A DNA stretch of 64,000 bases, from assembly GCA_003023785.1 (NCBI GenBank), contig PXRS01000077.1, positions 57,033 to 121,032 of the forward strand, written 5' to 3'. The translations under genes and the position numbers were made by a program. Source of the DNA: Halobacteriales archaeon QS_5_68_33. GTDB lineage: Archaea > Halobacteriota > Halobacteria > Halobacteriales > Haloarculaceae. The notes under the pieces are model-generated. The model saw nothing but the letters and a program-made list of their open reading frames with translations, had not been told where the DNA came from and made no database searches. Below are positions 1 through 64,000 of the stretch, piece after piece; position 1 is the first letter of the stretch, and each line of letters opens with the position of its first letter.

Positions 1-160
1 ACCTGCGACAGCTGTCGCTACCACTGGGAGTTCAAACACTCCTACGATTGATAGTGTTTATCACGAGCAGTTACCGGCCTTCTGCTGGACAACCGGCTGA
101 CGAGATGTCTCCCGGCCGGTCCGGCGAGGATCGGAGAAGAACTCGTGGGAAACAGTATGA

Positions 161-238
161 TACGGTCGGTTGTGGATCAGTTCCGGATTTCGTCGAACCG
201 GTCGGCGAAATACCGGTACATCGGTACAACCGACCGTA
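161..238 (+). mobile_element. MITE-like hairpin element, family 1, copy A (78 bp)
   Basis: Terminal inverted repeats TACGGTCGGTTGT ... ACAACCGACCGTA. Flanked by TGA (158-160) and TGA (239-241). About 90% identical to the copy at 62332, and in reverse orientation to those at 33423 and 42856. Confidence 0.8.
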
Positions 239-292
239 TGAGAGGGGGCCACGACCATAGACTATTGTCGCTCGCGGGCGAGACGGACGACG

Positions 293-466
293 ATGGTCGA
301 GATGATACGGACCGTGCTGGCGGCGCTCGCGGTCGTCCTCTTCGCGACGGCGCTGGCGGCGATGACGGCCCAGCGGCTGCGAGTGGCCGGGTTCTGCTTT
401 CTGAGCGCCAGCCTCGTCATCTACGTGCGCGAGACGCGGACCGCGGACGGGCCGGCCGGCGACTGA
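293..466 (+). CDS. small hydrophobic protein (57 aa), hypothetical
   Basis: ATG..TGA ORF read by hand (MVEMIRTVLAALAVVLFATALAAM...). Two hydrophobic stretches and GC-rich third codon positions. Below the 60-aa cutoff of the ORF track. Confidence 0.4.
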   Translation: MVEMIRTVLAALAVVLFATALAAMTAQRLRVAGFCFLSASLVIYVRETRTADGPAGD

Positions 467-493
467 CCGGCGAGGACACCCCGACGTGACGGG

Positions 494-813
494 CTAGTCG
501 TCGACGGTCATCCGGGTCGTTACCACCGGGATCGGCGACGTACGGACCACCTTGTCGGAGGCCCCGCCCAGCACCGCGCCGAACTTTCCCTTGTAGGCAC
601 TTCCCATGACGATGGCGTCCAGTACTCGCGGTAGTCTTCCCGCAGTTGCTCCTCGTCGTCCCTGACGTACACCGTCCGGGGCGCGCCCGGCAGGTCGATG
701 ACGTACAGCGCGTGGACGGACGCGCCCAGCGACGCCGCGAGGTCGATGCCGTGCTCGGCGGCCCGCTGTGATTCGTCGTTCCCGTCGTAGGGGATCAGAA
801 TAGCGTCGTACAT
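494..813 (-). pseudogene. universal stress protein (UspA family), frameshifted with an internal deletion
   Basis: The N-terminal 64 aa (MYDAILIPYDGNDESQRAAEHGIDLAASLGASVHALYVIDLPG...EDYREY) are in one frame. The typical USP C-terminus (LDAIVMGSAYKGKFGAVLGGASDKVVRTSPIPVVTTRMTVDD*) is in another. The junction lies near 620-625, and the middle of the domain is absent. Confidence 0.55.
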
Positions 814-882
814 TGCCTCTACCCTCACCGCCGATTCTCCTGTCGGATTCAAATAACTTTGGTGCGAGCGACCGTTCGCCTG

Positions 883-913
883 TACGGTCGGAAAAACGGA
901 TTCAGATCCCGTA
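883..913. repeat. possible 31-bp mini-derivative of the family 1 element
   Basis: TACGGTCGG...CCCGTA flanked by CTG/CTG. Similar architecture to the 30-bp copy at 4680. Confidence 0.3.
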
Positions 914-984
914 CTGAACCTCGGCAACGGTCGGCTCCCGAACCAATAATTACTACCTGGAGTATGTGATGTGGTCGGGAGCGG

Positions 985-2274
985 TTACCCCGGTCGGTCG
1001 GCGTCTTCCGGGGCCGGTGTGTCGGCGTCAGTGCCGAAGACGGCGGCGTCCTCGTCGAGGACCGACCGGCCGAGCAGCTGGCCGCCGATGATCGTGGGGC
1101 TGATGACCCGGTCGGCGCCGACGCCCTCGAGTTTCTCGACGTGTTTCCGGTCGGTGGCGGCGGCGACGACCCGGACGTCGGGGTTCTCCTGGCGGGCCGC
1201 CAGCACCGCGAGCACGTCGCGGGCGTCGTCCGCCGTGGCGACGACGACGCCCTCGGCGGTGTCGATGCGGGCGTCACGGAGCGACTCGGCGTCGGTCGGG
1301 TCGGCCGTCAGGACGTTCAGCTCGCGCTCGCGTAGCGACGACACGGCGTCGGTGTCCTCGGTGACGACGACGAGGTCCGTCTCGCCGTCGAGTTCGTCCA
1401 GAAGCGGTGCGGTGATGTCGCCGTGGCCCAGGACCAGGACGTGGTCCTCGAGCAGTGAGAGTTCGGATGCGCTCATGTTGCCGAATGCGCTCGATATCCG
1501 CGATTCGAGCGCCGGGATCAGAAGCGATCCCGACGCGACCGTGAACGAGATCGTCCCGAGCACGATGACGGACAGCGCGAACAGTTTGGTGACGTCCGTC
1601 GTCGGCGTCACGTCGCCGTAACCGACGGTCGTCCCGGTGACGACGATGTAGTAGAAGGCGTCGGTCAGCGAGTTGACGCCCGTGAACGCCCCGCGCATGG
1701 CGTAGGCGCCGACCGTCCCGTAGAGCTGAACGCCGAGGAAGGCCGCCAGCGCCGCCGCCTGGAACGCCGAGAGGTCGACCGCCTGGTCGAACCGGCCGCG
1801 GTTCCGGACGACGTGTGGCAGCGCCACCAGCGCCGCGAGCAGGAGGAGCAGGTCCGTCGCGTCGGCCGTCAAAAGCGGCAACAGCGCCACCAGCGAAAGC
1901 GCCACCAGCGTCCCGTACCACGCTATCTTCAGGCGGCGCCGCAGCCCCAGGGCGAGGGGCCCGAGCAGGAACGCAAAGAAGACGGCGTAGAGGCGCATGA
2001 GACCCCCCGCACCCGGGACCAGTCCGGCCAGGGGCCCGTCCAGCGCCACCGCCCCGCCGCTCAGGTCCGACAGCCCCGTCACGAAGGCGACGACGGCCAC
2101 CGCCCCGACGAGCAACACGCTCGTCTTCGCGCCCGAGAAGGACGACCAGTCGACCAGCCTGACCCGCTCGCCGTATTCGAACAGCTCCTCGAGGGCGGCG
2201 TCTCTCCCCTGTTCGCGCGTGTCACTGCCCACCCCAACGGGTAGCACGCTCCCGGATAAAAACGTGTGTTGCAC
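985..2274 (-). CDS. potassium channel protein with a C-terminal RCK/TrkA-N domain
   Basis: Selectivity filter TVGYGD flanked by TM helices, followed by a Rossmann-like HVLVLGHGDITAPLL.. RCK-type domain. Confidence 0.85.
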   Translation of the reverse strand: MQHTFLSGSVLPVGVGSDTREQGRDAALEELFEYGERVRLVDWSSFSGAKTSVLLVGAVAVVAFVTGLSDLSGGAVALDGPLAGLVPGAGGLMRLYAVFFAFLLGPLALGLRRRLKIAWYGTLVALSLVALLPLLTADATDLLLLLAALVALPHVVRNRGRFDQAVDLSAFQAAALAAFLGVQLYGTVGAYAMRGAFTGVNSLTDAFYYIVVTGTTVGYGDVTPTTDVTKLFALSVIVLGTISFTVASGSLLIPALESRISSAFGNMSASELSLLEDHVLVLGHGDITAPLLDELDGETDLVVVTEDTDAVSSLRERELNVLTADPTDAESLRDARIDTAEGVVVATADDARDVLAVLAARQENPDVRVVAAATDRKHVEKLEGVGADRVISPTIIGGQLLGRSVLDEDAAVFGTDADTPAPEDADRPG

Positions 2275-2289
2275 CCGCCGAACTCGATC

Positions 2290-2755
2290 GCAGCCGTCCC
2301 GGTTCTGACTGTCGAACTCAACAGACCACTCTTCTGATACGACGGTACGGGTGAACTACCCCGACCTACCGCGCTTGGGCCTACTCGGCCCTCGTTTGTT
2401 GCGGTCGGGGCTTCCTGGTTCTGTGTCGGAGCTTGCATCCGACGTGGACACAGCGGCTCCAGACTCCGCAGGCGGCTTCCCTTCACAGGCGGTTCGGAGT
2501 GTCCCACTCCTACCGGGTCGACACTCGGCTACAACCGGCGGCGCACGCTTCTTGTCGCGTTTGAACACTGCCGGAGGCGTGGCGAGCATCTTCTTACCCG
2601 CTTCGACCGCAGGGGTAGTAAACGTGGCGGAGAGTCTGTTTGCGAACTGTGCGGGCGCTGTATCCCCTCCCTGCTCCGCTCTCTCAGGTCGCTCCGTGGC
2701 GGAAGGGGGATTAGCGCCCTCATCGCAGAAGCTAAGACCGGCCCCCCGGAAGCGT
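2290..2755. ncRNA. gene-free structured spacer; candidate ncRNA or long leader (identity unresolved)
   Basis: No credible ORF in any frame, and GC lower than the flanking genes. Stable hairpins at 2421-2453, 2496-2510 (GGAGTG TCC CACTCC) and 2653-2719 (GGGCGCT...AGCGCCC extended stem). Confidence 0.2.
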
Positions 2756-2760
2756 GTGGT

Positions 2761-4659
2761 ATGGCGACACACGGGGACAGCCCCGCCGAGCGGTTCCTCC
2801 GGAAGGCCTTGGTGCCCGTGTGCGTGCTCTCGGGGGCGCTCGTCGTCTCGGGGTTTTTCTTCCCGTGGTTCGTCGGGGGCGTGGTGTCGGGCGAGGGGTG
2901 GCTCGTCCTCGCGCTCCTGTTTTTCGGCACTGGACTGGCCTACCTCGCGCTGTTGCCGGTGCAGGCGCCCGAATCGGACGAGACGGTCGGCCGGGGGCGG
3001 ACGGTCAGGTACCTGCTGCGGATCCGCCACGGCCACTTCCGGCGGGCCATCGAACCCTTCTTCGAGCGCCAGGACGCGGTGACCTTCGGCGTGCCCGTCG
3101 CCGTGCTCGCGCTCTTCTTTCTCGTTCGCCTCCTCGCGCCCGGCGCGACCACCGGAGCCATCGGCGCCGCGGAGGCGTTCGTGCTGGGGGACATGGGGTG
3201 GCTGTTTCTGGGCGCGGTCCTGCTCGCGGTGCTCTACTGCGTCTTTCTCCTCGCGGGACCGTGGGGGGACGTCCGCCTCGGCGGCCCCGACGCCGAACCG
3301 ACCTACACGTATCCGACGTACTTCGCCCTCTTTTTCGCGGCGGGCATCGCCGCCGGCATCGTCTTCTGGGGTCCCGCCGAGGCGCTCTTTCACTACGGGT
3401 CCCCGCCGCCGTACTTCGGGACGGCGCCCGGGTCGAGCGCGGCGGCCGTCAACGCGCTCGCCTACGCTTTCTTTCACTGGGGGGTTTCGGCGTGGAGCCC
3501 CTACCTCGTGGTCGGGCTGCCCGTCGCGTATTTCGTCTACGACCGCGGCGCGCCGCTGCGGGTGTCGACGCTCTTGACCCCCTTCCTGGGCGTCGACGGC
3601 CTGGACTCTCTCCCCGCGAAACTGGTCGACGTCCTCGCCATCTTCGCGACCATCGGCGGCGTCGGCACCTCCGTCGCCTTCGTCAGCCAGCAGTTCCTCG
3701 CCGGCATCGACTACCAGTGGGGCGTCACCTACGGCGTCCTCGGGCCGGTCGTCCTCGTGGGGGGGCTGACCGCCATCTATGTCGTCACCGCGGGGTCGGG
3801 CGTCCACCGCGGGATCCGCCGGGTCGCCGGCGTGACCGTCGGCCTCTTCGCCCTCTTCGGCCTCCTCCTGCTGGCGCTCGGCCCGCGCTCGACGGTGTTC
3901 GCCTACGGCGGCCGGGCGCTCGGGCGCTACGCCGCGAACTTCCTCCCGATGAGCCTCTATCTCGGCGGGGAGTGGGTCGCCGACTGGACGGTCTGGAACT
4001 GGTCGTGGTGGTTCTCGTGGGCGCCGTTCGCCGGGCTCTTCCTCGCGGCCCTCTCGAAGGGCCGGACCGTCCGGACCGTCGTTGCGACGGCCGTCGGCGC
4101 CACCTCCCTGGCGACGATGGCCTGGTTCCTGGTGATGGGCGGGACGACCCTGGCGCTCCAGCACGGCGGTGCCGCGGACGTCCTCGGCGCCGTCGAGGCC
4201 TACGGCGGGTCCGAGGCCGTCGCCGGCTTCCCCGTCTTCGCCGCCCTCCCCATGAGCCAGCTGCTCATGTTCCTCTTTCTGGCGCTCATCGTCGTCTTCA
4301 TCACCACTTCGGCGGCCGTCTCGACGCTCGTCGTCGCCGTCCTCGCGACGAAACGGGCGTTCGCGCCGACGACCGGCGACGTCGTCTTCTGGGGCGTCCT
4401 CCAGGGTGCGGTCGCCACCGCGGTGCTGGCGCTGGGCGGCGGTCAGTCCCTCCAGGACGTGGCCGTTCTCACCGGCGGCCCGTTCGCGCTCGTCTCCGTC
4501 CTCGCCCTCGCGGGCCTGACCTGGACGCTCCGCCGCGACGAGGCCGATCGCGACCGGGTTCGTCGGTCGCTCCCCGGCAAGGCCAGGGCCGCCCTCGCCG
4601 CCCGCGACGTCACGCTCCTCCCGGAACGGCCCGACCTCGACGACGAGAAACGCGAGTGA
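2761..4659 (+). CDS. BCCT-family transporter (betaine/choline/carnitine type)
   Basis: 632 aa polytopic protein with BCCT-like blocks (FFHWGVSAWSPYLVVGLPVAYF, WTVWNWSWWFSWAPFAG). Carries a membrane N-terminal extension of about 100 aa. Confidence 0.88.
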   Translation: MATHGDSPAERFLRKALVPVCVLSGALVVSGFFFPWFVGGVVSGEGWLVLALLFFGTGLAYLALLPVQAPESDETVGRGRTVRYLLRIRHGHFRRAIEPFFERQDAVTFGVPVAVLALFFLVRLLAPGATTGAIGAAEAFVLGDMGWLFLGAVLLAVLYCVFLLAGPWGDVRLGGPDAEPTYTYPTYFALFFAAGIAAGIVFWGPAEALFHYGSPPPYFGTAPGSSAAAVNALAYAFFHWGVSAWSPYLVVGLPVAYFVYDRGAPLRVSTLLTPFLGVDGLDSLPAKLVDVLAIFATIGGVGTSVAFVSQQFLAGIDYQWGVTYGVLGPVVLVGGLTAIYVVTAGSGVHRGIRRVAGVTVGLFALFGLLLLALGPRSTVFAYGGRALGRYAANFLPMSLYLGGEWVADWTVWNWSWWFSWAPFAGLFLAALSKGRTVRTVVATAVGATSLATMAWFLVMGGTTLALQHGGAADVLGAVEAYGGSEAVAGFPVFAALPMSQLLMFLFLALIVVFITTSAAVSTLVVAVLATKRAFAPTTGDVVFWGVLQGAVATAVLALGGGQSLQDVAVLTGGPFALVSVLALAGLTWTLRRDEADRDRVRRSLPGKARAALAARDVTLLPERPDLDDEKRE

Positions 4660-4679
4660 CGGCGACGGCCGGGCCGTCA

Positions 4680-4709
4680 TACGGTCGGTTGTCGGAACCT
4701 CGACCCGTA
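4680..4709. repeat. internally deleted family 1 element (30 bp)
   Basis: Exact 13-nt left TIR TACGGTCGGTTGT preceded by TCA, with a degenerate right end CGACCCGTA. Lies about 20 nt downstream of the BCCT stop. Confidence 0.6.
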
Positions 4710-4780
4710 ATCGTCCCGAGAGGAGTTGTCCCGGTGGGGTTCGACGGCAGATATTAGGGAGCGTCGGGCGAGGGGAAGGT

Positions 4781-5161
4781 ATGAAACGGACTGTCAGCAC
4801 CGACGAAGCGCCCGCCGCCGTCGGGGCGTACAGCCAGGCGACGACCACCGGCGACCTGCTGTTCACCGCCGGGCAACTCCCCCTCACTGTCGAGGGCGAA
4901 CTCCTCGACGACGAACCCGTCGCCGTCCAGGCCCGCCAGTGTCTCGAAAACGTCGAGACCATTCTCGCATCCGAGGGCCTGGAGATGAGCGACGTGCTGA
5001 AGGTGACGGTCTTCCTCGACGACGTGGACGACTTCGCCGAGATGAACGACACCTACGCCGGGTTCTTCGAGGAGGACCCCCCGGCGAGAAGCGCTGTGGA
5101 GGTGGGCGCCGTCCCGAAAGGCGCCGCCGTCGAGATCGAGGCCATCGCCGCTGTGGAATGA
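4781..5161 (+). CDS. ridA: RidA/YjgF-family reactive-intermediate (enamine/imine) deaminase
   Basis: 126 aa. APAAVGAYSQA...GDLLFTAGQLP...PARSAVEV signature of the YjgF/RidA family. Confidence 0.9.
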   Translation: MKRTVSTDEAPAAVGAYSQATTTGDLLFTAGQLPLTVEGELLDDEPVAVQARQCLENVETILASEGLEMSDVLKVTVFLDDVDDFAEMNDTYAGFFEEDPPARSAVEVGAVPKGAAVEIEAIAAVE

Positions 5162-5162
5162 G

Positions 5163-5549
5163 GACGACGACCACCACGCCCGGGCGACGGCACTGTTCAA
5201 CGCGATCCAGGCCGGCGACCTCCCATACCGGCCGCTGTACACCACGGGTTACGTCCTCGCCGAGCTCGTCACCCTCGGGCTTGCGCGAGCGAACCACACG
5301 CTCGCTGCGACTGCCCTGCGACGAATCCGCGCCTCACCGTCGGTAACGGTGCTTCATCCTGACGAACCGATGTTCGCGGCCGTCTGTAACGAGTTCTACC
5401 GATACGACGACCAGGATATTTCACTCGTCGATCACGCGACCAGTGTGCTCGCCGACGAGCGCGATGTCGAACACGTCTTTACCTTCGATCCGGACGACTT
5501 TCGCACGCTCGGGTTCACCGTGGTCCCCGACGACACCGGCGAGGCGTGA
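5163..5549 (+). pseudogene. PIN-domain (VapC-like) toxin remnant lacking its N-terminus
   Basis: The open frame reads DDDHHARATALFNAIQAGDLPYRPLYTTGYVLAELV...DISLVDHAT...VFTFDPDDF, a PIN core. No start codon or first acidic strand remains because the frame runs into the ridA stop. No antitoxin ORF is adjacent. Confidence 0.45.
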
Positions 5550-5591
5550 CGCACGATGCTCGTCATTGCCGAGCCGATGGAACACCTCGTA

Positions 5592-7310
5592 TCAGAACAG
5601 TCCGTGAACGGTGCCGTCGTCGTCGACGTCCATGTTCGCGGCGGCGGGCTCGGCGGGGAGGCCGGGCAGGGTAAGCACGTCGCCGGTGAGCGCGACGAGA
5701 AAGCCCGCGCCGGCCGAGGGATAGACCTCCTTGACTTCCAGCGTCCAGTCCTCGGGCGCGCCTTTCAGTTCGGGGTCGTCCGACAGCGAGTGGAAGGTCT
5801 TGGACATGCAGACGGGCACGTCGTCGAAGCCCAACTCCTCCATGCGCTCGATGTCGTCCTCGGCGTCGCCGTGATACTTGACGCCATCCGCGCCGTATAT
5901 CTCGGTCGCGACCGTCCCGATCTTCTCCTGGATGGAGTCGTCGAGGTCGTACAGCGGTTCGAACGTCGAGTCGGCCGCGGCGGCGGCTTCCAGTTTCTCG
6001 GCGAGGTCGATTCCGCCCTCGCCGCCGTCGCTGAAGACGTTGGACTCCGCGGCCTCGACGCCCAGGTCCGCCTCGCAGTGTTCGATGACCGCGGCGACCT
6101 CGGCGTCGGTGTCCCCGGGGAAGCGGTTGACCGCCACGACGACCGGGACGCCGAACTTCCGGAGGTTGCTGACGTGCCTGTCGAGGTTCTCGAACCCCCG
6201 CCTGACGGCGTCGACGTTCTCCGCGTCGAGTTCGTCCAGGTCGGCCGGCCACATGTCGTAGCCGTGGTATTTCAGCGCGCGGACGGAGGCGACGAGCGTG
6301 ACCGCGTCCGGTTCCATGTCGCCGAACCGGCAGACGATGTTCATGAACTTCTCCGCGCCGAGGTCGGACCCGAACCCGGCTTCGGTGACGACGGTGTCGG
6401 CGAGGCGCGAGGCGACGTCGTCGGCCATCAGCGAGTTGGTGCCGTGGGCGATGTTCGCGAAGGGGCCGCCGTGGACGAACGCGGGCGTCCCCTCGATGGT
6501 CTGGACGACGTTGGGTTTCAGCGCGTCCTTCAGGAGGATGGAGACGGCGCCGGTGGCATCGATGTCCTCGACGGTGACGGGGTCGCCGTCCTCGTCGTAG
6601 GCGACGATGATCCGGGCGACCCGCTCTTTGAGGTCGGCGATGGAGTCGGCCAGACAGAGCACGGCCATCAGTTCGGAGGCGGCGGTGAGGATGAACCCGT
6701 CCTCGCGGGGGACGCCGGTGACGTCCCCGCCCAGACCGACCGTCGTCTCCCGGAGGACGCGGTCGTTCATGTCGATGGCGCGGGGCCAGTTGACCCAGTT
6801 GACCGCGACGTCGAGGTCGTTGCCCTGCTTGATGTGGTTGTCCAGCATCGTCGAGATGAGGTTGTGCGCCGAGGTCAGCGCGTGCAGGTCGCCCGTGAAG
6901 TGGAGGTTGATGTCCTCCATGGGGAGGACCTGCGAGTAGCCGCCGCCGGCGGCGCCGCCCTTGACCCCGAAGACGGGCCCCAGCGACGGTTCGCGGATGG
7001 CGACGAGGGCGTCGGTCCCGATCCGGTTGAACGCCTGGCCCAGCCCGACCGTCGTCACCGTCTTGCCCTCGCCCATCGGCGTCGGTGTCATCCCCGTCAC
7101 GAGCACGAGGTTCGCCGTCGCCTCGCGCTCGTTCCTGATCCGCTCGATCGCCGGGAGTTTCACCTTCGCCTTGTGCTCGCCGAACAGGTCGAGGTCGCCC
7201 CGCTCCAGCCCGTAGGGCGCCACCACGTCCGCGACGTGGGATTTCTCGACTGACTGTGCGATCTCGTAGTCGGTGGGAACGGACTCCTCGCTCTCCTCCA
7301 GTGAGGACAT
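5592..7310 (-). CDS. fhs: formate--tetrahydrofolate ligase
   Basis: FTHFS motifs (VTGMTPTPMGEGKTTVTVGLGQAF, full-length alignment-like layout). The ATG at 7310 is preferred over the track start at 7340. Confidence 0.93.
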   Translation of the reverse strand: MSSLEESEESVPTDYEIAQSVEKSHVADVVAPYGLERGDLDLFGEHKAKVKLPAIERIRNEREATANLVLVTGMTPTPMGEGKTVTTVGLGQAFNRIGTDALVAIREPSLGPVFGVKGGAAGGGYSQVLPMEDINLHFTGDLHALTSAHNLISTMLDNHIKQGNDLDVAVNWVNWPRAIDMNDRVLRETTVGLGGDVTGVPREDGFILTAASELMAVLCLADSIADLKERVARIIVAYDEDGDPVTVEDIDATGAVSILLKDALKPNVVQTIEGTPAFVHGGPFANIAHGTNSLMADDVASRLADTVVTEAGFGSDLGAEKFMNIVCRFGDMEPDAVTLVASVRALKYHGYDMWPADLDELDAENVDAVRRGFENLDRHVSNLRKFGVPVVVAVNRFPGDTDAEVAAVIEHCEADLGVEAAESNVFSDGGEGGIDLAEKLEAAAAADSTFEPLYDLDDSIQEKIGTVATEIYGADGVKYHGDAEDDIERMEELGFDDVPVCMSKTFHSLSDDPELKGAPEDWTLEVKEVYPSAGAGFLVALTGDVLTLPGLPAEPAAANMDVDDDGTVHGLF

Positions 7311-7542
7311 ACGCGGTGATTTTCCCGTCCCACTCATCAATGTTAGCGTACCTATAGATACCCGAATACGACGTGTTTGAACGCGGAACCCGGCCGGTCC
7401 GCGACCCGGAAAAAAGGGTGCGACCGGAGGGTTTCACGGACTGTCAGCGCCAGCCTGTCGGCGCCGCCCATCGTGATCCGCCGGTGACACGCTGTGCTTC
7501 GACTGATGGGCCGGCGGCGTCGACGGAGCGGGACCGCCCGGC

Positions 7543-9039
7543 TCATACGGTCGAGCGGTCCGCGACGTAGGCCCTGAGGTCGCGTTCGACCCCGGGGTCC
7601 ATCGGCGGCCGCTCGTAGCTCTCGAGGAGCGCGTCGACGCGGTCGCGTCCGAGTCCGAACGCCGAGGGTCGGTCGGCGGCCCAGTCGTCGTGGGCGCGCT
7701 TGTCGAGGACTGCGGACCGATGGAACGACGCCGATGCCTCGTCCTCTTCGAGGAAGTGGCCGGCCGGGTCGGCGTCGGCGATGCGGTCGAGCGCGAGCGT
7801 CCCCTCGTCGACGGTCACGCCCTGGCGAAACCGGGCGAGCGAGCGGAGCAACTCGCAGTCGAGGACGAACTTCTCGGGAGAGACGGCGGCGTAGGATTCG
7901 AGGACGCCCGCGGCGTTCAGGGCGAGGTCGACGCCGCCGAACGCGGTGACCGCGCCGAGCAGCCCCGATTCGAGGCCGCCCTGGTAGTCGACGGTCTTGG
8001 CGTCCGAGAGCGCCCCGCCCGCCCGGCAGGGCAGGCCGTAGTGGCGCGCCAACTGGCCGGCGAGCGCGACGAACAGCGCCGACTCCGGGCCGCCGATGGA
8101 GAGCGAGCCGTAGCGGTCGTCGATGGTCGCAGAGGGGACGCCGTAGACCACCGGGGTCCCGGGGTTGACGAGCTGGGCCAGCGCGACGAACGCGAGCGTC
8201 TCGGCGTTGGCCTGGACCAGCGACGCCGCGAGCGTCGGCGGCCCCGAGGCCCCTGCCATGGTGAACGACGAGACGACCAGCGGCTGGCCGTGGTCGGCGT
8301 AAGTCAGCAGGCCGCCGAGCATCGCCCCGTCGATGCTGCGGGGTGGCGTCGTGTTGACCAGTCCCGCGACGACCGGGTCGGAGCGCTCGCCCGCCTCGAA
8401 CGCGACGTCGGCCCGGTCGGCGAACGCGATCTCGACCATGTCCATGCAGGCCTGCGCGCGCTCTCCCCCGCGGGTCGGACCCATGACCGGCTTGTCAGTC
8501 AGGGTCAGCGACCGTTCCAGCATCGCGAGGTGCCTGTCGGCGCGCGGGACGTCCGTCGGCTCACAGAGGCTGTACCCCGCACACGTGATCACCTCCTCGG
8601 CGTGGGCGAGTTTCACGAGGCGCTCGTAGTCCGCGAGGCGGGCGTCCCGTCGTTCGTAGTTCGCCGCGCCAGCGGATCCGGCGACGTGGCGGTCCTGGTC
8701 TCCGCTCCCGCCGTCGAACGTGTGGACCGTCGAGGGGCCGTAGGCGGGCGCGCGGACTGGCGGGCCGTCACCGACGGTGACGTCTTTCTCCGGGTCGCGG
8801 GCGTGGAGCGTGAACGCGTCCGGCGCCCGGTCGACGGCGTCGGTGAGGAGCCCCCGCGGGAGCGTCGCGACGCCGTCGTCGTCGACGCGTCCTCCGGCGT
8901 CCTCGACGACCGCCCGGGCGCGCTCGTGGGTCAACTGGATCCCCACCTCCGCTATCACGTGCATCGACGCCTCGTGGACGGCCTCGACGCTCGCCGCGTC
9001 GAGTCTGTCCAGGCCGGGCGTCGCGTCGGAACTGTCCAC
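7543..9039 (-). CDS. MttB-superfamily methyltransferase, non-pyrrolysine type (quaternary-amine:corrinoid methyltransferase-like)
   Basis: 498 aa uninterrupted ORF with trimethylamine-methyltransferase-family layout and no in-frame TAG. Confidence 0.75.
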   Translation of the reverse strand: MDSSDATPGLDRLDAASVEAVHEASMHVIAEVGIQLTHERARAVVEDAGGRVDDDGVATLPRGLLTDAVDRAPDAFTLHARDPEKDVTVGDGPPVRAPAYGPSTVHTFDGGSGDQDRHVAGSAGAANYERRDARLADYERLVKLAHAEEVITCAGYSLCEPTDVPRADRHLAMLERSLTLTDKPVMGPTRGGERAQACMDMVEIAFADRADVAFEAGERSDPVVAGLVNTTPPRSIDGAMLGGLLTYADHGQPLVVSSFTMAGASGPPTLAASLVQANAETLAFVALAQLVNPGTPVVYGVPSATIDDRYGSLSIGGPESALFVALAGQLARHYGLPCRAGGALSDAKTVDYQGGLESGLLGAVTAFGGVDLALNAAGVLESYAAVSPEKFVLDCELLRSLARFRQGVTVDEGTLALDRIADADPAGHFLEEDEASASFHRSAVLDKRAHDDWAADRPSAFGLGRDRVDALLESYERPPMDPGVERDLRAYVADRSTV

Positions 9040-9170
9040 TGGCCGCCCGTTTTCGAGAGCGCCACAAAAGGATTTGCGCGCCGACCACGAGCGGTCAGAC
9101 GGGCGTCACGTCGTGGTTCATCTCGATCGTGTGACAGGATTTTGCGGGGGTCGCAACCCACGGTCGTGGC

Positions 9171-9620
9171 ATGGAGTACCACGAAGCGGTGAACCGGCTG
9201 GAGCGGTTGCGGCGGCTCCGGCCCAAGCTGGGGACCGAGACGACCGCCGCGCTCCTGGCGCACCTGGACGACCCCCACGAGGACCTGACCTGGGTACAGG
9301 TCGCCGGGTCGAACGGCAAGGGGAGCACGGCGCGCGTACTCGGTCGGATCCTCCGCGAGGCGGGCCTCTCGGTCGGGTGTTACACCTCGCCGGACCTGAA
9401 CGACCTCCGGGAGCGCGCCACCGTCCGGGGGCAGCCAATTCCGAAGGCCGAGGTGTGCGGGTTCGTCGGGGCGGCCTGGCCGTTCGTCGTCGACCGCGGC
9501 GCGACCATCGTCGACGTCGGCGGCGAGTCGACGCGGCCGGGCGCCGACATGCTCGACGACGTCACCGGTCTCGAAGACGCCGCGATGCGCCGCGTCGTCG
9601 CCACCGCCGGCAACGAGTAG
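9171..9620 (+). pseudogene. mosaic remnant of a folC-folP (folylpolyglutamate synthase / dihydropteroate synthase) fusion gene
   Basis: 149 aa. The FolC N-terminus (VAGSNGKGSTARVLGRIL..GCYTSPDL) is joined in frame to two short DHPS blocks (IVDVGGESTRPGA; MLDDVTGLEDAAMRRVV), followed by a stop. Confidence 0.55.
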
Positions 9621-9989
9621 CGCGAAACTCGAAAAACACGAAAACTGATGTTTTGTGAACGGCGGTTCGACGACCGGTCCGTCCCGACGGTCCCCGTCGT
9701 CGTTCCCGCGGGCGTCTCGCCGGACGTGGGCCGGAAAAACGGACGACCACGCCACACAGGTGCAAAATTCGGACACCCGGACGCGGTCCGGAAGCCACGG
9801 ACCTCCGCACACGCGGTCGTCCGCGTTCGCTCGTCGTGTAACGGAACTGTCGGTAAGGCTGTCATTTAATATCGGACAGCACTTCCCTCGAAAAACGAGC
9901 ATGAAACTGACAGGAACGCCGGCCGCGCGGGCCGTCGACAGTGCAACGAACGGCGGCGACCGAACGACACACGCCGGGGGGCGAGGCCG

Positions 9990-12518
9990 ATGAGCGGCGA
10001 CCTCCCGGACCACGCGCGGACCGTGGTCCTCGGCGCCGGCATCGTCGGGAACAGCCTGACCTACCACCTCGCGGAGCAGGGTCGCGACGACATCCTGCTG
10101 GTCGACAAGGGGCCCCTCCCCGACCCCGGGGGCTCGACCGGGCACGCCTCGAACTTCCTGATGCCCGTCGAGCACTCCAAGGAGATGACCCACCTCACGC
10201 GCGAGAGCATCGAGCAGTACAAGGACATGGACACGTTCGTCAACAGCGGCGGGATCGAGCTGGCCCGCACCGACGAACGCGTCGCGGAGCTCGAGCGCCG
10301 CGTCCAGTCGGCGAAGTCCTGGGGCGAACCGGCCGAACTGCTCACCCCCGAGGAGGTCGAGGAGCTCGTCCCCTACGTCAACACGGACATCGTCAAGGGC
10401 GGATTCTACAGCAAGGGCGCGGGGACCTGCGACCCGCTCCGGGCCGGCGAGGTGATGCGGGCCCGCGCCGACCACGCGACCGAGGGCGGCCTGACGGTCT
10501 CGCCCAACACCGAAGTGCTCGACATGCACGTCGAGGCCGGCGAAATCCAGGCCGTGAAGACCGACCGCGGGACCGTCACCGCCGACGAGGTCGTCATCGC
10601 CGCCGGGCTCTGGAGCCCGAAACTCGCGGCGATGGCGGGCGTCGAGATCCCGCTCACGCCGGCGGTCCACCAGCTCATCAGCGTCGGGCCGATCTCCTAC
10701 TTCGAGGACTACGAGGGCGAGATCTCGTTCCCCGTGGTCCGGGACATGGACACCCAGATGTACGAGCGCCAGCACGGCAACGACATGGAGGTGGGCTCCT
10801 ACCAGCACCGGCCCATCCTCTGGGACGTCGAGGACATCCCCTCGATCGACGAGGCGCCCCTCTCGCCGACCCAGCCACCCCTCACGGACGACGCCTTCGA
10901 GCAGTCCATGGAGAACGCCCTGGAGATCGTCCCCGAACTGCTCGACGACCCGGAGGCCGGCGTCCGCCACGAGATCGACGGCCTGCTGTCGGTGACGCCC
11001 GACGGCGCGCCGCTGCTTGGCCCGCTCCAGGACGTCGAGGGACTGTGGTCGGCCGCCGCCGTCTGGATCAAGGAGGCGCCGGCCATCGGCGAGGCCCTCG
11101 CCCAGTGGATGACGCGGGGCTGGTCGGACATCGACCTCCACAGCTCGAACGTCAACCGGTTCAAGGAGTGGGGCACCTCCCGCGAGTTCGTCAAGGACCG
11201 CGCCCACGAGGGTTACCGGAAGATCTACGGCATCGTCCACCCCCGCGAGCAGTGGCAGTCCTCGCGCCCCCTGCGGACGAGCGCCTTCTACCACCGCCAG
11301 GACGACCTCGACGCCCGCTTTTTCCAGGCCGGCGGCTGGGAGCGCCCCCAGTGGTACGACTCCAACGAGGACCTCGTCCGGCGCTACAACGAGGAACTCG
11401 ACGGCCTCCTGCGGGCCAACGAGTGGGACTCCCGGTGGTGGTCGCCGGTCATCCTCGGCGAGCACCTGCACATGCGCGACAAGGTGGCCATGGTCGGGGA
11501 CATGGGCTTTGCCATCTTCGACCTGCTGGGACCGGGCGCGACCGAGTACGCCGAGAGGATGGCGGTCGGCCGGATGGACGTCGACGTCGGCAAGTCCGTC
11601 TACACGCCGGTCCTCGCGCCCAACGGCGGGTTCGTCTCGGACCTTTCCATCGTCCGGATGGGCGAGAACCACTACCGGGTCATCACCGGCGGCTCCGTCC
11701 AGGGACCGGACAAGGCGCACTTCCGCTCGCACCTGCCCGAGGACGGCTCGGTCCAGCTGGTCGACCGGTCCTCCCAGCTCTGCACGCTCGGCGTCTGGGG
11801 ACCCGACGCGCGGGACGTGGTCGACCCCGTCACCGAGGAGGACATGTCCCACGAGGCGTTCGCCCCCTACACCGCCCAGCACGTGACCATCGGCGAGGTC
11901 GACGCCTGGGCGCTCCGAATATCGTACGTCGGCGAGCAGGGCTGGGAGATCTACGCCCCGATGGACCAGGCCGAGCGGCTCTGGGACACCCTCTACGAGG
12001 CCGGCCAGGACCACGACATCCGCCCCGTCGGCATGGGCGTCTACGGGACGACCGGCCGCATGGAGAAGGGGTATCGCCTCTACGGGCACGAACTCGAACT
12101 GGAGTACACGCCCGCCGAGGCCGGCCTGACCTTCCACGGCGTCAAGGACGCCGACTTCGTCGGGAAGGAGGCCTACGCCGCCGGTATCGACGAGGAGAAC
12201 GCGGCGACGCTGTGTACGCTCTCGGTCGACGACCACCGCTCCGAGGACGGCGACCGCCGGTTCATGCTCGGGAACGAACCCGTCCTCGACGACGGCGAGG
12301 TGCTCGTCGACGACGAGGGCCGCCGGTCGTACGTCACAAGCGCCGGCACCGGGCCCACCGTCGGCAAGCACCTCCTGATGGCGTATCTCCCCCGGGAGTA
12401 CGCCGAGGAGGGGCGGGGCCTCCAGGTCGAGTACATGGGCGAACGGTACCCGGTGACGGTCGAGGTGGCCGGCAGCCGGCCGCTGTTCGACCCCGAAAAC
12501 GAGCGGATACGGAGCTAA
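9990..12518 (+). CDS. dimethylglycine/sarcosine dehydrogenase-type FAD oxidoreductase fused to a GcvT-like folate-binding aminomethyltransferase domain
   Basis: 842 aa. N-terminal dinucleotide fold VVLGAGIVGNSLTYHLAEQG, a DAO-type domain, and a C-terminal GcvT domain. Immediately followed by etfBA. Confidence 0.88.
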   Translation: MSGDLPDHARTVVLGAGIVGNSLTYHLAEQGRDDILLVDKGPLPDPGGSTGHASNFLMPVEHSKEMTHLTRESIEQYKDMDTFVNSGGIELARTDERVAELERRVQSAKSWGEPAELLTPEEVEELVPYVNTDIVKGGFYSKGAGTCDPLRAGEVMRARADHATEGGLTVSPNTEVLDMHVEAGEIQAVKTDRGTVTADEVVIAAGLWSPKLAAMAGVEIPLTPAVHQLISVGPISYFEDYEGEISFPVVRDMDTQMYERQHGNDMEVGSYQHRPILWDVEDIPSIDEAPLSPTQPPLTDDAFEQSMENALEIVPELLDDPEAGVRHEIDGLLSVTPDGAPLLGPLQDVEGLWSAAAVWIKEAPAIGEALAQWMTRGWSDIDLHSSNVNRFKEWGTSREFVKDRAHEGYRKIYGIVHPREQWQSSRPLRTSAFYHRQDDLDARFFQAGGWERPQWYDSNEDLVRRYNEELDGLLRANEWDSRWWSPVILGEHLHMRDKVAMVGDMGFAIFDLLGPGATEYAERMAVGRMDVDVGKSVYTPVLAPNGGFVSDLSIVRMGENHYRVITGGSVQGPDKAHFRSHLPEDGSVQLVDRSSQLCTLGVWGPDARDVVDPVTEEDMSHEAFAPYTAQHVTIGEVDAWALRISYVGEQGWEIYAPMDQAERLWDTLYEAGQDHDIRPVGMGVYGTTGRMEKGYRLYGHELELEYTPAEAGLTFHGVKDADFVGKEAYAAGIDEENAATLCTLSVDDHRSEDGDRRFMLGNEPVLDDGEVLVDDEGRRSYVTSAGTGPTVGKHLLMAYLPREYAEEGRGLQVEYMGERYPVTVEVAGSRPLFDPENERIRS

Positions 12519-12520
12519 GC

Positions 12521-13285
12521 ATGGACGTGCTCGCCTGCATCAAGCGCGTCCCGGACACGGGGGCGAAGATCGTCCTGACCGACGACGGGCAGGACATCGA
12601 CACCAGCAGCCTCGGCTTCACGATGAGCCCCCACGAGGAGTGTGCCATCGAGGAGGCCATCCAGCAGGTCGAGGAACACGGCGGGTCGACGACGGTGCTG
12701 ACGCTCGGTCCCGGGGACGCCGACGAGCAGCTGCGCACCGGCCTCGCGATGGGCGTCGACCGCGCGACCCACCTGGAGACCGACGGCGAGGAGTGGAGTC
12801 CCCGCGCGACCGCGAACGCCATCGCCGACGCGGTGCGCGACGAGGACCGGGAGTTCGACCTCCTGTTTTTCGGCAACGAGTCGGCCGACACCGCCAACTA
12901 CCAGGTGGGCGTCCGCGTCGCCCGCGAGCTCGGCCTGCCCTGCGTCGCGGGCATCAAGACCCTCGACGTCGCCGACGGGACCGCCGTCGCCAGGCGCGAG
13001 GTCTCGGGCGGCGAGGAGGTCTACGAACTCGACCTGCCCGCCGTGATATCGGTCAAGGAGGGGATCAACGAACCGCGGTACGCCTCGATGCGGGCGAAGA
13101 TGCAGGCCCGCCGCGAGGAGGTACCCGCCGAGACGCCCGACCACACCGAGGGGCCGGGCGCCTTCGAGAAGGTCCGCCTCGAAACGCCGGCGGGCGACGA
13201 CTCCGACGCCGAGATCCTCGGCGAGGGACCGGCGGCGGTCCCGAACGTGGTCGAGGTGCTCGGAGACGACGTGGAGGTGCTCTGA
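12521..13285 (+). CDS. etfB: electron transfer flavoprotein beta subunit
   Basis: [19 protein letters not shown]... typical EtfB. Internal ATG in frame with track ORF 9941..13285, 2 nt after the upstream stop. Confidence 0.9.
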
Positions 13286-13286
13286 G

Positions 13287-14252
13287 ATGGTGCTCGCGTT
13301 CGTCGAACACGAGGCCGGCGACCCCGCCGAGACGTCGCTGGAGGCGCTCTCGTTCGCCCGCGAACTCGCGGCAGACACCGACACCGACCTCTCGGCGGCC
13401 GTCTTCGGCGAGGAGGCCGCCGGGACGGCCGACGCGCTCGGCGACCACGGCGTCGCCGAGGTCCACCACGTCACGCACGACCGCCTCGACGGCTACGCGC
13501 CCCGGGCGTGGGGCGAAACGCTGGCACAGCTCGTGGAGGTCATGGACCCCGTCGCGCTCGTCGCGCCGGGGAGCGACCGCGGCCACGAGGCACTCGCCCA
13601 CGCCGGTGCGACGCTCGACCTGCCGGTGGTCGCCAACTGCACCGCCGCCGAGGTACCCGGCGCGACCGCCGAGAAGGCCGCCCCCGTGGCCGCCGACGGC
13701 GGTGTCGCGGCGGAGGGCGGCGCGGCGAGCGAGTGGCAGGTCACCCGCCACCGCTGGGGCGGCAGCCTCGCCGGGGAGGCCGCCGCGGCCACGGTCGAAC
13801 CGTTCGAACCCGACCTCGACGACCCCCAGTTCAGGGTGCAGGTCACCCGGACCGAGGAATCCGACGTCGAGGGCGTCCCGCTGGGCGAGGCGCGGGTCGT
13901 CGTCAGCGGCGGGCGCGGCGTCGGGAGCGCCGAGGACTTCGACCAACTCGAAGAACTGGCCGACCTGCTCGGCGGGGCGCTCGGGGCCTCCCGTGCGGCC
14001 GTCAACGAGGGCTGGCGGGCGCACGACGACCAGATCGGCCTCACGGGCGCGAAGATCAGCCCCGACATCTACATCCCCTGCGGGATCAGCGGCGCCGTCC
14101 AGCACATGGTCGGGTGCAAGGGCGCGAGCAACATCCTCGCGATCAACACCGACCCCGAGGCCGCGATCATCCAGAAGGCCGATTACGCCGTCATCGGCGA
14201 CCTCCACGAGGTCGTCCCCGAACTCAACGAGGCCCTCCGCGAGGAACAGTAG
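13287..14252 (+). CDS. etfA: electron transfer flavoprotein alpha subunit
   Basis: 321 aa with C-terminal FAD motifs ([28 protein letters not shown]). Confidence 0.9.
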
Positions 14253-14376
14253 TCGGGCACGACCCGGTCCACGACAGGTACGTATCCTGTCAATTCTCGT
14301 TTCGGGTCCGTCCCGCTGTCGTGTCGCAGCGTCACAGGACGGACCGGCGGTCGCTCATCCTGCCCCGGAACGACGG

Positions 14377-14943
14377 TCAGCCGTCGCGCTCGGAACCGAT
14401 CGTCCAGAGCGCCCGGGAGAGCGCCCACAGCGAACAGTCACACCGCTGCGCGACTCCGCGGCAGGTCCGGAGGTAGCGCTCGTACTCCTCGGCGGCGGGC
14501 GGGTCGGGGTAGGGCGCGTCGAGCTCGCCGGCGGCCCGGAGCGTCTCCCACTCGCGGCGGCTCGCGACGAGGTAACGCTGGGGGTGGAGGAAGGCGAGAA
14601 ACGCCGACCCGACCGGGACGTCGACGCCCGACAGCGCCGTCAGCGACCCGAGTTTCGCCGCCGTCCCGTCGGCCGCGACGGCGTCGGCGACGGCCCCGTG
14701 GACGGCTTCGTAGCTGTTCTCGCCGTAGCGTTCCTCGGCGGCCCGGCGGTCGGCGTCGGGGTAGGCACCGAGGTACCGGCGGTAGTACCACTGGACGACC
14801 CATTCGGCGTCCCGCCAGCCGAACTCGCCGCTCGCGAGCGCGTCGGGGAGCGTCTCGCGGTGCTCCGCCTCGACGGCGTAGAGCGGTTGCACCGTCTCGT
14901 AGGCGTCGGCCTTCCGGGCGACGAGGGCGGGCGTCAGGTCCAT
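14377..14943 (-). CDS. hypothetical protein
   Basis: Acidic 188-aa ORF with haloarchaeal-like composition, starting at MDLTPALV. No motif recognised. Confidence 0.55.
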   Translation of the reverse strand: MDLTPALVARKADAYETVQPLYAVEAEHRETLPDALASGEFGWRDAEWVVQWYYRRYLGAYPDADRRAAEERYGENSYEAVHGAVADAVAADGTAAKLGSLTALSGVDVPVGSAFLAFLHPQRYLVASRREWETLRAAGELDAPYPDPPAAEEYERYLRTCRGVAQRCDCSLWALSRALWTIGSERDG

Positions 14944-15081
14944 CGCCCGGAACTCGACGGGCCATCGGCTTGATAGTTCCTCCGGCGGCGGGCACCCCGG
15001 CGGCCGCTCGCGTCGGTCCCGAGGCAAGATTCAAACCCGCCGGGGCTGAACCTTTGTCCACAATGATCCACGTTCAAGTGG

Positions 15082-17196
15082 GTGTCACGGATGTCCAGTG
15101 ACGACGAGCCCGTCAAGACCATCTGCCCGTACTGCGGCGTCGGCTGCGGTATCAAGGTGAACCCCGGCGAGGAGCCGGGCGACATGCGGTTCATGCCGTG
15201 GGGGGACGCGCCGGTCAACGAGGGGCGGGTCTGCATCAAGGGCGGCGCGGCGACGGAGGTGGTCGACCACGAGGACCGCCTGACCGACCCCCTGATCAAG
15301 GAGGACGGCGAGTTCCGCGAGGCCTCCTGGGCGGAGGCCTACGACCTGGTCGTCGGCGAACTCGAGCGGATCCGCGAGGAGTACGAGCCCGACGCGATGG
15401 GCTTTTTCGGCTCCTCGAAGACGATGAACGAGGAGAACTACCTCCTCCAGAAACTGGCCCGGCGCTACGGGACCAACAACGTGGACAACTGCACCCGGAT
15501 GTGTCACGCCTCGACGGTGTGGGCGCTCCGGACGAGCCTGGGCGCGGGCGCGATGACCAACAGCATGGCCGACCTGCGCGAGGCGGCCGACGTCTTCTGG
15601 ATCCAGGGGGCAAACCCCGGCGAGCAACACCCCATCGCCAACAGCGTCTACTTCCGGCAGGCGGTCAACGAGGGCGCGACCGTCATCCAGGTCGACCCCC
15701 ACGCCAACAAGACGACGCGGTCGTTCAAGATAGACGAGACCGACCGCCACGTGCACCTCCAGCTCGAACCCGGGACGGACATCCCCCTGCTGAACGTCGT
15801 CCTCAAGACGGTTCTGGAGAACGGCTGGGTCGACGAGGAGTTCGTCGCGGAGCGCACCGAGGGGTTCGACCACCTCGAAGAGACCCTCGCGGACTTCGAC
15901 AAGGCGGCCGCCGCCGAGGAGTGTGGCGTCCCCCTCGAAGACATCGAGGCTGCCGCGGAGACGTACGCCACGGCCGAGAACGCGGCCATCTTCACCGGGA
16001 TGGGGATGAGCCAGCACACCTGCGGCGTCGACAACGTGCAAAACGAGATCAACCTCGCGCTGGTGACGGGTAACCTCGGACGGCCGGGCACCGGCGTCAA
16101 CCCGCTGCGCGGCCAGAACAACGTCCAGGGGACGTGTGACGTGGGCGCGATGCCGAACGTCCTCCCGGGCTACCAGCTCGTCGACGACGACGAGGCCCGC
16201 GAGTCCGTCGAGGACGTCTGGGGCTTCGAGGTTCCGGACGAGCCCGGGCTGACGAACGTCGAGATATCCCACGAGGCGGGCGAGTCGATCCACGGGCTGT
16301 ACATCATGGGCGAAAACCCCGTGATGTCCGAACCCGACGGCAACCGCGTCGAGGAACGTCTGCAGGAGTTGGAGTTCATCGTCGCCCAGGACATCTTCAT
16401 GACCGAGACGGCCAAATACGCCGACGTGGTCCTCCCGGCGACGACCTGGGCCGAGCGCGGCGGCACCGTCACGAACACCGACCGGCGCGTCCAGCTGATG
16501 CGCCCCGTCGAGAAGGTCCACGAGAACACGAAACACGACCTCGACATCCTCACCGAAGTGGGCACCCGCCTGTTCGGCGACCCCTTCGACTTCGCGGACG
16601 TCGAGGCGGTGTTCGAGGAACTCCGGCAGGTCTGTCCCAGCTACCACGGGATGACCTACGACGCGCTCGACGAGGCGGGGATCCAGTGGCCCTGCTACGA
16701 GCCCGGCGACGAGGGCGACCAGTACCTCTACGAGGACGGCTTCGAGACCGACAGCGGCCTCGGGCAGATCGAGGGCGTGCGCCACCAGGAACCCGAGGAG
16801 ACACCCGACGAGGAGTACCCGCTCATCCTGACGACGGCGCGACTGGAAGAGCACTACAACACGGGGACGATGAGCCGGCGCTCGCCGACGCTGAAGCGCC
16901 AGTACCCCGGGAACTTCGTCGACGTCCACCCGAACGACGCCGAGCGCTACGGCATCGAGGACGGCCAGGAGATCCGGCTCGAATCCCGACGCGGCGAGAT
17001 CACCGTCGAGGCGCACGTCACCGAGGACATCAAGGAGGGGTCGGTCTGGACGACGCCCCACTTCGCGGCCGCCTCCGCCAACCGTCTGACCAACGACGTG
17101 CTCGACGAGCGCGCCAAGATCCCCGAGTACAAGGCCGCCGCCGCCGAGATAGAGGTCGACATCGAACCGACGGACGCCGCACCCGCCGACGACTAG
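15082..17196 (+). CDS. cytoplasmic molybdopterin oxidoreductase, formate dehydrogenase alpha-type (Cys form)
   Basis: N-terminal CPYCGVGCG Fe-S motif, a Cys-His active-site pair (TRMCHASTV), bis-MGD domains, and no Tat signal. An alternative ATG lies at 15091. Confidence 0.8.
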   Translation: MSRMSSDDEPVKTICPYCGVGCGIKVNPGEEPGDMRFMPWGDAPVNEGRVCIKGGAATEVVDHEDRLTDPLIKEDGEFREASWAEAYDLVVGELERIREEYEPDAMGFFGSSKTMNEENYLLQKLARRYGTNNVDNCTRMCHASTVWALRTSLGAGAMTNSMADLREAADVFWIQGANPGEQHPIANSVYFRQAVNEGATVIQVDPHANKTTRSFKIDETDRHVHLQLEPGTDIPLLNVVLKTVLENGWVDEEFVAERTEGFDHLEETLADFDKAAAAEECGVPLEDIEAAAETYATAENAAIFTGMGMSQHTCGVDNVQNEINLALVTGNLGRPGTGVNPLRGQNNVQGTCDVGAMPNVLPGYQLVDDDEARESVEDVWGFEVPDEPGLTNVEISHEAGESIHGLYIMGENPVMSEPDGNRVEERLQELEFIVAQDIFMTETAKYADVVLPATTWAERGGTVTNTDRRVQLMRPVEKVHENTKHDLDILTEVGTRLFGDPFDFADVEAVFEELRQVCPSYHGMTYDALDEAGIQWPCYEPGDEGDQYLYEDGFETDSGLGQIEGVRHQEPEETPDEEYPLILTTARLEEHYNTGTMSRRSPTLKRQYPGNFVDVHPNDAERYGIEDGQEIRLESRRGEITVEAHVTEDIKEGSVWTTPHFAAASANRLTNDVLDERAKIPEYKAAAAEIEVDIEPTDAAPADD

Positions 17197-17320
17197 CGGC
17201 CGGCGACGGCGCACCGCTCCCTGCGGTGGCGTCTCCCCGACCGCAGGACCCCGCTCGCCGGTGGTTCCGACGGAGGACCGGGACAACCCTTTTGCTCGCC
17301 GCCGCCCGTACTGACGCGTG

Positions 17321-19072
17321 ATGACACTCCGCACACCCCGGCGTCTGCTCCGGGTCGACCTCTCGGCGGGGTCGGTCGAGAGCGTCCCGGTGCCCGACGC
17401 GTGGCGCCGCCGCTACGTCGGCGGCAAGGGCCTGGGCGCCCGCTATCTCTACGAGGAACTCGACGCCGGGACGGACCCGCTGGGCCCCGATAACGCCCTC
17501 CTCTTCCTGCTCGGGCCGGTGTCGGGGCTGCTCCCCGGGGAGTCGCGCTACGCCGCCGTCACGAAGTCGCCGCTTACGGGCGGCTTCCTCGACTCCTACG
17601 CCGGCGGGACGTTCCCCGAGACGCTCGCCGGCGCGCTCGCCGACCACGTCGGGGTCCTGGTCACGGGCGCGGCGTCCGAGCCCGTCAGGCTGGCGGTCGA
17701 AGCCGACGGCGCGACGCTCGAGCCGGCCGGGACGTGGGGCGCTGACACCGCCGAGACGGCAGCGGCGTTTCCCGACGCGGCCGTCGCCTGCATCGGCCCG
17801 GCGGGCGAAAAGCGGGTCAGGTACGCGACCATCGCCTCGGACGCCGGCGAACACCACGCCGGCCGCGGCGGGGCGGGCGCGGTCATGGGCGCGAAGCGCC
17901 TGAAGGCCGTCGTTGTCCGGGGCGACCCGCCCGAGGGCCTCGACGCGCTCCGCGAGGAGTACGCCGACCGCTACCGCGAGGGCGACACCGGGCGGTGGCT
18001 CGGGGCCAGCGGCACCGTCGAGACGGTCGATTTCGCCAACGCCGTCGGCGCGCTCTCGACCAGGGGCTGGCAGGCCACCGAGTTCGCGGCCGCCGACGAC
18101 GTCGGCATCGACGCCGTCCGGGAGCAGGCCCACGACCGGGAGCACGACGGCGACGACCCGCGGGGCTTCCGGGTCGACACCGACGAGGGCGAAACGGTCC
18201 CGCGCGGCGCGACGGCGATGTCCCTGGGCGCCGGACTGGGCATCGAGGAGTTCGACGCCGTCGCCGCGCTGGGCGAGACCTGCAACCGCCTGGGGGTCGA
18301 CCTCATCAGCGCCGGGAGCGCGGTCGCGTGGGCGGTCCGCGCGGGCGAGGAGGGACTGCTCGACCGTGGCCTGCGCTTCGGCGACCCCGAGGGCGCGCGG
18401 GCGCTGCTGGGCGAGATCGCGGGACGCGAAACGGAACTCGGGGACGCGCTGGCCGACGGCGTCGACGCCGCCGCCGAGCGGTACGGCGGTTCGGGACTGG
18501 TCCCGACGGTCAAGGCGATGGAACTGCCCGCCTACGACCCGCGGGGCGCCCACAGCATGGCGCTGGCCTACGCGACGAGCGACCGCGGGGCCTGTCACCG
18601 GCGGGCCCGGACCGTCGAGCGCGAGGTGTTCGACGGCGGCTGGAGTGCGAAGCGGGCCGCGCGGGCGGTCGCCGACGAGCAGAACCAGCGGTCGGTGCTC
18701 TGGAGCCTCGTCGTCGACGACTTCGTCGGTGACGTCTTCGCGGACCTGGGGGCCGAATGGCTCGACGCGGTCGGCCTCGACACCGAGGGCGACCTGGAGA
18801 CGGTCGGCGAGCGCATCTGGACGCTGACCCGCCTGTTCAACGTCCGCGAGGGGGTCTCGCGGGCCGACGACGAACTCCCGCCGGCGCTCCGGGCCGCGCC
18901 CGACGGGCCCGGCGAGGGGGTCGACCCCGGGCGGTTCGACGCGATGCTCGACGCCTACTACGGGATCCGGGGGTGGGGACCGGACGGCCGGCCGACGCGG
19001 GCGACGGTCGAGCGACTCGGCCTCGCGGCGGCCGTCGACGGGGAGACGACGCTCGCGACCACACAGCCATGA
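17321..19072 (+). CDS. aldehyde:ferredoxin oxidoreductase family (tungstopterin) protein
   Basis: AOR N-terminal domain (LLRVDLSAGSVESVPVPDAWRRRYVGGKGLGARYL) with full-length AOR layout. Confidence 0.85.
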   Translation: MTLRTPRRLLRVDLSAGSVESVPVPDAWRRRYVGGKGLGARYLYEELDAGTDPLGPDNALLFLLGPVSGLLPGESRYAAVTKSPLTGGFLDSYAGGTFPETLAGALADHVGVLVTGAASEPVRLAVEADGATLEPAGTWGADTAETAAAFPDAAVACIGPAGEKRVRYATIASDAGEHHAGRGGAGAVMGAKRLKAVVVRGDPPEGLDALREEYADRYREGDTGRWLGASGTVETVDFANAVGALSTRGWQATEFAAADDVGIDAVREQAHDREHDGDDPRGFRVDTDEGETVPRGATAMSLGAGLGIEEFDAVAALGETCNRLGVDLISAGSAVAWAVRAGEEGLLDRGLRFGDPEGARALLGEIAGRETELGDALADGVDAAAERYGGSGLVPTVKAMELPAYDPRGAHSMALAYATSDRGACHRRARTVEREVFDGGWSAKRAARAVADEQNQRSVLWSLVVDDFVGDVFADLGAEWLDAVGLDTEGDLETVGERIWTLTRLFNVREGVSRADDELPPALRAAPDGPGEGVDPGRFDAMLDAYYGIRGWGPDGRPTRATVERLGLAAAVDGETTLATTQP

Positions 19073-19851
19073 CAGACAGGATCGACCTCGACGAGATGGG
19101 CGGCGAGTCGGACGAGCGACCGGACGCGAACCACGGCGACTGGTTCTGGCGCGACGAGGGCGACCCCGACGCCGAACCCGACCCCGGCGAGGGGTGGCTG
19201 GACGCCGCCGGAACCGGCGGTGTCGACGATGCCGGGGGCGCCGAGGGGGACGCGGACGACGGGATGGAGCGCGACCGCGACCCGGTACCGGGCGTCCCGC
19301 GGTCGAACCGGGACCGCCCGGTCGGCGTCCCGGTCGAGGGCGGCGGCGCCGGCGGTGGTGGCGGGACCGCCGGGACGAACGATGCCGGCGCGGGAGACAC
19401 CGCGGACGCCGCGGCCGACCCGGCAACAGGCGAGGCGGGAACGGCGAGCGGGCCACACGGCGGGGGCGCAGACGACATGACGCTCGCGCTGACCTACGAG
19501 GCCGCACAGCGACTCGCGGACCCGCGGCTCGCGGTCATCGAGGCCAAGTCGTGGACCGACTGGATCGGCATCGTCGGTGACGTGCCGGCCTACGAGATAA
19601 ACCGCTTCCAGCGCGAACACGAGATCGACGTCGATTTCTTCAGCGGCGCCGGCCAGGAACCGGCCGAGCGCCTCGCCGACGTCGACGAACACTCGATGTT
19701 CTACGCCGAGCGGATGGCGCTGGTCGGCCTCACCGGCGAGGCGGGCATCGCCGAGCGCGCGGGCTGGGAGTTCGTCCCCCTCGAGACGGCCGCCGAGCAG
19801 GCCGACTGGGAGGTGACCGACGCCGAGAACGACCGGTCGGTGGCGGAGTAG
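19069..19851 (+). CDS. acidic hypothetical protein (Gly/Asp-rich N-half, conserved-looking C-half)
   Basis: The ATG overlaps the AOR stop (ATGA). 260 aa in frame within track ORF 18757..19851. Confidence 0.6.
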   Translation: MTDRIDLDEMGGESDERPDANHGDWFWRDEGDPDAEPDPGEGWLDAAGTGGVDDAGGAEGDADDGMERDRDPVPGVPRSNRDRPVGVPVEGGGAGGGGGTAGTNDAGAGDTADAAADPATGEAGTASGPHGGGADDMTLALTYEAAQRLADPRLAVIEAKSWTDWIGIVGDVPAYEINRFQREHEIDVDFFSGAGQEPAERLADVDEHSMFYAERMALVGLTGEAGIAERAGWEFVPLETAAEQADWEVTDAENDRSVAE

Positions 19852-19868
19852 GGGGAACTTTTAGGAGG

Positions 19869-20153
19869 ATGTCACGCGTTACCACGACCATGAGCCTCAG
19901 ATCGGCTTTGAGCGGATCGTGGTACGTGACGATCCCGGTGCTCGCGTTCCTGGGCTGGCTGGTGTTGCGGATGCTGGCGGTGTACGACTTCGTCGCGTCG
20001 GCCGGCGCCGACGGGCCGTTCATCGGGCGGGCGCTGGTCCCGGGCGTCGTCGGCCTCGTCGTCATGGGGGCCGTGGTGCTCCTGTTCCTCGTGCTGTTCA
20101 GCGAACTGGGCGAGGCGTCGCCGGGGCCGTCGCCGTGGCCGCCCGAGGAATGA
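19869..20153 (+). CDS. small two-TM membrane protein
   Basis: 94 aa with two hydrophobic helices, in an operon position. Confidence 0.6.
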   Translation: MSRVTTTMSLRSALSGSWYVTIPVLAFLGWLVLRMLAVYDFVASAGADGPFIGRALVPGVVGLVVMGAVVLLFLVLFSELGEASPGPSPWPPEE

Positions 20154-20293
20154 CGCAGTTCGAGTGCGCGGAGTGCGGCCAGCTAAGTCGGTTCCCGCCC
20201 GGGGACCGCGCGGAGTTCCGGATGGACTGTCCCGTCTGCGGCGAGGAGACGACCTGGCGCCGCGCGTTCGAGGGCGAGGGGGTGTCCTTTTGA
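20150..20293 (+). CDS. small zinc-ribbon protein (47 aa)
   Basis: CAEC...CPVC pairs. The ATG overlaps the upstream stop (ATGA). Confidence 0.55.
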   Translation: MTQFECAECGQLSRFPPGDRAEFRMDCPVCGEETTWRRAFEGEGVSF

Positions 20294-20643
20294 CCGACCA
20301 CATCGCCTTCGAGGTCGACGACCGCTTCCGGGCGGCCGCCGAGGAGTGGGGCGACTCCCGGCTGATGGACTTCGAGGACGCCATGGAGTCGAAGGCCGAA
20401 CAGGCGCTCCTGGAGATCGAACACCTGGTTTCGGACGCGACCGAGGTGGAGTTCGCGGTCGAGGGTGCGACCGTTCGACACTACCCCAGCGACGAACTCG
20501 CGGCGTTTCTCGAACGGCAGGCCGGGGAGACGGGGCTGGACGAGAGCACGCTGTTGAAACTCCACGTCGACCTGTTCGCGCGGGTCTTCCTCGACGAGGA
20601 CACCCAGCGACCGCCGAACGCGCCGCCGACCGACGATTTCTGA
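20290..20643 (+). CDS. acidic hypothetical protein
   Basis: A TTG start overlaps the upstream stop (TTGA). 117 aa with acidic composition (TDHIAFEVDDRFRAAAEEWGD...). Confidence 0.5.
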   Translation: MTDHIAFEVDDRFRAAAEEWGDSRLMDFEDAMESKAEQALLEIEHLVSDATEVEFAVEGATVRHYPSDELAAFLERQAGETGLDESTLLKLHVDLFARVFLDEDTQRPPNAPPTDDF

Positions 20644-20644
20644 C

Positions 20645-21886
20645 TTAGTTCTCGCCCGCGAACAGCGGGAACGAGCGGGCCTTGCGCGGCGGGACGTAGA
20701 AGTTCGCCCGCGACTGGACGGTGATGAACGCCAGGAGGCCGTTGTTCTTCCGGTCGGTGATGGCGGGGTGTTCGTCGCGCAGGTACCAGCCGTTCATCGC
20801 CTTGCGGGTCTTCCGGAAGTCGGCGAGGTCGCGCTGGAGCGCGAGGAAGTGGACACCGGCCTGTCCGCCGTCGACGGTGTTGAAGTCCCGCCGGAGGACG
20901 ACCGGTTCGCCGTCCTCGCGGGCGCGGGCGACCTTCTCGTGGTGGCCGACCCGCCCCTCCTCCTGGGCGTGTTCGCGGACCGCGTCGTCGAACGGGACGG
21001 TCCCCGCGAAGTCGGTGACGTCCTCGGGGGACACGTCCGACGCGAACATATGGGCGACCCTGTCAGGGACGTCGAAGTCGTTCCACCACCGGTCCAGGTC
21101 CTCGGTGAGGTGGCTCAGGTGCATCGTCGTCCCGCCGGCGAACGGACCGTCCCGGATCGCGACGCGGTCCTCGCTGGCCTGGGTCCCCTTGCGCCCGGAG
21201 AAGAAGCCGGTGAACATCGGGTCCTCGGCCGAGAGCGCACCCGTCGGGATCCCCTCGGCGTGGGCGTGCTCCCTGGGGAGTCCCTCGCCCATGAAGCCTG
21301 TGCGCCGCGCCGACACGGAGAAGGCGTCGCCGAGGCGGACCTCGACGGGTTCGCCGTTCAGTTCGTCGCGGTCCCCGAACAGCGCGTTCTCGACGGCGGT
21401 CAGGTGCGACGGCGTGTCGCTCTCGAGGACCAGCGCCGCGTCGAACGACAGAAGGTCGGGGTCATCCGTCCGCGAGAGGACCTCCGGGCGCTCGATGGGG
21501 GCGCGCTCCAGTTCGCCGATGCGCTCGAAGTAGTCGGTCCCCCACGCGAGCATGTGGAGGAGGCCGTCGGGTGCCCACTCGAAGGCCGCCTCCAGGGTGC
21601 GCATCGACCGCTCGACGGCGCGGGCCGCCTCGTTCGACGGGGCGACGTCCAGCGACAACAGGAGCACGCGGTGGTACTGGGGGGCCAACGGGTTCCCGGC
21701 GGAGTCCGTCGGGAGGAACTCGTTGTGTCCGAACTGCGTCTCGGGGAGCGCGTCGGCGTGGGGGTTGGCCGCCAGTCCCGGGACGCCCTCGCCGGGCCCG
21801 GGGTCTAACATCCGACTGCATCCCGTGAGCCCGGCCGCTCCCGAGGCCACGGCCAGTCGCCGGAGGACTGCTCGCCTGCTGGTCAC
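20645..21886 (-). CDS. Tat-exported lipoprotein, possibly DyP/EfeB-like
   Basis: Twin-arginine signal plus lipobox (SRRAVLRRLAVASGAAGLTGC). The C-terminal region (GHHEKVAR...VLRRDFNTV..GVHFLALQRDLADF) resembles DyP-type peroxidases. The functional assignment is weak. Confidence 0.6.
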   Translation of the reverse strand: MTSRRAVLRRLAVASGAAGLTGCSRMLDPGPGEGVPGLAANPHADALPETQFGHNEFLPTDSAGNPLAPQYHRVLLLSLDVAPSNEAARAVERSMRTLEAAFEWAPDGLLHMLAWGTDYFERIGELERAPIERPEVLSRTDDPDLLSFDAALVLESDTPSHLTAVENALFGDRDELNGEPVEVRLGDAFSVSARRTGFMGEGLPREHAHAEGIPTGALSAEDPMFTGFFSGRKGTQASEDRVAIRDGPFAGGTTMHLSHLTEDLDRWWNDFDVPDRVAHMFASDVSPEDVTDFAGTVPFDDAVREHAQEEGRVGHHEKVARAREDGEPVVLRRDFNTVDGGQAGVHFLALQRDLADFRKTRKAMNGWYLRDEHPAITDRKNNGLLAFITVQSRANFYVPPRKARSFPLFAGEN

Positions 21887-22116
21887 GGGTTGCCCACCCT
21901 AGCGCTTAGACCACCAAAAGGGTGACTCACGCCCTGACCCTCCGGGATCCCGGCGGGGTGGTGCGGTCGGTGACCCCAGTGATGGCTCCGAGATACGTCC
22001 GGTGGAGCGGCTGACCGCCAGCCCCCGGGCGGGTCGCGCGCTCGCGAGGGCCGACTTATCTGCCAGGATAGAGGTGTGCGAGGGCTTTTGGTCTCAGATC
22101 CCCAACGAACGTGTGA

Positions 22117-22290
22117 ATGCCGTTCGTCCCGTCCGCCCCGGTGCACGTCGAACCCGAGTTGCCGCTGTCGACGGAGGCGGCGCTGCCGATCATGGCGCTC
22201 GGGGCGCTCGTGCTCGCCGTCGTCGCCTACGACGCCTACCGGGTGTACGGGGACCGGGTGGCACCGGAGACGAACTCAGACGATGTCTAA
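22117..22290 (+). CDS. small membrane protein (57 aa)
   Basis: Hand-read ORF MPFVPSAPVHVEPELPLSTEAALPIMALGALVLAVVAYDAYRVYG... Its stop overlaps the next start (ATGTCTAA). Confidence 0.4.
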   Translation: MPFVPSAPVHVEPELPLSTEAALPIMALGALVLAVVAYDAYRVYGDRVAPETNSDDV

Positions 22291-22543
22291 CACGACAGCC
22301 CACCCCGTTCCGAAGCCGTTCAGGTACCTCAGGATCGCCGTCTACCTGCTGGCGTCCCTGGTCGGGCTCTCCCTGCTCGTCGTGGGGACCGTCGCGGTCA
22401 TCGCCGAACTGAAGGGGACCTGGCACTGGGCGATCCACCTCGAATCGACGATCAGCTACATGGGCGTCTTCGTCAGCTGGCTCCTGGTGGCGCTCGTGCC
22501 CCTGACCGTGGCGCTTTTCGTCGGGAGGGCGCTCTATGAGTGA
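22283..22543 (+). CDS. small membrane protein (86 aa)
   Basis: Internal ATG of track ORF 22076..22543. Two TM helices. Confidence 0.5.
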   Translation: MSNTTAHPVPKPFRYLRIAVYLLASLVGLSLLVVGTVAVIAELKGTWHWAIHLESTISYMGVFVSWLLVALVPLTVALFVGRALYE

Positions 22544-22769
22544 GCGCCGCGCCTCCCTGGCCGGGGTCGTCCCGGCGGCCGGCCTCGTCCTCGCCGTCTT
22601 CGGGGTGGGCGCCGTCGCGATGTACGCCGAGTCCCGGCGCGACTGGGGGAGTTACTTCCTGATGGAACGGGCCATGAGCGTCGGCGCCGACCTCGTGGTA
22701 CCGTTGCTGGTGCTCGCCCTTCTGGGCTGTTTCGCGCTCGTCGCCCTCGCCCCGCGCTTCGAGGAGTGA
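22536..22769 (+). CDS. small membrane protein (77 aa)
   Basis: Two TM helices; the start overlaps the previous stop by 8 nt. Confidence 0.5.
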   Translation: MSERRASLAGVVPAAGLVLAVFGVGAVAMYAESRRDWGSYFLMERAMSVGADLVVPLLVLALLGCFALVALAPRFEE

Positions 22770-22831
22770 CCGCCACGCCGGGGCCTGCACCGAACTTTTA
22801 TGCGGGCGGCCGGCCATTGAATTGCTAGAGC

Positions 22832-22966
22832 ATGTCACACCAGGACACGGGCTGGCGACCGACGACCGTCGAGACCTACGACGGGTTCGAGGTCCACGAC
22901 CACGGGGTCTGGCCGACGGAATTCAACCACGGCGAGGTCGACGGCGACGTCTCGCTCATCGAGTGA
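22832..22966 (+). CDS. possible small acidic protein (44 aa)
   Basis: Hand-read ORF MSHQDTGWRPTTVETYDGFEVHDHGVWPTEFNHGEVDGDVSLIE. Its TGA stop is followed by the family-1-like 7-mer TACGGTC. Confidence 0.3.
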   Translation: MSHQDTGWRPTTVETYDGFEVHDHGVWPTEFNHGEVDGDVSLIE

Positions 22967-22994
22967 TACGGTCAGTCGCTCGCCGCGGCCCCTC

Positions 22995-23627
22995 TCACCC
23001 CGGGACCATCTGGGCGACGAGTTCGTCCTCGAAGCTGAGGAGGCCGCGGAAGACGAGTCCGGCGGCCAGGAACAGGCCGGGGTCGGCCTCCTCGCGCAGC
23101 TCCGCGAGGAAGGGGTCGACCCACGGCAGGAGGTGCTCGTCGAGGAAGACCCGCTCGTAGCCGAAGGCCGCCTCCTCGCCGCCGCGCTGGCGCTCGACGA
23201 GGTGGCGCAGGAAGGCCAGTTCGACCGCAATGAAGTCGGCCTCCTCGGGGTAGTCCTCGGCGGGTTCCCAGCCCACGGCGGCGTAGCTCTCCTCGACGTC
23301 GGCGACGCCCTCCCCGAGGAAGTCCGCGTCCTCGCGGTAGTAGGTTTCGTGGGGCAACACCGGCGGCCGCGGCCCGACGAACAGCCGGGTGTACTCCCGT
23401 TCCAGTTCCCTCCGGACCGCGTCGACCTCGCGGTCGCGGTTGTCGGCGACCCACTCGTCGAGCATCGCGAACCCCTCGTCGAGGGTGGGCGTGACCGACT
23501 CCTCGGGCAACTCGACGTCGCCCGCGAGGAGGTTGGCGACGAAGGCCTCGGTCGGCGCGTCCCAGAAGGCCTCGACGAGGAAATCGAGCATCTCCAGGCG
23601 CGCCTCGTAGACCGCCCCGTCGTCCAT
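22995..23627 (-). CDS. TorD/DmsD-family redox-enzyme maturation chaperone
   Basis: 210 aa from MDDGAVYEARLEMLDFLVEAFWDAP...EREYTRLFVGP... The start overlaps the upstream stop by 1 nt. Confidence 0.7.
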   Translation of the reverse strand: MDDGAVYEARLEMLDFLVEAFWDAPTEAFVANLLAGDVELPEESVTPTLDEGFAMLDEWVADNRDREVDAVRRELEREYTRLFVGPRPPVLPHETYYREDADFLGEGVADVEESYAAVGWEPAEDYPEEADFIAVELAFLRHLVERQRGGEEAAFGYERVFLDEHLLPWVDPFLAELREEADPGLFLAAGLVFRGLLSFEDELVAQMVPG

Positions 23628-25825
23628 CAGCGCCCACCCCCCTCGAACAGGAGCGTGGCGCGACAGTCGCCGCAGTACTCGAAGATGCTGTGCTCGCTCT
23701 CGGGGGCGATCCCCTCGACGAGGTCGCCGACCTCCGCCTCGATGGCCGCGGCGGTGCCGGCGCTCGCGAACGCTTTCCCGCACCGGACGCACTCCAGCAT
23801 CTCGCCGTCGTGGACCCGGGTCCACTCCGGGTCCTCGCCCTTCCGATTCTCGGGCAATAGCGACAGGTCGAGGCCGTCTTCCATGGTGATGGCCGTTTCG
23901 GGACAGCCCTCCTCGCAGAGCCCGCAGTTGACACAGCGCTCGTGGTTGAACTCCAGGTCGGCGTCCTCGGTGCGGCGGATGGCGTCGGTCGGGCACAGCG
24001 TCGAGCAGGTCGGCGTGAGATTACAGGCGTCGGAGACGTCCATCCGGCCGAAGTCCTTCAGCCCGCGGACCACCTCCCGCTCCGGGTCGGCGTGCTCGAC
24101 GATCCGGCGGACGCTCTCCAGGGTCCACTCGTGGCTGTTGAACGGCGGCCGGTCGGTGCGGGCGCCTCCGGGGGCGGTGGGCGCTCCGGCGGCGGTCCCG
24201 CCGTCGGTGGCCACGGCGTCGGACCCGTGGCCGCTGTGTGCCACGCCCGCGGCCTCGTAGCCGTCGCTCGGGACCGGCGACTCGTCGAGGCCGACCGCGA
24301 ACGTCGAGAGGGCCTCGACGAACGCGCCGGGGTCGTCGGCGCCGGGTGCGAAGAACCCGACGCGCTCGCCGAGGCCGAGGTCCCGCGTCGCGCGACCGAG
24401 GCGGTCGACGAGCGCCGTCTTCGGGTCGGGCCCGGAGTGGAGACAGTCCCCGCCACAGCCGACGATGGCGACGCCGTCGGCGCCGGCGGCGAGCGCGTGC
24501 ATCACGTGGGCTTCGCCGACCGTGTCCGTGCAGTTGACCTCTACGGGCAGGACCGGCGGGTACGCCAAGTCCTCGCCCGAGCGCGCCCGCCGGCCGTACG
24601 TGCGGAGTCGCTCGCGTGCGCGCTCCGAGCAGACGAACGCGACGACCTCCCGTTCGATGGCGGCGTCGGACCCCCAGGGGAGCCAGCCGCCGTCGTCGGT
24701 CCCGGTCGAGAGCAGCGCCTCCACCTCGCGGGCGATTCGCTCGTTGCCGGGTTCGCGGAGTTTCGTCGCGCCCGTCGGGCAGGCGCTCGTACACGCGCCG
24801 CAGTTCTGACAGGAGACGGGGTCGAACGACACCTCGTCGACGGCGACACGGTCGACCGCGCCGTGGGGGCAGGCGTCCGAGCAGGCGGTACACCCCTGCT
24901 GGCTCGACTCGCCCGCGGCACAGACGTTCATCTCCAGGTCGAGGAAGGCCGGCCGCTCGACGCCGCCGCAGTTCGAGACCACCGCCGAGACCGTCTCGGC
25001 GTCGACCGGACCGGTGTAAAATCCCAGCTGACCGCCGCGGGCCGGCGTCTCGTCGTCCGGGAAGACCACCTGGTCGAACTCCAGCGTCCGGGTGACCCCC
25101 TCCAGGTCGATGGCGTCGGTGGGACAGACCTCGACCCACTCGCCGTCCGGGGCGTCCGGGTCGATATCGACGGGCGCCGAGGTTACCTGTCCGTCGGGGC
25201 CCTCGTGGACGCAGTCCATGCAGGCGATGCAGTCCTCGGTGACGCGGGCCTCGACGGTCACCGCGAACTCGCCGTAGGACCCGGCGACGTCGAGGACGCG
25301 GCCGCGCTCGACGGTCACGTCGTCGAGGCCCTCGGCGTCGCTGAAATCGCGGCCGTCGGCGACCAGGGTGACCTCGGCCGACTCGGCCAGCGAGCGCGCG
25401 GCCTCGGGGTCGCCGACGACGGCGACGGCGTCGCCGGCCTCGCGGGAGACGGTCCGGGAGACGGCCTCCTCGCGGCGGCCGGCGACGGTCGCGTTTATCA
25501 CCCGCGCGGTTTTCTCGGTCGCCGCCTCGCTGTCGTGGACCCACGCCGCCTCCTCGCGGTGGTTGACGAAAGCGGCCGCCTCCGGGTGGAGGTCGGCCGT
25601 CTCGACGAACCGCCGGATGCGGCGCTGACAGGACCGGTCCGGCGCGGTCACGACGAGTTCGTCCAGGTCGTACTCGTCGACGACCTGCGCCATCGCGTCG
25701 AGCCCGTCCTGACAGAGCAGTTCCGAACTCGCCACCACGTCCACGTCACGCACGCCGTCCCGGACCCCTTCGAGGTCGACGTCACACGACCCGCCACACG
25801 AGCAGACGAATGCCCCGACGTTCAT
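23627..25825 (-). CDS. polyferredoxin with an MvhD/FlpD-like domain (Fe-S electron-transfer protein)
   Basis: Several CxxCxxCxxxCP clusters, and an MvhD-like block (VAFVCSERA...VNCTDTVGEAHVMHALAAGADGVAIVGCGGDCLHSG). C-terminal CxxC..CxxC ribbon. Confidence 0.75.
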   Translation of the reverse strand: MNVGAFVCSCGGSCDVDLEGVRDGVRDVDVVASSELLCQDGLDAMAQVVDEYDLDELVVTAPDRSCQRRIRRFVETADLHPEAAAFVNHREEAAWVHDSEAATEKTARVINATVAGRREEAVSRTVSREAGDAVAVVGDPEAARSLAESAEVTLVADGRDFSDAEGLDDVTVERGRVLDVAGSYGEFAVTVEARVTEDCIACMDCVHEGPDGQVTSAPVDIDPDAPDGEWVEVCPTDAIDLEGVTRTLEFDQVVFPDDETPARGGQLGFYTGPVDAETVSAVVSNCGGVERPAFLDLEMNVCAAGESSQQGCTACSDACPHGAVDRVAVDEVSFDPVSCQNCGACTSACPTGATKLREPGNERIAREVEALLSTGTDDGGWLPWGSDAAIEREVVAFVCSERARERLRTYGRRARSGEDLAYPPVLPVEVNCTDTVGEAHVMHALAAGADGVAIVGCGGDCLHSGPDPKTALVDRLGRATRDLGLGERVGFFAPGADDPGAFVEALSTFAVGLDESPVPSDGYEAAGVAHSGHGSDAVATDGGTAAGAPTAPGGARTDRPPFNSHEWTLESVRRIVEHADPEREVVRGLKDFGRMDVSDACNLTPTCSTLCPTDAIRRTEDADLEFNHERCVNCGLCEEGCPETAITMEDGLDLSLLPENRKGEDPEWTRVHDGEMLECVRCGKAFASAGTAAAIEAEVGDLVEGIAPESEHSIFEYCGDCRATLLFEGGGR

Positions 25826-25865
25826 CGGTCGTGGTTCGTGATAGCACACCTAAAGGGTTTGGTCA

Positions 25866-25943
25866 TACTGCCGGCTGTAAGTCTGTCAAGAATTTCGCCG
25901 CCCCGGAGCGGCGAATATCCTCACGGAGTTACAGCCGGCAGTA
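25866..25943. mobile_element. MITE-like hairpin element, family 3 (78 bp)
   Basis: TIRs TACTGCCGGCTGTAAGT ... ACTTACAGCCGGCAGTA-like. Flanked by TCA (25863-65) and TCA (25944-46). The core hairpin TTCGCCGC-CCCGGA-GCGGCGAA is related to the family 1 core. Confidence 0.75.
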
Positions 25944-26161
25944 TCAGCGGCCCGGACCGAACCCGCGTCCCGGAAGCCGGCATCAGACTGCGCCCGCGGG
26001 CGACCCCGGTTTCTGCCGCTCTCCGGACAACATGATAACATACTTTTTGCTTTTCGGTCAAACATTGCCGGGCATTTATCATAGATGCCACGCTATTGTA
26101 GTGCTAGTTGGTATCGAGTGGCAAAGAAACGGTGGAAGACGGTTCAGACAGACCAAACGAA

Positions 26162-29100
26162 ATGAGTTCAGAACCGGTATCACTCGACCTCGACCGGCGC
26201 TCGTTCATGAAAGCGAGCGCGCTGGCAGGCGGGGTAGTTCTCGGCGGGAGCGGAGTTGGACAGGCCCTCTCCGGGCGCACGGAGCAGGTCGACGGCGCAG
26301 ACACGGACGCGGAACTGACAAAGACCATCTGCAACTACTGTTCGGTCGGTTGCGGATTCCACGGCGAGCGCAAGGGCGACTCGTTCGTCGGGATGGAACC
26401 CTGGGAGGAACACCCCATCAACGCGGGGTCGCTCTGTTCCAAGGGGGCAGGCATCTACGAGACCGAACACTCCGAGAAGCGCCTCAAACACCCGATGATC
26501 CAGGAGGACGGCGAGTGGCACAAGCTCTCCTGGTCGGGGGCCTACGACCGCCTGGCGACCGACATCCGGGCGCTGTGGCCCGACGACGACACCAGCCCCT
26601 CGGAGGCGGTCGACGTCGACAGCGAGGCCAGCCGCGAGAGCGTCATGGTCCTGGGGAGCGCCCACCACTCCAACGAGGAGTCCTACGCTATCCGGAAGCT
26701 GGCGGCGTTCATGGGGACGAACAACATCGACCACCAGGCGCGCATCTGCCACTCCACGACGGTCGCTGGCCTCGCCAACACCTGGGGCTACGGTGCGATG
26801 ACCAACACGGTCACGGACTACCGGAACTTCGAACTGGACATCATCATCGGGCAGAACCCGGCCGAGGCCCACCCCATCGCGATGCAACACATCCTCGAGG
26901 GGCAGGCCCGCGGCGGTGACATCCTCGTCCTCGACCCCCGATTCACGAAGACGGCGGCCCACGCTGACGAGTTCATCCGGTTCCGGCCGGGGACCGACGT
27001 GGCGCTGATGATGGGCGTCATCAAGGACCTCCGGGACCGGCACGGCCTCGCGATGGACACGGACGCGGACGAGACGGGGCAGAACATGCTCACCGACCGC
27101 GTCCAGGGCTGGGAGGACGTCGACGCGGAACTCGACCGGTACGACAAGGAGACCGTCGCGGACATCACGTGGGTCTCCGAGGCGGACATCGAGCGGATCG
27201 CCGACATGATCCACGAAGCGCGCCCGCACGTCCAGATCGAGTGGGCGATGGGTGGCACCCAGCACAACAACGGCACCCAGAACATCCGCTCGTACGCCGC
27301 CGCGAGTCTCGCCTCCGGGAGCGCGGCCCGCAGCGGCGGCGGCCTGCAGGTCATGCGCGGGCACGCCAACGTCCAGGGCGCGACCGACCTCGCAGTGGCC
27401 AGTCACATCCTCCCGGGGTACTACGGGCTCACCCCGGGGGGCTGGTCCTGGTGGGCCGACATCTGGGACCTGAACCCCTACACCAGCGGGTCGACATCCT
27501 TCAAGGACCTCTACAGGAAGTTCGAGTTCCTCTCGCCCGAGAAGTTCGGCCGCCAGACCCCTGCGTTCCGGGAGGAGGAAGTGACCAACCTCCCGACATC
27601 CCACGACGACGAGGGACACAGCGCCGACGACCCGGCGACCAATTCGATGATGTTCCAGAACGGGTTGACGGTCGCCCGCTGGTTCGAGGCCGCCCTGGAC
27701 CAGGGAGACAGGTACCAGGAGACGCCGATCTACCAGCCCGACCAGGTGAAGATCGCCGTCTTCTGGGGCCACTCGGCCAACTCCATCAGCGAGATGGAGC
27801 AGATGAAAGCGGGCATGGAGAACCTGGACCTCCTCGTGGTGATCGACATCTTCCCGGGCGTCGCGACGGTGTTGCCCGACTACGAGGAGGGGCCACCGGT
27901 GCTCGTGTTGCCGGCCTCGAGCCAGTACGAGCACTACCGCTCGCTGACGAACACGAACCGGTCGGTCCAGTGGTCCGAGCCGGTCTCCAAGCCCAAGCAC
28001 AACTCGCGGCCCGACCTGCAGATCATGCAGGAACTGGCCGACCACCTGGGGTTCGGCGAGCATTTCGACTGGGGACAGGGCCCCGAGATGCACAACGGGA
28101 AGTCCAGCTACGAGGACGTCATCCGCGAGTTCAACCTGGGCACGATGACGATCGGGTACCGGCAGACGCCGGAACGGCTCCAGCAACACCTGGAGTACGA
28201 CTACGCGTTCTCCAACGACGACCTCAAGGGCGCCGCGGGGACGCCCGTCGCGGGCGAGTACTGGATGCTCCCCTGGCCCTGCTGGGGCGAGGGCCACCCG
28301 GGAACGCCGATCATCTGGAACGACGACATGGACCCCAACGACGGCGGACAGGACTTCCGGACCCGCTGGGGGCTCAAGGCACCGACGCCCGAGGAGTGGG
28401 AGGACGTGCCGGACCAGGACTACCCGCTCCAGGAGACGGTCGACGCCGTCGGCGACCGCTACGACAGCCGGGAGGAGGCGCTGGACATGACCCGCGCTCC
28501 GTACGTCCCCGACTGGGCCAGCGACGAGGACCTGGCGGACGACGGCCAGATCCACGGCGTCCCGGAGTATCCCGGGTGGAAAACGACGCCGCCGGAGAGC
28601 CTCATCGACCCGGGCCGGGAGGTCCAGCCCGACGAGCTGACGATCCCACAGCGCCACGCGCTGGACAACGACCGTTCGGTCTTCACTGCCGCACAGGCGC
28701 TCGACGATCCCGACACCGGGAGCGAGGCGTTCGACGAGCACCTCAGCGAGAAGATCTCCCCCAGCGTCGACCCGTCGATCTACGAGGAGTACGATTACAG
28801 ACAGCCCGACGCCCCGACCGGTCGCGGGCGGGCACGAGCCGTCGCCTGGAATTTCCTCGACACGGTGCCGGTCCACCGCGAGCCCATCGAGAGCCCGCGG
28901 CCGGACCTGGTCGAGGAGTGGCCCGCCAACGGCCAGCAGCTGAACTTCTACCGCCTCGACCAGAACAACGCCGCGGAACAGCAGCGGGCGATGGACATCA
29001 TCCACAACCAGGACGACGGGCCGGACCTGGACACCATCATGACGACCGGCAGACAGGTCGAACACCAGGGGGGCGGTTCGGAGACGCGGTCGAACATCCA

Positions 29101-29554
29101 CACCGCCGACCTGCAACCGCACATGTACGCCGAGATCACGCCGGCCAAGGCCGAGGAACTCGGCGTCGACGGCGGCGACCTCGTCGTCATCACCTCGACC
29201 GACCGCGGGTCGGTCCTCGTGAAGGCCCGGGTGACCGACCGCCCCAACGACGAGGAAGTGTTCCTCCCGTTCCACTGGGGCGGGGTCTTCAAGGGCAAGA
29301 GCCAGGAGGACCAGTACCCGCCGGGTACCGTTCCCTACGCCATCGGCGACTCGGCGAACGCCATCACATCGCGGGGTTATGACGTCGAGACCCAGATGCA
29401 GGAGACGAAGGTGTCGATGGTCGGCGTCCGCCCGGCGACGGACGAACTGCTCGAGGAACTCAACATGGACGTCGACATGGAGTTCCCGCAGGACCGCGAG
29501 GACGTCGGCGGGCAGAAGAACTTCGACGTCCGTGACGGGAGCACGGTCCAGTGA
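26162..29554 (+). CDS. Tat-exported formate dehydrogenase catalytic subunit (FdnG-like, Cys form)
   Basis: Twin-arginine signal DRRSFMKASALAGG, a CNYCSVGCG Fe-S motif, a Cys-His pair (ARICHSTTV), and bis-MGD domains with long insertions. Confidence 0.85.
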   Translation: MSSEPVSLDLDRRSFMKASALAGGVVLGGSGVGQALSGRTEQVDGADTDAELTKTICNYCSVGCGFHGERKGDSFVGMEPWEEHPINAGSLCSKGAGIYETEHSEKRLKHPMIQEDGEWHKLSWSGAYDRLATDIRALWPDDDTSPSEAVDVDSEASRESVMVLGSAHHSNEESYAIRKLAAFMGTNNIDHQARICHSTTVAGLANTWGYGAMTNTVTDYRNFELDIIIGQNPAEAHPIAMQHILEGQARGGDILVLDPRFTKTAAHADEFIRFRPGTDVALMMGVIKDLRDRHGLAMDTDADETGQNMLTDRVQGWEDVDAELDRYDKETVADITWVSEADIERIADMIHEARPHVQIEWAMGGTQHNNGTQNIRSYAAASLASGSAARSGGGLQVMRGHANVQGATDLAVASHILPGYYGLTPGGWSWWADIWDLNPYTSGSTSFKDLYRKFEFLSPEKFGRQTPAFREEEVTNLPTSHDDEGHSADDPATNSMMFQNGLTVARWFEAALDQGDRYQETPIYQPDQVKIAVFWGHSANSISEMEQMKAGMENLDLLVVIDIFPGVATVLPDYEEGPPVLVLPASSQYEHYRSLTNTNRSVQWSEPVSKPKHNSRPDLQIMQELADHLGFGEHFDWGQGPEMHNGKSSYEDVIREFNLGTMTIGYRQTPERLQQHLEYDYAFSNDDLKGAAGTPVAGEYWMLPWPCWGEGHPGTPIIWNDDMDPNDGGQDFRTRWGLKAPTPEEWEDVPDQDYPLQETVDAVGDRYDSREEALDMTRAPYVPDWASDEDLADDGQIHGVPEYPGWKTTPPESLIDPGREVQPDELTIPQRHALDNDRSVFTAAQALDDPDTGSEAFDEHLSEKISPSVDPSIYEEYDYRQPDAPTGRGRARAVAWNFLDTVPVHREPIESPRPDLVEEWPANGQQLNFYRLDQNNAAEQQRAMDIIHNQDDGPDLDTIMTTGRQVEHQGGGSETRSNIHTADLQPHMYAEITPAKAEELGVDGGDLVVITSTDRGSVLVKARVTDRPNDEEVFLPFHWGGVFKGKSQEDQYPPGTVPYAIGDSANAITSRGYDVETQMQETKVSMVGVRPATDELLEELNMDVDMEFPQDREDVGGQKNFDVRDGSTVQ

Positions 29555-29565
29555 GGTGACCACGA

Positions 29566-30228
29566 ATGTCACAAACCAACAAGCAAGTCATCGGCGACGG
29601 CGTGATGAGCGTCGGCGAGGGCGCCCGGATCTTCCCGGACGTCGAGGCCTGCATCGACTGCGGCGGCTGTGTGGTGGCGTGCAAGCGAACGTGGGACGTC
29701 CCCCGGGACGAACAGCGGATCAGCATCTCGACGATGCTGGAGGGCCAGGAGGGCGCCGAGGGCATGAACGCCGCCAGCGGCCGGGCGATGGAACAGGGCG
29801 TCAGCCCCGGCGAGACGTCGGTCCCGATGCAGTGTTACCACTGCGAGAACGCCCCCTGCGTGTCGGTCTGTCCGACGGACTCGCTCATCAAGAAAGACGA
29901 CGGCTTCGTCGACGTGCGCGACAGCCTCTGTATCGGCTGTCAGTACTGCCTGTCGGCCTGTCCGTTCGGCGCGCCGCAGTTCCCCGACTCGGACTCCGGC
30001 GCCGCGGCCGTGGTCGGCGGCGGCGGGCTGATGGACAAGTGCACGATGTGCGAGGAGCGCCAGGACGTCGGCAAGGGTCCGGCGTGTGCCGAGGAGTGTT
30101 CGACTGACGCCATCCTCGTCGGCGACTCCCGGGAGATAGCCTCGGAGCTGGAGAAACGCGACAGCGGCGTCTTCTTCAACGACGTCGCGATGGACGTCAT
30201 CTTCGGGGAGGACGCGGAGGCGTTCTGA
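29566..30228 (+). CDS. 4Fe-4S subunit of the formate dehydrogenase / DMSO-reductase-family complex (FdnH/DmsB-like)
   Basis: Four ferredoxin-type Cys clusters (CIDCGGCVVAC, CYHCENAPCVSVCP, CIGCQYCLSACP, CTMC...). Confidence 0.85.
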   Translation: MSQTNKQVIGDGVMSVGEGARIFPDVEACIDCGGCVVACKRTWDVPRDEQRISISTMLEGQEGAEGMNAASGRAMEQGVSPGETSVPMQCYHCENAPCVSVCPTDSLIKKDDGFVDVRDSLCIGCQYCLSACPFGAPQFPDSDSGAAAVVGGGGLMDKCTMCEERQDVGKGPACAEECSTDAILVGDSREIASELEKRDSGVFFNDVAMDVIFGEDAEAF

Positions 30229-30229
30229 G

Positions 30230-30661
30230 ATGAGCGACCACCAGCTCCCCGAGGAGGACGCCGCGACCTACAGCCGGACCGCCATCGTCGCCTCGGCGGT
30301 CGTCAGCGTCGCCGTCACGGCGGTCCTGGCCTGGGTCGCGTCCGGGTTCGGCGTCTTCTACGAGGGGCTGTTCCGGGTCGGGCCCACCGTCGAGGACGGC
30401 GGGGTCGGCGCCGACTGGGTCGCGGGCAACACGATCCCCGCGCTGGACTTCCTCATCGCGTTGGTCCACGCCGCGGACGTCATCATGGGCGTGTTCATCC
30501 TCTTCATGGTGTTTCTCCACTGGGCGTCGTTCCGGCGGCTGGCCGCGCGGATGCGCCAACCCGGCGAGGCCCGGGAGGCCAGCGGCGTCGCCACCGACGG
30601 CGGCACCGACGCGACGGCCGACGATGTGGCCGACCCAGCCACGGGAGGTGACGCGGAATGA
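30230..30661 (+). CDS. small membrane protein of the FDH operon
   Basis: 143 aa with hydrophobic helices; 1 nt after the upstream stop and overlapping the next start. Confidence 0.6.
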   Translation: MSDHQLPEEDAATYSRTAIVASAVVSVAVTAVLAWVASGFGVFYEGLFRVGPTVEDGGVGADWVAGNTIPALDFLIALVHAADVIMGVFILFMVFLHWASFRRLAARMRQPGEAREASGVATDGGTDATADDVADPATGGDAE

Positions 30662-31671
30662 CGAACCTGGACCACGGGAAGTTCACCCAGATGACGACCG
30701 TCTTTCACTCGCTCCTGGCGCTGGACGTGTTCGCCCTCTTTTTCACGGGCTACGCCATCATGTTCAACGACGAGCTCTGGTGGCTGCTGGTGTTGATGGG
30801 CGGCAACGTCGGCGTCGTCACCGTCCACCGGCTCGCCGGGCTCGGGCTTATCGCCCTGATCGTCTTCTGGGGCACGATGATGGTCGTCACCGACACCGGC
30901 CGGCGCAATTTCCAGCGGGTGATCCCGACCGGCGACGACATCGCCGCCTTCATCCAGGACGTGAAGTTCATGCTGGGCAGCGCGGACGAACGCCACCCCA
31001 ACGCCCGGCAGTTCGCCGGCTACGAGGCCGACGAGGTGCCCCTGCTGTCGTACATCGGCAAGGGCGTCGTCTTCATCTTCGCCATCGAACTGACGCTGCT
31101 CGTCGTGTCGGGCCTGCTCATCTGGAGCAAGACCGGCCTGATGGAGTACTTCGCGACGCGGACGGCCGCGATGGCGTTCGTCGTCTTCCACGGCCTGCTC
31201 GGGGTCATCATGCTGATGGGGGTCATGTTCCACATCTTCGAACACGGCTTCCACCCCGCGTTCTACCCGCTGGAGACGAAGGCGTTCATCCCGCGGCAGC
31301 TGGTCCCCGAGAGCCACGACGACCCCGAGGACGTCGACGGCACCGGCATCGAGCGGCTCTCGCTGTCGCCGAGCTGGAGCTGGGCCGCGAACCTCATGGG
31401 CGTCCTGGTCGTCATCGGCATCGTGAGCGTCCTCGTCGGGAGCATCTTCGACGAGGGCTACCCCGTGCCGCGCGAACTCGCCGTCGGCGGCGGCCCGACC
31501 AACCTCCTGCTGACGGTCGGGATCAACATCGGCATGTTCGTGCTGTTCGTGGGGCTCGTCCTCTCGCTGTACGGGAACGTCATCCGCCGGCGCTGGCAGC
31601 GCCAGCTCGAACGGGAGCGCGAACAGCGGGCCGCAGCCGACGGCGGCGAGGTCACCTCCGCCGAGGACTGA
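30658..31671 (+). CDS. cytochrome b-type membrane subunit (FdnI / Ni-Fe hydrogenase cytochrome b family-like)
   Basis: 337 aa polytopic protein with conserved His in TM helices (VTVHRLAG, VVFHGLLG, FHIFEHGFHP). Confidence 0.7.
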   Translation: MTNLDHGKFTQMTTVFHSLLALDVFALFFTGYAIMFNDELWWLLVLMGGNVGVVTVHRLAGLGLIALIVFWGTMMVVTDTGRRNFQRVIPTGDDIAAFIQDVKFMLGSADERHPNARQFAGYEADEVPLLSYIGKGVVFIFAIELTLLVVSGLLIWSKTGLMEYFATRTAAMAFVVFHGLLGVIMLMGVMFHIFEHGFHPAFYPLETKAFIPRQLVPESHDDPEDVDGTGIERLSLSPSWSWAANLMGVLVVIGIVSVLVGSIFDEGYPVPRELAVGGGPTNLLLTVGINIGMFVLFVGLVLSLYGNVIRRRWQRQLEREREQRAAADGGEVTSAED

Positions 31672-31712
31672 CCGCCCCTCGCCGTCCCGCCGTCGCGCCG
31701 TTTCTCGCGACG

Positions 31713-32111
31713 TTACGTCAGCAGTTCCGCGCCCTCGGAGGAGAGTTCGACCGTCACGTCCTGGCGGGTCTGTTCCTGGATCTGGTCGATGTTGCGGGTC
31801 AGCACCTGGAGGATGTCCTCGGGTTCGGGATAGACCAGCATGTTCCCGTCGTCGTCCTCCATGACGAGTTGCGTGTCCGAGAGCGCGACCTGGTCGCCCT
31901 CGATGCTGGCGACGATGGCGTTCAACTCCTCGGCGCCGCCCGGGTCGCCCTCCTCGACCATCGTGACGTAGAGGGCGTCCAGGCTGATGAGGTCCTTGTA
32001 CTCGCGGACCTGCCTGGCGCAGTCGACCATGTCCCGCGTGACGGCCGTCTTCTCCGCGTTCCCGTGTTCCCCCTCGTGACAGTGCTTGCAGACCCGGAGT
32101 TCGATCCGCAT
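31713..32111 (-). CDS. hypothetical protein with an N-terminal CxxCH motif
   Basis: 132 aa acidic ORF starting MRIELRVCKHCHEGEHG. Confidence 0.55.
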   Translation of the reverse strand: MRIELRVCKHCHEGEHGNAEKTAVTRDMVDCARQVREYKDLISLDALYVTMVEEGDPGGAEELNAIVASIEGDQVALSDTQLVMEDDDGNMLVYPEPEDILQVLTRNIDQIQEQTRQDVTVELSSEGAELLT

Positions 32112-32310
32112 GCCCCGGCATACACCGTACTGCCGTATTAGGATTGTGTCGACGGGCCGCACGGCTCTCGCCGTTCGCCCGCCCGGCCCGACCCGCTCGC
32201 GGGTGGGTCGGGGAAGGGCCGACAGCGACGGGGCGTAGTCGTGGCCGACAGCGACAGGGCGTGTTTATCGTTCACACACTTTTTTGCGCGCCAAGCCCCT
32301 GGTTCGACGT

Positions 32311-33393
32311 ATGCGCTCCACCATCGGGCGGGCCGCCGCGACGGTGCTGGCGGCGGCGGGCGTCCTCGCCGCGAGCGGTCAGGTCCGGGCACACGTCGAT
32401 TACGTCAGGAGCGGTCCCGGCGAGGTCGTCTCGGTCGTCGAGTTGCTGGTGGAGACGTTCTCGGACCCGCTGAACCTTGCGTTCTTCGGGGCGGGCGGGG
32501 CCGGGGTCGTCGCGTTCGTCGGCGGCTACCTCCACGCTCGCCCGCAACTCCGGGACATCGACGTCCTGCGGGAGACGCTGGAGGGGTACCGCGACCTGGT
32601 CCCGTGGATGCTCAGGCTGGCGCTGGGCCTGCCGCTGGTCGGGGCGGGCTTCGCGGGCTATTTCTTCTCGCCGGTCGTCCGGGTGGAGATGCGCGTCTTC
32701 CAGGTCGCGGTCGGGTTTCTCCTGCTGTTCGGGCTGGCGACGCGGTTCGTCGCCGCGGTCGGCCTGCTGGCGTATCTCGTGGGGCTGGCGTTCGAGCCGC
32801 GCCTGTTGCTCGCGCTGGAGTACGTGCCGGGACTGGCCGCCATCGTCCTGCTGGGCGGGGGCCGGCCCAGCGCCGACAACATGCTCCATCGGGTCGCCAG
32901 CGCCGACGGGACCGTCTACGGGAGCGTCGACCCCGTCCACCCCGCGGCGGCGTGGTTCGACGCCCGGGTCGACCCCTACGAGCGGTACGTCCCGACGGTG
33001 TTGCGCGTCGGCGTCGGCGTCTCGTTCGTCTACCTCGGCGGCGTCCAGAAACTCCTGCAGGCCGGCGAGGCGATGGTCGTCGTGGAGCAGTACAACCTCG
33101 AAGCGCTCCTGCCGATCACGGCCGAGGCCTGGGTCGTCGGCGCGGGCCTCACGGAACTGCTGCTGGGGGTGATCCTGATACTCGGGCTGTTCACCCGCGG
33201 GGCGGCGGCGCTGTCGTTCGTCATGTTCACGCTCACGCTGTTCGCGCTGGCCGACGACCCGGTGCTCGCGCACATCCCCCTGTTCGGGCTCGTCTCGGCC
33301 ATCTTCACCCTCGGGGGCGGCCCGCTGGCGCTCGACAACCGGCTACCGGCGTTCGTGGCCGACCGGCGCCCGCCCGCCTCGCCCGCCGACTGA
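32311..33393 (+). CDS. DoxX-like integral membrane protein
   Basis: Signal-like N-terminus and repeated DoxX-like hydrophobic blocks (LLLFGLATRFVAAVGLL, LILGLFTRGAAALSFVMF). Confidence 0.55.
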   Translation: MRSTIGRAAATVLAAAGVLAASGQVRAHVDYVRSGPGEVVSVVELLVETFSDPLNLAFFGAGGAGVVAFVGGYLHARPQLRDIDVLRETLEGYRDLVPWMLRLALGLPLVGAGFAGYFFSPVVRVEMRVFQVAVGFLLLFGLATRFVAAVGLLAYLVGLAFEPRLLLALEYVPGLAAIVLLGGGRPSADNMLHRVASADGTVYGSVDPVHPAAAWFDARVDPYERYVPTVLRVGVGVSFVYLGGVQKLLQAGEAMVVVEQYNLEALLPITAEAWVVGAGLTELLLGVILILGLFTRGAAALSFVMFTLTLFALADDPVLAHIPLFGLVSAIFTLGGGPLALDNRLPAFVADRRPPASPAD

Positions 33394-33422
33394 CGGGCAT
33401 ACCCGACCTCGGGTCGCTTTCA

Positions 33423-33500
33423 GACGGTCGGTCGTACCGATTGACCGGTATTTTGCCGACCGGTCCGACGAAATCCGGAAACTATTGACAACCGACCGTA
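33423..33500 (-). mobile_element. MITE-like hairpin element, family 1, copy D (78 bp)
   Basis: GACGGTCGGTCGT...ACAACCGACCGTA flanked by TCA (33420-22) and TCA (33501-03). About 92% identical to copy F. Confidence 0.8.
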
Positions 33501-33554
33501 TCACGGCGAACGCCCCGGCCAACCCTCATTACGGCGCGTCACGAAAACCCGGGT

Positions 33555-34187
33555 ATGCGAAGCGGCGTCATCGTCGCGGGCGGGCGCTCGACCCGCTTCG
33601 GCGACGCGGACAAGGCCGTCGCCGAACTCGCCGGCACTCCGATGATCCGGCGGGTCGTCGACCGGGTCGCCCTCGCCGTCGACGAGGTGGTCGTCAACTG
33701 CCGCGCGGACCAGCGCGAGGCTATCGACGCTGCGCTCGACGGGTTCGACCACCCCGTCTCGTTCGCGCTCGACCCCGAACCGGACCTGGGGCCGCTCGCG
33801 GGCATCGCGGCCGGGCTGGACGCCGCCGAGGGGACCTACGCGTTCGTCGTCGCCTGTGACATGCCGTTCGTCGCGAGCGCCCTCATCTCATATCTCTTCG
33901 AGCGGGCCGAGGGACACGACGGCGCCGTCCCGCGACCCGACGAGTGGTTCCAGACGACCCAGGCTGTCTACCGCACCGACGCGATGGCCGCCGCCGCCCG
34001 GCGAGCGCTGGCGGACGGCGACCGCCGTGTCGTCGCGCCGCTGGAGGACCTCGATATCGTCGTCGTCGACCGCGAGGCGGTCGAGGAACACGCCTCACTG
34101 GAGACCTTCGAGAACCTCAACACCCGCGAGGAGTTCGCGGCGGCACAGGAACGCTTCGACGGGCGACCGGAGGGTTCGGAGCGATGA
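33555..34187 (+). CDS. mobA: molybdenum cofactor guanylyltransferase
   Basis: GVIVAGGRSTRFG..DKA nucleotide-binding N-terminus with MobA-like layout. Confidence 0.85.
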   Translation: MRSGVIVAGGRSTRFGDADKAVAELAGTPMIRRVVDRVALAVDEVVVNCRADQREAIDAALDGFDHPVSFALDPEPDLGPLAGIAAGLDAAEGTYAFVVACDMPFVASALISYLFERAEGHDGAVPRPDEWFQTTQAVYRTDAMAAAARRALADGDRRVVAPLEDLDIVVVDREAVEEHASLETFENLNTREEFAAAQERFDGRPEGSER

Positions 34188-34384
34188 CCGACAACACCGT
34201 CCCGCGGGAGCACGTCCGGGCCGGCGTCGTCGAATGCCCGCTCTGTGGCCGCCAGATCGCGGAGCCGACCGACCACCTCCGCGTCTTCGGCCCGGCCTGT
34301 GACCCGACCGCCGGGACGGCCGACGCGGTCGAGTGTCCCGTCTGTGACGGCGTCTCCTTCCTGAAACCGCGACCGGACGGCTGA
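34184..34384 (+). CDS. small zinc-ribbon protein (66 aa)
   Basis: CPLC...CPVC pairs. The ATG overlaps the mobA stop (ATGA). Confidence 0.5.
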   Translation: MTDNTVPREHVRAGVVECPLCGRQIAEPTDHLRVFGPACDPTAGTADAVECPVCDGVSFLKPRPDG

Positions 34385-34436
34385 TGCGCCGTCGGTCGGC
34401 CCCGCCCCTCGACGAGTGGGCGCTGCTGCGCCCATT

Positions 34437-35162
34437 TCACCCCTCGACGACATCGACCAGCGGGTTCTCGGCGCGCATCTCCGCCAGGACGACTCGCGGG
34501 ACCGGCGCCCGCGCCAGCACCTCGTCGGCGATCTCGCGGGCCGTCGCCGCCAGGTCCTCGTCGTCGACCTTGTTCACGAGCGGGACCACCGTCGCGTCTC
34601 CGGGCACGTCCTTTCTGCCGCCGGCCTCGCTGGCGAGGACCGCCGCCACGTCCTCGGGTCGGAGGCGTTCGCCGGGGTCGCGGCCGGTGAGCGCCGCCAC
34701 GCGCTCGACGCGGTGGACGCGCTCCTCGTCGAGCGGTTCCCCCACGACGTGAGCGCTGGCTATCGGGACCACGGTATCTGCCTTCGAAGGTATCCGGGGC
34801 TCGCGGTCGCTCGGGGCCTTGAACTCGCGCATCCGCGCGCCGTCGGCCTTGACGAGCACGGGGTCGTGCGCCTCGCGTATCGCGTCGACGGTTGCGGGGT
34901 CGTACCCTCGATAGCGGTCGGACCGCTCCCGCTCGGGAACGACGCCCAGGGGCCGTTCCTCGGCGGATTCGACGGCCGAAACGGGGTCGTCGGTGACGAC
35001 GACGCGCTCGACCCACGAATCGAAGATGGGGATCCGGACGGTGGCGGTGACGACCGCCCGGTCGAGGCGGGCCGCGAGTGCCGCCATCGTCGTCTTCTTG
35101 CCGCCCGCGCCGACGACGCAGGTGGAGCCCCGCCGCGCCGAGAGCGCGTCGACGATGTCCAT
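34437..35162 (-). CDS. yqeC: YqeC-family molybdenum-hydroxylase / selenium-cofactor accessory protein
   Basis: N-terminal P-loop-like VVGAGGKKTTMAALA followed by VVTATVRIP, the characteristic YqeC layout. Confidence 0.7.
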   Translation of the reverse strand: MDIVDALSARRGSTCVVGAGGKKTTMAALAARLDRAVVTATVRIPIFDSWVERVVVTDDPVSAVESAEERPLGVVPERERSDRYRGYDPATVDAIREAHDPVLVKADGARMREFKAPSDREPRIPSKADTVVPIASAHVVGEPLDEERVHRVERVAALTGRDPGERLRPEDVAAVLASEAGGRKDVPGDATVVPLVNKVDDEDLAATAREIADEVLARAPVPRVVLAEMRAENPLVDVVEG

Positions 35163-35242
35163 ACCCGAGGGTGGAGACGGACGGTGTTAAGCGTATCCGC
35201 GCCGCCGGCGTTCCGCGGAGTCCGCCGGAGAGCGACATCGAC

Positions 35243-35255
35243 ACAACCGACCGTA
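35243..35255. repeat. solo right TIR of a family 1 element
   Basis: ACAACCGACCGTA immediately followed by TCA (35256-58), which is the tfx stop codon. Some element core remains upstream (ACATCGAC). Confidence 0.6.
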
Positions 35256-35675
35256 TCACGCCGGGGCGACCGTCACGTCCCCGTCGTCCGTAATCGTGAC
35301 CTCGACGTCGGTTTCGAGGACGTTCCGGTCGGTGTGCGTCTCGAGTTGCTCGTAGAGGCGCCCGTACAGTTCCGGTCGCGCGTACTCGATCTTGACGCCC
35401 GTCTCGTCGCCGGACTCGTAGATCCGCTCGACCAGGTCGTCGAAGGAGGTGCCCGCCGCGACGGTGATCCGCCCCGGCGACCGGATCCGCCGCGCGAGTT
35501 CGAGCGTGCGACGCGCCTTCCGGACGTTCTCCCGGGCGGCGCGCTCGACGGCGCTCACGTTCGAGTCGGTCGTCCCGATCCGCTCTGCGACCTCCCGCTG
35601 GGTGTCGCCCTCCTCCCGGAGTTCCAGCACCTCCACCTGGCGGCCGGTCAGGAACGTTTCCTCCGTCTCGACCAT
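35256..35675 (-). CDS. tfx: Tfx-family DNA-binding transcriptional regulator
   Basis: LTGRQVEVLELREEGDTQREVAERIGTTDSNVSAVERAARENVRKA HTH, plus the Tfx C-terminal domain. Confidence 0.8.
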   Translation of the reverse strand: MVETEETFLTGRQVEVLELREEGDTQREVAERIGTTDSNVSAVERAARENVRKARRTLELARRIRSPGRITVAAGTSFDDLVERIYESGDETGVKIEYARPELYGRLYEQLETHTDRNVLETDVEVTITDDGDVTVAPA

Positions 35676-35698
35676 GCGATCGAAACGGATGTGTTTGA

Positions 35699-35710
35699 CA
35701 TAAGCTTATG
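35699..35710. promoter_or_regulatory. palindromic TATA-like element shared by the divergent tfx and wtpA genes
   Basis: Perfect 12-bp palindrome CATAAGCTTATG, centred about 30 nt from both the tfx ATG (35675) and the wtpA ATG (35735). Confidence 0.4.
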
Positions 35711-35715
35711 GTCCA

Positions 35716-35736
35716 ATGGATCCTGGTTGGATCCAT
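35716..35736. promoter_or_regulatory. inverted repeat overlapping the wtpA start (candidate operator)
   Basis: ATGGATCC-TGGTT-GGATCCAT, a perfect 8-bp inverted repeat. Confidence 0.3.
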
Positions 35737-36640
35737 GTCGAGTCCCGGTCCATCGGCCAGCCGGCGGGCGTTCCTCGCGGGGGTCGCGGCGTCCGGACTG
35801 GGAGCCGGCTGTCTGGCGGGGGCGGCCGGCGGGGAGGCGGTGTCGCTGCTGGCGGCCGGCAGCCTCCAGAACGCCCTGGAGAACGGGCTCGCCCTGCAGG
35901 TCGAGCCCACCGTGCAGGTGGAGGCGCGAGGGTCTGTCGAACTCGCACGCCAGGTCGCGGAGGGACAGAAGGACCCGGACATCGTCGCCGTCGCCGACGA
36001 CGGGCTGTTCGGGTCGACGCTCGACGCGCCGTGGCACGCCGTCTTCGCCACCAACGCGATCGTCCTCGCGTACAACCCCGAGACGGAGGGGGGCCGGCGA
36101 GTCGGGGCGGCTGCCCCTGACGAGTGGTACCGGCCGCTCGTCGACGGGGACGTGACGCTCGGTCGGACCGACCCGGACCTGGACCCGCTGGGCTACCGGA
36201 CGCTGTTCGCGCTCGAACTCGCGGCCGACCACTACGGGACGGCGACCGACCTGCGGGCGGCGGTGGCGGGCCCGGACCAGACCTACCCCGAGACGCAGCT
36301 GGTCAGCCAGCTCGAGACCGGGTCGGTCGACGCGGCGTTCGTCTACCGGAACATGGCGGTCGAACGCGACTACGCCTCCGTCGACCTGCCGGCGGCCGCC
36401 GACCTGAGTGACCCCGCCCACGCCGACGCGTACGCGACTGCAACCTACGAACTCCCGGACGGGACTACGGTCGAGGGAGACGTCATCCGCTACGCGGCGA
36501 CCGCGCGGCGGGAGTCCGAGGCGGTCCGCGACGTCTTCGAGTCCTGCGTGGCCGGCGACTACCTCGCGTCGTACGGGTTCGCACGGCCCGAAGGATACCC
36601 CCGGTTCACCGACGATGCACCGGACGGAGTCGCGAACTGA
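35735..36640 (+). CDS. wtpA: tungstate/molybdate ABC transporter substrate-binding protein (WtpA-like), Tat lipoprotein
   Basis: SRRAFLAGVAASGLGAGC signal/lipobox and SLLAAGSLQNALE WtpA/ModA-type fold. An alternative ATG lies at 35708. Confidence 0.75.
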   Translation: MSSPGPSASRRAFLAGVAASGLGAGCLAGAAGGEAVSLLAAGSLQNALENGLALQVEPTVQVEARGSVELARQVAEGQKDPDIVAVADDGLFGSTLDAPWHAVFATNAIVLAYNPETEGGRRVGAAAPDEWYRPLVDGDVTLGRTDPDLDPLGYRTLFALELAADHYGTATDLRAAVAGPDQTYPETQLVSQLETGSVDAAFVYRNMAVERDYASVDLPAAADLSDPAHADAYATATYELPDGTTVEGDVIRYAATARRESEAVRDVFESCVAGDYLASYGFARPEGYPRFTDDAPDGVAN

Positions 36641-37424
36641 GCGACCGGTCGGCGGCCGCGACTGGCTGTCGGTCGCGTTCCTGCTCGGGGCGGTCCTGCT
36701 CGTCTACTACCTGGTCCCGTTGCTGTCGCTGTTCGTCGCGCAGCCCCCGGGAGCGGTGCTCGAACGCCTGACCGCGCCGGAGGTCCTGGCGGCCGTCCGG
36801 ACCTCGCTGACCGGTGCGCTCGCGAGCACCGCGCTGGCGGCGCTGTTCGGCGTTCCGCTGGCCTACTGGCTGGCCCGGACCGACGGGCGCCTGACGACGG
36901 TCGTCTCGGCCGTCGTCGTCCTCCCGCTGGTGGTGCCGCCGATCGTCGGCGGGATGGTACTCCTGACCGTGGTCGGCCCGAACACGCCCGTCGGCGACCT
37001 CGCCGGCGCGGCGGGGATCCCGCTGACCCGCTCGCTCGCCGGCGTCGTGCTGGCCCAGACGTTCGTCGCCTCGCCGTTCGTCGTCATCACCGGGCGCGCG
37101 GCCATCGAGGGCGTCGACGAGGGCCTCGAACACGCCTCGCGCTCGCTCGGCAAGGGGCGGCTCGCGACGTTCCGTCGTGTGACGCTCCCGCTGGCCTGGC
37201 CCGGCATCCTCGCGGGGATCACGCTGACGTTCTCGCGGGCGCTCGGGGAGTTCGGCGCGACCGTCATGCTCGCCTACTACCCCCGCACCATGCCGGTGGA
37301 GATCTGGGTGTCGTTCACCACCCTGGGGCTGGACGCGGCGTTCCCGGTCGCCGTCGTCCTCGTCTGCGTCGCCGTCGCGACCATCGTCGTCCTCAACGAC
37401 CTCGGGAGGCGCCCCCTCGGATGA
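36615..37424 (+). CDS. wtpB: tungstate/molybdate ABC transporter permease
   Basis: Internal ATG (MHRTESRTERPVGG...) of track ORF 36408..37424. CysTW/ModB-type permease with an EAA-like loop (EHASRSLGKGRLATFRRVTLP). Confidence 0.75.
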   Translation: MHRTESRTERPVGGRDWLSVAFLLGAVLLVYYLVPLLSLFVAQPPGAVLERLTAPEVLAAVRTSLTGALASTALAALFGVPLAYWLARTDGRLTTVVSAVVVLPLVVPPIVGGMVLLTVVGPNTPVGDLAGAAGIPLTRSLAGVVLAQTFVASPFVVITGRAAIEGVDEGLEHASRSLGKGRLATFRRVTLPLAWPGILAGITLTFSRALGEFGATVMLAYYPRTMPVEIWVSFTTLGLDAAFPVAVVLVCVAVATIVVLNDLGRRPLG

Positions 37425-38485
37425 CCGGCGCGCTCGAACTCGACGGGCTGGCGACGGCCTACGACGGCTTCTCGTTCGGGCCGCTGGACCTCCGGGTGGA
37501 CGAGGAGGTGCTGACCGTCCTCGGTCCCTCGGGCAGCGGGAAGACGACGCTGCTCTCGCTGGTCGCCGGACTGGTCGTCCCGGACCGCGGGTCGGTCACC
37601 CTGAAGGGGCGCTCGCTGGTCGGCCGGCCGCTGGAGAGCCGCCGCGTCGGTCTCGTCTTCCAGGACGGCGCGCTGTTCCCGCACATGACCGCCCGCGAGA
37701 ACGTCGCCTACGCGGCCGAGGCCGACGAACGCGTGGCCGACCTCGCGGCGACCCTCGAGATCGAGGGCGTGCTCGACCGCCGGCCGGCGGCGCTATCTGG
37801 CGGCGAGCGCCGGCGGGTGGCGCTGGCCCGGACGCTGGCCGCCGACCCGGACGCGCTGTTGCTCGACGAACCGCTCACGAGCCTCGACGAACCCGTCCGG
37901 CGGCGGTTGCGCACCGAACTCGCCGACCTGTTCGCCGACCTGGGGGTGCCCGTCGTCCACGTCACCCACGACCAGCGGGTGGCGACGGCGCTGGGCGACC
38001 GCGTCGCGGTCCTCCGGGACGGCGCGATAGCGCAGGTCGGGACCCCCGCCGACGTCCTCAGGCGGCCGGCGACGCCGTTCGTCGCCGAGTTCACCGGCAG
38101 CGACAACGTCTTCGAGGCGACGGTGGTTGCCAGCGACGGTGAGGTCGAGACCGACGGGGACGGCGCCCGCCTGCGCGTCGGCGACCTGACGCTCGACGTG
38201 ACGGCGACGGCCCCGGCCGGGACGACCGTCACCGCCTGTCTCCGGCCCTCGCGGCTGCGGGTGGCGGCGCCCGCCGCGGCCGACGGCGGGCCGAACGCCG
38301 TCGCCGGGACCGTCACGCGCTGGGCGAACGAGGGCGACGAATATCGCCTCGTCGTCGCCGTGAACGGGGCGGACCTGGAGTTCGTCGCGAGCGTTCGCCC
38401 CGACCGCGTCGAATCGCTCTCGCTCTCGGCCGGGGCCGACGTGTCGCTCGCGGTCCCGCCCGACCACGTCCACCTGATCACCTAG
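37421..38485 (+). CDS. wtpC: tungstate/molybdate ABC transporter ATP-binding protein with a C-terminal TOBE-like domain
   Basis: Walker A GPSGSGKTT, signature LSGGERRRVALAR, Walker B LLLDEP. Confidence 0.8.
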   Translation: MTGALELDGLATAYDGFSFGPLDLRVDEEVLTVLGPSGSGKTTLLSLVAGLVVPDRGSVTLKGRSLVGRPLESRRVGLVFQDGALFPHMTARENVAYAAEADERVADLAATLEIEGVLDRRPAALSGGERRRVALARTLAADPDALLLDEPLTSLDEPVRRRLRTELADLFADLGVPVVHVTHDQRVATALGDRVAVLRDGAIAQVGTPADVLRRPATPFVAEFTGSDNVFEATVVASDGEVETDGDGARLRVGDLTLDVTATAPAGTTVTACLRPSRLRVAAPAAADGGPNAVAGTVTRWANEGDEYRLVVAVNGADLEFVASVRPDRVESLSLSAGADVSLAVPPDHVHLIT

Positions 38486-39258
38486 TACACCAGCTCGCCG
38501 GAGACGAACTTGCGGGTGCGCTCGTCGTCGGGGTCGGCGAACACGCGCTCGGTCGGGCCGACCTCGGCGATGCCGTCGTCCAGCATCACGGCGACGCGGT
38601 CGGCGACGCGCTCGGCCTGGTGCATGTCGTGGCTCGCGACCACGACACCGATGCCCCGCTGGCTGGCTCGCCGGACTGCATCCTCGACCACGGCCGTGTT
38701 CCGCGGGTCCAGGTCCGAGGTCGGTTCGTCGAGCAGGAACACGTCGGGGTCGTAGGCCAGCGCCCGGGCGAAGGAGACGCGCCGGGCCTCCCCGCCCGAC
38801 AGCGACCCGGCGTGGCGGTCGAGGCTGTCGCCCAGCCCCACGACGTCGAGCGCCTCTCGGACGGCGGAGTCGACCGCCTCCGCGTCGGGCGAGCCGACGA
38901 GCGACCGGAGTCCGTCCCGGACCCGCTCGGGCCAGGACCGCCGCACCCGGAGGCCGTAGGAGACGTTCCGGGCGACGGAAGCGTCGAAGAGGCTCGCCTC
39001 CTGGAACACCATCCCGACCCGCCGCCGGAGCGCCAGGCGCTCGGATTCGCCGGCGGCCCAGGCGTCCGTCCCGTCGAGTTCGACCGTCCCCCGGTCGGGC
39101 GCGACGGCGAGCGAGAGCAGGCCCAACAGCGTCGTCTTCCCGACGCCGGAGGGGCCGATGACCGCGAGCACCTCGCCGCGGTCGACACCGACCGAGACGT
39201 CCCGCAGGACGGACTCGCTCCCGTAGGCGAGCGAGACGCCCCGCGTCCGGAGGATCAT
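38482..39258 (-). CDS. tupC: tungstate ABC transporter ATP-binding protein (TupC-like)
   Basis: Starts at [13 protein letters not shown]. Walker [38 protein letters not shown] overlap with the upstream permease. Confidence 0.75.
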
Positions 39259-39971
39259 CGCCGGACCCTCCCGCCGCCGAACCGGACCACCGCGGCGTTG
39301 ACGAGGAGGACGAGACAGACGAGCACCGCCCCCAGCAACAGCGCGGTCTCGTACCGGCCCTGCCGGGCTTCGAGCTGGATGGCGGTCGTCAGCGTCCGGG
39401 TGCGGGAGACGCCGTCCGAACCCACGATGTTCCCGCCGACGATGAGGACCGACCCGACCTCGCTTATCGCCCGGCCGAACCCCGCGAGGACCGCCGTCGC
39501 GATGCCGTACCGGGCCTCCGTGACGGTGACGAGCGCGACGTCGAGACGGGTGCCCCCGAGGGCGCGCGCGGCGTCGCGAACCCCGTCGTCGACCGCCGAG
39601 ACGGCCGCGAGGCTGATCGCCGTGATCGGCGGCGCCGCGAGGACGAACTGCGAGACGATCATCGCCTCCGTGGTGAACACGAGGTCGAGCGGGCCCAGCG
39701 GCCCCTGGTTCGAGACGGCGAACAGCACGACGAGGCCGACGACGACGCTCGGGAACCCCATTCCCGTGTTGACGACCGACGTGAGCAGGCGCTTGCCCGG
39801 GAAGTCGGTGAACGCGACCAGGAGCGCGAACGGGACGCTCACCGCCGTGCTCAGCGCGACGGCCACGCAACTCACGTACAGCGAGACGCGGACGATGCTC
39901 CGGAGGTAGACGGGGTCGAACGGGAACTGCAGGAGGAGCGCGCCGAGCGCGGCGACGGGGCCGGGCGACAC
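39255..39971 (-). CDS. tupB: tungstate ABC transporter permease (TupB-like)
   Basis: 238 aa permease with an EAA-type loop ([22 protein letters not shown]). Confidence 0.75.
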
Positions 39972-39973
39972 GG

Positions 39974-40912
39974 CTACCGGGTCCCGTTCGCGCTCCAGCC
40001 CGCCGGGACGTACTGCCGGAAGTTCGGGTCCTCGGAGAGGGCGCGCGGGAAGAACAGTTGCTCCCCGTCCGACTCGTAGTTCGCGATGCGCTCCTGCCCG
40101 TCGGGGCTCGTGACGTAGCCGATGTAGGCCATCGCCAGGTCGTAGTTGACGTTCCCGTGGACCGCGGGGTTCACCGCGATGATCCCGTAGGGGTTTGCGA
40201 GCAGGTCCGGACCGCCCTCGATCGGCCCCTGGACCCGAACGGTGAGATCGATCTCCGACCGCTGGGAGAGGAAGGTGCCCCGGTCAGAGAGCGCGTAGGC
40301 GCCCTGTTCGTCGGCGATGTTCAGCACCTCGCCCATCCCCTGGCCGGTCTCCTGGTACCAGCCGCCGCCGGGGTCGACCCCCGCCCCGTCCCATACCGCG
40401 AGTTCCTTGGTGTGGGTCCCGGAGTCGTCACCCCGCGAGACGAACGGCGCGCCGGCCTCGGCGATGGCCGCGAACGCCTCCGTCGCCGACGCCATCCCGT
40501 CGATGCCGGCGGGGTCGCTCGCCGGGCCGACGACCACGAAGTCGTTGAACATCAGGTCCCGGCGGTTGACCCCGTATCCCTGGCGCGTGAACTCGTCCTC
40601 CAGCGAGCGGGCGTGGACCATCACGACGTCCGCGTCGCCGTTGCGGGCCGTCTCCAGGGCCGCGCCGGTCCCCTGGGCGACCGCCTCGACGGTGACACCG
40701 TACCGCTCCTCGAAGTGCGCGTTCAGTTCCGCCAGGAGCCCCGTGTCGTACGTGCTCGTCGTCGTCGTCAGGGTGAGCGTCTCGCCGACCACGCCGGGCC
40801 GGTCCCCGCCCCCGCTGGCCCCAGTGACCGCCGAACACCCCGCCAGTCCGCCCGCCGTCGCCGCTCCCAGCGCCGCGACGAACCGCCGCCGCGTGGCCCG
40901 ATGTTTCGACAT
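39974..40912 (-). CDS. tupA: tungstate ABC transporter substrate-binding lipoprotein (TupA-like)
   Basis: Tat/lipobox [31 protein letters not shown]...[21 protein letters not shown]...[16 protein letters not shown] blocks. Confidence 0.8.
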
Positions 40913-40976
40913 CGATACATCGGCTTCTCGCCGGGAAAGCATAATGGTTTTGCCGCCCGGTGCGTGGCCAGAGCCG

Positions 40977-41684
40977 ATGGACGCGAGCGTGGACGCGCAG
41001 TTGCGCGCCGACGGGGTCGCCTTCGAGGCGGCAGACGCCGCCCTGTTGCGCGCCGTCGGCGAGGCGGGGTCGGTCAGCGGCGCCGCGTCGGACCTCGACC
41101 GGTCCCGCGCCAGGGCTTTGGACCGCATCGAGACGCTGGAGGGGGCGTTCGGGCCCCTGGTCGAGCGCCGGCGGGGCGGCGCGGGCGGCGGGGGGAGCGA
41201 ACTCACCCCGACCGCTCGCGAGTTGCTCGCCGAGTTCGCCCGCCTGCAGGCGACGCTGGCCGGGACCGCCGGCCTCGAGGAGCGCGTCCTCCCCGGCACG
41301 GTCCGGGAGCGGGAGGGCGAACTCGGCGTCGTCGAGACGGACGCGGGGGCGGTGCGGGCGCGGCTCGTCGCCGGGCCGGACCGCGACCCGCCGGAACCCG
41401 GGGACGACGTGCAAGTCGGCATCCGGTCGGACGCCGTGACGCTGCACGCGCCGGCCGACTCCCCGCCGGCCGACGGAACCAGCGCACGCAACCGCTTCGA
41501 GGGGACCGTCGTCGACGTCGACCGCCGAACGGCCGTCGGGAGCATCTCGGTCGAGGTGGGCGGCCCGGAACCGCTCGTCGCCGTCCTCACCCGGGAGAGT
41601 CTCGACCGCCTCGCGCTCGAACCCGGGTCGGCCGTCGTGGTGACGTTCAAGGCGACGGCGACCCGGGCGATTCCAGTCGAATGA
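40977..41684 (+). CDS. modE: ModE-like molybdate-responsive regulator (wHTH plus a TOBE/Mop domain)
   Basis: N-terminal [37 protein letters not shown]-terminal [13 protein letters not shown]...[13 protein letters not shown] fold. Divergent from tupA. Confidence 0.75.
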
Positions 41685-41760
41685 CGCCCTCCCCGGCGTG
41701 AACCTCGTTCGTGCGACCGCTTGCCAAACGTTGATGGTCGTTCCGCCGGAACCCGGGACG

Positions 41761-42855
41761 ATGGGAATCTCGGTCCCCTACCGGGAGGACGCCGCGGTCG
41801 ACCTCGCGTGGAACGAGGTGACCGGCGCGGTGGGGGACGCGGCGACGGTGCTGCCGGTCGTGGTCGCCGTCGCGGTGCTGACCGACCTGACGCTGCCCGT
41901 GATGCTCGTCTGGTTCGGCGTCTTCCAGGTCGTCTGGGGGCTGTACTACGGCGTACCCGTCTCGGTCGAGCCGATGAAGGCGCTGGCGGCGCTGGCCATC
42001 GCCGGCGCCGTCTCGACGGGCGAACTCGTCGTCGCCGGTCTCCTGCTGGCCGTCGTGCTCCTGCTCGTGGGCGCGACGAAATCGCTCGACCGGGTCGGGA
42101 CGTACGTCGGCCAGCCCGTCGTCCGCGGGATCCAGCTCGGGGTCGCGCTCGTGTTGCTGGAGATGGGCCTGGGCCTGGGACTGGAGCGCCCGCGCCTGGC
42201 CGCGGCCGCGAGCGTCGTCGCCATCGCCGTCCTCGCCGGCGGATACTGGAAGTCGAGCGGCCTGGTCGTCTTCGCGCTGGGCGCGGCCCTCGCGGTCGTG
42301 GATGCCGGCGTCCCCTCGCCGGCGCTCCCCTCGCCCCAGGCGCTGTTCGTGCTCCCGGCCGCCGAGTTCACGCTCGGGGCGCTGGAGGCGACCGTCGCGC
42401 AACTGGCGATGACCGTGGGCAACGCCGCGCTCGCGACGGCGGTCCTGCTGGGCGATTTCTTCGACCGGGACGTCTCGGCCGACGACCTCTCGACGAGCAT
42501 GGGCGTCACGAACGCCCTCGCGGTGCCCTTCGGCGGGCTGCCGATGTGTCACGGGAGCGGCGGCGTCGCCGGCAAGTACGCCTTCGGCGCCCGGACCGCG
42601 GGCGCGAACCTCGTCCTCGGCGTCGGCTACGTCGCCGTCGCCGTCCTCGGCGCCGGCCTCGTCACCGCCTATCCCGTGGCCGTCCTCGGGGTCATCCTCG
42701 CGCTCGTCGCCCTCCAGCTGGGCAAGACCAGCCTCGAACGCGCCGGGGAGTACCCCCTCGTCGTCGGCGTGGGCCTGCTCGGCCTGCTCGTCAACCTCGG
42801 CGTCGCCTTCGCCGTCGGCGTCGCCGTCCACCTGCTCCGCGAACGGGTCGCCTGA
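41761..42855 (+). CDS. putative sulfate/molybdate transporter (MOT1/SulP-related membrane protein)
   Basis: Polytopic 364 aa protein. N-terminal [20 protein letters not shown] and [11 protein letters not shown] blocks recall the MOT1-type family. Confidence 0.6.
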
Positions 42856-42933
42856 TACGGTCGGTTGTACCGATTGACCGGTATTTTGCCGACCGGTTCG
42901 ACGAAATCCGGAAATGATTTACAACCGACCGTA
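42856..42933 (-). mobile_element. MITE-like hairpin element, family 1, copy F (78 bp)
   Basis: TACGGTCGGTTGT...ACAACCGACCGTA flanked by TGA (42853-55, the stop codon of the transporter) and TGA (42934-36). Confidence 0.85.
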
Positions 42934-43050
42934 TGATGGAACCCGCTCCGGCCGCCGAGCGGAGCAGCCGCTGGCACCTGCTCGTCCTGCCCCCGACGGA
43001 ACGGCCGCGCGTGTCGTGGGTTTTTGACGGCCGGTCCCCTCGGGTCGGGT

Positions 43051-44289
43051 ATGACGGACCACCGCAGGACCGCGGGATTCAAAGACCGGACCCGGGTCGC
43101 GGCGGCCCGCGAGCGGTTGCTGGCGGCGGCCACGCCGCTCTCCCGCACCGAGACGGTGCCCCTCGGCGACGCCGACGGGCGCGTCCTGGCCGCGGAGGCG
43201 ACCGCCGCGCGGCCGGTGCCACACTACGCCCGGGCGGCGATGGACGGGTTCGCGGTCCGGGCCGAGAGTACCTTCGGCGCCAGCGACCGCGCGCCGGTCG
43301 AACTGGCGGTCGACGAGGAGGCGGGACCCCGGCGGGCGACGCGGGTCCACACCGGGAGCGAACTCCCCGAGGGCGCCGACGCCGTCGTCATGATAGAGGA
43401 AACCGAGCAGCGCGAGGACCGGGTCGAGGTGTTCGACGCCGTCGCCGGCGGCGAGAACGTCGCGCCCGTCGGCGAGGACGTCGGCGAGGGACAGCACCTC
43501 TACGACCCGGGCCACCGGCTCCGGCCCTCCGACCTGGGCCTGTTGAAGTCGGTCGGCGAGGAGACCGTCGAGGTGTACGAGCGACCCTGCGTCAGCGTGA
43601 TCCCGACCGGCGAGGAACTCGTCCAGGCCGACCCGGCGCCGGGCGAAGTCATCGAGACCAACGGCCAGACGGTCAGCCAGTACGTCCGGCGGTGGGGCGG
43701 CGATCCCGCTTACCGCGACGTCGTCACCGACGATTTCGACGCGCTCCGCGCGGCCATCGAGCGCGACCTGAACCACGACGTCGTCGTCACGACCGGCGGG
43801 TCCTCCGTGGGCGAACGGGACCTCCTCCCGGAGGTCGTCTCGGAACTGGGCGAGGTGCTCGTCCACGGCGTGGCGCTGAAACCCGGCCACCCGTTCGCCT
43901 TCGGGGAAGTCGAGGGGACCCTCGTCTGTCTGCTCCCCGGCTACCCCGTGGCGGCCATCGTCAACGCCGTCCAGTTCCTCCGGCCGGCGATACAGCGCGT
44001 GGGCCACCTCCCGCGGGCGGACCACCCGACGACCGAGGCCGAACTCGCGCGAAAGGTGACGAGCGAACCGGGAACCCGCTCGTTCGTGCGTGTCTCGCTG
44101 GATGAGAGGGGCGGCGAGGAAACGGACGGCGACGACGACCGACCGGTAGCGACGCCGACGCGGGCCAGCGGGTCGGGCGTCCTCTCCAGCGTCGCGCTGG
44201 CCGACGGGTGGGTGGTCGTCCCGGAGGAACTGGAGGGGTACGACGCGGGAACCACGGTGGCGGTCGAGAACTGGGAGTGGTCGGCGTGA
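43051..44289 (+). CDS. moeA: molybdopterin molybdenumtransferase
   Basis: MoeA N-terminal motif (VPHYARAAMDGFAVRAE) and the MoCF-binding domain (VVTTGGSSVGERD). Confidence 0.85.
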   Translation: MTDHRRTAGFKDRTRVAAARERLLAAATPLSRTETVPLGDADGRVLAAEATAARPVPHYARAAMDGFAVRAESTFGASDRAPVELAVDEEAGPRRATRVHTGSELPEGADAVVMIEETEQREDRVEVFDAVAGGENVAPVGEDVGEGQHLYDPGHRLRPSDLGLLKSVGEETVEVYERPCVSVIPTGEELVQADPAPGEVIETNGQTVSQYVRRWGGDPAYRDVVTDDFDALRAAIERDLNHDVVVTTGGSSVGERDLLPEVVSELGEVLVHGVALKPGHPFAFGEVEGTLVCLLPGYPVAAIVNAVQFLRPAIQRVGHLPRADHPTTEAELARKVTSEPGTRSFVRVSLDERGGEETDGDDDRPVATPTRASGSGVLSSVALADGWVVVPEELEGYDAGTTVAVENWEWSA

Positions 44290-46172
44290 GCGACCGCCGC
44301 GAGTTCCGCGAACTCGTCTCGCCCGACCGGGCGCGCGAGGTGCTCGACTCGCTCGACGTCGACCCCGATTCCGAACGCGTCGCGCTGGAGGCGGCACGGG
44401 GGCGCGTCCTCGCCGAACGGGTCGACGCTACAGTCGACGTGCCGGGGTTCGACCGGGCGAGCATGGACGGCTACGCCGTCCGGGCGCGGGACACCTTCGG
44501 CGCCGACGAGGCCGACCCCGTCGCGCTGTCGCTTGCCGGCGCGGTCCACGCCGGCGAAAAACCGACCGCGAGCGTCGGATCGGGGGCCGCCGTCGAGGTG
44601 TCGACCGGGGCCGTCATGCCGCCGGGCGCCGACGCCGTCGTCAAAGTCGAGGAGACGACCGAAACCGACGACGGCGTGGCCGTCCGGACGAGCGTCGCGC
44701 CCGGCGACGACGTGATGCTCGCGGGGGCCGACGTGGCCGCCGGCGCGCGGGCGCTCGGCCCCGGAACGCGGCTCACGGCCCGGGAGATCGGCCTGCTGTC
44801 GGCGCTCGGCGTCGACGAGGTGCCCGTCCGGGGGAAACCCCGGGTGGGCATCGTCTCGACCGGCGACGAACTCGTCCGGCCGGGCGGCGAGTTAGACAGC
44901 GACGCCGGGCAGATCTACGACGTGAACAGCTACACCATCGCGGCCGCCGTCGCGGAGGCCGGCGGCGACCCCCGCGTCTACCCCCACGTCGGCGACGACT
45001 ACGACGAGATGGAGCGCCTGCTGGTCCGGGGCGCCGAGGAGTGTGACCTGGTGCTGTCCTCGGGGTCGACGAGCGCCAGCGCCGTCGACGTCGTCTACAG
45101 CGTCATCGAGGAGCGGGGCGACCTGCGCCTGCACGGCGTCGCCGTCAAGCCAGGCAAGCCGATGATCGTCGGGGAGGTGGGCGAGTCGGCCTACGTCGGC
45201 CTGCCGGGCTACCCCGTCTCGGCGCTGACCATCTTCCGGGCGTTCGTCGCGCCGGTCGTCCGCGAGGCGGCCGGCCTCCCGGAACCCGAGACGGCCGTCG
45301 TGACGGGGCGGATGGCCGTCCGCGAGCGCTACGGCGAGGGACGCCGTCGCCTGATGCCCGCCGGCCTCGTGGCCGACGGCGACGGCGACCTCCTCGTGTA
45401 CCCCGTCGACAAGGGCAGCGGCGCGACGACGAGCCTCACGGAAGCCGACGGCATCGTCACCGTCCCCGCCGACACCGACTACCTCGCCGCCGGCGAGTCC
45501 GTCGACGTCTCGCTGTTCTCCCCCGAGGTCCGCCCGCCGCGCGTCCTCTGTGTCGGCGAGGACGACCCGCTCCTCTCGCGCGCTCTCGACCGGGTCGACC
45601 GCCCGCGGTTTCTCCCCGTGGGCACCCGCGAGGGACTGCGCCGCCTCCGCGAGGGGGTCCCCGACGTGGCCGTCGTCGCCGGCCCGGAGACGCCGGACGG
45701 CGAGACGGTCGACCTCGGCGGCTGGACCCGCGAGTGGGGGCTGGTCGTCCCCGAGGGAAACCCGGCGAGCATCGAGGGCGTCGCCGACCTCGTCGACCGG
45801 GACCTCCGGCTGGTCAACCGCGAGTCCGGGTCGGGTCTGCGCGCGAGTTTCGATGCGGCCGTCGACGCGCTGGCCGACGACCGGGACGAGCGCGGGCACG
45901 ACCTCACCGAGGCCATCGACGGCTACGGCCTCGCGGCCAGGGCCTACGAGAGTCCCGCACGGAAGGTCGCCGCGGGCGAGGCCGACGCGGGGCTGGGGCT
46001 GCGGGCGACCGCGACCGACCTCGGACTGGGGTTCGTCGCGCTCGGGACCCAGACGGTGGACGTGGTCGCCGCTCCTGACCGGGCCGACAAGGAGGGCGTT
46101 GCCGACCTGGGGCGTGCGCTCGACGAGTGCGAGTCGATAGCCGCGTCGCTCGACGGGTTCGAACCGCGGTGA
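44286..46172 (+). CDS. moeA: MoeA-family protein fused to a C-terminal periplasmic-binding-protein-like (oxyanion-binding) domain
   Basis: The GTG start overlaps the upstream stop (GTGA). MoeA blocks (FDRASMDGYAVRA, VLSSGSTSASAVD) plus a PBP-like C-terminal extension of about 200 aa. Confidence 0.8.
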   Translation: MSDRREFRELVSPDRAREVLDSLDVDPDSERVALEAARGRVLAERVDATVDVPGFDRASMDGYAVRARDTFGADEADPVALSLAGAVHAGEKPTASVGSGAAVEVSTGAVMPPGADAVVKVEETTETDDGVAVRTSVAPGDDVMLAGADVAAGARALGPGTRLTAREIGLLSALGVDEVPVRGKPRVGIVSTGDELVRPGGELDSDAGQIYDVNSYTIAAAVAEAGGDPRVYPHVGDDYDEMERLLVRGAEECDLVLSSGSTSASAVDVVYSVIEERGDLRLHGVAVKPGKPMIVGEVGESAYVGLPGYPVSALTIFRAFVAPVVREAAGLPEPETAVVTGRMAVRERYGEGRRRLMPAGLVADGDGDLLVYPVDKGSGATTSLTEADGIVTVPADTDYLAAGESVDVSLFSPEVRPPRVLCVGEDDPLLSRALDRVDRPRFLPVGTREGLRRLREGVPDVAVVAGPETPDGETVDLGGWTREWGLVVPEGNPASIEGVADLVDRDLRLVNRESGSGLRASFDAAVDALADDRDERGHDLTEAIDGYGLAARAYESPARKVAAGEADAGLGLRATATDLGLGFVALGTQTVDVVAAPDRADKEGVADLGRALDECESIAASLDGFEPR

Positions 46173-46359
46173 GCCCGCGAGTCCGGCGGCGCGCGTTCCG
46201 GTCCGTCAGGTCATGAGCCCGACCGCTAGACCGATCACGAAGACGATCGCGACGAGCAACAGCGACCAGTCGGCCAGACTGGGGCCACCCGGGTCCGCGT
46301 CGTTCATCGCCTTGGCGACGAGGGCCAGGCCCCCCACCGCGACAATTGCCACCGTTTCG

Positions 46360-46436
46360 TACGGTCGGTTGTGATCAGTTCCGGATAGCGTCGAACCGCC
46401 CGGCGAATCACCGGTACATCGGTACAACCGACCGTA
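46360..46436 (+). mobile_element. MITE-like hairpin element, family 1, copy G (77 bp)
   Basis: TACGGTCGGTTGT...ACAACCGACCGTA. Flanks TCG / TGA are not identical. Shares the core GCCCGGCGAATCACCGG with copy I. Confidence 0.8.
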
Positions 46437-46531
46437 TGAGACAGCCCGCGAGGGCCGCTGCGGCCGAACCGGCTGTCGTCCCGAGGAGGTCGCGACGGCT
46501 GAGGGTGCGTTCGGAGGACATCTGACGAGAA

Positions 46532-48715
46532 TCACTCGTAGGCCCGCTCGACCTCGAACGTCGCTTCGAGGCCCGCGACCGTCACGGTGAACCGTCCCGG
46601 TTCGACGGTCCGTCGCCCGTCGTCGCCCATCACGCCGACCGCCTCGACCGGGAGTTCGAACCGCGCGGTGCCGGACTCGCCGGCGTCGAGATCGATCCGC
46701 GTGACGCCGGCGAGTTCCCGGACAGGGGTGACCCGCGAGCTACGCTCGTCCCGGACGAACAGTTCGACCGGTTCGCTGCCGGCGCGGTCGCCGACGTTGG
46801 AAACCTCGACCGCGACGTCGATCACCTCGCCCGGGCCGGCGCGGGTCTCCGAGAGGGAGATCCCCTCGTACTCGAACTCGGTGTAGGAGAGGCCGTGACC
46901 GTACTCGAAGAGCGGGTCGTAGGAGGGGGCGTGCGACCCCGGCGCGCCGTGCCGCCTCGGGTGCGGAAGGTGGTTGAACCGCGTCGGCAGGTGGCCCTCG
47001 GATTTCGGGATCGATATCGGGAGCGCGCCCGAGGGGTTGTTCTCCCCGAACAGCGTCTCCGCGACCGCGTGCCCGCCCTCCGACCCGGGGCGATAGGCCA
47101 GCACGATCGCTGGAACGTGCTCGGCGACCCAGGGCGTCGCGAGCACCCGACCGGTGACGAACACCGCCACCGTCGGCGTCCCCGTCGCGTGGATCTCCGC
47201 GGTGAGCTCGCGCTGTGCCTCGGGGAGTTCGAGCGAGACCCGCGTGGGGAACGTCTCGGCGTCGCCGTCCACGGTGCTCCGGGAGAACTCGTGGACGTAG
47301 TCCGGTTCGCCGAGAACGACCACCGCCGCGTCGGCCTCGGCCGCGGCGTCCCTGGCCGCCCCGAGGTCGCGCCGTTCGGTGACCGTACACCCCGGTTCGT
47401 GAGTGACCGTCGTGGCGTCGTCGGCGACGGCCTCGATCCCCTCCAGCACCGTCTCGCCGAGCGGTTCGGGGTCGTCGCCGACGTGGCCCCACCCGCCGTG
47501 CTGGTGGGCGAGGGCGTCGGCATTGGGCCCCGCGACGACGAGCTCCTCGACGCCGGAGAGCGGGAGCAGGTCTCCCTCGTTTTGCAGGAGCGTCATCGAC
47601 TCCCGGGCGAGGTCGCGCGCCACCTCGCGGTTCGCGTCGTTCCCGAGTCGTTCCGCCCGCTCCTCGTCGACGTACGGGTCCGCAAAGAGCCCCAGTTCGA
47701 CCTTCGCGCGCAGGACTCGACGGGCGCTCTCCTCGACGCGCGCCTCCGAGAGCTTCCCCGACTCGACCAGCGACAGGACGGTCTCGGCGTACTCGATGCC
47801 GCCGGAAGGCAGCAGGTCGATGCCGGCCGTGATCGCCTGCCAGAGCGACTCCTCCAGCGAATCCGTGACGCGGTGGCCGCGGTGGAGGTCCTCCGCGCCG
47901 GTGTAGTCCGCCAGGACGAACCCCTCAAAGCCCAGGTCCCGACGGAGGAGGTCCCCGAGGTACGTCCGGGAGCCGTGGACCGGTTCGCCGTTGATCGCGT
48001 TGTAGCAGGGCATGATCCCGCCGGTTCCGGCCTCGATCGCTGCCTCGTAGGGCGGGACGTGCACCCGCCGGAGCGTGTACTCGGCGTGGTCGTTGGGGGC
48101 GGCGTCCTCGCCGCGGACCCCCTCGCTGTACATCGGGAAGTGCTTCGCGACCGCGAGCACCGAGTCCGCGGCGGAGAGGTCCTCGCCCTGATACCCTTCG
48201 ACCATCGCCGCGGCCAGCCGCGCACACAGGCGGGGGCTCTCGCCGAAGGTCTCCTCGATGCGGCCCCACCGCTGGTCGCGGGCCACGTCGCCGATCGGAC
48301 TGCTCGTGGACTGGATCCCGACCGCGCGCAGTTCCTCGGCGGTGACGCGCGCGCCCTCGGCGACGAGGTCGGGGTCACGCGTCGCCGCCATGCCCAGCTG
48401 CTGGGGGAAGACCGTGCTCCCCGCGATGGCCGCCGCGCCGTGCTCGGCCATCGCGCGCTGGAACAGCGGCACGCCCAGGCGCGTCTCCTCCAGCGCGGCC
48501 TTCTGGACCGCGTTCGCGAACCGCGCCTGTTCGCCCGGCGTGTTGTGGGGCGTGCCGCCGAAGTGGACCGACCCCACGTGATGGTCGACGACCGCCTCGC
48601 GCACCGCCGCGAGGTCCCCGCTGGGTGGTACCCCGACCATCTGCCCGACCTTCTCCGCGACCGTCATCTCCTCGAGCAGTTCCTCAACTCGCGGCTCGGT
48701 GGATTGCCCGTCCAT
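46532..48715 (-). CDS. glycoside hydrolase family 3 (beta-glucosidase/xylosidase-like)
   Basis: 727 aa with GH3 N- and C-domains (MTVAEKVGQM..., ...GFVLADY.. region) and a fibronectin-III-like C-terminus. Confidence 0.85.
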   Translation of the reverse strand: MDGQSTEPRVEELLEEMTVAEKVGQMVGVPPSGDLAAVREAVVDHHVGSVHFGGTPHNTPGEQARFANAVQKAALEETRLGVPLFQRAMAEHGAAAIAGSTVFPQQLGMAATRDPDLVAEGARVTAEELRAVGIQSTSSPIGDVARDQRWGRIEETFGESPRLCARLAAAMVEGYQGEDLSAADSVLAVAKHFPMYSEGVRGEDAAPNDHAEYTLRRVHVPPYEAAIEAGTGGIMPCYNAINGEPVHGSRTYLGDLLRRDLGFEGFVLADYTGAEDLHRGHRVTDSLEESLWQAITAGIDLLPSGGIEYAETVLSLVESGKLSEARVEESARRVLRAKVELGLFADPYVDEERAERLGNDANREVARDLARESMTLLQNEGDLLPLSGVEELVVAGPNADALAHQHGGWGHVGDDPEPLGETVLEGIEAVADDATTVTHEPGCTVTERRDLGAARDAAAEADAAVVVLGEPDYVHEFSRSTVDGDAETFPTRVSLELPEAQRELTAEIHATGTPTVAVFVTGRVLATPWVAEHVPAIVLAYRPGSEGGHAVAETLFGENNPSGALPISIPKSEGHLPTRFNHLPHPRRHGAPGSHAPSYDPLFEYGHGLSYTEFEYEGISLSETRAGPGEVIDVAVEVSNVGDRAGSEPVELFVRDERSSRVTPVRELAGVTRIDLDAGESGTARFELPVEAVGVMGDDGRRTVEPGRFTVTVAGLEATFEVERAYE

Positions 48716-48782
48716 GGCAGCTACCCTGAGAGCGAGCGAAAAGTACCTTCGGGTGACCCGGACGAACCGGCGGGGCGTTCCG

Positions 48783-50915
48783 TCACCGCTCGACGCCGCC
48801 GGTCGCCTCGACGAGCAACTCGGCGACGTCGACTATCTCCAGGTCGTCCTCGTAGCCGCCGGTCTTGCGGCCGTCCTCGTACATCGTCATGCACATCGGA
48901 CAGGCGACGACGAACTTCTCGACCGCGCTCCCGACGCTCGTGTCCTCCAGCGCCTCTCGCAGGCGCTCCTCGCTGGGTTTGGGCTCCTCGTCGAACTCCA
49001 TCCAGAGGCCGCCCCCGCCGCCGCCACAGCAAAAGGAGTCCTTCCGGTTGCGGGGCATCTCCGCGAGGTCACAGCCCGTCGCGCGGATCAGCTCGCGGGG
49101 CGCCTCGTACTCGTCGTTGTACCGCCCGAGGTGACAGGGGTCGTGGTAGGTCACGGTGTAATCGAGTTCGTCGCCGGTCAGGCCGAGGCGACCGTCCGCG
49201 ACGAGTTCCTCGACGACCTGCGTCCAGTGAAAGACCGGCGCGCCGTCCCACGATTCGACGTCGAAGCCCATCATCGGGTCGTCGGCGTACTCGGCGAAGT
49301 CGACCTCCGGGTACTCGTTTTTGAAGGTGTTGAACGAGTGGGGGTCGGTACAGACGATCTTCTCGAACTCGCACTCGGCGAACGACTCGACGTGGTGGCC
49401 GGCCTGCTCGATGAAGAGGAACTCCTCGCCGACCCGGCGGATGTCGTTGCCGTCGTACTGCTCGTCCTCGTAGAGGATGCCGTACTCGACGCCGGCGCGC
49501 TCGAACAGCGTCGCCAGCGAGCGGGCGACCTGCTTGTTGCGGTCGTCGTAGCTCGGGTAGTCGCCGACGTACCAGAGGTACTCGACCGACTGCTCGCGGG
49601 CGTCGGCGACGTCGAACTCCAGGTCCCCGCTCCAGTCGGCGCGGTCGCGGGCCGGGTCGCCGAACGTGTTGCCCTGCTGCATGACGTTTTGCATCGCGTC
49701 CTGGACGTTCGGGTCGACGTCGCCCTGGTCGACCAGTTGCCGGTTCAGCTTCGTGAAGCTCGTGAGGTGCTCGATCTCGACCGGACAGGCGTCCATGCAG
49801 GCCATGCAGGCCATGCACGACTCCATTGTCTCGGCGTCGATGACGCTGGTTCCCCCGTCGGCGATGATGGGGACCTCCTCGCCGCCGGCGTCGACCTGCT
49901 CGCGGTAGCCCTTGAGGTCCAAGATCACGTTGCGCGGGTCCAGCGGCCGGCCCGACGCCTTCGCCGGACAGACCGCCGAGCACCGCCCGCACTTCGTGCA
50001 GGCGTCCTGGTCGAGCTGTTCCTTCCAGGAGAAGTCGTCGATGCTCTCGGCGTTGGTCTCGTCGAGGTCCGCGGGCATCCCCGGGAGCCGCCTGCCCGCG
50101 TCCTCGTCGCGGGTGACGACGTTGGCGAACGAGGAGAGCATGTGGAACGGCTTGCCCAGGGGGATGGCCGCGATGAAGGCGAACGCGAGCAAGCTGTGTG
50201 ACCACCAGACGAGCGGATAGGCCGTCCGCGCGGCCTCCGGCCCCAGCCCGGCGCCCTGCAGGACGACGGCGACGGACCAGCCGACGAAGCTCACCGTCTC
50301 GAAGTCGGGATAGCCCTGGCCGAGGATCCGGACGCCCTCAGTGAGATAGCCGCCGACGCCCAGCAGGAACAGCGCCCAGACGAAGAGGTCATCCTCGAGG
50401 CTCGTGTGGCGGTCCCACAGGCGCTCGTTTCGTGCGACGTAGCGCCGGTAGAGGACGACGCCGAGCCCGACGACGAACAGGAGGCCCATCGCGTCCACGA
50501 CGAAGGAATAGGAGAGATAGAAGTCGCCGACGAAGAAGGACTCGCCGGTCAGCGGCCGGTAGATGTCGATGTCGATCCCGAGGATCGTGGTGGCGATGAG
50601 CAGCGTCAGAAAGCCCCACATGACGAGGGCGTGCATGACCCCGCCGACGGTATCGCGGTCGAACAGCGTTTCGTTGGATATCACCGTCTTCGCCGCCGAG
50701 AGGGTTCGCCGGGGGAGCTCATCGAGCCTGTCGAACGGGTCGGCGTCCCCCCGGGTGTACCGGGTCACGCGCTGATAGCTCCCGAGGAGGAACACCGCGA
50801 CCGTGACCGCCGCCAGATAGTAGAAGGCCGCCTTCCCGACCGGACCGACCAGCCAGAACGTCGGCCGGGTTACCTCCCCGCCGGCCTGGAGCAGTGCCAT
50901 ATCGGGACGTGGCAC
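48783..50915 (-). CDS. membrane-anchored Fe-S oxidoreductase (NarI/DsrM-like TM domain + 2x[4Fe-4S] + two CCG domains; EtfD/HdrD-like)
   Basis: N-terminal polytopic domain of about 300 aa, CTKCGRCSAVCP and CMACMACMDACP clusters, and C-terminal Cys-rich CCG-type repeats (FCCGGGGG). An alternative ATG lies at 50900. Confidence 0.8.
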   Translation of the reverse strand: MPRPDMALLQAGGEVTRPTFWLVGPVGKAAFYYLAAVTVAVFLLGSYQRVTRYTRGDADPFDRLDELPRRTLSAAKTVISNETLFDRDTVGGVMHALVMWGFLTLLIATTILGIDIDIYRPLTGESFFVGDFYLSYSFVVDAMGLLFVVGLGVVLYRRYVARNERLWDRHTSLEDDLFVWALFLLGVGGYLTEGVRILGQGYPDFETVSFVGWSVAVVLQGAGLGPEAARTAYPLVWWSHSLLAFAFIAAIPLGKPFHMLSSFANVVTRDEDAGRRLPGMPADLDETNAESIDDFSWKEQLDQDACTKCGRCSAVCPAKASGRPLDPRNVILDLKGYREQVDAGGEEVPIIADGGTSVIDAETMESCMACMACMDACPVEIEHLTSFTKLNRQLVDQGDVDPNVQDAMQNVMQQGNTFGDPARDRADWSGDLEFDVADAREQSVEYLWYVGDYPSYDDRNKQVARSLATLFERAGVEYGILYEDEQYDGNDIRRVGEEFLFIEQAGHHVESFAECEFEKIVCTDPHSFNTFKNEYPEVDFAEYADDPMMGFDVESWDGAPVFHWTQVVEELVADGRLGLTGDELDYTVTYHDPCHLGRYNDEYEAPRELIRATGCDLAEMPRNRKDSFCCGGGGGGLWMEFDEEPKPSEERLREALEDTSVGSAVEKFVVACPMCMTMYEDGRKTGGYEDDLEIVDVAELLVEATGGVER

Positions 50916-51000
50916 GACCGTCGCTTAAAACTTCCTTCGGTTCCACAGTTTACCAGTACGCCGAGGGGTTGGGGCGGCCGGAATCGCCGCCCCCGCGTCG

Positions 51001-51030
51001 TGCGGTCGGTTGCAATCCTGCCGGCTGTAA
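51001..51030. repeat. adjacent solo TIR fragments of family 1 and family 3
   Basis: TGCGGTCGGTTGC (family 1-like, preceded by TCG), then CCTGCCGGCTGTAA (family 3-like), directly abutting the family 2 element. Confidence 0.5.
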
Positions 51031-51138
51031 TACTGCCGGACACAAGTACGTGAACGCGCTCATCGACGTTCGGGGACATGTATCTCGAAGACCCCGAAAC
51101 AGCCACCGGGACGGTGGCATCACTTGTGTCCGACAGTA
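51031..51138 (-). mobile_element. MITE-like element, family 2 (108 bp)
   Basis: TIRs TACTGCCGGACACAAGT ... ACTTGTGTCCGACAGTA. About 94% identical to the reverse complement of 63881-63988. The right flank TCA (51139-41) is the stop codon of the ABC permease. Confidence 0.85.
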
Positions 51139-52380
51139 TCACTCCTCGCCGGACTCGTAGTGCTCCCCTGCCGCGGAGGGGATCCGGGTGCGGCCGACCA
51201 GCGCGAGGACGACGATGACCATCACGAAGGGGGTGACCCGGATGAGCTGGTTGGGGACGCCGACGTCGCGCAACTGGAGGACGATCTGCAGCGCGTCGAG
51301 GCCCGCGAACAAAAGCGTCGAGAGGAACGCGCCGACGGGGTTGTAGTTGCCGAAGAGGTAGGCGACGATGGCGATGAACCCCTTGCCGTTGACCATCGTG
51401 GGGCCGTTGCCGGTGAACTGGCCGAGCGTCAGCGAGAGGGCCGACCCGCCCATCCCCGAGAGAACGCCCGACAGCAAGACTGCGGCGTACCGGACGCGGC
51501 TGACGTCGACGCCGGCGGTGTCCAGCGCCCGGGGATTCTCGCCGCTGGCCCGGACCCATCGGCCGAACTGCGTCCGGTAGAGGCCGTACCACGACAGCGC
51601 CACCATCAGGAAGGTCAGGTACACGACGACGTTCGCCTCGACCAGCGCCCCGACGAGGACGACGACGACCACGTAGTGGACAGCGCCCGCGACGGTCACG
51701 ACCGCCTCGACCAGCAATCCCGCGAGCGGGACGCCGCCGGTCGCGTTCCGGAGGCCCGTGGCGACGGTGACGACGGCGGCGCCGAACCCCGTTGCGGCCG
51801 AGACGAGCACCCTCAGCACGTCGCCGACGACCGGCAGGCCGAGGACGACGTCGGCGGCACTGGGGGGCGTCCGGACGCTCGTGGTGTTGGGTGCGCCGTA
51901 GATGACCTGCGAGGCGAAGGGGGCGAGGCCGAGCGCGATCAGCCAGACGGCGAGACCGGCGATGATCTGGTCGGCGCGGAACTCGATGCAGACGACGGCG
52001 AACAGCGCCGCGAGGAGGGTGCTCGCGACCACCCCCGCGCCGAAGCCGACCCAGAGGTTGCCGGTCAGGTCCGTCGCGTAGATGGCCCCGAACGCCGAGA
52101 TGATCAACAGCCCCTCCAGGCCGATGTTGATGACGCCGCTCTTCTCGGCGAAGATACCCCCGAGCGCCGCCAGCACGATGGGCACCGACAGCCGCAGCGC
52201 GGAACTGAGCGTGCCCGCGGAGAAAATGACGTCGACCAGCGTGCCCGCGATGGTCCCCGGGAAGAGGAGGCCGAGGGCCGTGAACGCCGCGAACGCGACG
52301 CCGCTGGCGACCGCGGCCTGGCCGCGCCTGCCGAGGTCCAGGTCGGCCCCGCGCCGGCGCACCCGTTCGAGCGTGCTCAT
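51139..52380 (-). CDS. BMP-family (nucleoside/simple sugar type) ABC transporter permease
   Basis: Starts at MSTLERV (ATGA overlap with the upstream gene). GIFAEKSGVINIGLEGLL and RASGENPRALDTAGV blocks. Confidence 0.8.
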   Translation of the reverse strand: MSTLERVRRRGADLDLGRRGQAAVASGVAFAAFTALGLLFPGTIAGTLVDVIFSAGTLSSALRLSVPIVLAALGGIFAEKSGVINIGLEGLLIISAFGAIYATDLTGNLWVGFGAGVVASTLLAALFAVVCIEFRADQIIAGLAVWLIALGLAPFASQVIYGAPNTTSVRTPPSAADVVLGLPVVGDVLRVLVSAATGFGAAVVTVATGLRNATGGVPLAGLLVEAVVTVAGAVHYVVVVVLVGALVEANVVVYLTFLMVALSWYGLYRTQFGRWVRASGENPRALDTAGVDVSRVRYAAVLLSGVLSGMGGSALSLTLGQFTGNGPTMVNGKGFIAIVAYLFGNYNPVGAFLSTLLFAGLDALQIVLQLRDVGVPNQLIRVTPFVMVIVVLALVGRTRIPSAAGEHYESGEE

Positions 52381-53761
52381 TCGCGCCCACCTCCTGGATC
52401 CCGCCCCGGACCGTCGACGGCGTCGCCCCCGCCTCCGCGGACCTGCTCGCCGTCGGCGGAGCGGGCATCGTCGCCACGGAAGCGCCCGCCGTCGGTCGCG
52501 GCCGTGCCCGGCTCGGTCGGTCGACCGCGCTCGGGCGGGACGACGCGGCGGCCGAGCATGCGGAAGAACTCCGGCATGGCGACGAAGAGGATTATCAGGC
52601 CCCGGAGGACGCCCACCAGTTGCGGGGGGACGTCGGTGGCGAACTGGACGACGGTCGTGCCGCTCTTGAGGACGCCGAAGAGGAGCGCGGCGAAGGGCAC
52701 GCCCAGCGGGTTGTTGCCCGCGAGGATGGCGACGGTGATCCCGTCGAACCCGTAGGCGGGCACGCCCGTCTCGAAGTTCCCCAGGATCATCAGGACGTAG
52801 ACGGCGCCGGCCAGCCCGCCCAGCGCCCCGGAGAGGGTCATGCTCGCGACGATCGTCCGCCTGGCGTCGACGCCGCCGTACTCCGCCGCCTGGGGCTGGA
52901 CGCCGCTGGTCCGGATGTCGTAGCCGAACGAGGTCCGCGAGAGGAGGTAGGCGAGCGCGAGGACGGCCGCGAGCGCGAAGACGAGCGCCAGGACCGAGAA
53001 GCCGAACCGCCCGCCGAACAGGACCGGCGGGAAGAGCGCGTCGTCGGGCAGGGGGACGGTCTGGTTGGCCTGGCTGGCGGGGTCTTTGAACACCTCGCTG
53101 ACCAGAAAGAGGACCACGCCCGTCGCGATGAAGTTCAGCATGATGGTCGTGATCACCTCGTTCGCGTCGGCGTAGGCCTTCAGCGCGCCCGGGATCGCGC
53201 CGTAGAACCCGCCGAACGCCGCGCCGACCAGCAGGCCGAACGGGACCAGGAGGACGGCCCCGACGACCCCGGAGACCAGCGGCGCGACCCACAGGACGAC
53301 CAGTGCCGTCGCCAGCGCGCCGACGACCATCTGACCCTGGGTGCCGATGTTGAAGATGCCCGCCCGGAAGGCCAGCGCCACCGAGAGGCCGGTGAACACC
53401 AGCACCGTCGTCTCGCGGAGCGTGACGGCGATCTGTCCGTCCAGCGGGTCCCAGCCCGGCGAGAGCGGGTCCGCGAGCGCACCCAGGAACAGGCGGTCGA
53501 AGACGGTCACCGGGTCGTGGCAGAACCCCATCCGGAACAGTTCGGGGATACCCACCCGGAACAGGCCCGGGACCCCGACGGACGTCGGGTGGGTGAGCAC
53601 GAACGCCGCGGCGTCACAGGTGGTCATTCGCCCCGCGACGAGGATGATGACCGTCCCGATGGCCACCGCAAGGACGAGCGATGCGAGGCTGATGAGCGCC
53701 CGCTCGACCGCCGAGGCGGCGACGAGTCGTTCGAGCGCTCGCCGCCCGCGCTCGCGGACGC

Positions 53762-53765
<4 letters not shown>
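52377..53765 (-). CDS. BMP-family ABC transporter permease
   Basis: 462 aa with AFRAGIFNIGTQGQM and RTSGVQPQAAEYGGV blocks. Gly/Asp/Arg-rich C-terminal tail. Confidence 0.8.
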
Positions 53766-55390
<1,625 letters not shown>

Positions 55391-55409
55391 CGTGGATCGG
55401 ACCGGGTGG

Positions 55410-56603
55410 TCAGGCGTTGTCCGGGTCCGTCGGGACGGAGACGTCGCCGTCGACGATGGCCTGCCGCGAGTCCGAGACCGCGCTTTTGACGTTTTCGGGG
55501 ATCTCCGAGCCGAACTGCTCGCCGTAGACGATGCCGACGCCCTCCTCGTCGAGGCCGAGCGAGACGACGGACCCCCCCTGGAACTCGTCGTCGACGACGG
55601 ACTCGATGGCGTCGTAGACGGCAGTGTCGACGCCCTTGACCATGCTCGCGAGGATGACGTCCTGGAAGTCCGGGAGCGTCAGCGACTGGTCGCGGTCGAC
55701 GCCGATGGCGAACCGCTCGCGGTCCTGAGCGGCCTGGAAAACGCCAGTGCCGGTGTTGCCGGCGGCATGATACACGATGTCCGCGCCGCTGTCGTACATC
55801 GCGAGTGCCGCCTCGCGGCCGCCGGTCGGGTCGTTGAAATCGCCCACGTAGTTGGTGATGACGTCGATGTCCTCGCTGGCCGCCTTCGCGCCGGCGGTGT
55901 ACCCGGCCTCGAACTTCCGGATGAGGTCGGACTCGACGCCGCCGACGAACCCGACGTTCGTCGAGTCGCCGTCGGTCGACCCCGCGCCCGCCTCGAAGTC
56001 CTGCGTCGTGAGCAGGCCGGCCATCTGGCCGACGAGGTACGACCCCTCGTGTTCCTTGAAGGTGTAACTCGCGACGTTCGGGGCGTCGACGACGCTGTCG
56101 ACCAGCATGAAGCCCTGGTCGGGGTAGTTCTCCGACGTCGTGGCCAGCGCGTCGGTCTGGAGGAAGCCGATACAGCAGACCAGGTCGTAGCCGGGGTCCG
56201 ACGACTCCGCGTACTGGCGCTGATACGTGCTGAACTCGTCGGTCCCCTCGGGCTGGGACTCCCGGTACTCGATCTCGAAGTCCTCCTCGGCGTCGAACAG
56301 CCCCTGCTGAGCCTGGTCGTTGAACGACCCGTCGCCCAGGCCGCCCGTCGCGTACACCATCCCGATCTGTGTCGGGTCCATCGGCGTGGCCGTCTCCATC
56401 GCCGTCTCCGTCGGCGTTCCGTCCATCCCGTCGCCACCGTCCTCGCCGTCGCCACTGTCGCCGTCACTCCCGTCGCCGCCACCGTCACCCGCGGCCTCGG
56501 TCGGGGTCGGCGTCGACTCGTCCGGTCCGCCGGTACACCCGGCCAACCCACCGAGCCCGGCCGCACCGAGCACCTTGAGTAGTTGCCGTCTCTCGGAATC
56601 CAT
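55410..56603 (-). CDS. BMP-family (Med/PnrA-like) substrate-binding lipoprotein
   Basis: Tat/lipobox RRQLLKVLGAAGLGGLAGC, an acidic Gly/Asp linker, and BMP blocks (GGLGDGSFND, GFVGGV, DIVYHAAGNTG). Confidence 0.82.
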   Translation of the reverse strand: MDSERRQLLKVLGAAGLGGLAGCTGGPDESTPTPTEAAGDGGGDGSDGDSGDGEDGGDGMDGTPTETAMETATPMDPTQIGMVYATGGLGDGSFNDQAQQGLFDAEEDFEIEYRESQPEGTDEFSTYQRQYAESSDPGYDLVCCIGFLQTDALATTSENYPDQGFMLVDSVVDAPNVASYTFKEHEGSYLVGQMAGLLTTQDFEAGAGSTDGDSTNVGFVGGVESDLIRKFEAGYTAGAKAASEDIDVITNYVGDFNDPTGGREAALAMYDSGADIVYHAAGNTGTGVFQAAQDRERFAIGVDRDQSLTLPDFQDVILASMVKGVDTAVYDAIESVVDDEFQGGSVVSLGLDEEGVGIVYGEQFGSEIPENVKSAVSDSRQAIVDGDVSVPTDPDNA

Positions 56604-57052
56604 GTTCGGGCACACAGACACGTGAGCGGGTCATAAAGCCGTCGCCGTCACCGCCACGTTCGAAGAGATCCGGTCACGGAGCTCTCCTATCGAAGGGAGG
56701 ATCCTCGCCGGTCTATACGGACCGGCCTCTCCCGTTGAAAACGGCTTTGTTGCGGTTCTCCAGCATGTATATCGGTCTTATATTTTGGACCGTGGTTCGC
56801 TCAACGGGACCCGTCCCGATACTCCGGCGGCAGTCCGGTCGATCCGGTCGTGGTTGCCACACTTCGGGTTTCCGGACAGCAGTTGGAAATCGAGCACCGA
56901 TATTATCAGTATCTTTATCTGATCGGTCAAACAACAGATATCGTAAGTATCGTCCGAACGCCGAGTCCGGGACGGGCGAAACGGCCTCGAACCGGACGTG
57001 GACCCGACAGGGAACGTCGATGTCACCGGGTTGCGCGAGGGGTCGCCCATCG

Positions 57053-57126
57053 TACGGTCGGTTGTAACTGTTTGCCGGTGATTCGCCGGGCGGGCGGATC
57101 CCGGAGATGACTGACAACCGACCGTA
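57053..57126 (-). mobile_element. MITE-like hairpin element, family 1, copy I (74 bp)
   Basis: TACGGTCGGTTGT...ACAACCGACCGTA with flanks TCG / TCA. Diverged core related to copy G. Confidence 0.75.
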
Positions 57127-57219
57127 TCAAACCCGGCGAGACGCTCGGCGTCCGTCCTCCCGCATCGCGGTCAGACGCGGAAGGGGAGCTTTATGAGGTG
57201 ATCGGCCCATCGCTTCGGT

Positions 57220-57996
57220 ATGCGATTCGTCCGCTACGACGACGACCAGCTCGGGCTGCTGACAGACGACGGCGACCCCGACCACGCGGTCGCGGACGTC
57301 GCCCTCCGGGCGCCGGTCGGCCGCCCCGGCAAGGTGGTCGCCGCGCCCCTGAACTACGAGAACCACATCGAGGAGGCGCTGGCCGACCGCGACATCACCA
57401 CCGACGAGTGGTTCTCGATCACGGACAAGGGCTACTTCCTGAAAGCGCCCTCCAGCGTCGTCGGCCCCGACCACGGGGTCGAACTCCCCTTCGCCGACCG
57501 GCGGACCGACCACGAGGTCGAACTCGCGTTCGTCATGGGCGCGGAGGCCAGGGACGTCCCTGCTGCGGAGGCCTGGGACCACATCTTCGGCTACACCGTT
57601 CTGCTGGACATCTCGCTGCGGGGCGACCAGGACCGCTCGAACCGCAAGTCCTACGACACCTTCACCGTAATCGGCCCGTGCGTGGCGACCCCCGACGAGG
57701 TGGGCGACCCCCAGGACCTGGAGATGCACCTCGACCTGAACGGCGAGCGCCGCCAGGCCGAGAACACCCGCGACATGGTCTACACCTGCGCCGACGTCGT
57801 CCAGTACGCCTCGCTGGGGACGACCCTGGAGGTGGGCGACGTGGTCACGACCGGGACGCCGGAGGGCGTCAGCGAACTCTCGGACGGCGACCGGATCGAG
57901 GCCGGCATCGAGGGCATCGGGTCGATGACCGTCGACGTGACCGAACGCGACGTCAGCTACGCCGAAGCCGACGTCTCGAAGGGCGGCCAGGAGTAG
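57220..57996 (+). CDS. fumarylacetoacetate hydrolase (FAH) family protein
   Basis: 258 aa with FAH-fold blocks (HEVELAFVMG, DISLRG, GDVVTTGTPEGV). Confidence 0.85.
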   Translation: MRFVRYDDDQLGLLTDDGDPDHAVADVALRAPVGRPGKVVAAPLNYENHIEEALADRDITTDEWFSITDKGYFLKAPSSVVGPDHGVELPFADRRTDHEVELAFVMGAEARDVPAAEAWDHIFGYTVLLDISLRGDQDRSNRKSYDTFTVIGPCVATPDEVGDPQDLEMHLDLNGERRQAENTRDMVYTCADVVQYASLGTTLEVGDVVTTGTPEGVSELSDGDRIEAGIEGIGSMTVDVTERDVSYAEADVSKGGQE

Positions 57997-58137
57997 GGGC
58001 GGCCGCGTCGCCGCAGGTCGGCGGGACCCGTCTGGGCGTGGTTCGGCGGACAACGCCAGGGGCCTGGGTCGGTACCTCGGTGCGCGGGACCGTCGGGAGT
58101 AGGCTTATGTCCGGCGGTGCCGAAGGCGTGGCAACCG

Positions 58138-58842
58138 ATGGCGCTCCTGGAAGTCGACTCGATAGACGCCGCCTACGGCAACGTACAGGTGCTCTGGGAC
58201 GTGAGCCTCTCCGTCGAGCGCGGCGAAACCGTCGCGTTGCTCGGGGCCAACGGCGCCGGGAAGACGACGACGCTGAAGACGATCTGTGGTGGTCTGACGC
58301 CCACGTCCGGGGACGTCCGGTTCGACGGGGAGTCGGTCGGCGACCTCCCCCACGAGGAGGTCGTCGCGAAGGGGGTCGCACACGTCCCCGAGGGTCGCGA
58401 GATGTTCACCGATAGCAGCGTCCGCGAGAACCTCGAACTCGGCGCCTACGTCGACCGGAGCGGGGTCGAGGAGCGTCTCGCGGAGGTCTACGGGGTCTTC
58501 CCGCGACTGGAGGAGCGGGCCGACCAGCGGGCGGGCACCCTCTCGGGGGGCGAACAGCAGATGCTCGCCATCGGCCGGGGGCTGATGAGCGACCCCGACC
58601 TCCTCCTGCTGGACGAAGCCAGCCTCGGCCTCGCGCCGGTGCTCGTCGAGGACGTCTTCGCGGCCATCGAGCGCATCAACGAGGAGGGGACGACGGTGTT
58701 GCTGGTCGAACAGGACATCTACAACGCCCTGGGCGTCGCCGACCGCGGCTACGTCGTCAAGACCGGGCGGATCACCCTCTCGGGGACCGCCGCGGAACTC
58801 GCAGAGGACGACCGCGTCGCGGAATCGTACCTCGGTGCCTGA
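58138..58842 (+). CDS. livF: branched-chain-type (Liv) ABC transporter ATP-binding protein, LivF-like
   Basis: LEVDSIDAAYGNVQVLWDVSL..GANGAGKTTTLK..VPEGREMF..LSGGEQQMLAIGR. The track start at 58117 is an alternative. Confidence 0.85.
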   Translation: MALLEVDSIDAAYGNVQVLWDVSLSVERGETVALLGANGAGKTTTLKTICGGLTPTSGDVRFDGESVGDLPHEEVVAKGVAHVPEGREMFTDSSVRENLELGAYVDRSGVEERLAEVYGVFPRLEERADQRAGTLSGGEQQMLAIGRGLMSDPDLLLLDEASLGLAPVLVEDVFAAIERINEEGTTVLLVEQDIYNALGVADRGYVVKTGRITLSGTAAELAEDDRVAESYLGA

Positions 58843-58899
58843 CCGGGGTCGGCGTATCCGGGCCCGACCGGAGTCGGCCCGAAAGGGCGGAACCGCCGG

Positions 58900-60069
58900 T
58901 CACTCCTCGCGGGGCGGGACGCTGGCGTCGCCGTCGGCGGTCGCCTCCGGGCCGGCCGTCGGGTCGGAACCGGGGCCGCCCTCCGTGGGCGTGCCGGGCT
59001 CGCCCGGCCCACCCCGCGTGAGGTCGGTGACGAGGTAGTCGTTCGCGAGTCCGTACAGCCCCTGCGGGACAAAGATGATGAAGAGGATGATGAGGACCCC
59101 CTCGACGGTGGTCGAGAGGCTGTCGACGAGCGCGGAGGTCCCGCCCTCCAGCGCGAAGAGGTCGGCGACGGTCCGGAGCGCGACGGGGAGGCCCTTGTCG
59201 AGCAGGACGAACAGCGCCGCACCCAGCAGGGGGCCGACGAAGGTGCCCATGCCCCCGAGGATGACGACGACCAGCGTGTCGATCGTCCAGGTGACCGCGA
59301 GCGTCGACTCGGGGTTGATATACAGCGTGTAGTGCCCGTACAGTGCACCGGCGAGGCCGGCGAAAAACGACGAGACGACGAAGGCGTAGACCTTGTACTT
59401 CAGGGGGTTGACGCCGAGGCTGCTGGCGGCGTCCTCGTCGTCGTGGACCGCCTGCATGGCCAGCCCGCCCGGCCCGCGGACGATGGAGTAGGTAACCCCG
59501 ACGGTGGCGACCGTCGCGGCGAGCGTCAGGTAGAACACCACGTCGCCGTGCGAGACCGGGACGCCGGGGAGGCCGAGGTCGCTGTCGATGTAGTAGCCGG
59601 TCGACCCGCCGGTCAGCGAGCGCTGGTCGAGCATCACGAGTTCGATGACGGCCGCGAGCGCCAGCGTCCCGATGGCGAAGTAGTGGCCCCGCAACCGGAA
59701 GATGATGCCCCCCAGGACCAGCGCGACGAGCGCCGACGCCAGCCCGCCGACGAGGACGGCCACCAGCACCGGCAACTGGAGCGACTCCGGGAACCCCGCC
59801 CCGGAGGGCGTCGTCAGCCACGCGGCGACGAACGCGCCCATGCCGAAGAAGGCGGCGTGACCCAGCGAGATCTGGCCGGCGTAGCCCGCCAGCAGGTTCC
59901 AGGAGACGCCGAGCATGACGAACACCAGGCCGGTCAGAACAAGGCCGGTCAGCGCCTCGGTCGTCGCGAGCGGGACCGCCGCCAGCGCCAGGACGGCGAC
60001 GACGGCGGCCGCCTGGAGGCGCCGGTCGGCCAGCAGCGACCCCTCCGGGTGGCGCTCCAGGAGGCTCAT
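58900..60069 (-). CDS. livM: Liv-type ABC transporter permease (LivM-like)
   Basis: Starts at MSLLERH, overlapping the livH stop. NLLAGYAGQISLGHAAFFGMGAF block. Pro/Gly/Glu-rich C-terminal tail. Confidence 0.82.
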   Translation of the reverse strand: MSLLERHPEGSLLADRRLQAAAVVAVLALAAVPLATTEALTGLVLTGLVFVMLGVSWNLLAGYAGQISLGHAAFFGMGAFVAAWLTTPSGAGFPESLQLPVLVAVLVGGLASALVALVLGGIIFRLRGHYFAIGTLALAAVIELVMLDQRSLTGGSTGYYIDSDLGLPGVPVSHGDVVFYLTLAATVATVGVTYSIVRGPGGLAMQAVHDDEDAASSLGVNPLKYKVYAFVVSSFFAGLAGALYGHYTLYINPESTLAVTWTIDTLVVVILGGMGTFVGPLLGAALFVLLDKGLPVALRTVADLFALEGGTSALVDSLSTTVEGVLIILFIIFVPQGLYGLANDYLVTDLTRGGPGEPGTPTEGGPGSDPTAGPEATADGDASVPPREE

Positions 60070-60932
60070 TCCTCGCCTCCCGTCCCGAGCAGCCCCTGGG
60101 GTCTGACGAGCAACACGACGAGGAAGATGAGCAGGCTGACCACGTTCCGGTAACCCAGGTAGAGGTCGCCGAGGTTCTCCGCGACGCCGATGACGAGGCC
60201 GCCGACCAGGGTCCCCGGGACGGACCCGACGCCGCCGAGGACGACCACGGCGAAGGTCTTGAGGAGGTAGGACCACCCGACGAACGGGGTGATGGGGAAC
60301 AGCATCGCCAGGAGCGCGCCGGCCGCCCCGGCCAGGGCGGTCCCGACCCCGAGCGTGAGCGCGTAGATGCGGTCGGTGTCGATCCCCATGTGGCGGGCCG
60401 CGTCGGGGTTTTGCGCTGTGGCACGGATCGCCTGCCCGGTCCTCGTGTACTGCAGGAACGCCCACGTGAGCGCGACGAGGACGACCGCGACGACGAAGGT
60501 CACGGTCCGCTCGAAGGAGAGGAACCCCAGGTCGAACCAGCCCCGGGGAATGCCGATGTCGGCGGTCCGGGCGTCCCCGCTCAGGAGGATCCGTGCGACG
60601 TTCTGGAGGACCAGCGCGAGGCCGAACAGCACGATGATGGGCTGTTCGATCCCCTCGCCGACGACCCGTTCGAGGAGCACCCTCTGGAGGGCAACCCCGA
60701 AGACGAAGAGGACGCCCATCGCGAGGAACATCCCGACCAGCGGCGTGATGCCGGTGGCCGCAAGGAGGACGATCGCCAGGTAGGCCCCGACCATCAGCAT
60801 GTGCCCGTGTGCGAGGTTGACGACGTCCATGATGCCGAACACGAGCGACAGTCCCAGCGCCGCGAGGGCGTAAATACCCCCGAGCAGGAGACCGTTGACG
60901 ACCGCCTCGACCGCGACGCCCGTGGCTACCAT
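60066..60932 (-). CDS. livH: Liv-type ABC transporter permease (LivH-like)
   Basis: 288 aa with GLSLVFGIMDVVNLAHG and IRATAQNPDAARHMGID blocks. Confidence 0.85.
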   Translation of the reverse strand: MVATGVAVEAVVNGLLLGGIYALAALGLSLVFGIMDVVNLAHGHMLMVGAYLAIVLLAATGITPLVGMFLAMGVLFVFGVALQRVLLERVVGEGIEQPIIVLFGLALVLQNVARILLSGDARTADIGIPRGWFDLGFLSFERTVTFVVAVVLVALTWAFLQYTRTGQAIRATAQNPDAARHMGIDTDRIYALTLGVGTALAGAAGALLAMLFPITPFVGWSYLLKTFAVVVLGGVGSVPGTLVGGLVIGVAENLGDLYLGYRNVVSLLIFLVVLLVRPQGLLGTGGEE

Positions 60933-60942
60933 GGCCGCGCGG

Positions 60943-62205
60943 TCACCGCTCGTCCCACGGGGAGATGGGGTACTGGAGGTCGAGTGCCCGGTCGGAGTCG
61001 GTGTCCGGGTAGACCAGTCGCTGGGCGCCGTCCCACCACTGGCCGGTGGGGGCGGTGAGTTCGCCCTCCGCGGGGAGGCCGTTGTCCTCGAAACTGAACG
61101 TGCCGATGACCGTTTCGAACTCCTCGCCGCGCAGCGCCGACTGGATCGCTCCGGGCTCCAGCGAATCGGCGGCCTCGACCGCCTGCTGGGCCACCTGCGT
61201 GAGGTTGTACGAGCCGCCGACGTTGACTGCCAGGTACTCCGAGTCGTCGTCGTACTCGGACTCGTATCGGTTCCTGAGCTGCTCGTTGCCGTTGCCGGTC
61301 AGCCCCGGGACCCACCCCGGACACATCAGGGCGTAGGCCCCCGCGTCTTCGAGGGCCGACCACCACGCCGAGGGGTCGGCCCCGCGGACGAACTGCAGCA
61401 TGTCAGGCGCCCAGCCGTTCTCCCGCATCTGGTTGACGGCCGTGATACCCCCGCCCGGCGTCGGGTTCGAGAGCAACACCTCGACGCCGGCGCTCTCGGA
61501 CCGGGAGATGAGCGTCGAGAAGTCCTCGGACCCGATCTCGAAGGTCTCGCGCAGGACGACCTCGTACCCCTCCGCGCTCAGGCGGTCCTCCCAGTAGCCG
61601 GCCTGCTCCGCGCCCCACCCCGAGTTGGGCTCCCAGATGCCGACCTGGCCGGGGCGCTCGGACTCGGAGATGAGTTCCAGCGTCCCGAGCGTCGACCGCG
61701 TGATGTCCCGCGATTTGGGGAACGGCGCGTAGGTCCACTCGTAGCCGTCGTTGCGGTGGGGCTCCTCGTAGGCGAACGCGATCCCCAGGAAGGGCAGTTC
61801 CTGGTTCTCGGCGAAGGCGCTGCCCGCGGTCACGAGCAGACTGGAGAAACTCCCCCAGATCATGTCGACGTCGTTGTTGCTCGTGATCGCCTGGAGCTGC
61901 TCGCGCAGCGTCTGGGCGTCGCTCTCGTCGTCGCGCACGACGAGGTTGACCTCGCGGTCGAGTTCCTCGTTCATCCGCTGCTCGCCGAGTTCGTACCCGC
62001 GACGGAGGTCCTGTCCCAGCGACGAGAACCGCCCCGACTCCGGGATGGTCGCGGCGATGGTCAGCGGGTCTTGGTCGCCCGTCGACGTGCCGCCACCGTC
62101 CTCGCCGAGCGTGCACCCCGCCAGCCCGGTCAGCGCTGCGATACCTGCTGCCCCTGTGCCTCTCAGATACCTACGCCGCGATACGGATCGCTCTTGCTGA
62201 GCCAT
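60943..62205 (-). CDS. Liv/amide-type (type I PBP) substrate-binding lipoprotein
   Basis: Tat/lipobox SRRRYLRGTGAAGIAALTGLAGC with a cluster-B PBP-like layout. Start at MAQQERS. Confidence 0.78.
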   Translation of the reverse strand: MAQQERSVSRRRYLRGTGAAGIAALTGLAGCTLGEDGGGTSTGDQDPLTIAATIPESGRFSSLGQDLRRGYELGEQRMNEELDREVNLVVRDDESDAQTLREQLQAITSNNDVDMIWGSFSSLLVTAGSAFAENQELPFLGIAFAYEEPHRNDGYEWTYAPFPKSRDITRSTLGTLELISESERPGQVGIWEPNSGWGAEQAGYWEDRLSAEGYEVVLRETFEIGSEDFSTLISRSESAGVEVLLSNPTPGGGITAVNQMRENGWAPDMLQFVRGADPSAWWSALEDAGAYALMCPGWVPGLTGNGNEQLRNRYESEYDDDSEYLAVNVGGSYNLTQVAQQAVEAADSLEPGAIQSALRGEEFETVIGTFSFEDNGLPAEGELTAPTGQWWDGAQRLVYPDTDSDRALDLQYPISPWDER

Positions 62206-62331
62206 ACCTTGGTGTGCGATATCTATGATGGAATATAAAGGTGTATGATCATCCGGGAACGACGCCGGGTTTCCCGCGTCGTTCGGGCTGCGGGGAAGGC
62301 GGAACATTCCGCTCCGGAGGCGGGCCCGTCA

Positions 62332-62409
62332 GACGGTCGGTTGTCAATGGTTTCCGGATTTCGTCGAACCGGTCGGCGAAATACCGGTAAATCGGTACAC
62401 CCGACCGTA
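62332..62409 (+). mobile_element. MITE-like hairpin element, family 1, copy J (78 bp)
   Basis: GACGGTCGGTTGT...ACACCCGACCGTA flanked by TCA (62329-31) and TCA (62410-12, the stop codon of the dioxygenase). Confidence 0.85.
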
Positions 62410-63522
62410 TCAGTCGCCGGAGGGCTGAGCCTCGGCGTAGAAGTTGAACGCCTCGAAGACGGGGCGGTCGGTCATGCCGAGGAGGACCGCCTCGTCGTCG
62501 GGGTCGTGGTGGTGGGTGGCGTCCGGCGGCACCACGAAGACGTCCCACTGGCCCCACTCCAGGGCCTCGTCGTCGACGTGGGTGGCGCCCTCGCCCTCGA
62601 TGACGAAGTAGATCTCCGTCGCGTTGTGGAAGTGGGCGTCGGTCGTCCCGTCGAGGAGTTGCGCCCGAAAGGACATCGTCGGGAACAGCGGCGGTTTGCC
62701 CGCGGCGGGGTTGACGTAGGCGACGCTGTAGCCGTCGTACGGGTCGGGGTCGCCGTTGTCGGCGCGCTGGCGCAGCGTCTCCGCCATCCGATTCCACCGG
62801 AAGCGGTAGGGCGGCGTCGCCTCGGCTTTCCCCTCGAAGGGGCCGGGGATGCCGTCGGACCGCTCGTCGGCGGGGCGGCCGCGGCCGTACTGCGAGTCCC
62901 AGTAGCCCCGGGTCTTGGTGACGGGCTGGCGTTCGAGTTCGTGGTTCTCGAAGGCCTGGGTCTTGTTCAGCGAGTCCAGAAAGAGCGGGAGGTCGAGCAC
63001 GTCCAGCCACGCGGCCGTCTCGTCGCCGTCGTTGACGTGGTCGTGCCACTCCCACTGGGGCGTCGTCACGAGGTCGTTGTCCCGCATCGGGAACTCCTCG
63101 CCGGCGACGACCGTCTTCATGTCCTCGTGCCCGTCGATGGTAAAACGCAGCGCGTTCCCCGAGTGGCGGTGGGCGGGCGCGGTCTCGCCCGGGGAGACGG
63201 TCTGGACGCCGACGTAGATCGTGTTCGAGATGGCGTTGCCGATCGAACTGTTGATCGGGACCGCGACCCGCCGCTGGAACCCCGGCGGCAGGTCCGCGAT
63301 GGGGACGTCCGCCTCGATGCTGTCGATCGCCGTCCGGATGTCCTCCCACTTCCAGATGCCCGGCTCCAGGTCGTTGATGACCGTCCCGAAGTCGTCCTCG
63401 ACCTCCCACAGCGGCCGCAACCCGTTGTCGGCGAGGATCCCCCGCGTCTCGGCACTCAACTCGAGGAGGTCCTCGGGGTCCCGTTCCTCCTGCTGTTGCT
63501 CGTCGGACTCTTGCTGGGCCAT
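62410..63522 (-). CDS. gentisate 1,2-dioxygenase-like bicupin
   Basis: Two cupin modules (PGETAPAHRHSGNALRFTIDG...WEWHDH; ...THFHNATEIYFVIEGEG). Start at MAQQESDEQ. Confidence 0.78.
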   Translation of the reverse strand: MAQQESDEQQQEERDPEDLLELSAETRGILADNGLRPLWEVEDDFGTVINDLEPGIWKWEDIRTAIDSIEADVPIADLPPGFQRRVAVPINSSIGNAISNTIYVGVQTVSPGETAPAHRHSGNALRFTIDGHEDMKTVVAGEEFPMRDNDLVTTPQWEWHDHVNDGDETAAWLDVLDLPLFLDSLNKTQAFENHELERQPVTKTRGYWDSQYGRGRPADERSDGIPGPFEGKAEATPPYRFRWNRMAETLRQRADNGDPDPYDGYSVAYVNPAAGKPPLFPTMSFRAQLLDGTTDAHFHNATEIYFVIEGEGATHVDDEALEWGQWDVFVVPPDATHHHDPDDEAVLLGMTDRPVFEAFNFYAEAQPSGD

Positions 63523-63608
63523 GGTCACCGGTTGGCACAGATCCGGCATAAGTGTACTGGCCGACCGCTCTCGCGGCAAACCGACCTGACGACCGCGACG
63601 CTCGGCCG

Positions 63609-63782
63609 CTAGACGGCCTGTGCGTCGAACACGTCCTTCGAGGGGAAAATCGCCCGACAGTCCTCACAGACCATCTGCCCCTGGATGGCGTACTCCCAGA
63701 GCTTGCCGCCACAGTCCAGACAGTCGAAGTGCGCCTCGACGAACGGGTTCTCCTCGGCGTAGGGGTTCTCGAACTCGGCCAT
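63609..63782 (-). CDS. small zinc-finger protein (57 aa)
   Basis: CLDC...CEDC pairs. Start at MAEFENPY within track ORF 63609..63842. Confidence 0.5.
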   Translation of the reverse strand: MAEFENPYAEENPFVEAHFDCLDCGGKLWEYAIQGQMVCEDCRAIFPSKDVFDAQAV

Positions 63783-63880
63783 GTGTGTACGTGACGAGCG
63801 TCCGCACAAAAGGATATCGTTGGCCGGGGTTCGAGGCAGCACGTCGGGCCTTCAGGAGGCCGGAGGCGGGGGCCCGGTCA

Positions 63881-63988
63881 TACTGTCGGACACAAGTGAT
63901 GCCACCGTCCCGGTGACTGTTTCGGGGTCTTCGAGATGCATGTCCCCGAACGTCGACGAGTACGTTCACGTACTTGTGTCCGACAGTA
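63881..63988 (+). mobile_element. MITE-like element, family 2 (108 bp)
   Basis: TIRs TACTGTCGGACACAAGT ... ACTTGTGTCCGACAGTA flanked by TCA (63878-80) and TCA (63989-91). Confidence 0.85.
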
Positions 63989-64000
63989 TCAGTCCGTCGC

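Follow-up and report, generated by a model that had tools for sequence, protein, structure and literature searches.

The 64-kb window analysed here belongs to Halobacteriales archaeon QS_5_68_33, a haloarchaeal MAG, and carries nine short elements that are very probably MITEs, that is, non-coding members of related families of 74–108 bp that occur across Halobacteria and are moved in trans. The core reading of an earlier note on this DNA, that they are mobile but non-autonomous, end in inverted repeats and duplicate 3 bp of their target site, is supported. The family group is new, widespread in haloarchaea and so far an orphan.

The nine elements and their distribution

The coordinates, lengths and termini of all nine full elements are as the earlier note gave them, and none of the nine is long enough to encode a transposase. 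Their inverted termini, of 13–17 bp, are perfect or near-perfect in 9/9 copies and reach the last base; across families they share the form TAC(G/T)GNCGG.... The family-1 terminal 13-mer, TACGGTCGGTTGT, has 16 matches in the window at two or fewer mismatches versus 1.5 expected, a count reached by none of 100 shuffles. Nine elements per 64 kb amount to about 140 per Mb, which is at the top of the archaeal range in a 2024 census, where MITE densities of up to 100–146 per Mb are reported (PMC11602168).

Identical trinucleotides had been noted beside six of the nine copies, and they are there. Four of these copies belong to family 1, as follows. The element at 161–238 (78 bp, plus strand; 158–241 with its TGA..TGA duplication) has perfect 13-bp termini, and that at 33423–33500 (minus strand; 33420–33503 with TCA..TCA) has the decayed termini GACGG.. 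and ..ACGACC. The other two are at 42856–42933 (minus strand; 42853–42936 with TGA..TGA) and 62332–62409 (plus strand; 62329–62412 with TCA..TCA). A TCA..TCA duplication also flanks the family-3 element at 25866–25943 (78 bp; 25863–25946 with flanks) and the family-2 element at 63881–63988 (108 bp; 63878–63991 with flanks). The flanks of the remaining three copies are unequal: tcg/tga for the family-1 element at 46360–46436 (77 bp, plus strand; 46357–46439), which lies between convergent genes, tcg/tca for that at 57053–57126 (74 bp, minus strand; 57050–57129), and taa/tca for the family-2 element at 51031–51138 (108 bp; 51028–51141). The two family-2 copies lie in mutually opposite orientation and agree at 102 of 108 positions, the identity of about 94% reported before.

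Two solo family-1 ends and one cluster of degenerate ends can be added to the earlier inventory. The solo left terminus at 4680–4692 (13/13, plus strand; feature 4677–4709, preceded by tca) starts 21 nt past the stop of the BCCT transporter gene at 2761–4659, and may be part of a degenerate 30-bp remnant with CGACCCGTA at its end. The solo right terminus at 35243–35255 (minus strand; 35243–35258 with its flank) adjoins the TCA at 35256–35258, the stop codon of the minus-strand TFX-domain gene at 35256–35675. The degenerate termini stacked at 51001–51030, family-1-like TGCGGTCGGTTGC and family-3-like CCTGCCGGCTGTAA, adjoin the family-2 copy at 51031–51138; they resemble nested insertions found at the TAA of ..TGTAAG in loci L170 and L196. 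A search of the window for further repeat families found none.

Whether the elements are unique to this window had been left to be seen; they also occur in other haloarchaeal genomes and plasmids. Family 1 is present in at least five genera plus MAGs, and the matches listed include, with identical termini, Halosimplex, Halapricum, Haloarcula, Halovenus, Natronosalvus and several MAGs. The genome loci number at least 33, and the conservation of the termini in these 33 is partly built in, since they were retrieved by exact terminus match. Family 3 is found on 12 haloarchaeal plasmids, including those of Haloarcula, Halomicrobium, Natribaculum and Haloplanus, at up to 14 places per 224 kb of plasmid DNA. 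The elements are multi-copy on plasmids, with 13 copies per plasmid of roughly 220 kb, and further sister families are present in Natrinema and Halomicrobium. Neither the terminus strings nor MITE names built on the prefixes of six haloarchaeal species were present in the haloarchaeal and mobile-element literature searched.

Duplication of TNA and evidence of mobility

The syntenic Halomicrobium plasmids pHmuk01 and pLC1Hm-01, which are about 93–95% identical, carry sister families of the window elements and provide five pairs of filled and empty sites. In the empty sites there is one TGA or TCA; in the filled sites there are two, and they flank an element of 78–82 bp. The 3-bp duplication is thus proven, for the sister families, by a check that the earlier note had proposed: the single TSA is present in the empty sites of the plasmid pairs.

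The duplicated triplet had been described as T(C/G)A. The length of 3 bp stands, and the restriction to C or G does not, since TAA..TAA duplications are present in Halomicrobium. A family-3 element is also nested inside a family-1 element, at a TAA that is now duplicated; the target is therefore TNA. In these GC-rich genomes it is mostly TCA or TGA, which make up 85 of 92 flank triplets, with TAA in only 7. Across 46 copies the flanks are an identical TNA in 37, versus 43% expected (p = 3e-7). The unequal TNA flanks of the other 9 copies are outside the prediction of a plain fused-ends model.

Presence and absence of the elements differ between close relatives. At the 42856 site, where the window reads TGA-element-TGA, the 88%-identical relative L039 has just one TGA, the stop codon, and the element itself is present in the 97%-identical relative L038. 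L039 in turn has a copy at the MoeA2 stop codon, a site that is empty in the window. The element at 62332–62409 is also found in the 96%-identical relative L036. At the site of the family-2 element at 63881, a 96%-identical relative has a family-3 element at the identical position, and two families at one site in genomes so similar are likewise not predicted by the plain fused-ends model.

Many insertions are at gene ends: 16 of 40 family-1 copies (about 40%) sit directly against a real gene's stop codon, and four stop-codon-abutting copies or remnants are found in the window. The MOT1 molybdate transporter gene at 41698–42855 has its stop codon in the left TGA of the element at 42856–42933. 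A branched-chain permease gene that extends from 51139 on the minus strand has its own in the right TCA of the element at 51031–51138, and the minus-strand gentisate 1,2-dioxygenase gene at 62410–63549 in the right TCA of the element at 62332–62409. A duplicated TGA leaves the gene's stop intact. We suggest that TGA and TAA stop codons would be regenerated by the duplication, making insertion at a gene end harmless, which would explain the share of copies that abut stop codons. Copies are also found in divergent promoter regions, among them those at 25866 and 57053.

Hairpin structure and the proposed moving enzyme

Since the elements encode nothing, a transposase acting in trans must move them. 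We propose that this enzyme would be a DDE-type transposase that cuts TNA with a 3-nt stagger. The outer 13 bp would be its putative cleavage site, and the inner CCGG-plus-apex part of each arm its putative binding site. Both arms co-vary between subfamilies, presumably because one protein must bind both.

As the earlier note had it, the window has no transposase gene: about 50 window ORFs were compared with NCBIfam or Pfam, and no transposase domain was found. The search for an autonomous element with these ends in 548 kb of loci was also negative, as was a search of two whole plasmids for any TNA-flanked inverted-repeat pair 0.5–3.5 kb apart. Viral contigs gave single chance matches only, and two metagenome scans that skipped complete small copies gave only truncated, nested or 232-bp copies; one 232-bp variant contains a fragment that matches a tnpB gene, at the 3′ end of that gene. 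In all, about 1.1 Mb of haloarchaeal DNA plus targeted scans yielded no autonomous partner. The partner could be rare or have different ends, or it could be a single-copy gene.

The claim that each element folds into one long imperfect hairpin holds for families 1 and 3, with DNA fold z-scores of −5.9 to −9.6 (−27.1 kcal/mol and z = −5.9 for the element at 161–238; −30.7 kcal/mol and z = −9.6 for that at 25866–25943). It does not hold for family 2, in which a 17-bp terminal stem closes a branched interior with two to three small hairpins. The apex stem is paired in every subfamily although its sequence differs, and a bulge of 1 nt is conserved, as is an asymmetric internal loop. The plain fused-ends model predicts none of these three features.

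It is tempting, if on balance unlikely to be right, to propose that the group is without a conventional parent IS and that a single-copy, possibly host-retained transposase gene maintains it, by analogy with RAYT/REP. What this enzyme reads might be the folded hairpin, bulge and internal loop included, rather than two separate duplex ends. This would account for the co-variation of the apex stem in every subfamily, for the failure to find an autonomous copy in the DNA searched, and for the swaps of families at exactly the same TNA site.

The same structural features bear on a quite different and rather improbable explanation, that the elements serve chiefly as regulatory modules of structured RNA or DNA at the ends of genes (as terminators, promoters or mRNA stabilisers) and are kept by selection, their mobility being incidental or extinct. 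Conserved hairpin architecture, compensatory changes in the apex stem, the conserved bulge, strong fold z-scores (−5 to −9.6) and the location of about 40% of copies directly 3′ of a stop codon are in its favor. The apex-stem pairing, bulge and internal loop would be equally compatible with a hairpin DNA substrate. The earlier note had raised the possibility of a known structured RNA family; Rfam 15 covariance models at the gathering score gave 0 matches in the whole window, and the mobile reading stands. G.U pairs show no strand bias, the plus strand folding better in 23 copies and the minus strand in 15, and the orientation of family-1 copies relative to the stop-adjacent gene is unbiased (6 same, 10 opposite); neither count points to an RNA function. 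The location of the copies at 25866 and 57053 in divergent promoter regions also argues against gene-end modules, and the differences in presence and absence, with target duplications, between the 93–95% identical plasmids mean that mobility is recent.

HUH-type elements insert beside a fixed tetra- or pentanucleotide and are not known to have terminal inverted repeats at their very ends or to duplicate their target. A REP-like or PATE-like system, in which a Y1-type HUH transposase (RAYT or IS200/IS605 TnpA) recognises and moves single-stranded DNA hairpins, is accordingly still harder to credit here. It would suit an element that is one hairpin with a co-varying stem, the negative search for a DDE partner, the tnpB 3′-end fragment in the 232-bp variant and the abundance of IS1341-type TnpB genes in haloarchaea (PMC3119063). 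However, a true 3-bp duplication is seen from the empty sites and the inverted repeats extend to the last base, which does not fit membership in the REP/RAYT or IS200/IS605 PATE groups.

Each element starts and ends with TA, and the family-2 and family-3 ends (TA|CTG...ACAAGT) loosely recall mariner ends. The elements could therefore be read as IS630/Tc1-mariner-type, like Correia, ERIC and MITEEc1, with TA duplicated, true ends CGG.../CTG... and TSA as only a flanking preference. The site pairs leave this reading very little room: the empty sites, ...caacTGAcgcc... and ...ccgccTGAccgc..., have no TA at the junction, and the filled sites read TGA-TAC...GTA-TGA. TA is thus inside the element, the duplicated unit is TGA, and a TA duplication is excluded. 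Least probable of all is a reading as attC sites, the recombination sites with which integron gene cassettes end on their 3′ side. Like these, the elements are imperfect palindromes of 60–140 bp whose ends are conserved and whose centre varies but is structured, they have a bulged base, and many lie just 3′ of ORFs. However, the inserted unit is the 78–82 bp element alone plus the 3-bp duplication and not a gene plus its site, the copies form no array but are scattered in either orientation among housekeeping genes, and an integrase family was matched by 0 of the approximately 50 window ORFs scanned.

Relation to known mobile repeats

A 3-bp duplication of the T-N-A type is characteristic of Tourist-like PIF/Harbinger MITEs and of the IS5 subgroups IS1031, ISL2 and IS427. 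The TCA, TGA and TAA duplications found here fit the 2–4 bp TNA-type duplications of these IS5 subgroups, and this likeness is the basis of the possible kinship with them or with PIF/Harbinger that the earlier note suggested. In contrast, IS5-family ends begin GG or GAG, and the termini here begin TAC. PIF/Harbinger, a eukaryotic superfamily, duplicates TWA (TTA/TAA), whereas in the elements here the middle base is usually C or G and in some copies A. Neither an IS5-type nor a Harbinger-type transposase was found beside these ends in the loci, plasmids and metagenome scans examined.

Like Correia/CREE of Neisseria (about 104–157 bp) and ERIC of enterobacteria (about 127 bp), the elements are short and non-coding, have terminal inverted repeats, are abundant in intergenic DNA and are predicted to form stable stem-loops. 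They differ in their archaeal host, shorter length (74–82 bp) and unrelated sequences. Correia elements duplicate TA. ERIC-type repeats have 5′-TA-3′ at both termini (PMC3184786), whereas the haloarchaeal elements duplicate a 3-bp TNA. Correia/CREE and ERIC are listed as MITEs, and strain differences in location are cited as evidence of Correia mobility (PMC3184786).

The highest MITE count of any archaeon, 251, was that of the unclassified Haloarculaceae genome GCA_003021305.1, and a Halovenus genome came close to it (NAR 2024, PMC11602168), so that a high MITE load in this clade had already been noticed. The counts of that census are automated and come without family definition, duplication, target or mechanism.

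Pfeiffer, Dyall-Smith and colleagues described MITEHsal1-14 and ISH2 in Halobacterium, and the HqIRS MITEs and SMR-A/B in Haloquadratum (PMC3119063; PMC7002104). Each of the Halobacterium MITEs has been placed in a known ISH class, and the only MITE duplication reported in the text consulted is of 7 bp (PMC3119063; PMC7002104). [quoted passage not shown] Membership in SMR-A/B is ruled out by the duplication found here and by targets that are TNA in ordinary intergenic DNA and stop codons. The termini of the window elements are absent from the supplementary tables of the Haloquadratum paper. Distinct repeats at an identical position have been described as 'SwitchRepeats' (PMC3119063; PMC7002104). 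What the window elements share with the Halobacterium and Haloquadratum repeats is the host class and the concept of transposase-free mobile repeats that outnumber transposons (PMC3119063; PMC7002104).

Elements of the window and their folding

The hairpin elements of the window belong to a family group that is new, widespread and, at present, an orphan; its kind is known, and in their behaviour the elements are classical MITEs. The finding reported in the earlier note is real, and its interpretation was essentially right. All nine elements lie where that note placed them, with the same lengths and ends: six family 1 copies of 74–78 bp (starting at 161, 33423, 42856, 46360, 57053 and 62332), two family 2 copies of 108 bp (51031–51138 and 63881–63988) and one family 3 copy of 78 bp (25866–25943). 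The 13-mer of family 1 has 16 matches in the window at two or fewer mismatches, against 1.5 expected, and none of the shuffles reached 16. Flanking triplets are identical in six of the nine copies, and the two family 2 copies, about 94% identical, are in mutually inverted orientation. Three remnants had been overlooked: two solo ends, one left (4680) and one right (35243–35255), and a stack of degenerate ends at 51001–51030. The density, about 140 per Mb in the window, is indeed very high and falls at the top of the archaeal range in a 2024 census (PMC11602168). That bulk census had also picked up the high load of MITEs in this clade, naming genomes of Haloarculaceae and Halovenus as the richest (PMC11602168).

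The anatomy of family 1 was derived from 40 copies after orienting them. The termini form an outer stem of 13–16 bp. This is followed by an asymmetric internal loop that is unpaired yet conserved in sequence, with ..AAGTCAGTT in the left arm and TAAATCGTT.. in the right arm, and by an inner CCGG/CCGG stem with a single bulged base on the 3′ side. The apex is a stem of 8–10 bp closed by a loop of 3–7 nt; its sequence varies by subfamily, and the pairing is always kept, as in ATTTCGTCGA/TCGGCGAAAT, GGTTCGCCGG/CCGGCGAACC, TCGATCGCA/TGCGATCG and ACGTCGACCC/GGGTCGAC. RNAalifold, applied to 24 family 1 copies, recovered only the outer and CCGG stems because indels misalign the apex, and single-sequence folds were used in its place. 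Family 3 has the same structural plan as family 1. The single long imperfect hairpin ascribed to every element holds for families 1 and 3 but not for family 2, in which a 17-bp terminal stem encloses a branched interior. Conservation of the termini among the genome loci is partly built in, since these loci were fetched by exact termini; family 3 copies retrieved by BLAST show some terminus variation.

Nothing points to a strand-specific RNA role for these hairpins. With the two strands folded as RNA, one is favoured in 23 copies and the other in 15, and the difference averages −0.9 ± 3.8 kcal/mol. Copies next to a stop codon are oriented with the adjacent gene in 6 cases and against it in 10, and some copies are located in divergent promoter regions. 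A search of the whole window at Rfam gathering scores gave 0 matches. The pairing of the arms is a property of the DNA: the two arms might co-evolve as sites bound by one protein, or the element might serve as a folded DNA substrate.

Insertion at TNA triplets

The Halomicrobium plasmids pLC1Hm-01 and pHmuk01 are syntenic, with flanks about 93–95% identical, and were compared whole. Five sites carry an element in one of them and are empty in the other. At pHmuk01 87715–87793, the filled site reads caac TGA (element) TGA cgccgtc and the empty site caac TGA cgccgtc. Likewise, TGA..TGA flanks at pHmuk01 202422–202500 and at pLC1Hm 12941–13018 correspond to a single TGA, and TCA..TCA at pLC1Hm 123655–123733 to a single TCA. 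At pHmuk01 187625–187703 the left copy is mutated, giving TCG..TCA, and the empty site has a single TCA. It follows that the triplet is what is duplicated; since the terminal TA belongs to the element, duplication of TA is excluded. The 3-bp target-site duplication proposed from the window is thus borne out by five filled/empty pairs, which involve sister families on the Halomicrobium plasmids.

The target had been given as T(C/G)A. Both TCA and TGA are duplicated, but the target is wider, TNA, since TAA is duplicated as well. That is, TAA..TAA flanks occur twice on pLC1Hm-01, and at two loci (L170, 504–640, and L196, minus strand from 5168) a family 3 element is nested in a family 1 element, having entered at the TAA of ..TTGTAAG.. 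and duplicated it. The stacked degenerate ends at window 51001–51030 may be the remains of a similar nesting event. Among 46 copies with TNA on both sides, 37 have identical flanks, against an expectation of 43% (p = 3e-7); six of the nine unequal ones mix TCA with TGA. A YTSAR context, our initial reading of the flanks, gave way in a fuller count to “rarely A before, mostly G after”.

Presence and absence also differ in the window's own lineage. The copy at 42856 is common to the window and a relative 97% identical to it, whereas a relative at 88% has only a single TGA stop codon at that site. The latter also carries a family 1 copy directly after the MoeA2 stop codon, where the window is empty. 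One further locus (L019) was discarded as an ortholog of the 42856 element, its flanks being non-homologous and the match consisting of the element plus GC-rich noise. Empty sites in four more loci (L037, L040, L198 and L199, at 81–85% protein identity) were set aside, the intergenic DNA being too diverged for placement of the junctions.

A stop codon of a real gene directly adjoins 16 of the 40 family 1 copies. In the window, this is the case for the copies at 42856 and 62332, the family 2 copy at 51031 and the solo end at 35243–35255. TGA stop codons make up about 15% of the non-coding TSA triplets in the window, an underestimate because some genes were not called; with a share of 15% or more, the enrichment at stop codons is only modest. 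Selection is the simplest explanation for the excess, as duplication of TNA would regenerate the stop codon and leave such insertions harmless. Insertion into a TGA or TAA stop that is then regenerated would offer a route to high density in a compact genome, with genes unbroken.

At one site the family itself differs. The 108-bp family 2 element at window 63881–63988 and a 78-bp family 3 element in a related contig, L036 (3716–3793; 96% identical to the window), occupy the same TGA site, with TGA..TGA flanks in both. This would be explained by a replacement or by a hotspot that was hit twice independently. A comparable change of family is seen within one intergenic region between the Halomicrobium plasmids, and a study of Haloquadratum lists “SwitchRepeats” of this kind (PMC3119063). 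Replacement of one family by another at the same site would be a concrete case for the study of small-element turnover.

Distribution and the search for an autonomous partner

BLAST and scans of other genomes show that the elements are not confined to the window. A scan for exact termini, with one genome per species, gave at least 33 loci from Halosimplex, Halapricum, Haloarcula, Halovenus, Natronosalvus and several Halobacteriales MAGs. By BLAST, which does not require the termini, family 1 was found on plasmids of Haloarcula and Halostella, and family 3 on 12 plasmids of Haloarcula, Halomicrobium, Natribaculum and Haloplanus, with a maximum of 14 places on a single 224-kb plasmid. Natrinema and Halomicrobium harbour additional sister families (ends such as TACGGACNNTTGT). 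Viral contigs yielded no elements, the scan giving 115 single chance matches. In many Halobacteria, the elements account for a visible part of the DNA between genes.

In the public records examined, the elements are unannotated, the matches lying under no feature or under a possibly over-extended ORF. Family 3 copies lie under annotated protein-coding genes on three RefSeq plasmids (NC_015944.1 293445–293528, NC_013201.1 59002–59085 and NZ_CP084092.1 233528–233611), the genes being those of an M48 metalloprotease, a hypothetical protein and a universal stress protein. These ORFs may be over-extended through the element, or they may be real C-terminal fusions. Two metagenome contigs from close relatives, L036 (ending at 5315) and L038 (3256 bp), break off no more than a few bases from an element; assembly from short reads apparently fails at the repeats in these genomes.

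As the earlier note stated, the window has no transposase: an NCBIfam or Pfam scan of about 50 ORFs found no such domain. Among elements with these ends, none above 232 bp was found in the window, 548 kb of loci or the two whole plasmids, and a scan of both plasmids and the window for TNA-flanked inverted repeats gave GC-rich chance pairs only. Pairs of termini 0.3–4 kb apart, in all loci, proved to be separate small copies, or truncated copies beside a tRNA gene or feoAB genes. Two metagenome scans, which required T at a position occupied by A, C or G in all complete small copies, gave 0 and then 30 matches; none was an IS, and the haloarchaeal ones were all truncated, nested or 232-bp copies.

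Plasmid pLC1Hm-01 carries 13 copies and no annotated transposases, and in pHmuk01 the transposase-type genes are limited to one of the IS1595 family and one for a TnpB. A 3-bp TNA duplication fits neither kind: IS1595 elements produce a duplication of 8 bp, and TnpB elements produce none. The ORF beside a truncated end at pLC1Hm 208879 encodes a membrane protein. Judged by translation alone, the unannotated gaps of the plasmids hold a probable CRISPR array (repeated peptide motifs) or no recognisable protein.

A 232-bp variant of family 1 with TGA..TGA flanks is found at L186 5248–5479 and also in L189, L190 and L191. Over 47 nt (L197 3001–3047), its interior matches, at 89% identity, the 3′ end of a gene on a plasmid of Halorientalis marina; the gene encodes a TnpB with OrfB_IS605 and Cas12f1-like TNB domains. 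The annotated “transposase” under the BLAST match is a TnpB and not a DDE enzyme. Given this piece resembling a tnpB 3′ end, the extra DNA is a passenger fragment and the variant is not the parent; it looks like a small element carrying an IS1341-type right-end fragment. The family definition now enables a search of complete genomes for the missing transposase.

Known relatives and genomic surroundings

Correia and ERIC, hairpin MITEs of bacteria, are the nearest analogues. These carry TA at their ends, whereas here a TNA triplet is duplicated outside the element’s TA. The type of duplication is nearest to that of Tourist/Harbinger and some IS5 subgroups, and it is the single feature from which an IS5 or Harbinger affinity might be proposed. 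Harbinger duplicates TWA, whereas 85 of 92 flanks here are TCA or TGA and 7 are TAA, and the termini are not known to resemble those of either family. The MITEs of Halobacterium are tied to ISH classes, unlike the elements here, and a 7-bp MITE duplication is the only one noted from these accounts (PMC3119063; PMC7002104). The SMRs of Haloquadratum show no duplication, in contrast to the TNA duplicated here (PMC3119063). Terminus strings and ISfinder-style MITE names returned nothing relevant from the searchable literature, in which the families were not found described. As a broader principle, MITEs that make short duplications are familiar; a defined family group permits masking and annotation of the elements, and their presence or absence can be used as strain markers.

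The window has a GC content of 68–74%, and its predicted proteins are strongly acidic (D+E 16.5%, K 1.9%). One of them has a match of 100% identity among the proteins of the MAG Halobacteriales archaeon QS_5_68_33. No tRNA genes and no further repeat families were found in it, and its gene content is one of ordinary metabolic and transport genes. The FAA-hydrolase gene at 57220–57996 lacks 34 residues in frame after ..LLTDDG relative to the three homologues compared (292–299 residues), its 258 residues standing against about 292 in nearly all of the 120 homologues listed; the gap has no relation to the neighbouring element at 57053–57126. A cluster at 2761–12518 suggests catabolism of betaine or methylated amines, with a BCCT transporter, an L-PSP/Rid protein, a formate-tetrahydrofolate ligase, an MttB-family methyltransferase and an 842-residue fusion of an FAD oxidase with a GcvT-like domain. 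A series of redox genes at 13287–31671 encodes an electron-transfer flavoprotein alpha subunit, two formate-dehydrogenase-like molybdopterin subunits (704 and 1140 residues), an aldehyde:ferredoxin oxidoreductase, an HdrA-like flavoprotein, an Fe-S subunit and a cytochrome b. The HdrA-like gene and the large molybdoenzyme gene diverge, and the promoter region between them contains the family 3 element (25866–25943).

Follow-up and report, generated by a model that had tools for sequence, protein, structure and literature searches.

A recurrent haloarchaeal gene island with a predicted role in glycine betaine-type osmolyte catabolism

Gene content of the locus

We analysed a window of 64,000 nucleotides from Halobacteriales archaeon QS_5_68_33, a 71%-complete MAG. 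Pfam and NCBIfam scans, from which gene families were assigned, recovered within positions 2761-19072 all nine genes of the original prediction, each intact and matching the family that had been named, together with three elements it had not listed: a PIN-like remnant, a FolC-FolP remnant and a gene for a 188-aa protein. In window coordinates, the features are:

985..2274, minus strand: K+ channel with TrkA_N domain (Pfam Ion_trans_2 and TrkA_N), just outside 2761-19072
2761..4659, plus strand: BCCT-family transporter (PF02028, 422 bits)
4781..5161, plus strand: RidA, a Rid-family enamine/imine deaminase (TIGR00004, 148 bits; cut-off 106)
5163..5549, plus strand: PIN-domain-like remnant (weak Pfam PIN hit of 22.9 bits, under the cut-off of 23.6)
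5592..7340, minus strand: formate--tetrahydrofolate ligase, Fhs (NF010030, 812 bits; cut-off 652)
7543..9039, minus strand: MttB-superfamily methyltransferase, non-pyrrolysine, MtgB-like (PF06253, 404 bits; no in-frame stop)
9171..9620, plus strand: remnant, 149 aa, of a FolC-FolP (folylpolyglutamate synthase / dihydropteroate synthase) paralogue
9990..12518, plus strand: dimethylglycine/sarcosine dehydrogenase-like flavoenzyme (DMGDH) with folate-binding GcvT region (DAO, FAO_M, GCV_T and GCV_T_C)
12521..13285, plus strand: EtfB, electron transfer flavoprotein beta (PF01012)
13287..14252, plus strand: EtfA, electron transfer flavoprotein alpha (PF01012 and PF00766)
14377..14943, minus strand: orf188, a conserved gene for a protein of 188 aa with no assigned function, oriented divergently to fdhA
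15082..17196, plus strand: FdhA, formate dehydrogenase alpha subunit, cytoplasmic Cys-type (TIGR01591, 741 bits; cut-off 666)
17318..19072, plus strand: AOR-family tungsto/molybdopterin aldehyde oxidoreductase (AFOR_N and AFOR_C)

The PIN-like remnant lies outside the pathway considered below, and an ORF at 5556-7253 (plus strand), which overlaps fhs and has no family match, was rejected as spurious. The dehydrogenase and etfBA genes form one operon, the etfB ATG lying 2 nt past the dehydrogenase stop codon and the etfA start 1 nt past that of etfB; fhs is downstream of, and co-directional with, mttB. The FolC-FolP remnant matches residues 22-132, 629-644 and 689-710 of an 853-aa paralogue at the equivalent position in a same-genus MAG. 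Full-length paralogues occupy this position in at least 12 loci, and a housekeeping FolC-FolP copy was located at G000:C32.

FdhA, with a likely start at the ATG at 15091 and no signal peptide, has 9t1s, 7bkb and 1aa6 as its best solved relatives; its Cys141-His142 aligns with the active-site residue of solved formate dehydrogenases, and the arginine of the PLRGQNNVQG segment is present. For AOR the closest structures were the aldehyde oxidoreductases 9mqx, 8c0z and 1aor, followed by the FOR 1b25. No family passed in Pfam or NCBIfam scans of orf188, which falls in archaeal hypothetical-protein clusters and accompanies a relocated FdhA in G005, Halobacterium yunchengense (L044) and MAG loci L055 and L057.

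The island continues beyond the upstream edge of the window, where the same contig encodes a DmdA-like GcvT protein, a MetF-like reductase (about 6 kb before the window start), a threonine/serine ammonia-lyase (TIGR01127, above cut-off) and a second BCCT carrier. The DmdA-like gene adjoins that of MetF, and its product is closest to DMSP demethylase (3tfh), scoring 245 bits against the NF009133 cut-off of 410. Scans of the window, as a partial annotation, revealed nothing at odds with the originally stated absence of FolD, GlyA and a corrinoid protein from it; FolD matches and the sole B12-binding domain of the source genome were found on other contigs.

Recurrence of the cluster across Halobacteria

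The co-location of these genes far exceeds chance; many other Halobacteria also have them clustered. The synteny comparison called for in the original prediction revealed a cluster conserved across families. Its recurring element, EtfA-EtfB-DMGDH-FolCP-MttB-Fhs, is present in several of them as well as on a plasmid, with BCCT, RidA, the K+ channel, FdhA plus orf188, and AOR as optional members. Carriers include G001, G005, G007, G018, Halobacterium yunchengense, Halobacterium bonnevillei, Halopenitus persicus, Halopenitus malekzadehii, Halocatena marina, a Halomicrococcus gelatinilyticus plasmid and a Natrialbaceae MAG, among others. At least 8 loci hold the BCCT orthologue within the cluster, and at least 8 show EtfB syntenic with DMGDH; in several MAGs and in G001, G005 and G018, the BCCT orthologue has the K+ channel next to it. 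In 22 other Halobacteria genomes mttB and fhs lie no more than 7 kb apart, and a dN/dS of 0.15 for close orthologue pairs indicates that purifying selection acts on this gene.

Our phyletic profile of 61 relatives (genomes) identified MttB in 11, MetF in 24, the DmdA-like protein in 24, DMGDH-family members in 24 (orthologues at 63-92% identity in 16) and Fhs in 27, 24 of the latter being island carriers. MetF is present in all 11 MttB genomes; its co-occurrence is perfect with the DmdA-like protein (the identical 24 genomes) and unspecific for MttB, which is missing from 13 of the 24 island genomes.

A putative route from glycine betaine to CO2

Glycine betaine would enter through the BCCT carrier(s); the best NCBIfam match of the window transporter is the glycine betaine BCCT model, with a score under cut-off. 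Homology and binding-site residues suggest that the MttB homologue then removes the first methyl group, yielding dimethylglycine. Its score against TIGR02369 (263 bits, cut-off 525) indicates that it is not of the Pyl type, and its best solved relatives are the Desulfitobacterium hafniense MtgB structures 9yce/2qne (E about 1e-94). Alignment at the MtgB positions Y97, R312, H348 and F356 gave Y, R, N and Y in the window protein and Y-R-H-Y in the haloarchaeal orthologue clade, such that three of the four betaine-binding residues are kept in the window protein and H348 is replaced by Asn. The F356Y variant of MtgB has wild-type kinetics, whereas H348N raises Km 26-fold and lowers Vmax to 5%. 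Conservation of the betaine-cage aromatic pair does not extend from MtgB to MtcB, MtpB, MthB or MtyB (PMC13080624).

The assignment of this homologue as first demethylase thus stands on its closeness to MtgB and a largely kept motif, and falls short on the enzymes expected to work with it. Searches of the window's lineage, which includes one 100%-complete genome and four cultured isolates, found no MtgC, MtgA/MtgD, RamA or BHMT, even in the 100%-complete genome, and no DUF1638 reactivation genes. Given the absence of the known partners (MtgC, MtgA or MtgD, RamA), the first demethylation cannot run by the known mechanism. By contrast, the MtgB/MtgC/RamA version of the island is complete in two basal relatives, G050 (FolCP-BCCT-MtgC-AOR-DMGDH-FolD-MetF-MtrH/MtgA-like-RamA ... 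FdhA-Fhs-MttB), which also holds the MtgA-like gene, and G022 (FolCP-MttB-Fhs ... RidA-GlyA-MtgC-ammonia-lyase-FolD-DUF1638-RamA-AOR).

The domain architecture and operon of the flavoenzyme suggest that it oxidises dimethylglycine and probably sarcosine, passing electrons to EtfBA and the C1 unit to THF as methylene-THF. Among solved structures it matches Arthrobacter dimethylglycine oxidase best (1pj5, 477 bits), ahead of mammalian DMGDH (293 bits); translational coupling to EtfBA implies a dehydrogenase rather than an oxidase. This operon favours the role originally proposed for it in the second and third demethylations, and against it counts the finding of a single DMGDH-type gene to cover both steps. 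An ETF:quinone oxidoreductase, sought in G005, was not clearly found.

Should the first methyl reach THF, the upstream MetF-like enzyme may oxidise the resulting methyl-THF. FolD, encoded elsewhere in the genome, would then produce formyl-THF, from which Fhs could release formate and ATP, with FdhA oxidising formate to CO2. Folate supply may be raised by the FolC-FolP paralogue, decayed in the source genome, and by pABA genes of relatives. AOR, paired with FdhA in many genomes, would most plausibly oxidise free formaldehyde, or some other small aldehyde, to its acid. The inclusion of FdhA and AOR in the pathway is favoured by Fhs-FdhA linkage in many genomes and by their positions within islands (AOR orthologues in G005, G050, G022 and the Natrialbaceae MAG); however, AOR orthologues also adjoin FdhA in island-free genomes, which marks a semi-independent formate/aldehyde module, and the two are an associated module rather than a dedicated part of the pathway.

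Glycine and methylene-THF may be combined to serine, from which the upstream ammonia-lyase would form pyruvate and ammonium while RidA removes the enamine. RidA had been proposed to quench imine intermediates; it is more plausibly the partner of the island's threonine/serine ammonia-lyase, given that the two genes are adjacent in Halarchaeum nitratireducens (L071) and separated by about 2.5 kb in G022 (L143). Synteny of RidA extends to G001, G005, Halopenitus and Halomicrococcus.

Alternative explanations and comparison with characterised systems

We think it unlikely, while giving it some weight, that the DMGDH-EtfBA-FolCP-Fhs core degrades N-methyl amino acids (dimethylglycine, sarcosine), with MttB an add-on for another quaternary amine such as proline betaine, carnitine or butyrobetaine, or with a DmdA-like first step. 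The 13 island genomes without MttB retain DMGDH-family genes, Fhs, MetF and the DmdA-like protein, and the window MttB carries Asn at H348 in a family in which other betaine specificities are known; conversely, both betaine-cage aromatics and R312 are conserved in the haloarchaeal clade, and MtgB is the best solved relative. In a variant of this explanation the DmdA-like GcvT protein moves the betaine methyl directly to THF, feeding MetF, as its closest relative, DMSP demethylase, methylates THF directly and the two genes adjoin and co-occur in 24 of 24 genomes. Its score is nevertheless well under the DmdA cut-off, and we know of no GcvT-family betaine demethylase.

It appears quite improbable that the interval merely juxtaposes separate modules sharing cofactors or regulation: osmoprotection (K+ channel, BCCT), folate C1 metabolism, and a formate/aldehyde module (FdhA, orf188, AOR) drawing on the Mo/W-cofactor genes of the downstream region, where MoeA genes, a Mo/W ABC ATPase and a second molybdoenzyme are encoded. 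FdhA and AOR are indeed adjacent without the island in G025, G048, G051 and G058 and, on a separate contig, in G018, AOR-Fhs-FdhA is contiguous in G052, a genome without MttB, MetF or DMGDH, and the FdhA plus orf188 block shifts position within the cluster. Yet FdhA or AOR sits inside the island in many independent arrangements, for example between mtgC and the dehydrogenase gene in G050, island genomes are enriched for both (FdhA orthologues in 12/24 against 8/37 others; AOR in 16/24 against 11/37), and formate is the product of Fhs. We give very little credence to an assimilatory or reductive direction, in which CO2 or formate would pass through formyl-THF to methyl-THF and Fhs and FdhA would serve biosynthesis or an anaerobic methyl branch. 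Fhs and FdhA-class formate dehydrogenases are reversible, the nearest relatives of FdhA are CO2-reducing and F420- or Hdr-linked enzymes, and the basal carrier G050 has the full corrinoid machinery typical of anaerobes; but the tight methyl-amine dehydrogenase/ETF operon, the BCCT importers and the ammonia-lyase point to catabolism, and the stretches that we inspected showed no CO dehydrogenase/acetyl-CoA synthase.

Among known systems, the MtgBCD/MetF2 pathway of Ruegeria pomeroyi DSS-3, for which MtgB, MetF2, THF-linked C1 oxidation, the dimethylglycine and sarcosine steps, a BCCT carrier and serine ammonia-lyase are experimentally established, shares with the island an MttB-family MtgB homologue, a dedicated MetF paralogue, THF-linked C1 oxidation, genes for dimethylglycine and sarcosine demethylation, a BCCT importer and a serine/threonine ammonia-lyase, and its genes are co-located in some bacteria (PMC12478193). 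These bacteria are aerobic and marine, and the haloarchaeal host is likewise presumably aerobic. The differences are the archaeal host, the presence of Fhs, Cys-type FdhA and AOR, a dehydrogenase in an operon with EtfBA, and a lineage in which we found no MtgC, MtgD pterin-binding methyltransferase, RamA or DUF1638. The MtgB/MtgC/MtgA/RamA glycine betaine:THF system of D. hafniense (and Methanolobus vulcani) has the PF06253 fold family in common with the window; its Y97 and R312 are kept, the change of F356 to Tyr is tolerated and H348 becomes Asn. G050 and G022 share its MtgC and RamA within the island, and G050 the MtgA-like gene too, whereas MtgC, MtgA and RamA were not found in the source genome or the complete genomes of its clade.

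The FAD-GcvT fusion has its nearest relative in the dimethylglycine oxidase (DMGO) of the Arthrobacter cluster (Meskys 2001), from which it differs in its translational coupling to EtfBA. With the mitochondrial DMGDH/SARDH-ETF system it shares a four-domain architecture, electron flow to ETF and C1 transfer to folate, although mitochondria possess two enzyme genes where one was found here, and similarity to mammalian DMGDH is below that to bacterial DMGO. Our literature search found no paper on a betaine methyl-oxidation pathway in haloarchaea, in agreement with the original remark, which knew of no experimental characterisation of the arrangement; a 2011 genome survey noted just DMGO-like genes beside BCCT genes, in four haloarchaea, and suggested use of betaine, dimethylglycine or sarcosine (Anderson 2011, PMC3102087), the larger conserved island with MttB, Fhs, FolCP, FdhA and AOR going undescribed there. 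Counting against betaine use, earlier reports found no growth benefit of betaine for Haloquadratum walsbyi and no growth of Halorhabdus utahensis on it.

We consider it probable (roughly 0.6) that the interval forms the central part of a more extensive, horizontally mobile island serving glycine betaine-type osmolyte catabolism in haloarchaea. The original betaine-to-CO2 interpretation is borne out in its gene families and their conservation, though not in a first demethylation by a known mechanism, and is thus partly supported as a haloarchaeal variant of the MtgB pathway, uncharacterised so far. Judged by its gene content, the island looks built to import glycine betaine and oxidise its methyl groups to CO2.

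Gene content and conservation of the island

Because the G+C content of the window is ~70%, most of its long ORFs are spurious, and real genes were picked by family scans. These scans, run with Pfam/NCBIfam-type models, recovered the whole set of nine genes that the original prediction had named as oxidising the methyl groups of glycine betaine to CO2, and they establish the gene identities in the interval. Two plus-strand ORFs (5556-7253 and 7690-9192) were discarded as genes, being without a family match, with the real genes on the minus strand. No match was obtained from an Rfam scan of window positions 1-22000.

Features of the interval (coordinates, strand, assignment; by family scans unless another basis is given)
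985-2274, -, K+ channel
2761-4659, +, BCCT transporter
4781-5161, +, RidA
5163-5549, +, PIN-like remnant (weak PIN match, 22.9 bits, just below cut-off)
5592-7340, -, Fhs
7543-9039, -, MttB-family protein (PF06253, 404 bits)
9171-9620, +, FolC-FolP remnant, 149 aa (match to an 853-aa paralogue)
9990-12518, +, DAO/FAO_M/GCV_T/GCV_T_C fusion protein
12521-13285, +, EtfB
13287-14252, +, EtfA
14377-14943, -, orf188, 188 aa, family-less, divergent from fdhA
15082-17196, +, FdhA (TIGR01591, 741 bits)
17318-19072, +, AOR (AFOR_N and AFOR_C)

The genes mttB and fhs share one direction, and both are divergent from the dehydrogenase-etfBA operon. Two degraded elements were also identified. The PIN-like element lies directly 3' of ridA with no upstream start codon, and is probably the remnant of a toxin gene. 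The FolC-FolP (FolCP) remnant is in-frame and aligns with three segments (residues 22-132, 629-644 and 689-710) of the 853-aa protein that G001, a MAG of the same genus, encodes at the corresponding position; it could reflect real decay or an assembly artefact. A housekeeping FolCP is encoded elsewhere in the window's own genome, G000 (G000:C32:16226-18781), which is a Haloarculaceae MAG of 71% completeness.

Synteny was assessed by tblastn of window proteins against fetched loci, and in 22 other genomes MttB proved to be no more than 7 kb away from Fhs. The gene string EtfA-EtfB-DMGDH-FolCP-MttB-Fhs is repeated in G001 and in three further relatives, G005 (100% complete), G007 and G018, as well as in Halobacterium yunchengense and H. 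bonnevillei, Halopenitus persicus and H. malekzadehii, and Halocatena marina; it also occurs on a plasmid of Halomicrococcus gelatinilyticus, in a Natrialbaceae MAG and in others. BCCT, RidA and K+ channel genes are common flanks of this string, and the position of the FdhA-orf188 block within the cluster varies between genomes. The comparison across Halobacteria that had been proposed as a check found the arrangement kept in many genomes, and the island is conserved across several families. The MttB tree departs from taxonomy, the subclade of the window uniting Haloarculaceae, Halobacteriaceae and Haloferacaceae, and the whole island is plasmid-borne in Halomicrococcus gelatinilyticus (plasmid unnamed2, 276770-298191), where an MtgC-like gene lies ~23 kb from it on the same plasmid. 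The plasmid-borne copy is consistent with horizontal spread, and taken together with the mismatch between tree and taxonomy it marks the island as mobile. MttB is also rare in the class, being present in 7 of 300 Halobacteria genomes of at least 95% completeness.

Probable modules for C1 oxidation in and around the island

All four domains of the 842-aa fusion protein (DAO, FAO_M, GCV_T and GCV_T_C) score over cut-off, in keeping with the ~830-860 aa architecture of the family. Over its whole length the protein can be aligned with the Arthrobacter dimethylglycine oxidase DMGO (1pj5), mammalian DMGDH being a poorer match. The etfB start lies 2 nt past the dehydrogenase stop codon, etfA is directly next, and all three genes keep this order in eight or more loci. 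This coupling to etfBA favours a dehydrogenase, for which gene order and domain content suggest that ETF would serve as the electron acceptor. An ETF:quinone oxidoreductase was looked for in G005 and not clearly found. Only one DMGDH-type gene is present in each of G000, G001, G005 and G018, so that action of its product on both dimethylglycine (DMG) and sarcosine is an assumption.

Fhs exceeds its equivalog cut-off (NF010030, 812 bits against 652) and is nearly confined to genomes carrying the island. FdhA likewise scores above the cut-off of its model (666 bits), aligns Cys141-His142 with the active-site position of 9t1s (a Sec/Cys-His pair) and carries the conserved Arg motif PLRGQNNVQG, thereby showing every feature sought in an FDH alpha subunit; a signal peptide is absent. 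Orthologues of FdhA are next to Fhs in five relatives (G005, G035, G039, G050 and G052), and in two more (G043 and G059) the two genes share a contig at a distance of ~2-3.5 kb. AOR falls within the island in the window, G005, the basal relatives G050 and G022, and the Natrialbaceae MAG. FdhA and AOR are also adjacent in four genomes lacking the island (G025, G048, G051 and G058) and, on a separate contig, in G018. We read the pair as an aldehyde/formate module, semi-independent and frequently recruited, and its recurrence suggests a stand-alone formaldehyde-to-CO2 oxidation module in haloarchaea. AOR is nearer to AORs (9mqx, 295 bits; 1aor, 253) than to the FOR 1b25 (233), and its adjacency to FdhA in many genomes lends indirect support to a C1 aldehyde, putatively formaldehyde, as substrate.

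FdhA-AOR coordinates without MttB, MetF or DMGDH include G058 C1:1694158-1697977, G025 C1:2221083-2225703 and G052 C5:170875-177334; in the last genome the FdhA and AOR orthologues flank Fhs. The divergently transcribed orf188 (14377-14943, minus strand) always accompanies FdhA and may be a regulator or accessory factor. Downstream, at positions 23627-31671 and 37421-50915, the window encodes a polyferredoxin with an MvhD/FlpD domain, an HdrD-like CCG protein and a second molybdoenzyme, which is 1148 aa long, membrane-bound and accompanied by 4Fe-4S and cytochrome b subunits. Also encoded there are Mo/W-cofactor genes, including two for MoeA, of which one has a PBP-like domain fused to it, and a Mo/W-type ABC ATPase that carries TOBE domains. 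The set provides FdhA and AOR with a neighbourhood of cofactor and electron-transfer genes.

Four further island genes were located on the same contig, 3.5-9 kb upstream of the window start.

Island genes upstream of the window
GcvT-family protein, 471 aa, closest to the DMSP demethylase DmdA
MetF-like reductase, G000:C77:50594-51031, 6 kb upstream of the window
Threonine/serine ammonia-lyase (TIGR01127, over cut-off)
Second BCCT transporter

In relatives, FolD, PabB, glycerate kinase and an aminotransferase are encoded near the island. A LigM-type O-demethylase identity was rejected for the upstream GcvT protein because DmdA is its best match. Together with MetF it looks like a direct methyl-to-THF demethylase module, with DMSP or a betaine as candidate substrate. 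The DmdA-like and MetF-like genes (G000:C77:48207-51031; L137:11105-14211 among the fetched loci) are usually adjacent, and the DmdA-like protein is 70-88% identical across families.

A phyletic profile of 61 relatives, which as related genomes are not independent samples, placed MetF-like genes in 24, DmdA-like genes in exactly those 24, Fhs in 27 (the same 24 plus three), DMGDH-family genes in 24 and MttB in 11. All 11 MttB genomes fall within the set of 24 carrying the MetF-like and DmdA-like genes, and MttB is thus accessory to a broader C1 island. A MetF-like gene, as counterpart of the dedicated MetF paralogue that oxidises methyl-THF in the aerobic MtgBCD betaine pathway of the Ruegeria pomeroyi type, was found in 11 of 11 MttB-bearing relatives; the distribution of MetF follows the DmdA-like gene perfectly and shows no specific match to MttB.

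RidA enzymes remove enamines formed by PLP-dependent serine/threonine dehydratases. The ammonia-lyase adjoins RidA in Halarchaeum nitratireducens and lies ~2.5 kb from it in G022. Since the lyase belongs to the island and sits near RidA, it is a more plausible partner than the dehydrogenase, whose imines RidA had been proposed to quench.

The MttB homologue and its corrinoid partners

The PF06253 match (a TIM-barrel domain) of the window MttB homologue spans residues 7-496, and its ORF is unbroken and free of in-frame UAG, as in full-length, non-pyrrolysine members; it scores far under the cut-off of the Pyl-type model TIGR02369. Its best solved relatives are the two Desulfitobacterium hafniense MtgB entries (E ~1e-94), in which betaine is bound by Y97, R312, H348 and F356 (PMC13080624). 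At these positions most haloarchaeal Fhs-linked orthologues have Y-R-H-Y. The window protein has Y-R-N-Y, as do those of its genus, Halopenitus and Halobacterium bonnevillei, and the H. yunchengense orthologue has F-R-N-Y. In MtgB, Phe at Y97 is tolerated and the F356Y exchange is neutral; H348N impairs the enzyme without inactivating it, raising Km 26-fold and leaving 5% of Vmax (PMC13080624). Close orthologue pairs gave a dN/dS of ~0.15; mttB is under purifying selection and therefore functional. Spread over several contigs, G022 (Haloarculaceae archaeon H-GB1-1) encodes 11 paralogues of the MttB family along with RamA and three corrinoid proteins resembling MtgC. Few quaternary-amine methyltransferase repertoires of this size would be expected in a haloarchaeon, and this one is unusually large.

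Complete three-component machinery lies inside the island in the two basal relatives: G050 has MtgC, an MtrH/MtgA-like gene adjoining MetF, and RamA, and G022 has MtgC, DUF1638 and RamA. The crown clade, which includes the window's lineage, shows a pattern of partner loss. MtgC (PF02607, B12-binding_2) had no match in G000 (71% complete), G001 or G005 (100% complete), and only a weak, sub-cut-off one in G018 (94% complete; 17.9 bits, in a 737-aa frame). Among five cultured carriers, for which the search covered B12-binding domains only, four gave no convincing PF02607 match, completeness values being unreported for these isolate genomes. The sole PF02310 domain in these crown genomes is that of the methylmalonyl-CoA mutase small subunit (TIGR00640, 172 bits), and no MtgC-like gene was found in the 10 kb on either side of any MttB orthologue of the crown clade. 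MtrH/MtgA (PF02007), present in G050, had no match in G000, G001, G005 or G018, and RamA (PF14574), present in G050 and G022, none in G000, G005 or G018. For the first demethylation, originally assigned to the MttB homologue, the nearest solved relative of the enzyme is MtgB; MtgC, MtgA/MtgD and RamA were not found in the crown genomes searched.

Several substitutes for the lost partners were considered. BHMT as an alternative first step would require a BHMT/MetH homocysteine domain, and PF02574 had no match in G000, G001, G005 or G018. The Pterin_bind proteins found (the housekeeping FolCP, the cluster paralogue and a third DHPS-like gene) are all FolP-type, with no MtgD-type methyltransferase among them. 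As a stand-in for MtgD, the FolP domain encoded by the cluster copy of FolCP was rejected: the paralogue scores as a true DHPS (TIGR01496, 289 with the cut-off at 162), and its gene is FolC-only in G018, absent from the G007/L057 and L058 loci, and decayed in the window. No B12 binder is hidden among the recurrent neighbours of initially unassigned identity, which comprise an ABC ATPase, HTH_10 and ArsR regulators, Usp, a BBE-type FAD oxidase, PabB, an M20 peptidase and family-less proteins. A search of MttB for catalytic changes peculiar to the crown clade, for example a Zn-thiolate site, turned up only four minor substitutions and no crown-specific active-site change.

On the view that the crown clade has lost these partners, yet remains subject to purifying selection and keeps an intact betaine site, we tentatively propose, at a probability of roughly three in ten, that crown MtgB orthologues would demethylate glycine betaine by a mechanism undescribed for the MttB superfamily. 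A non-dedicated cobamide might act as carrier, either free or bound to the stand-alone B12 subunit of methylmalonyl-CoA mutase; otherwise the methyl group could pass directly to THF or a thiol.

Implications for possible betaine turnover in haloarchaea

With substrates and direction of C1 flow as we infer them, the logic of the island matches the betaine pathway of Ruegeria pomeroyi, which is experimentally characterised (PMC12478193). DMGO-like genes beside BCCT genes were noted in haloarchaea in 2011 (PMC3102087). Our literature search on haloarchaeal MttB or betaine catabolism returned no functional study.

Glycine betaine is a dominant organic osmolyte of hypersaline systems, where, to our knowledge, its mineralisers are poorly known, and haloarchaea are usually viewed as importers of betaine and not as degraders. 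The island supplies concrete markers, at once conserved, mobile and rare, and points to cultured strains suited to tests of betaine catabolism. In its orphan state, MtgB offers a testable case of an MttB-family methyltransferase without its own corrinoid protein, THF methyltransferase or activase; if the proposed mechanism is true, the three-component corrinoid architecture would not be obligatory.
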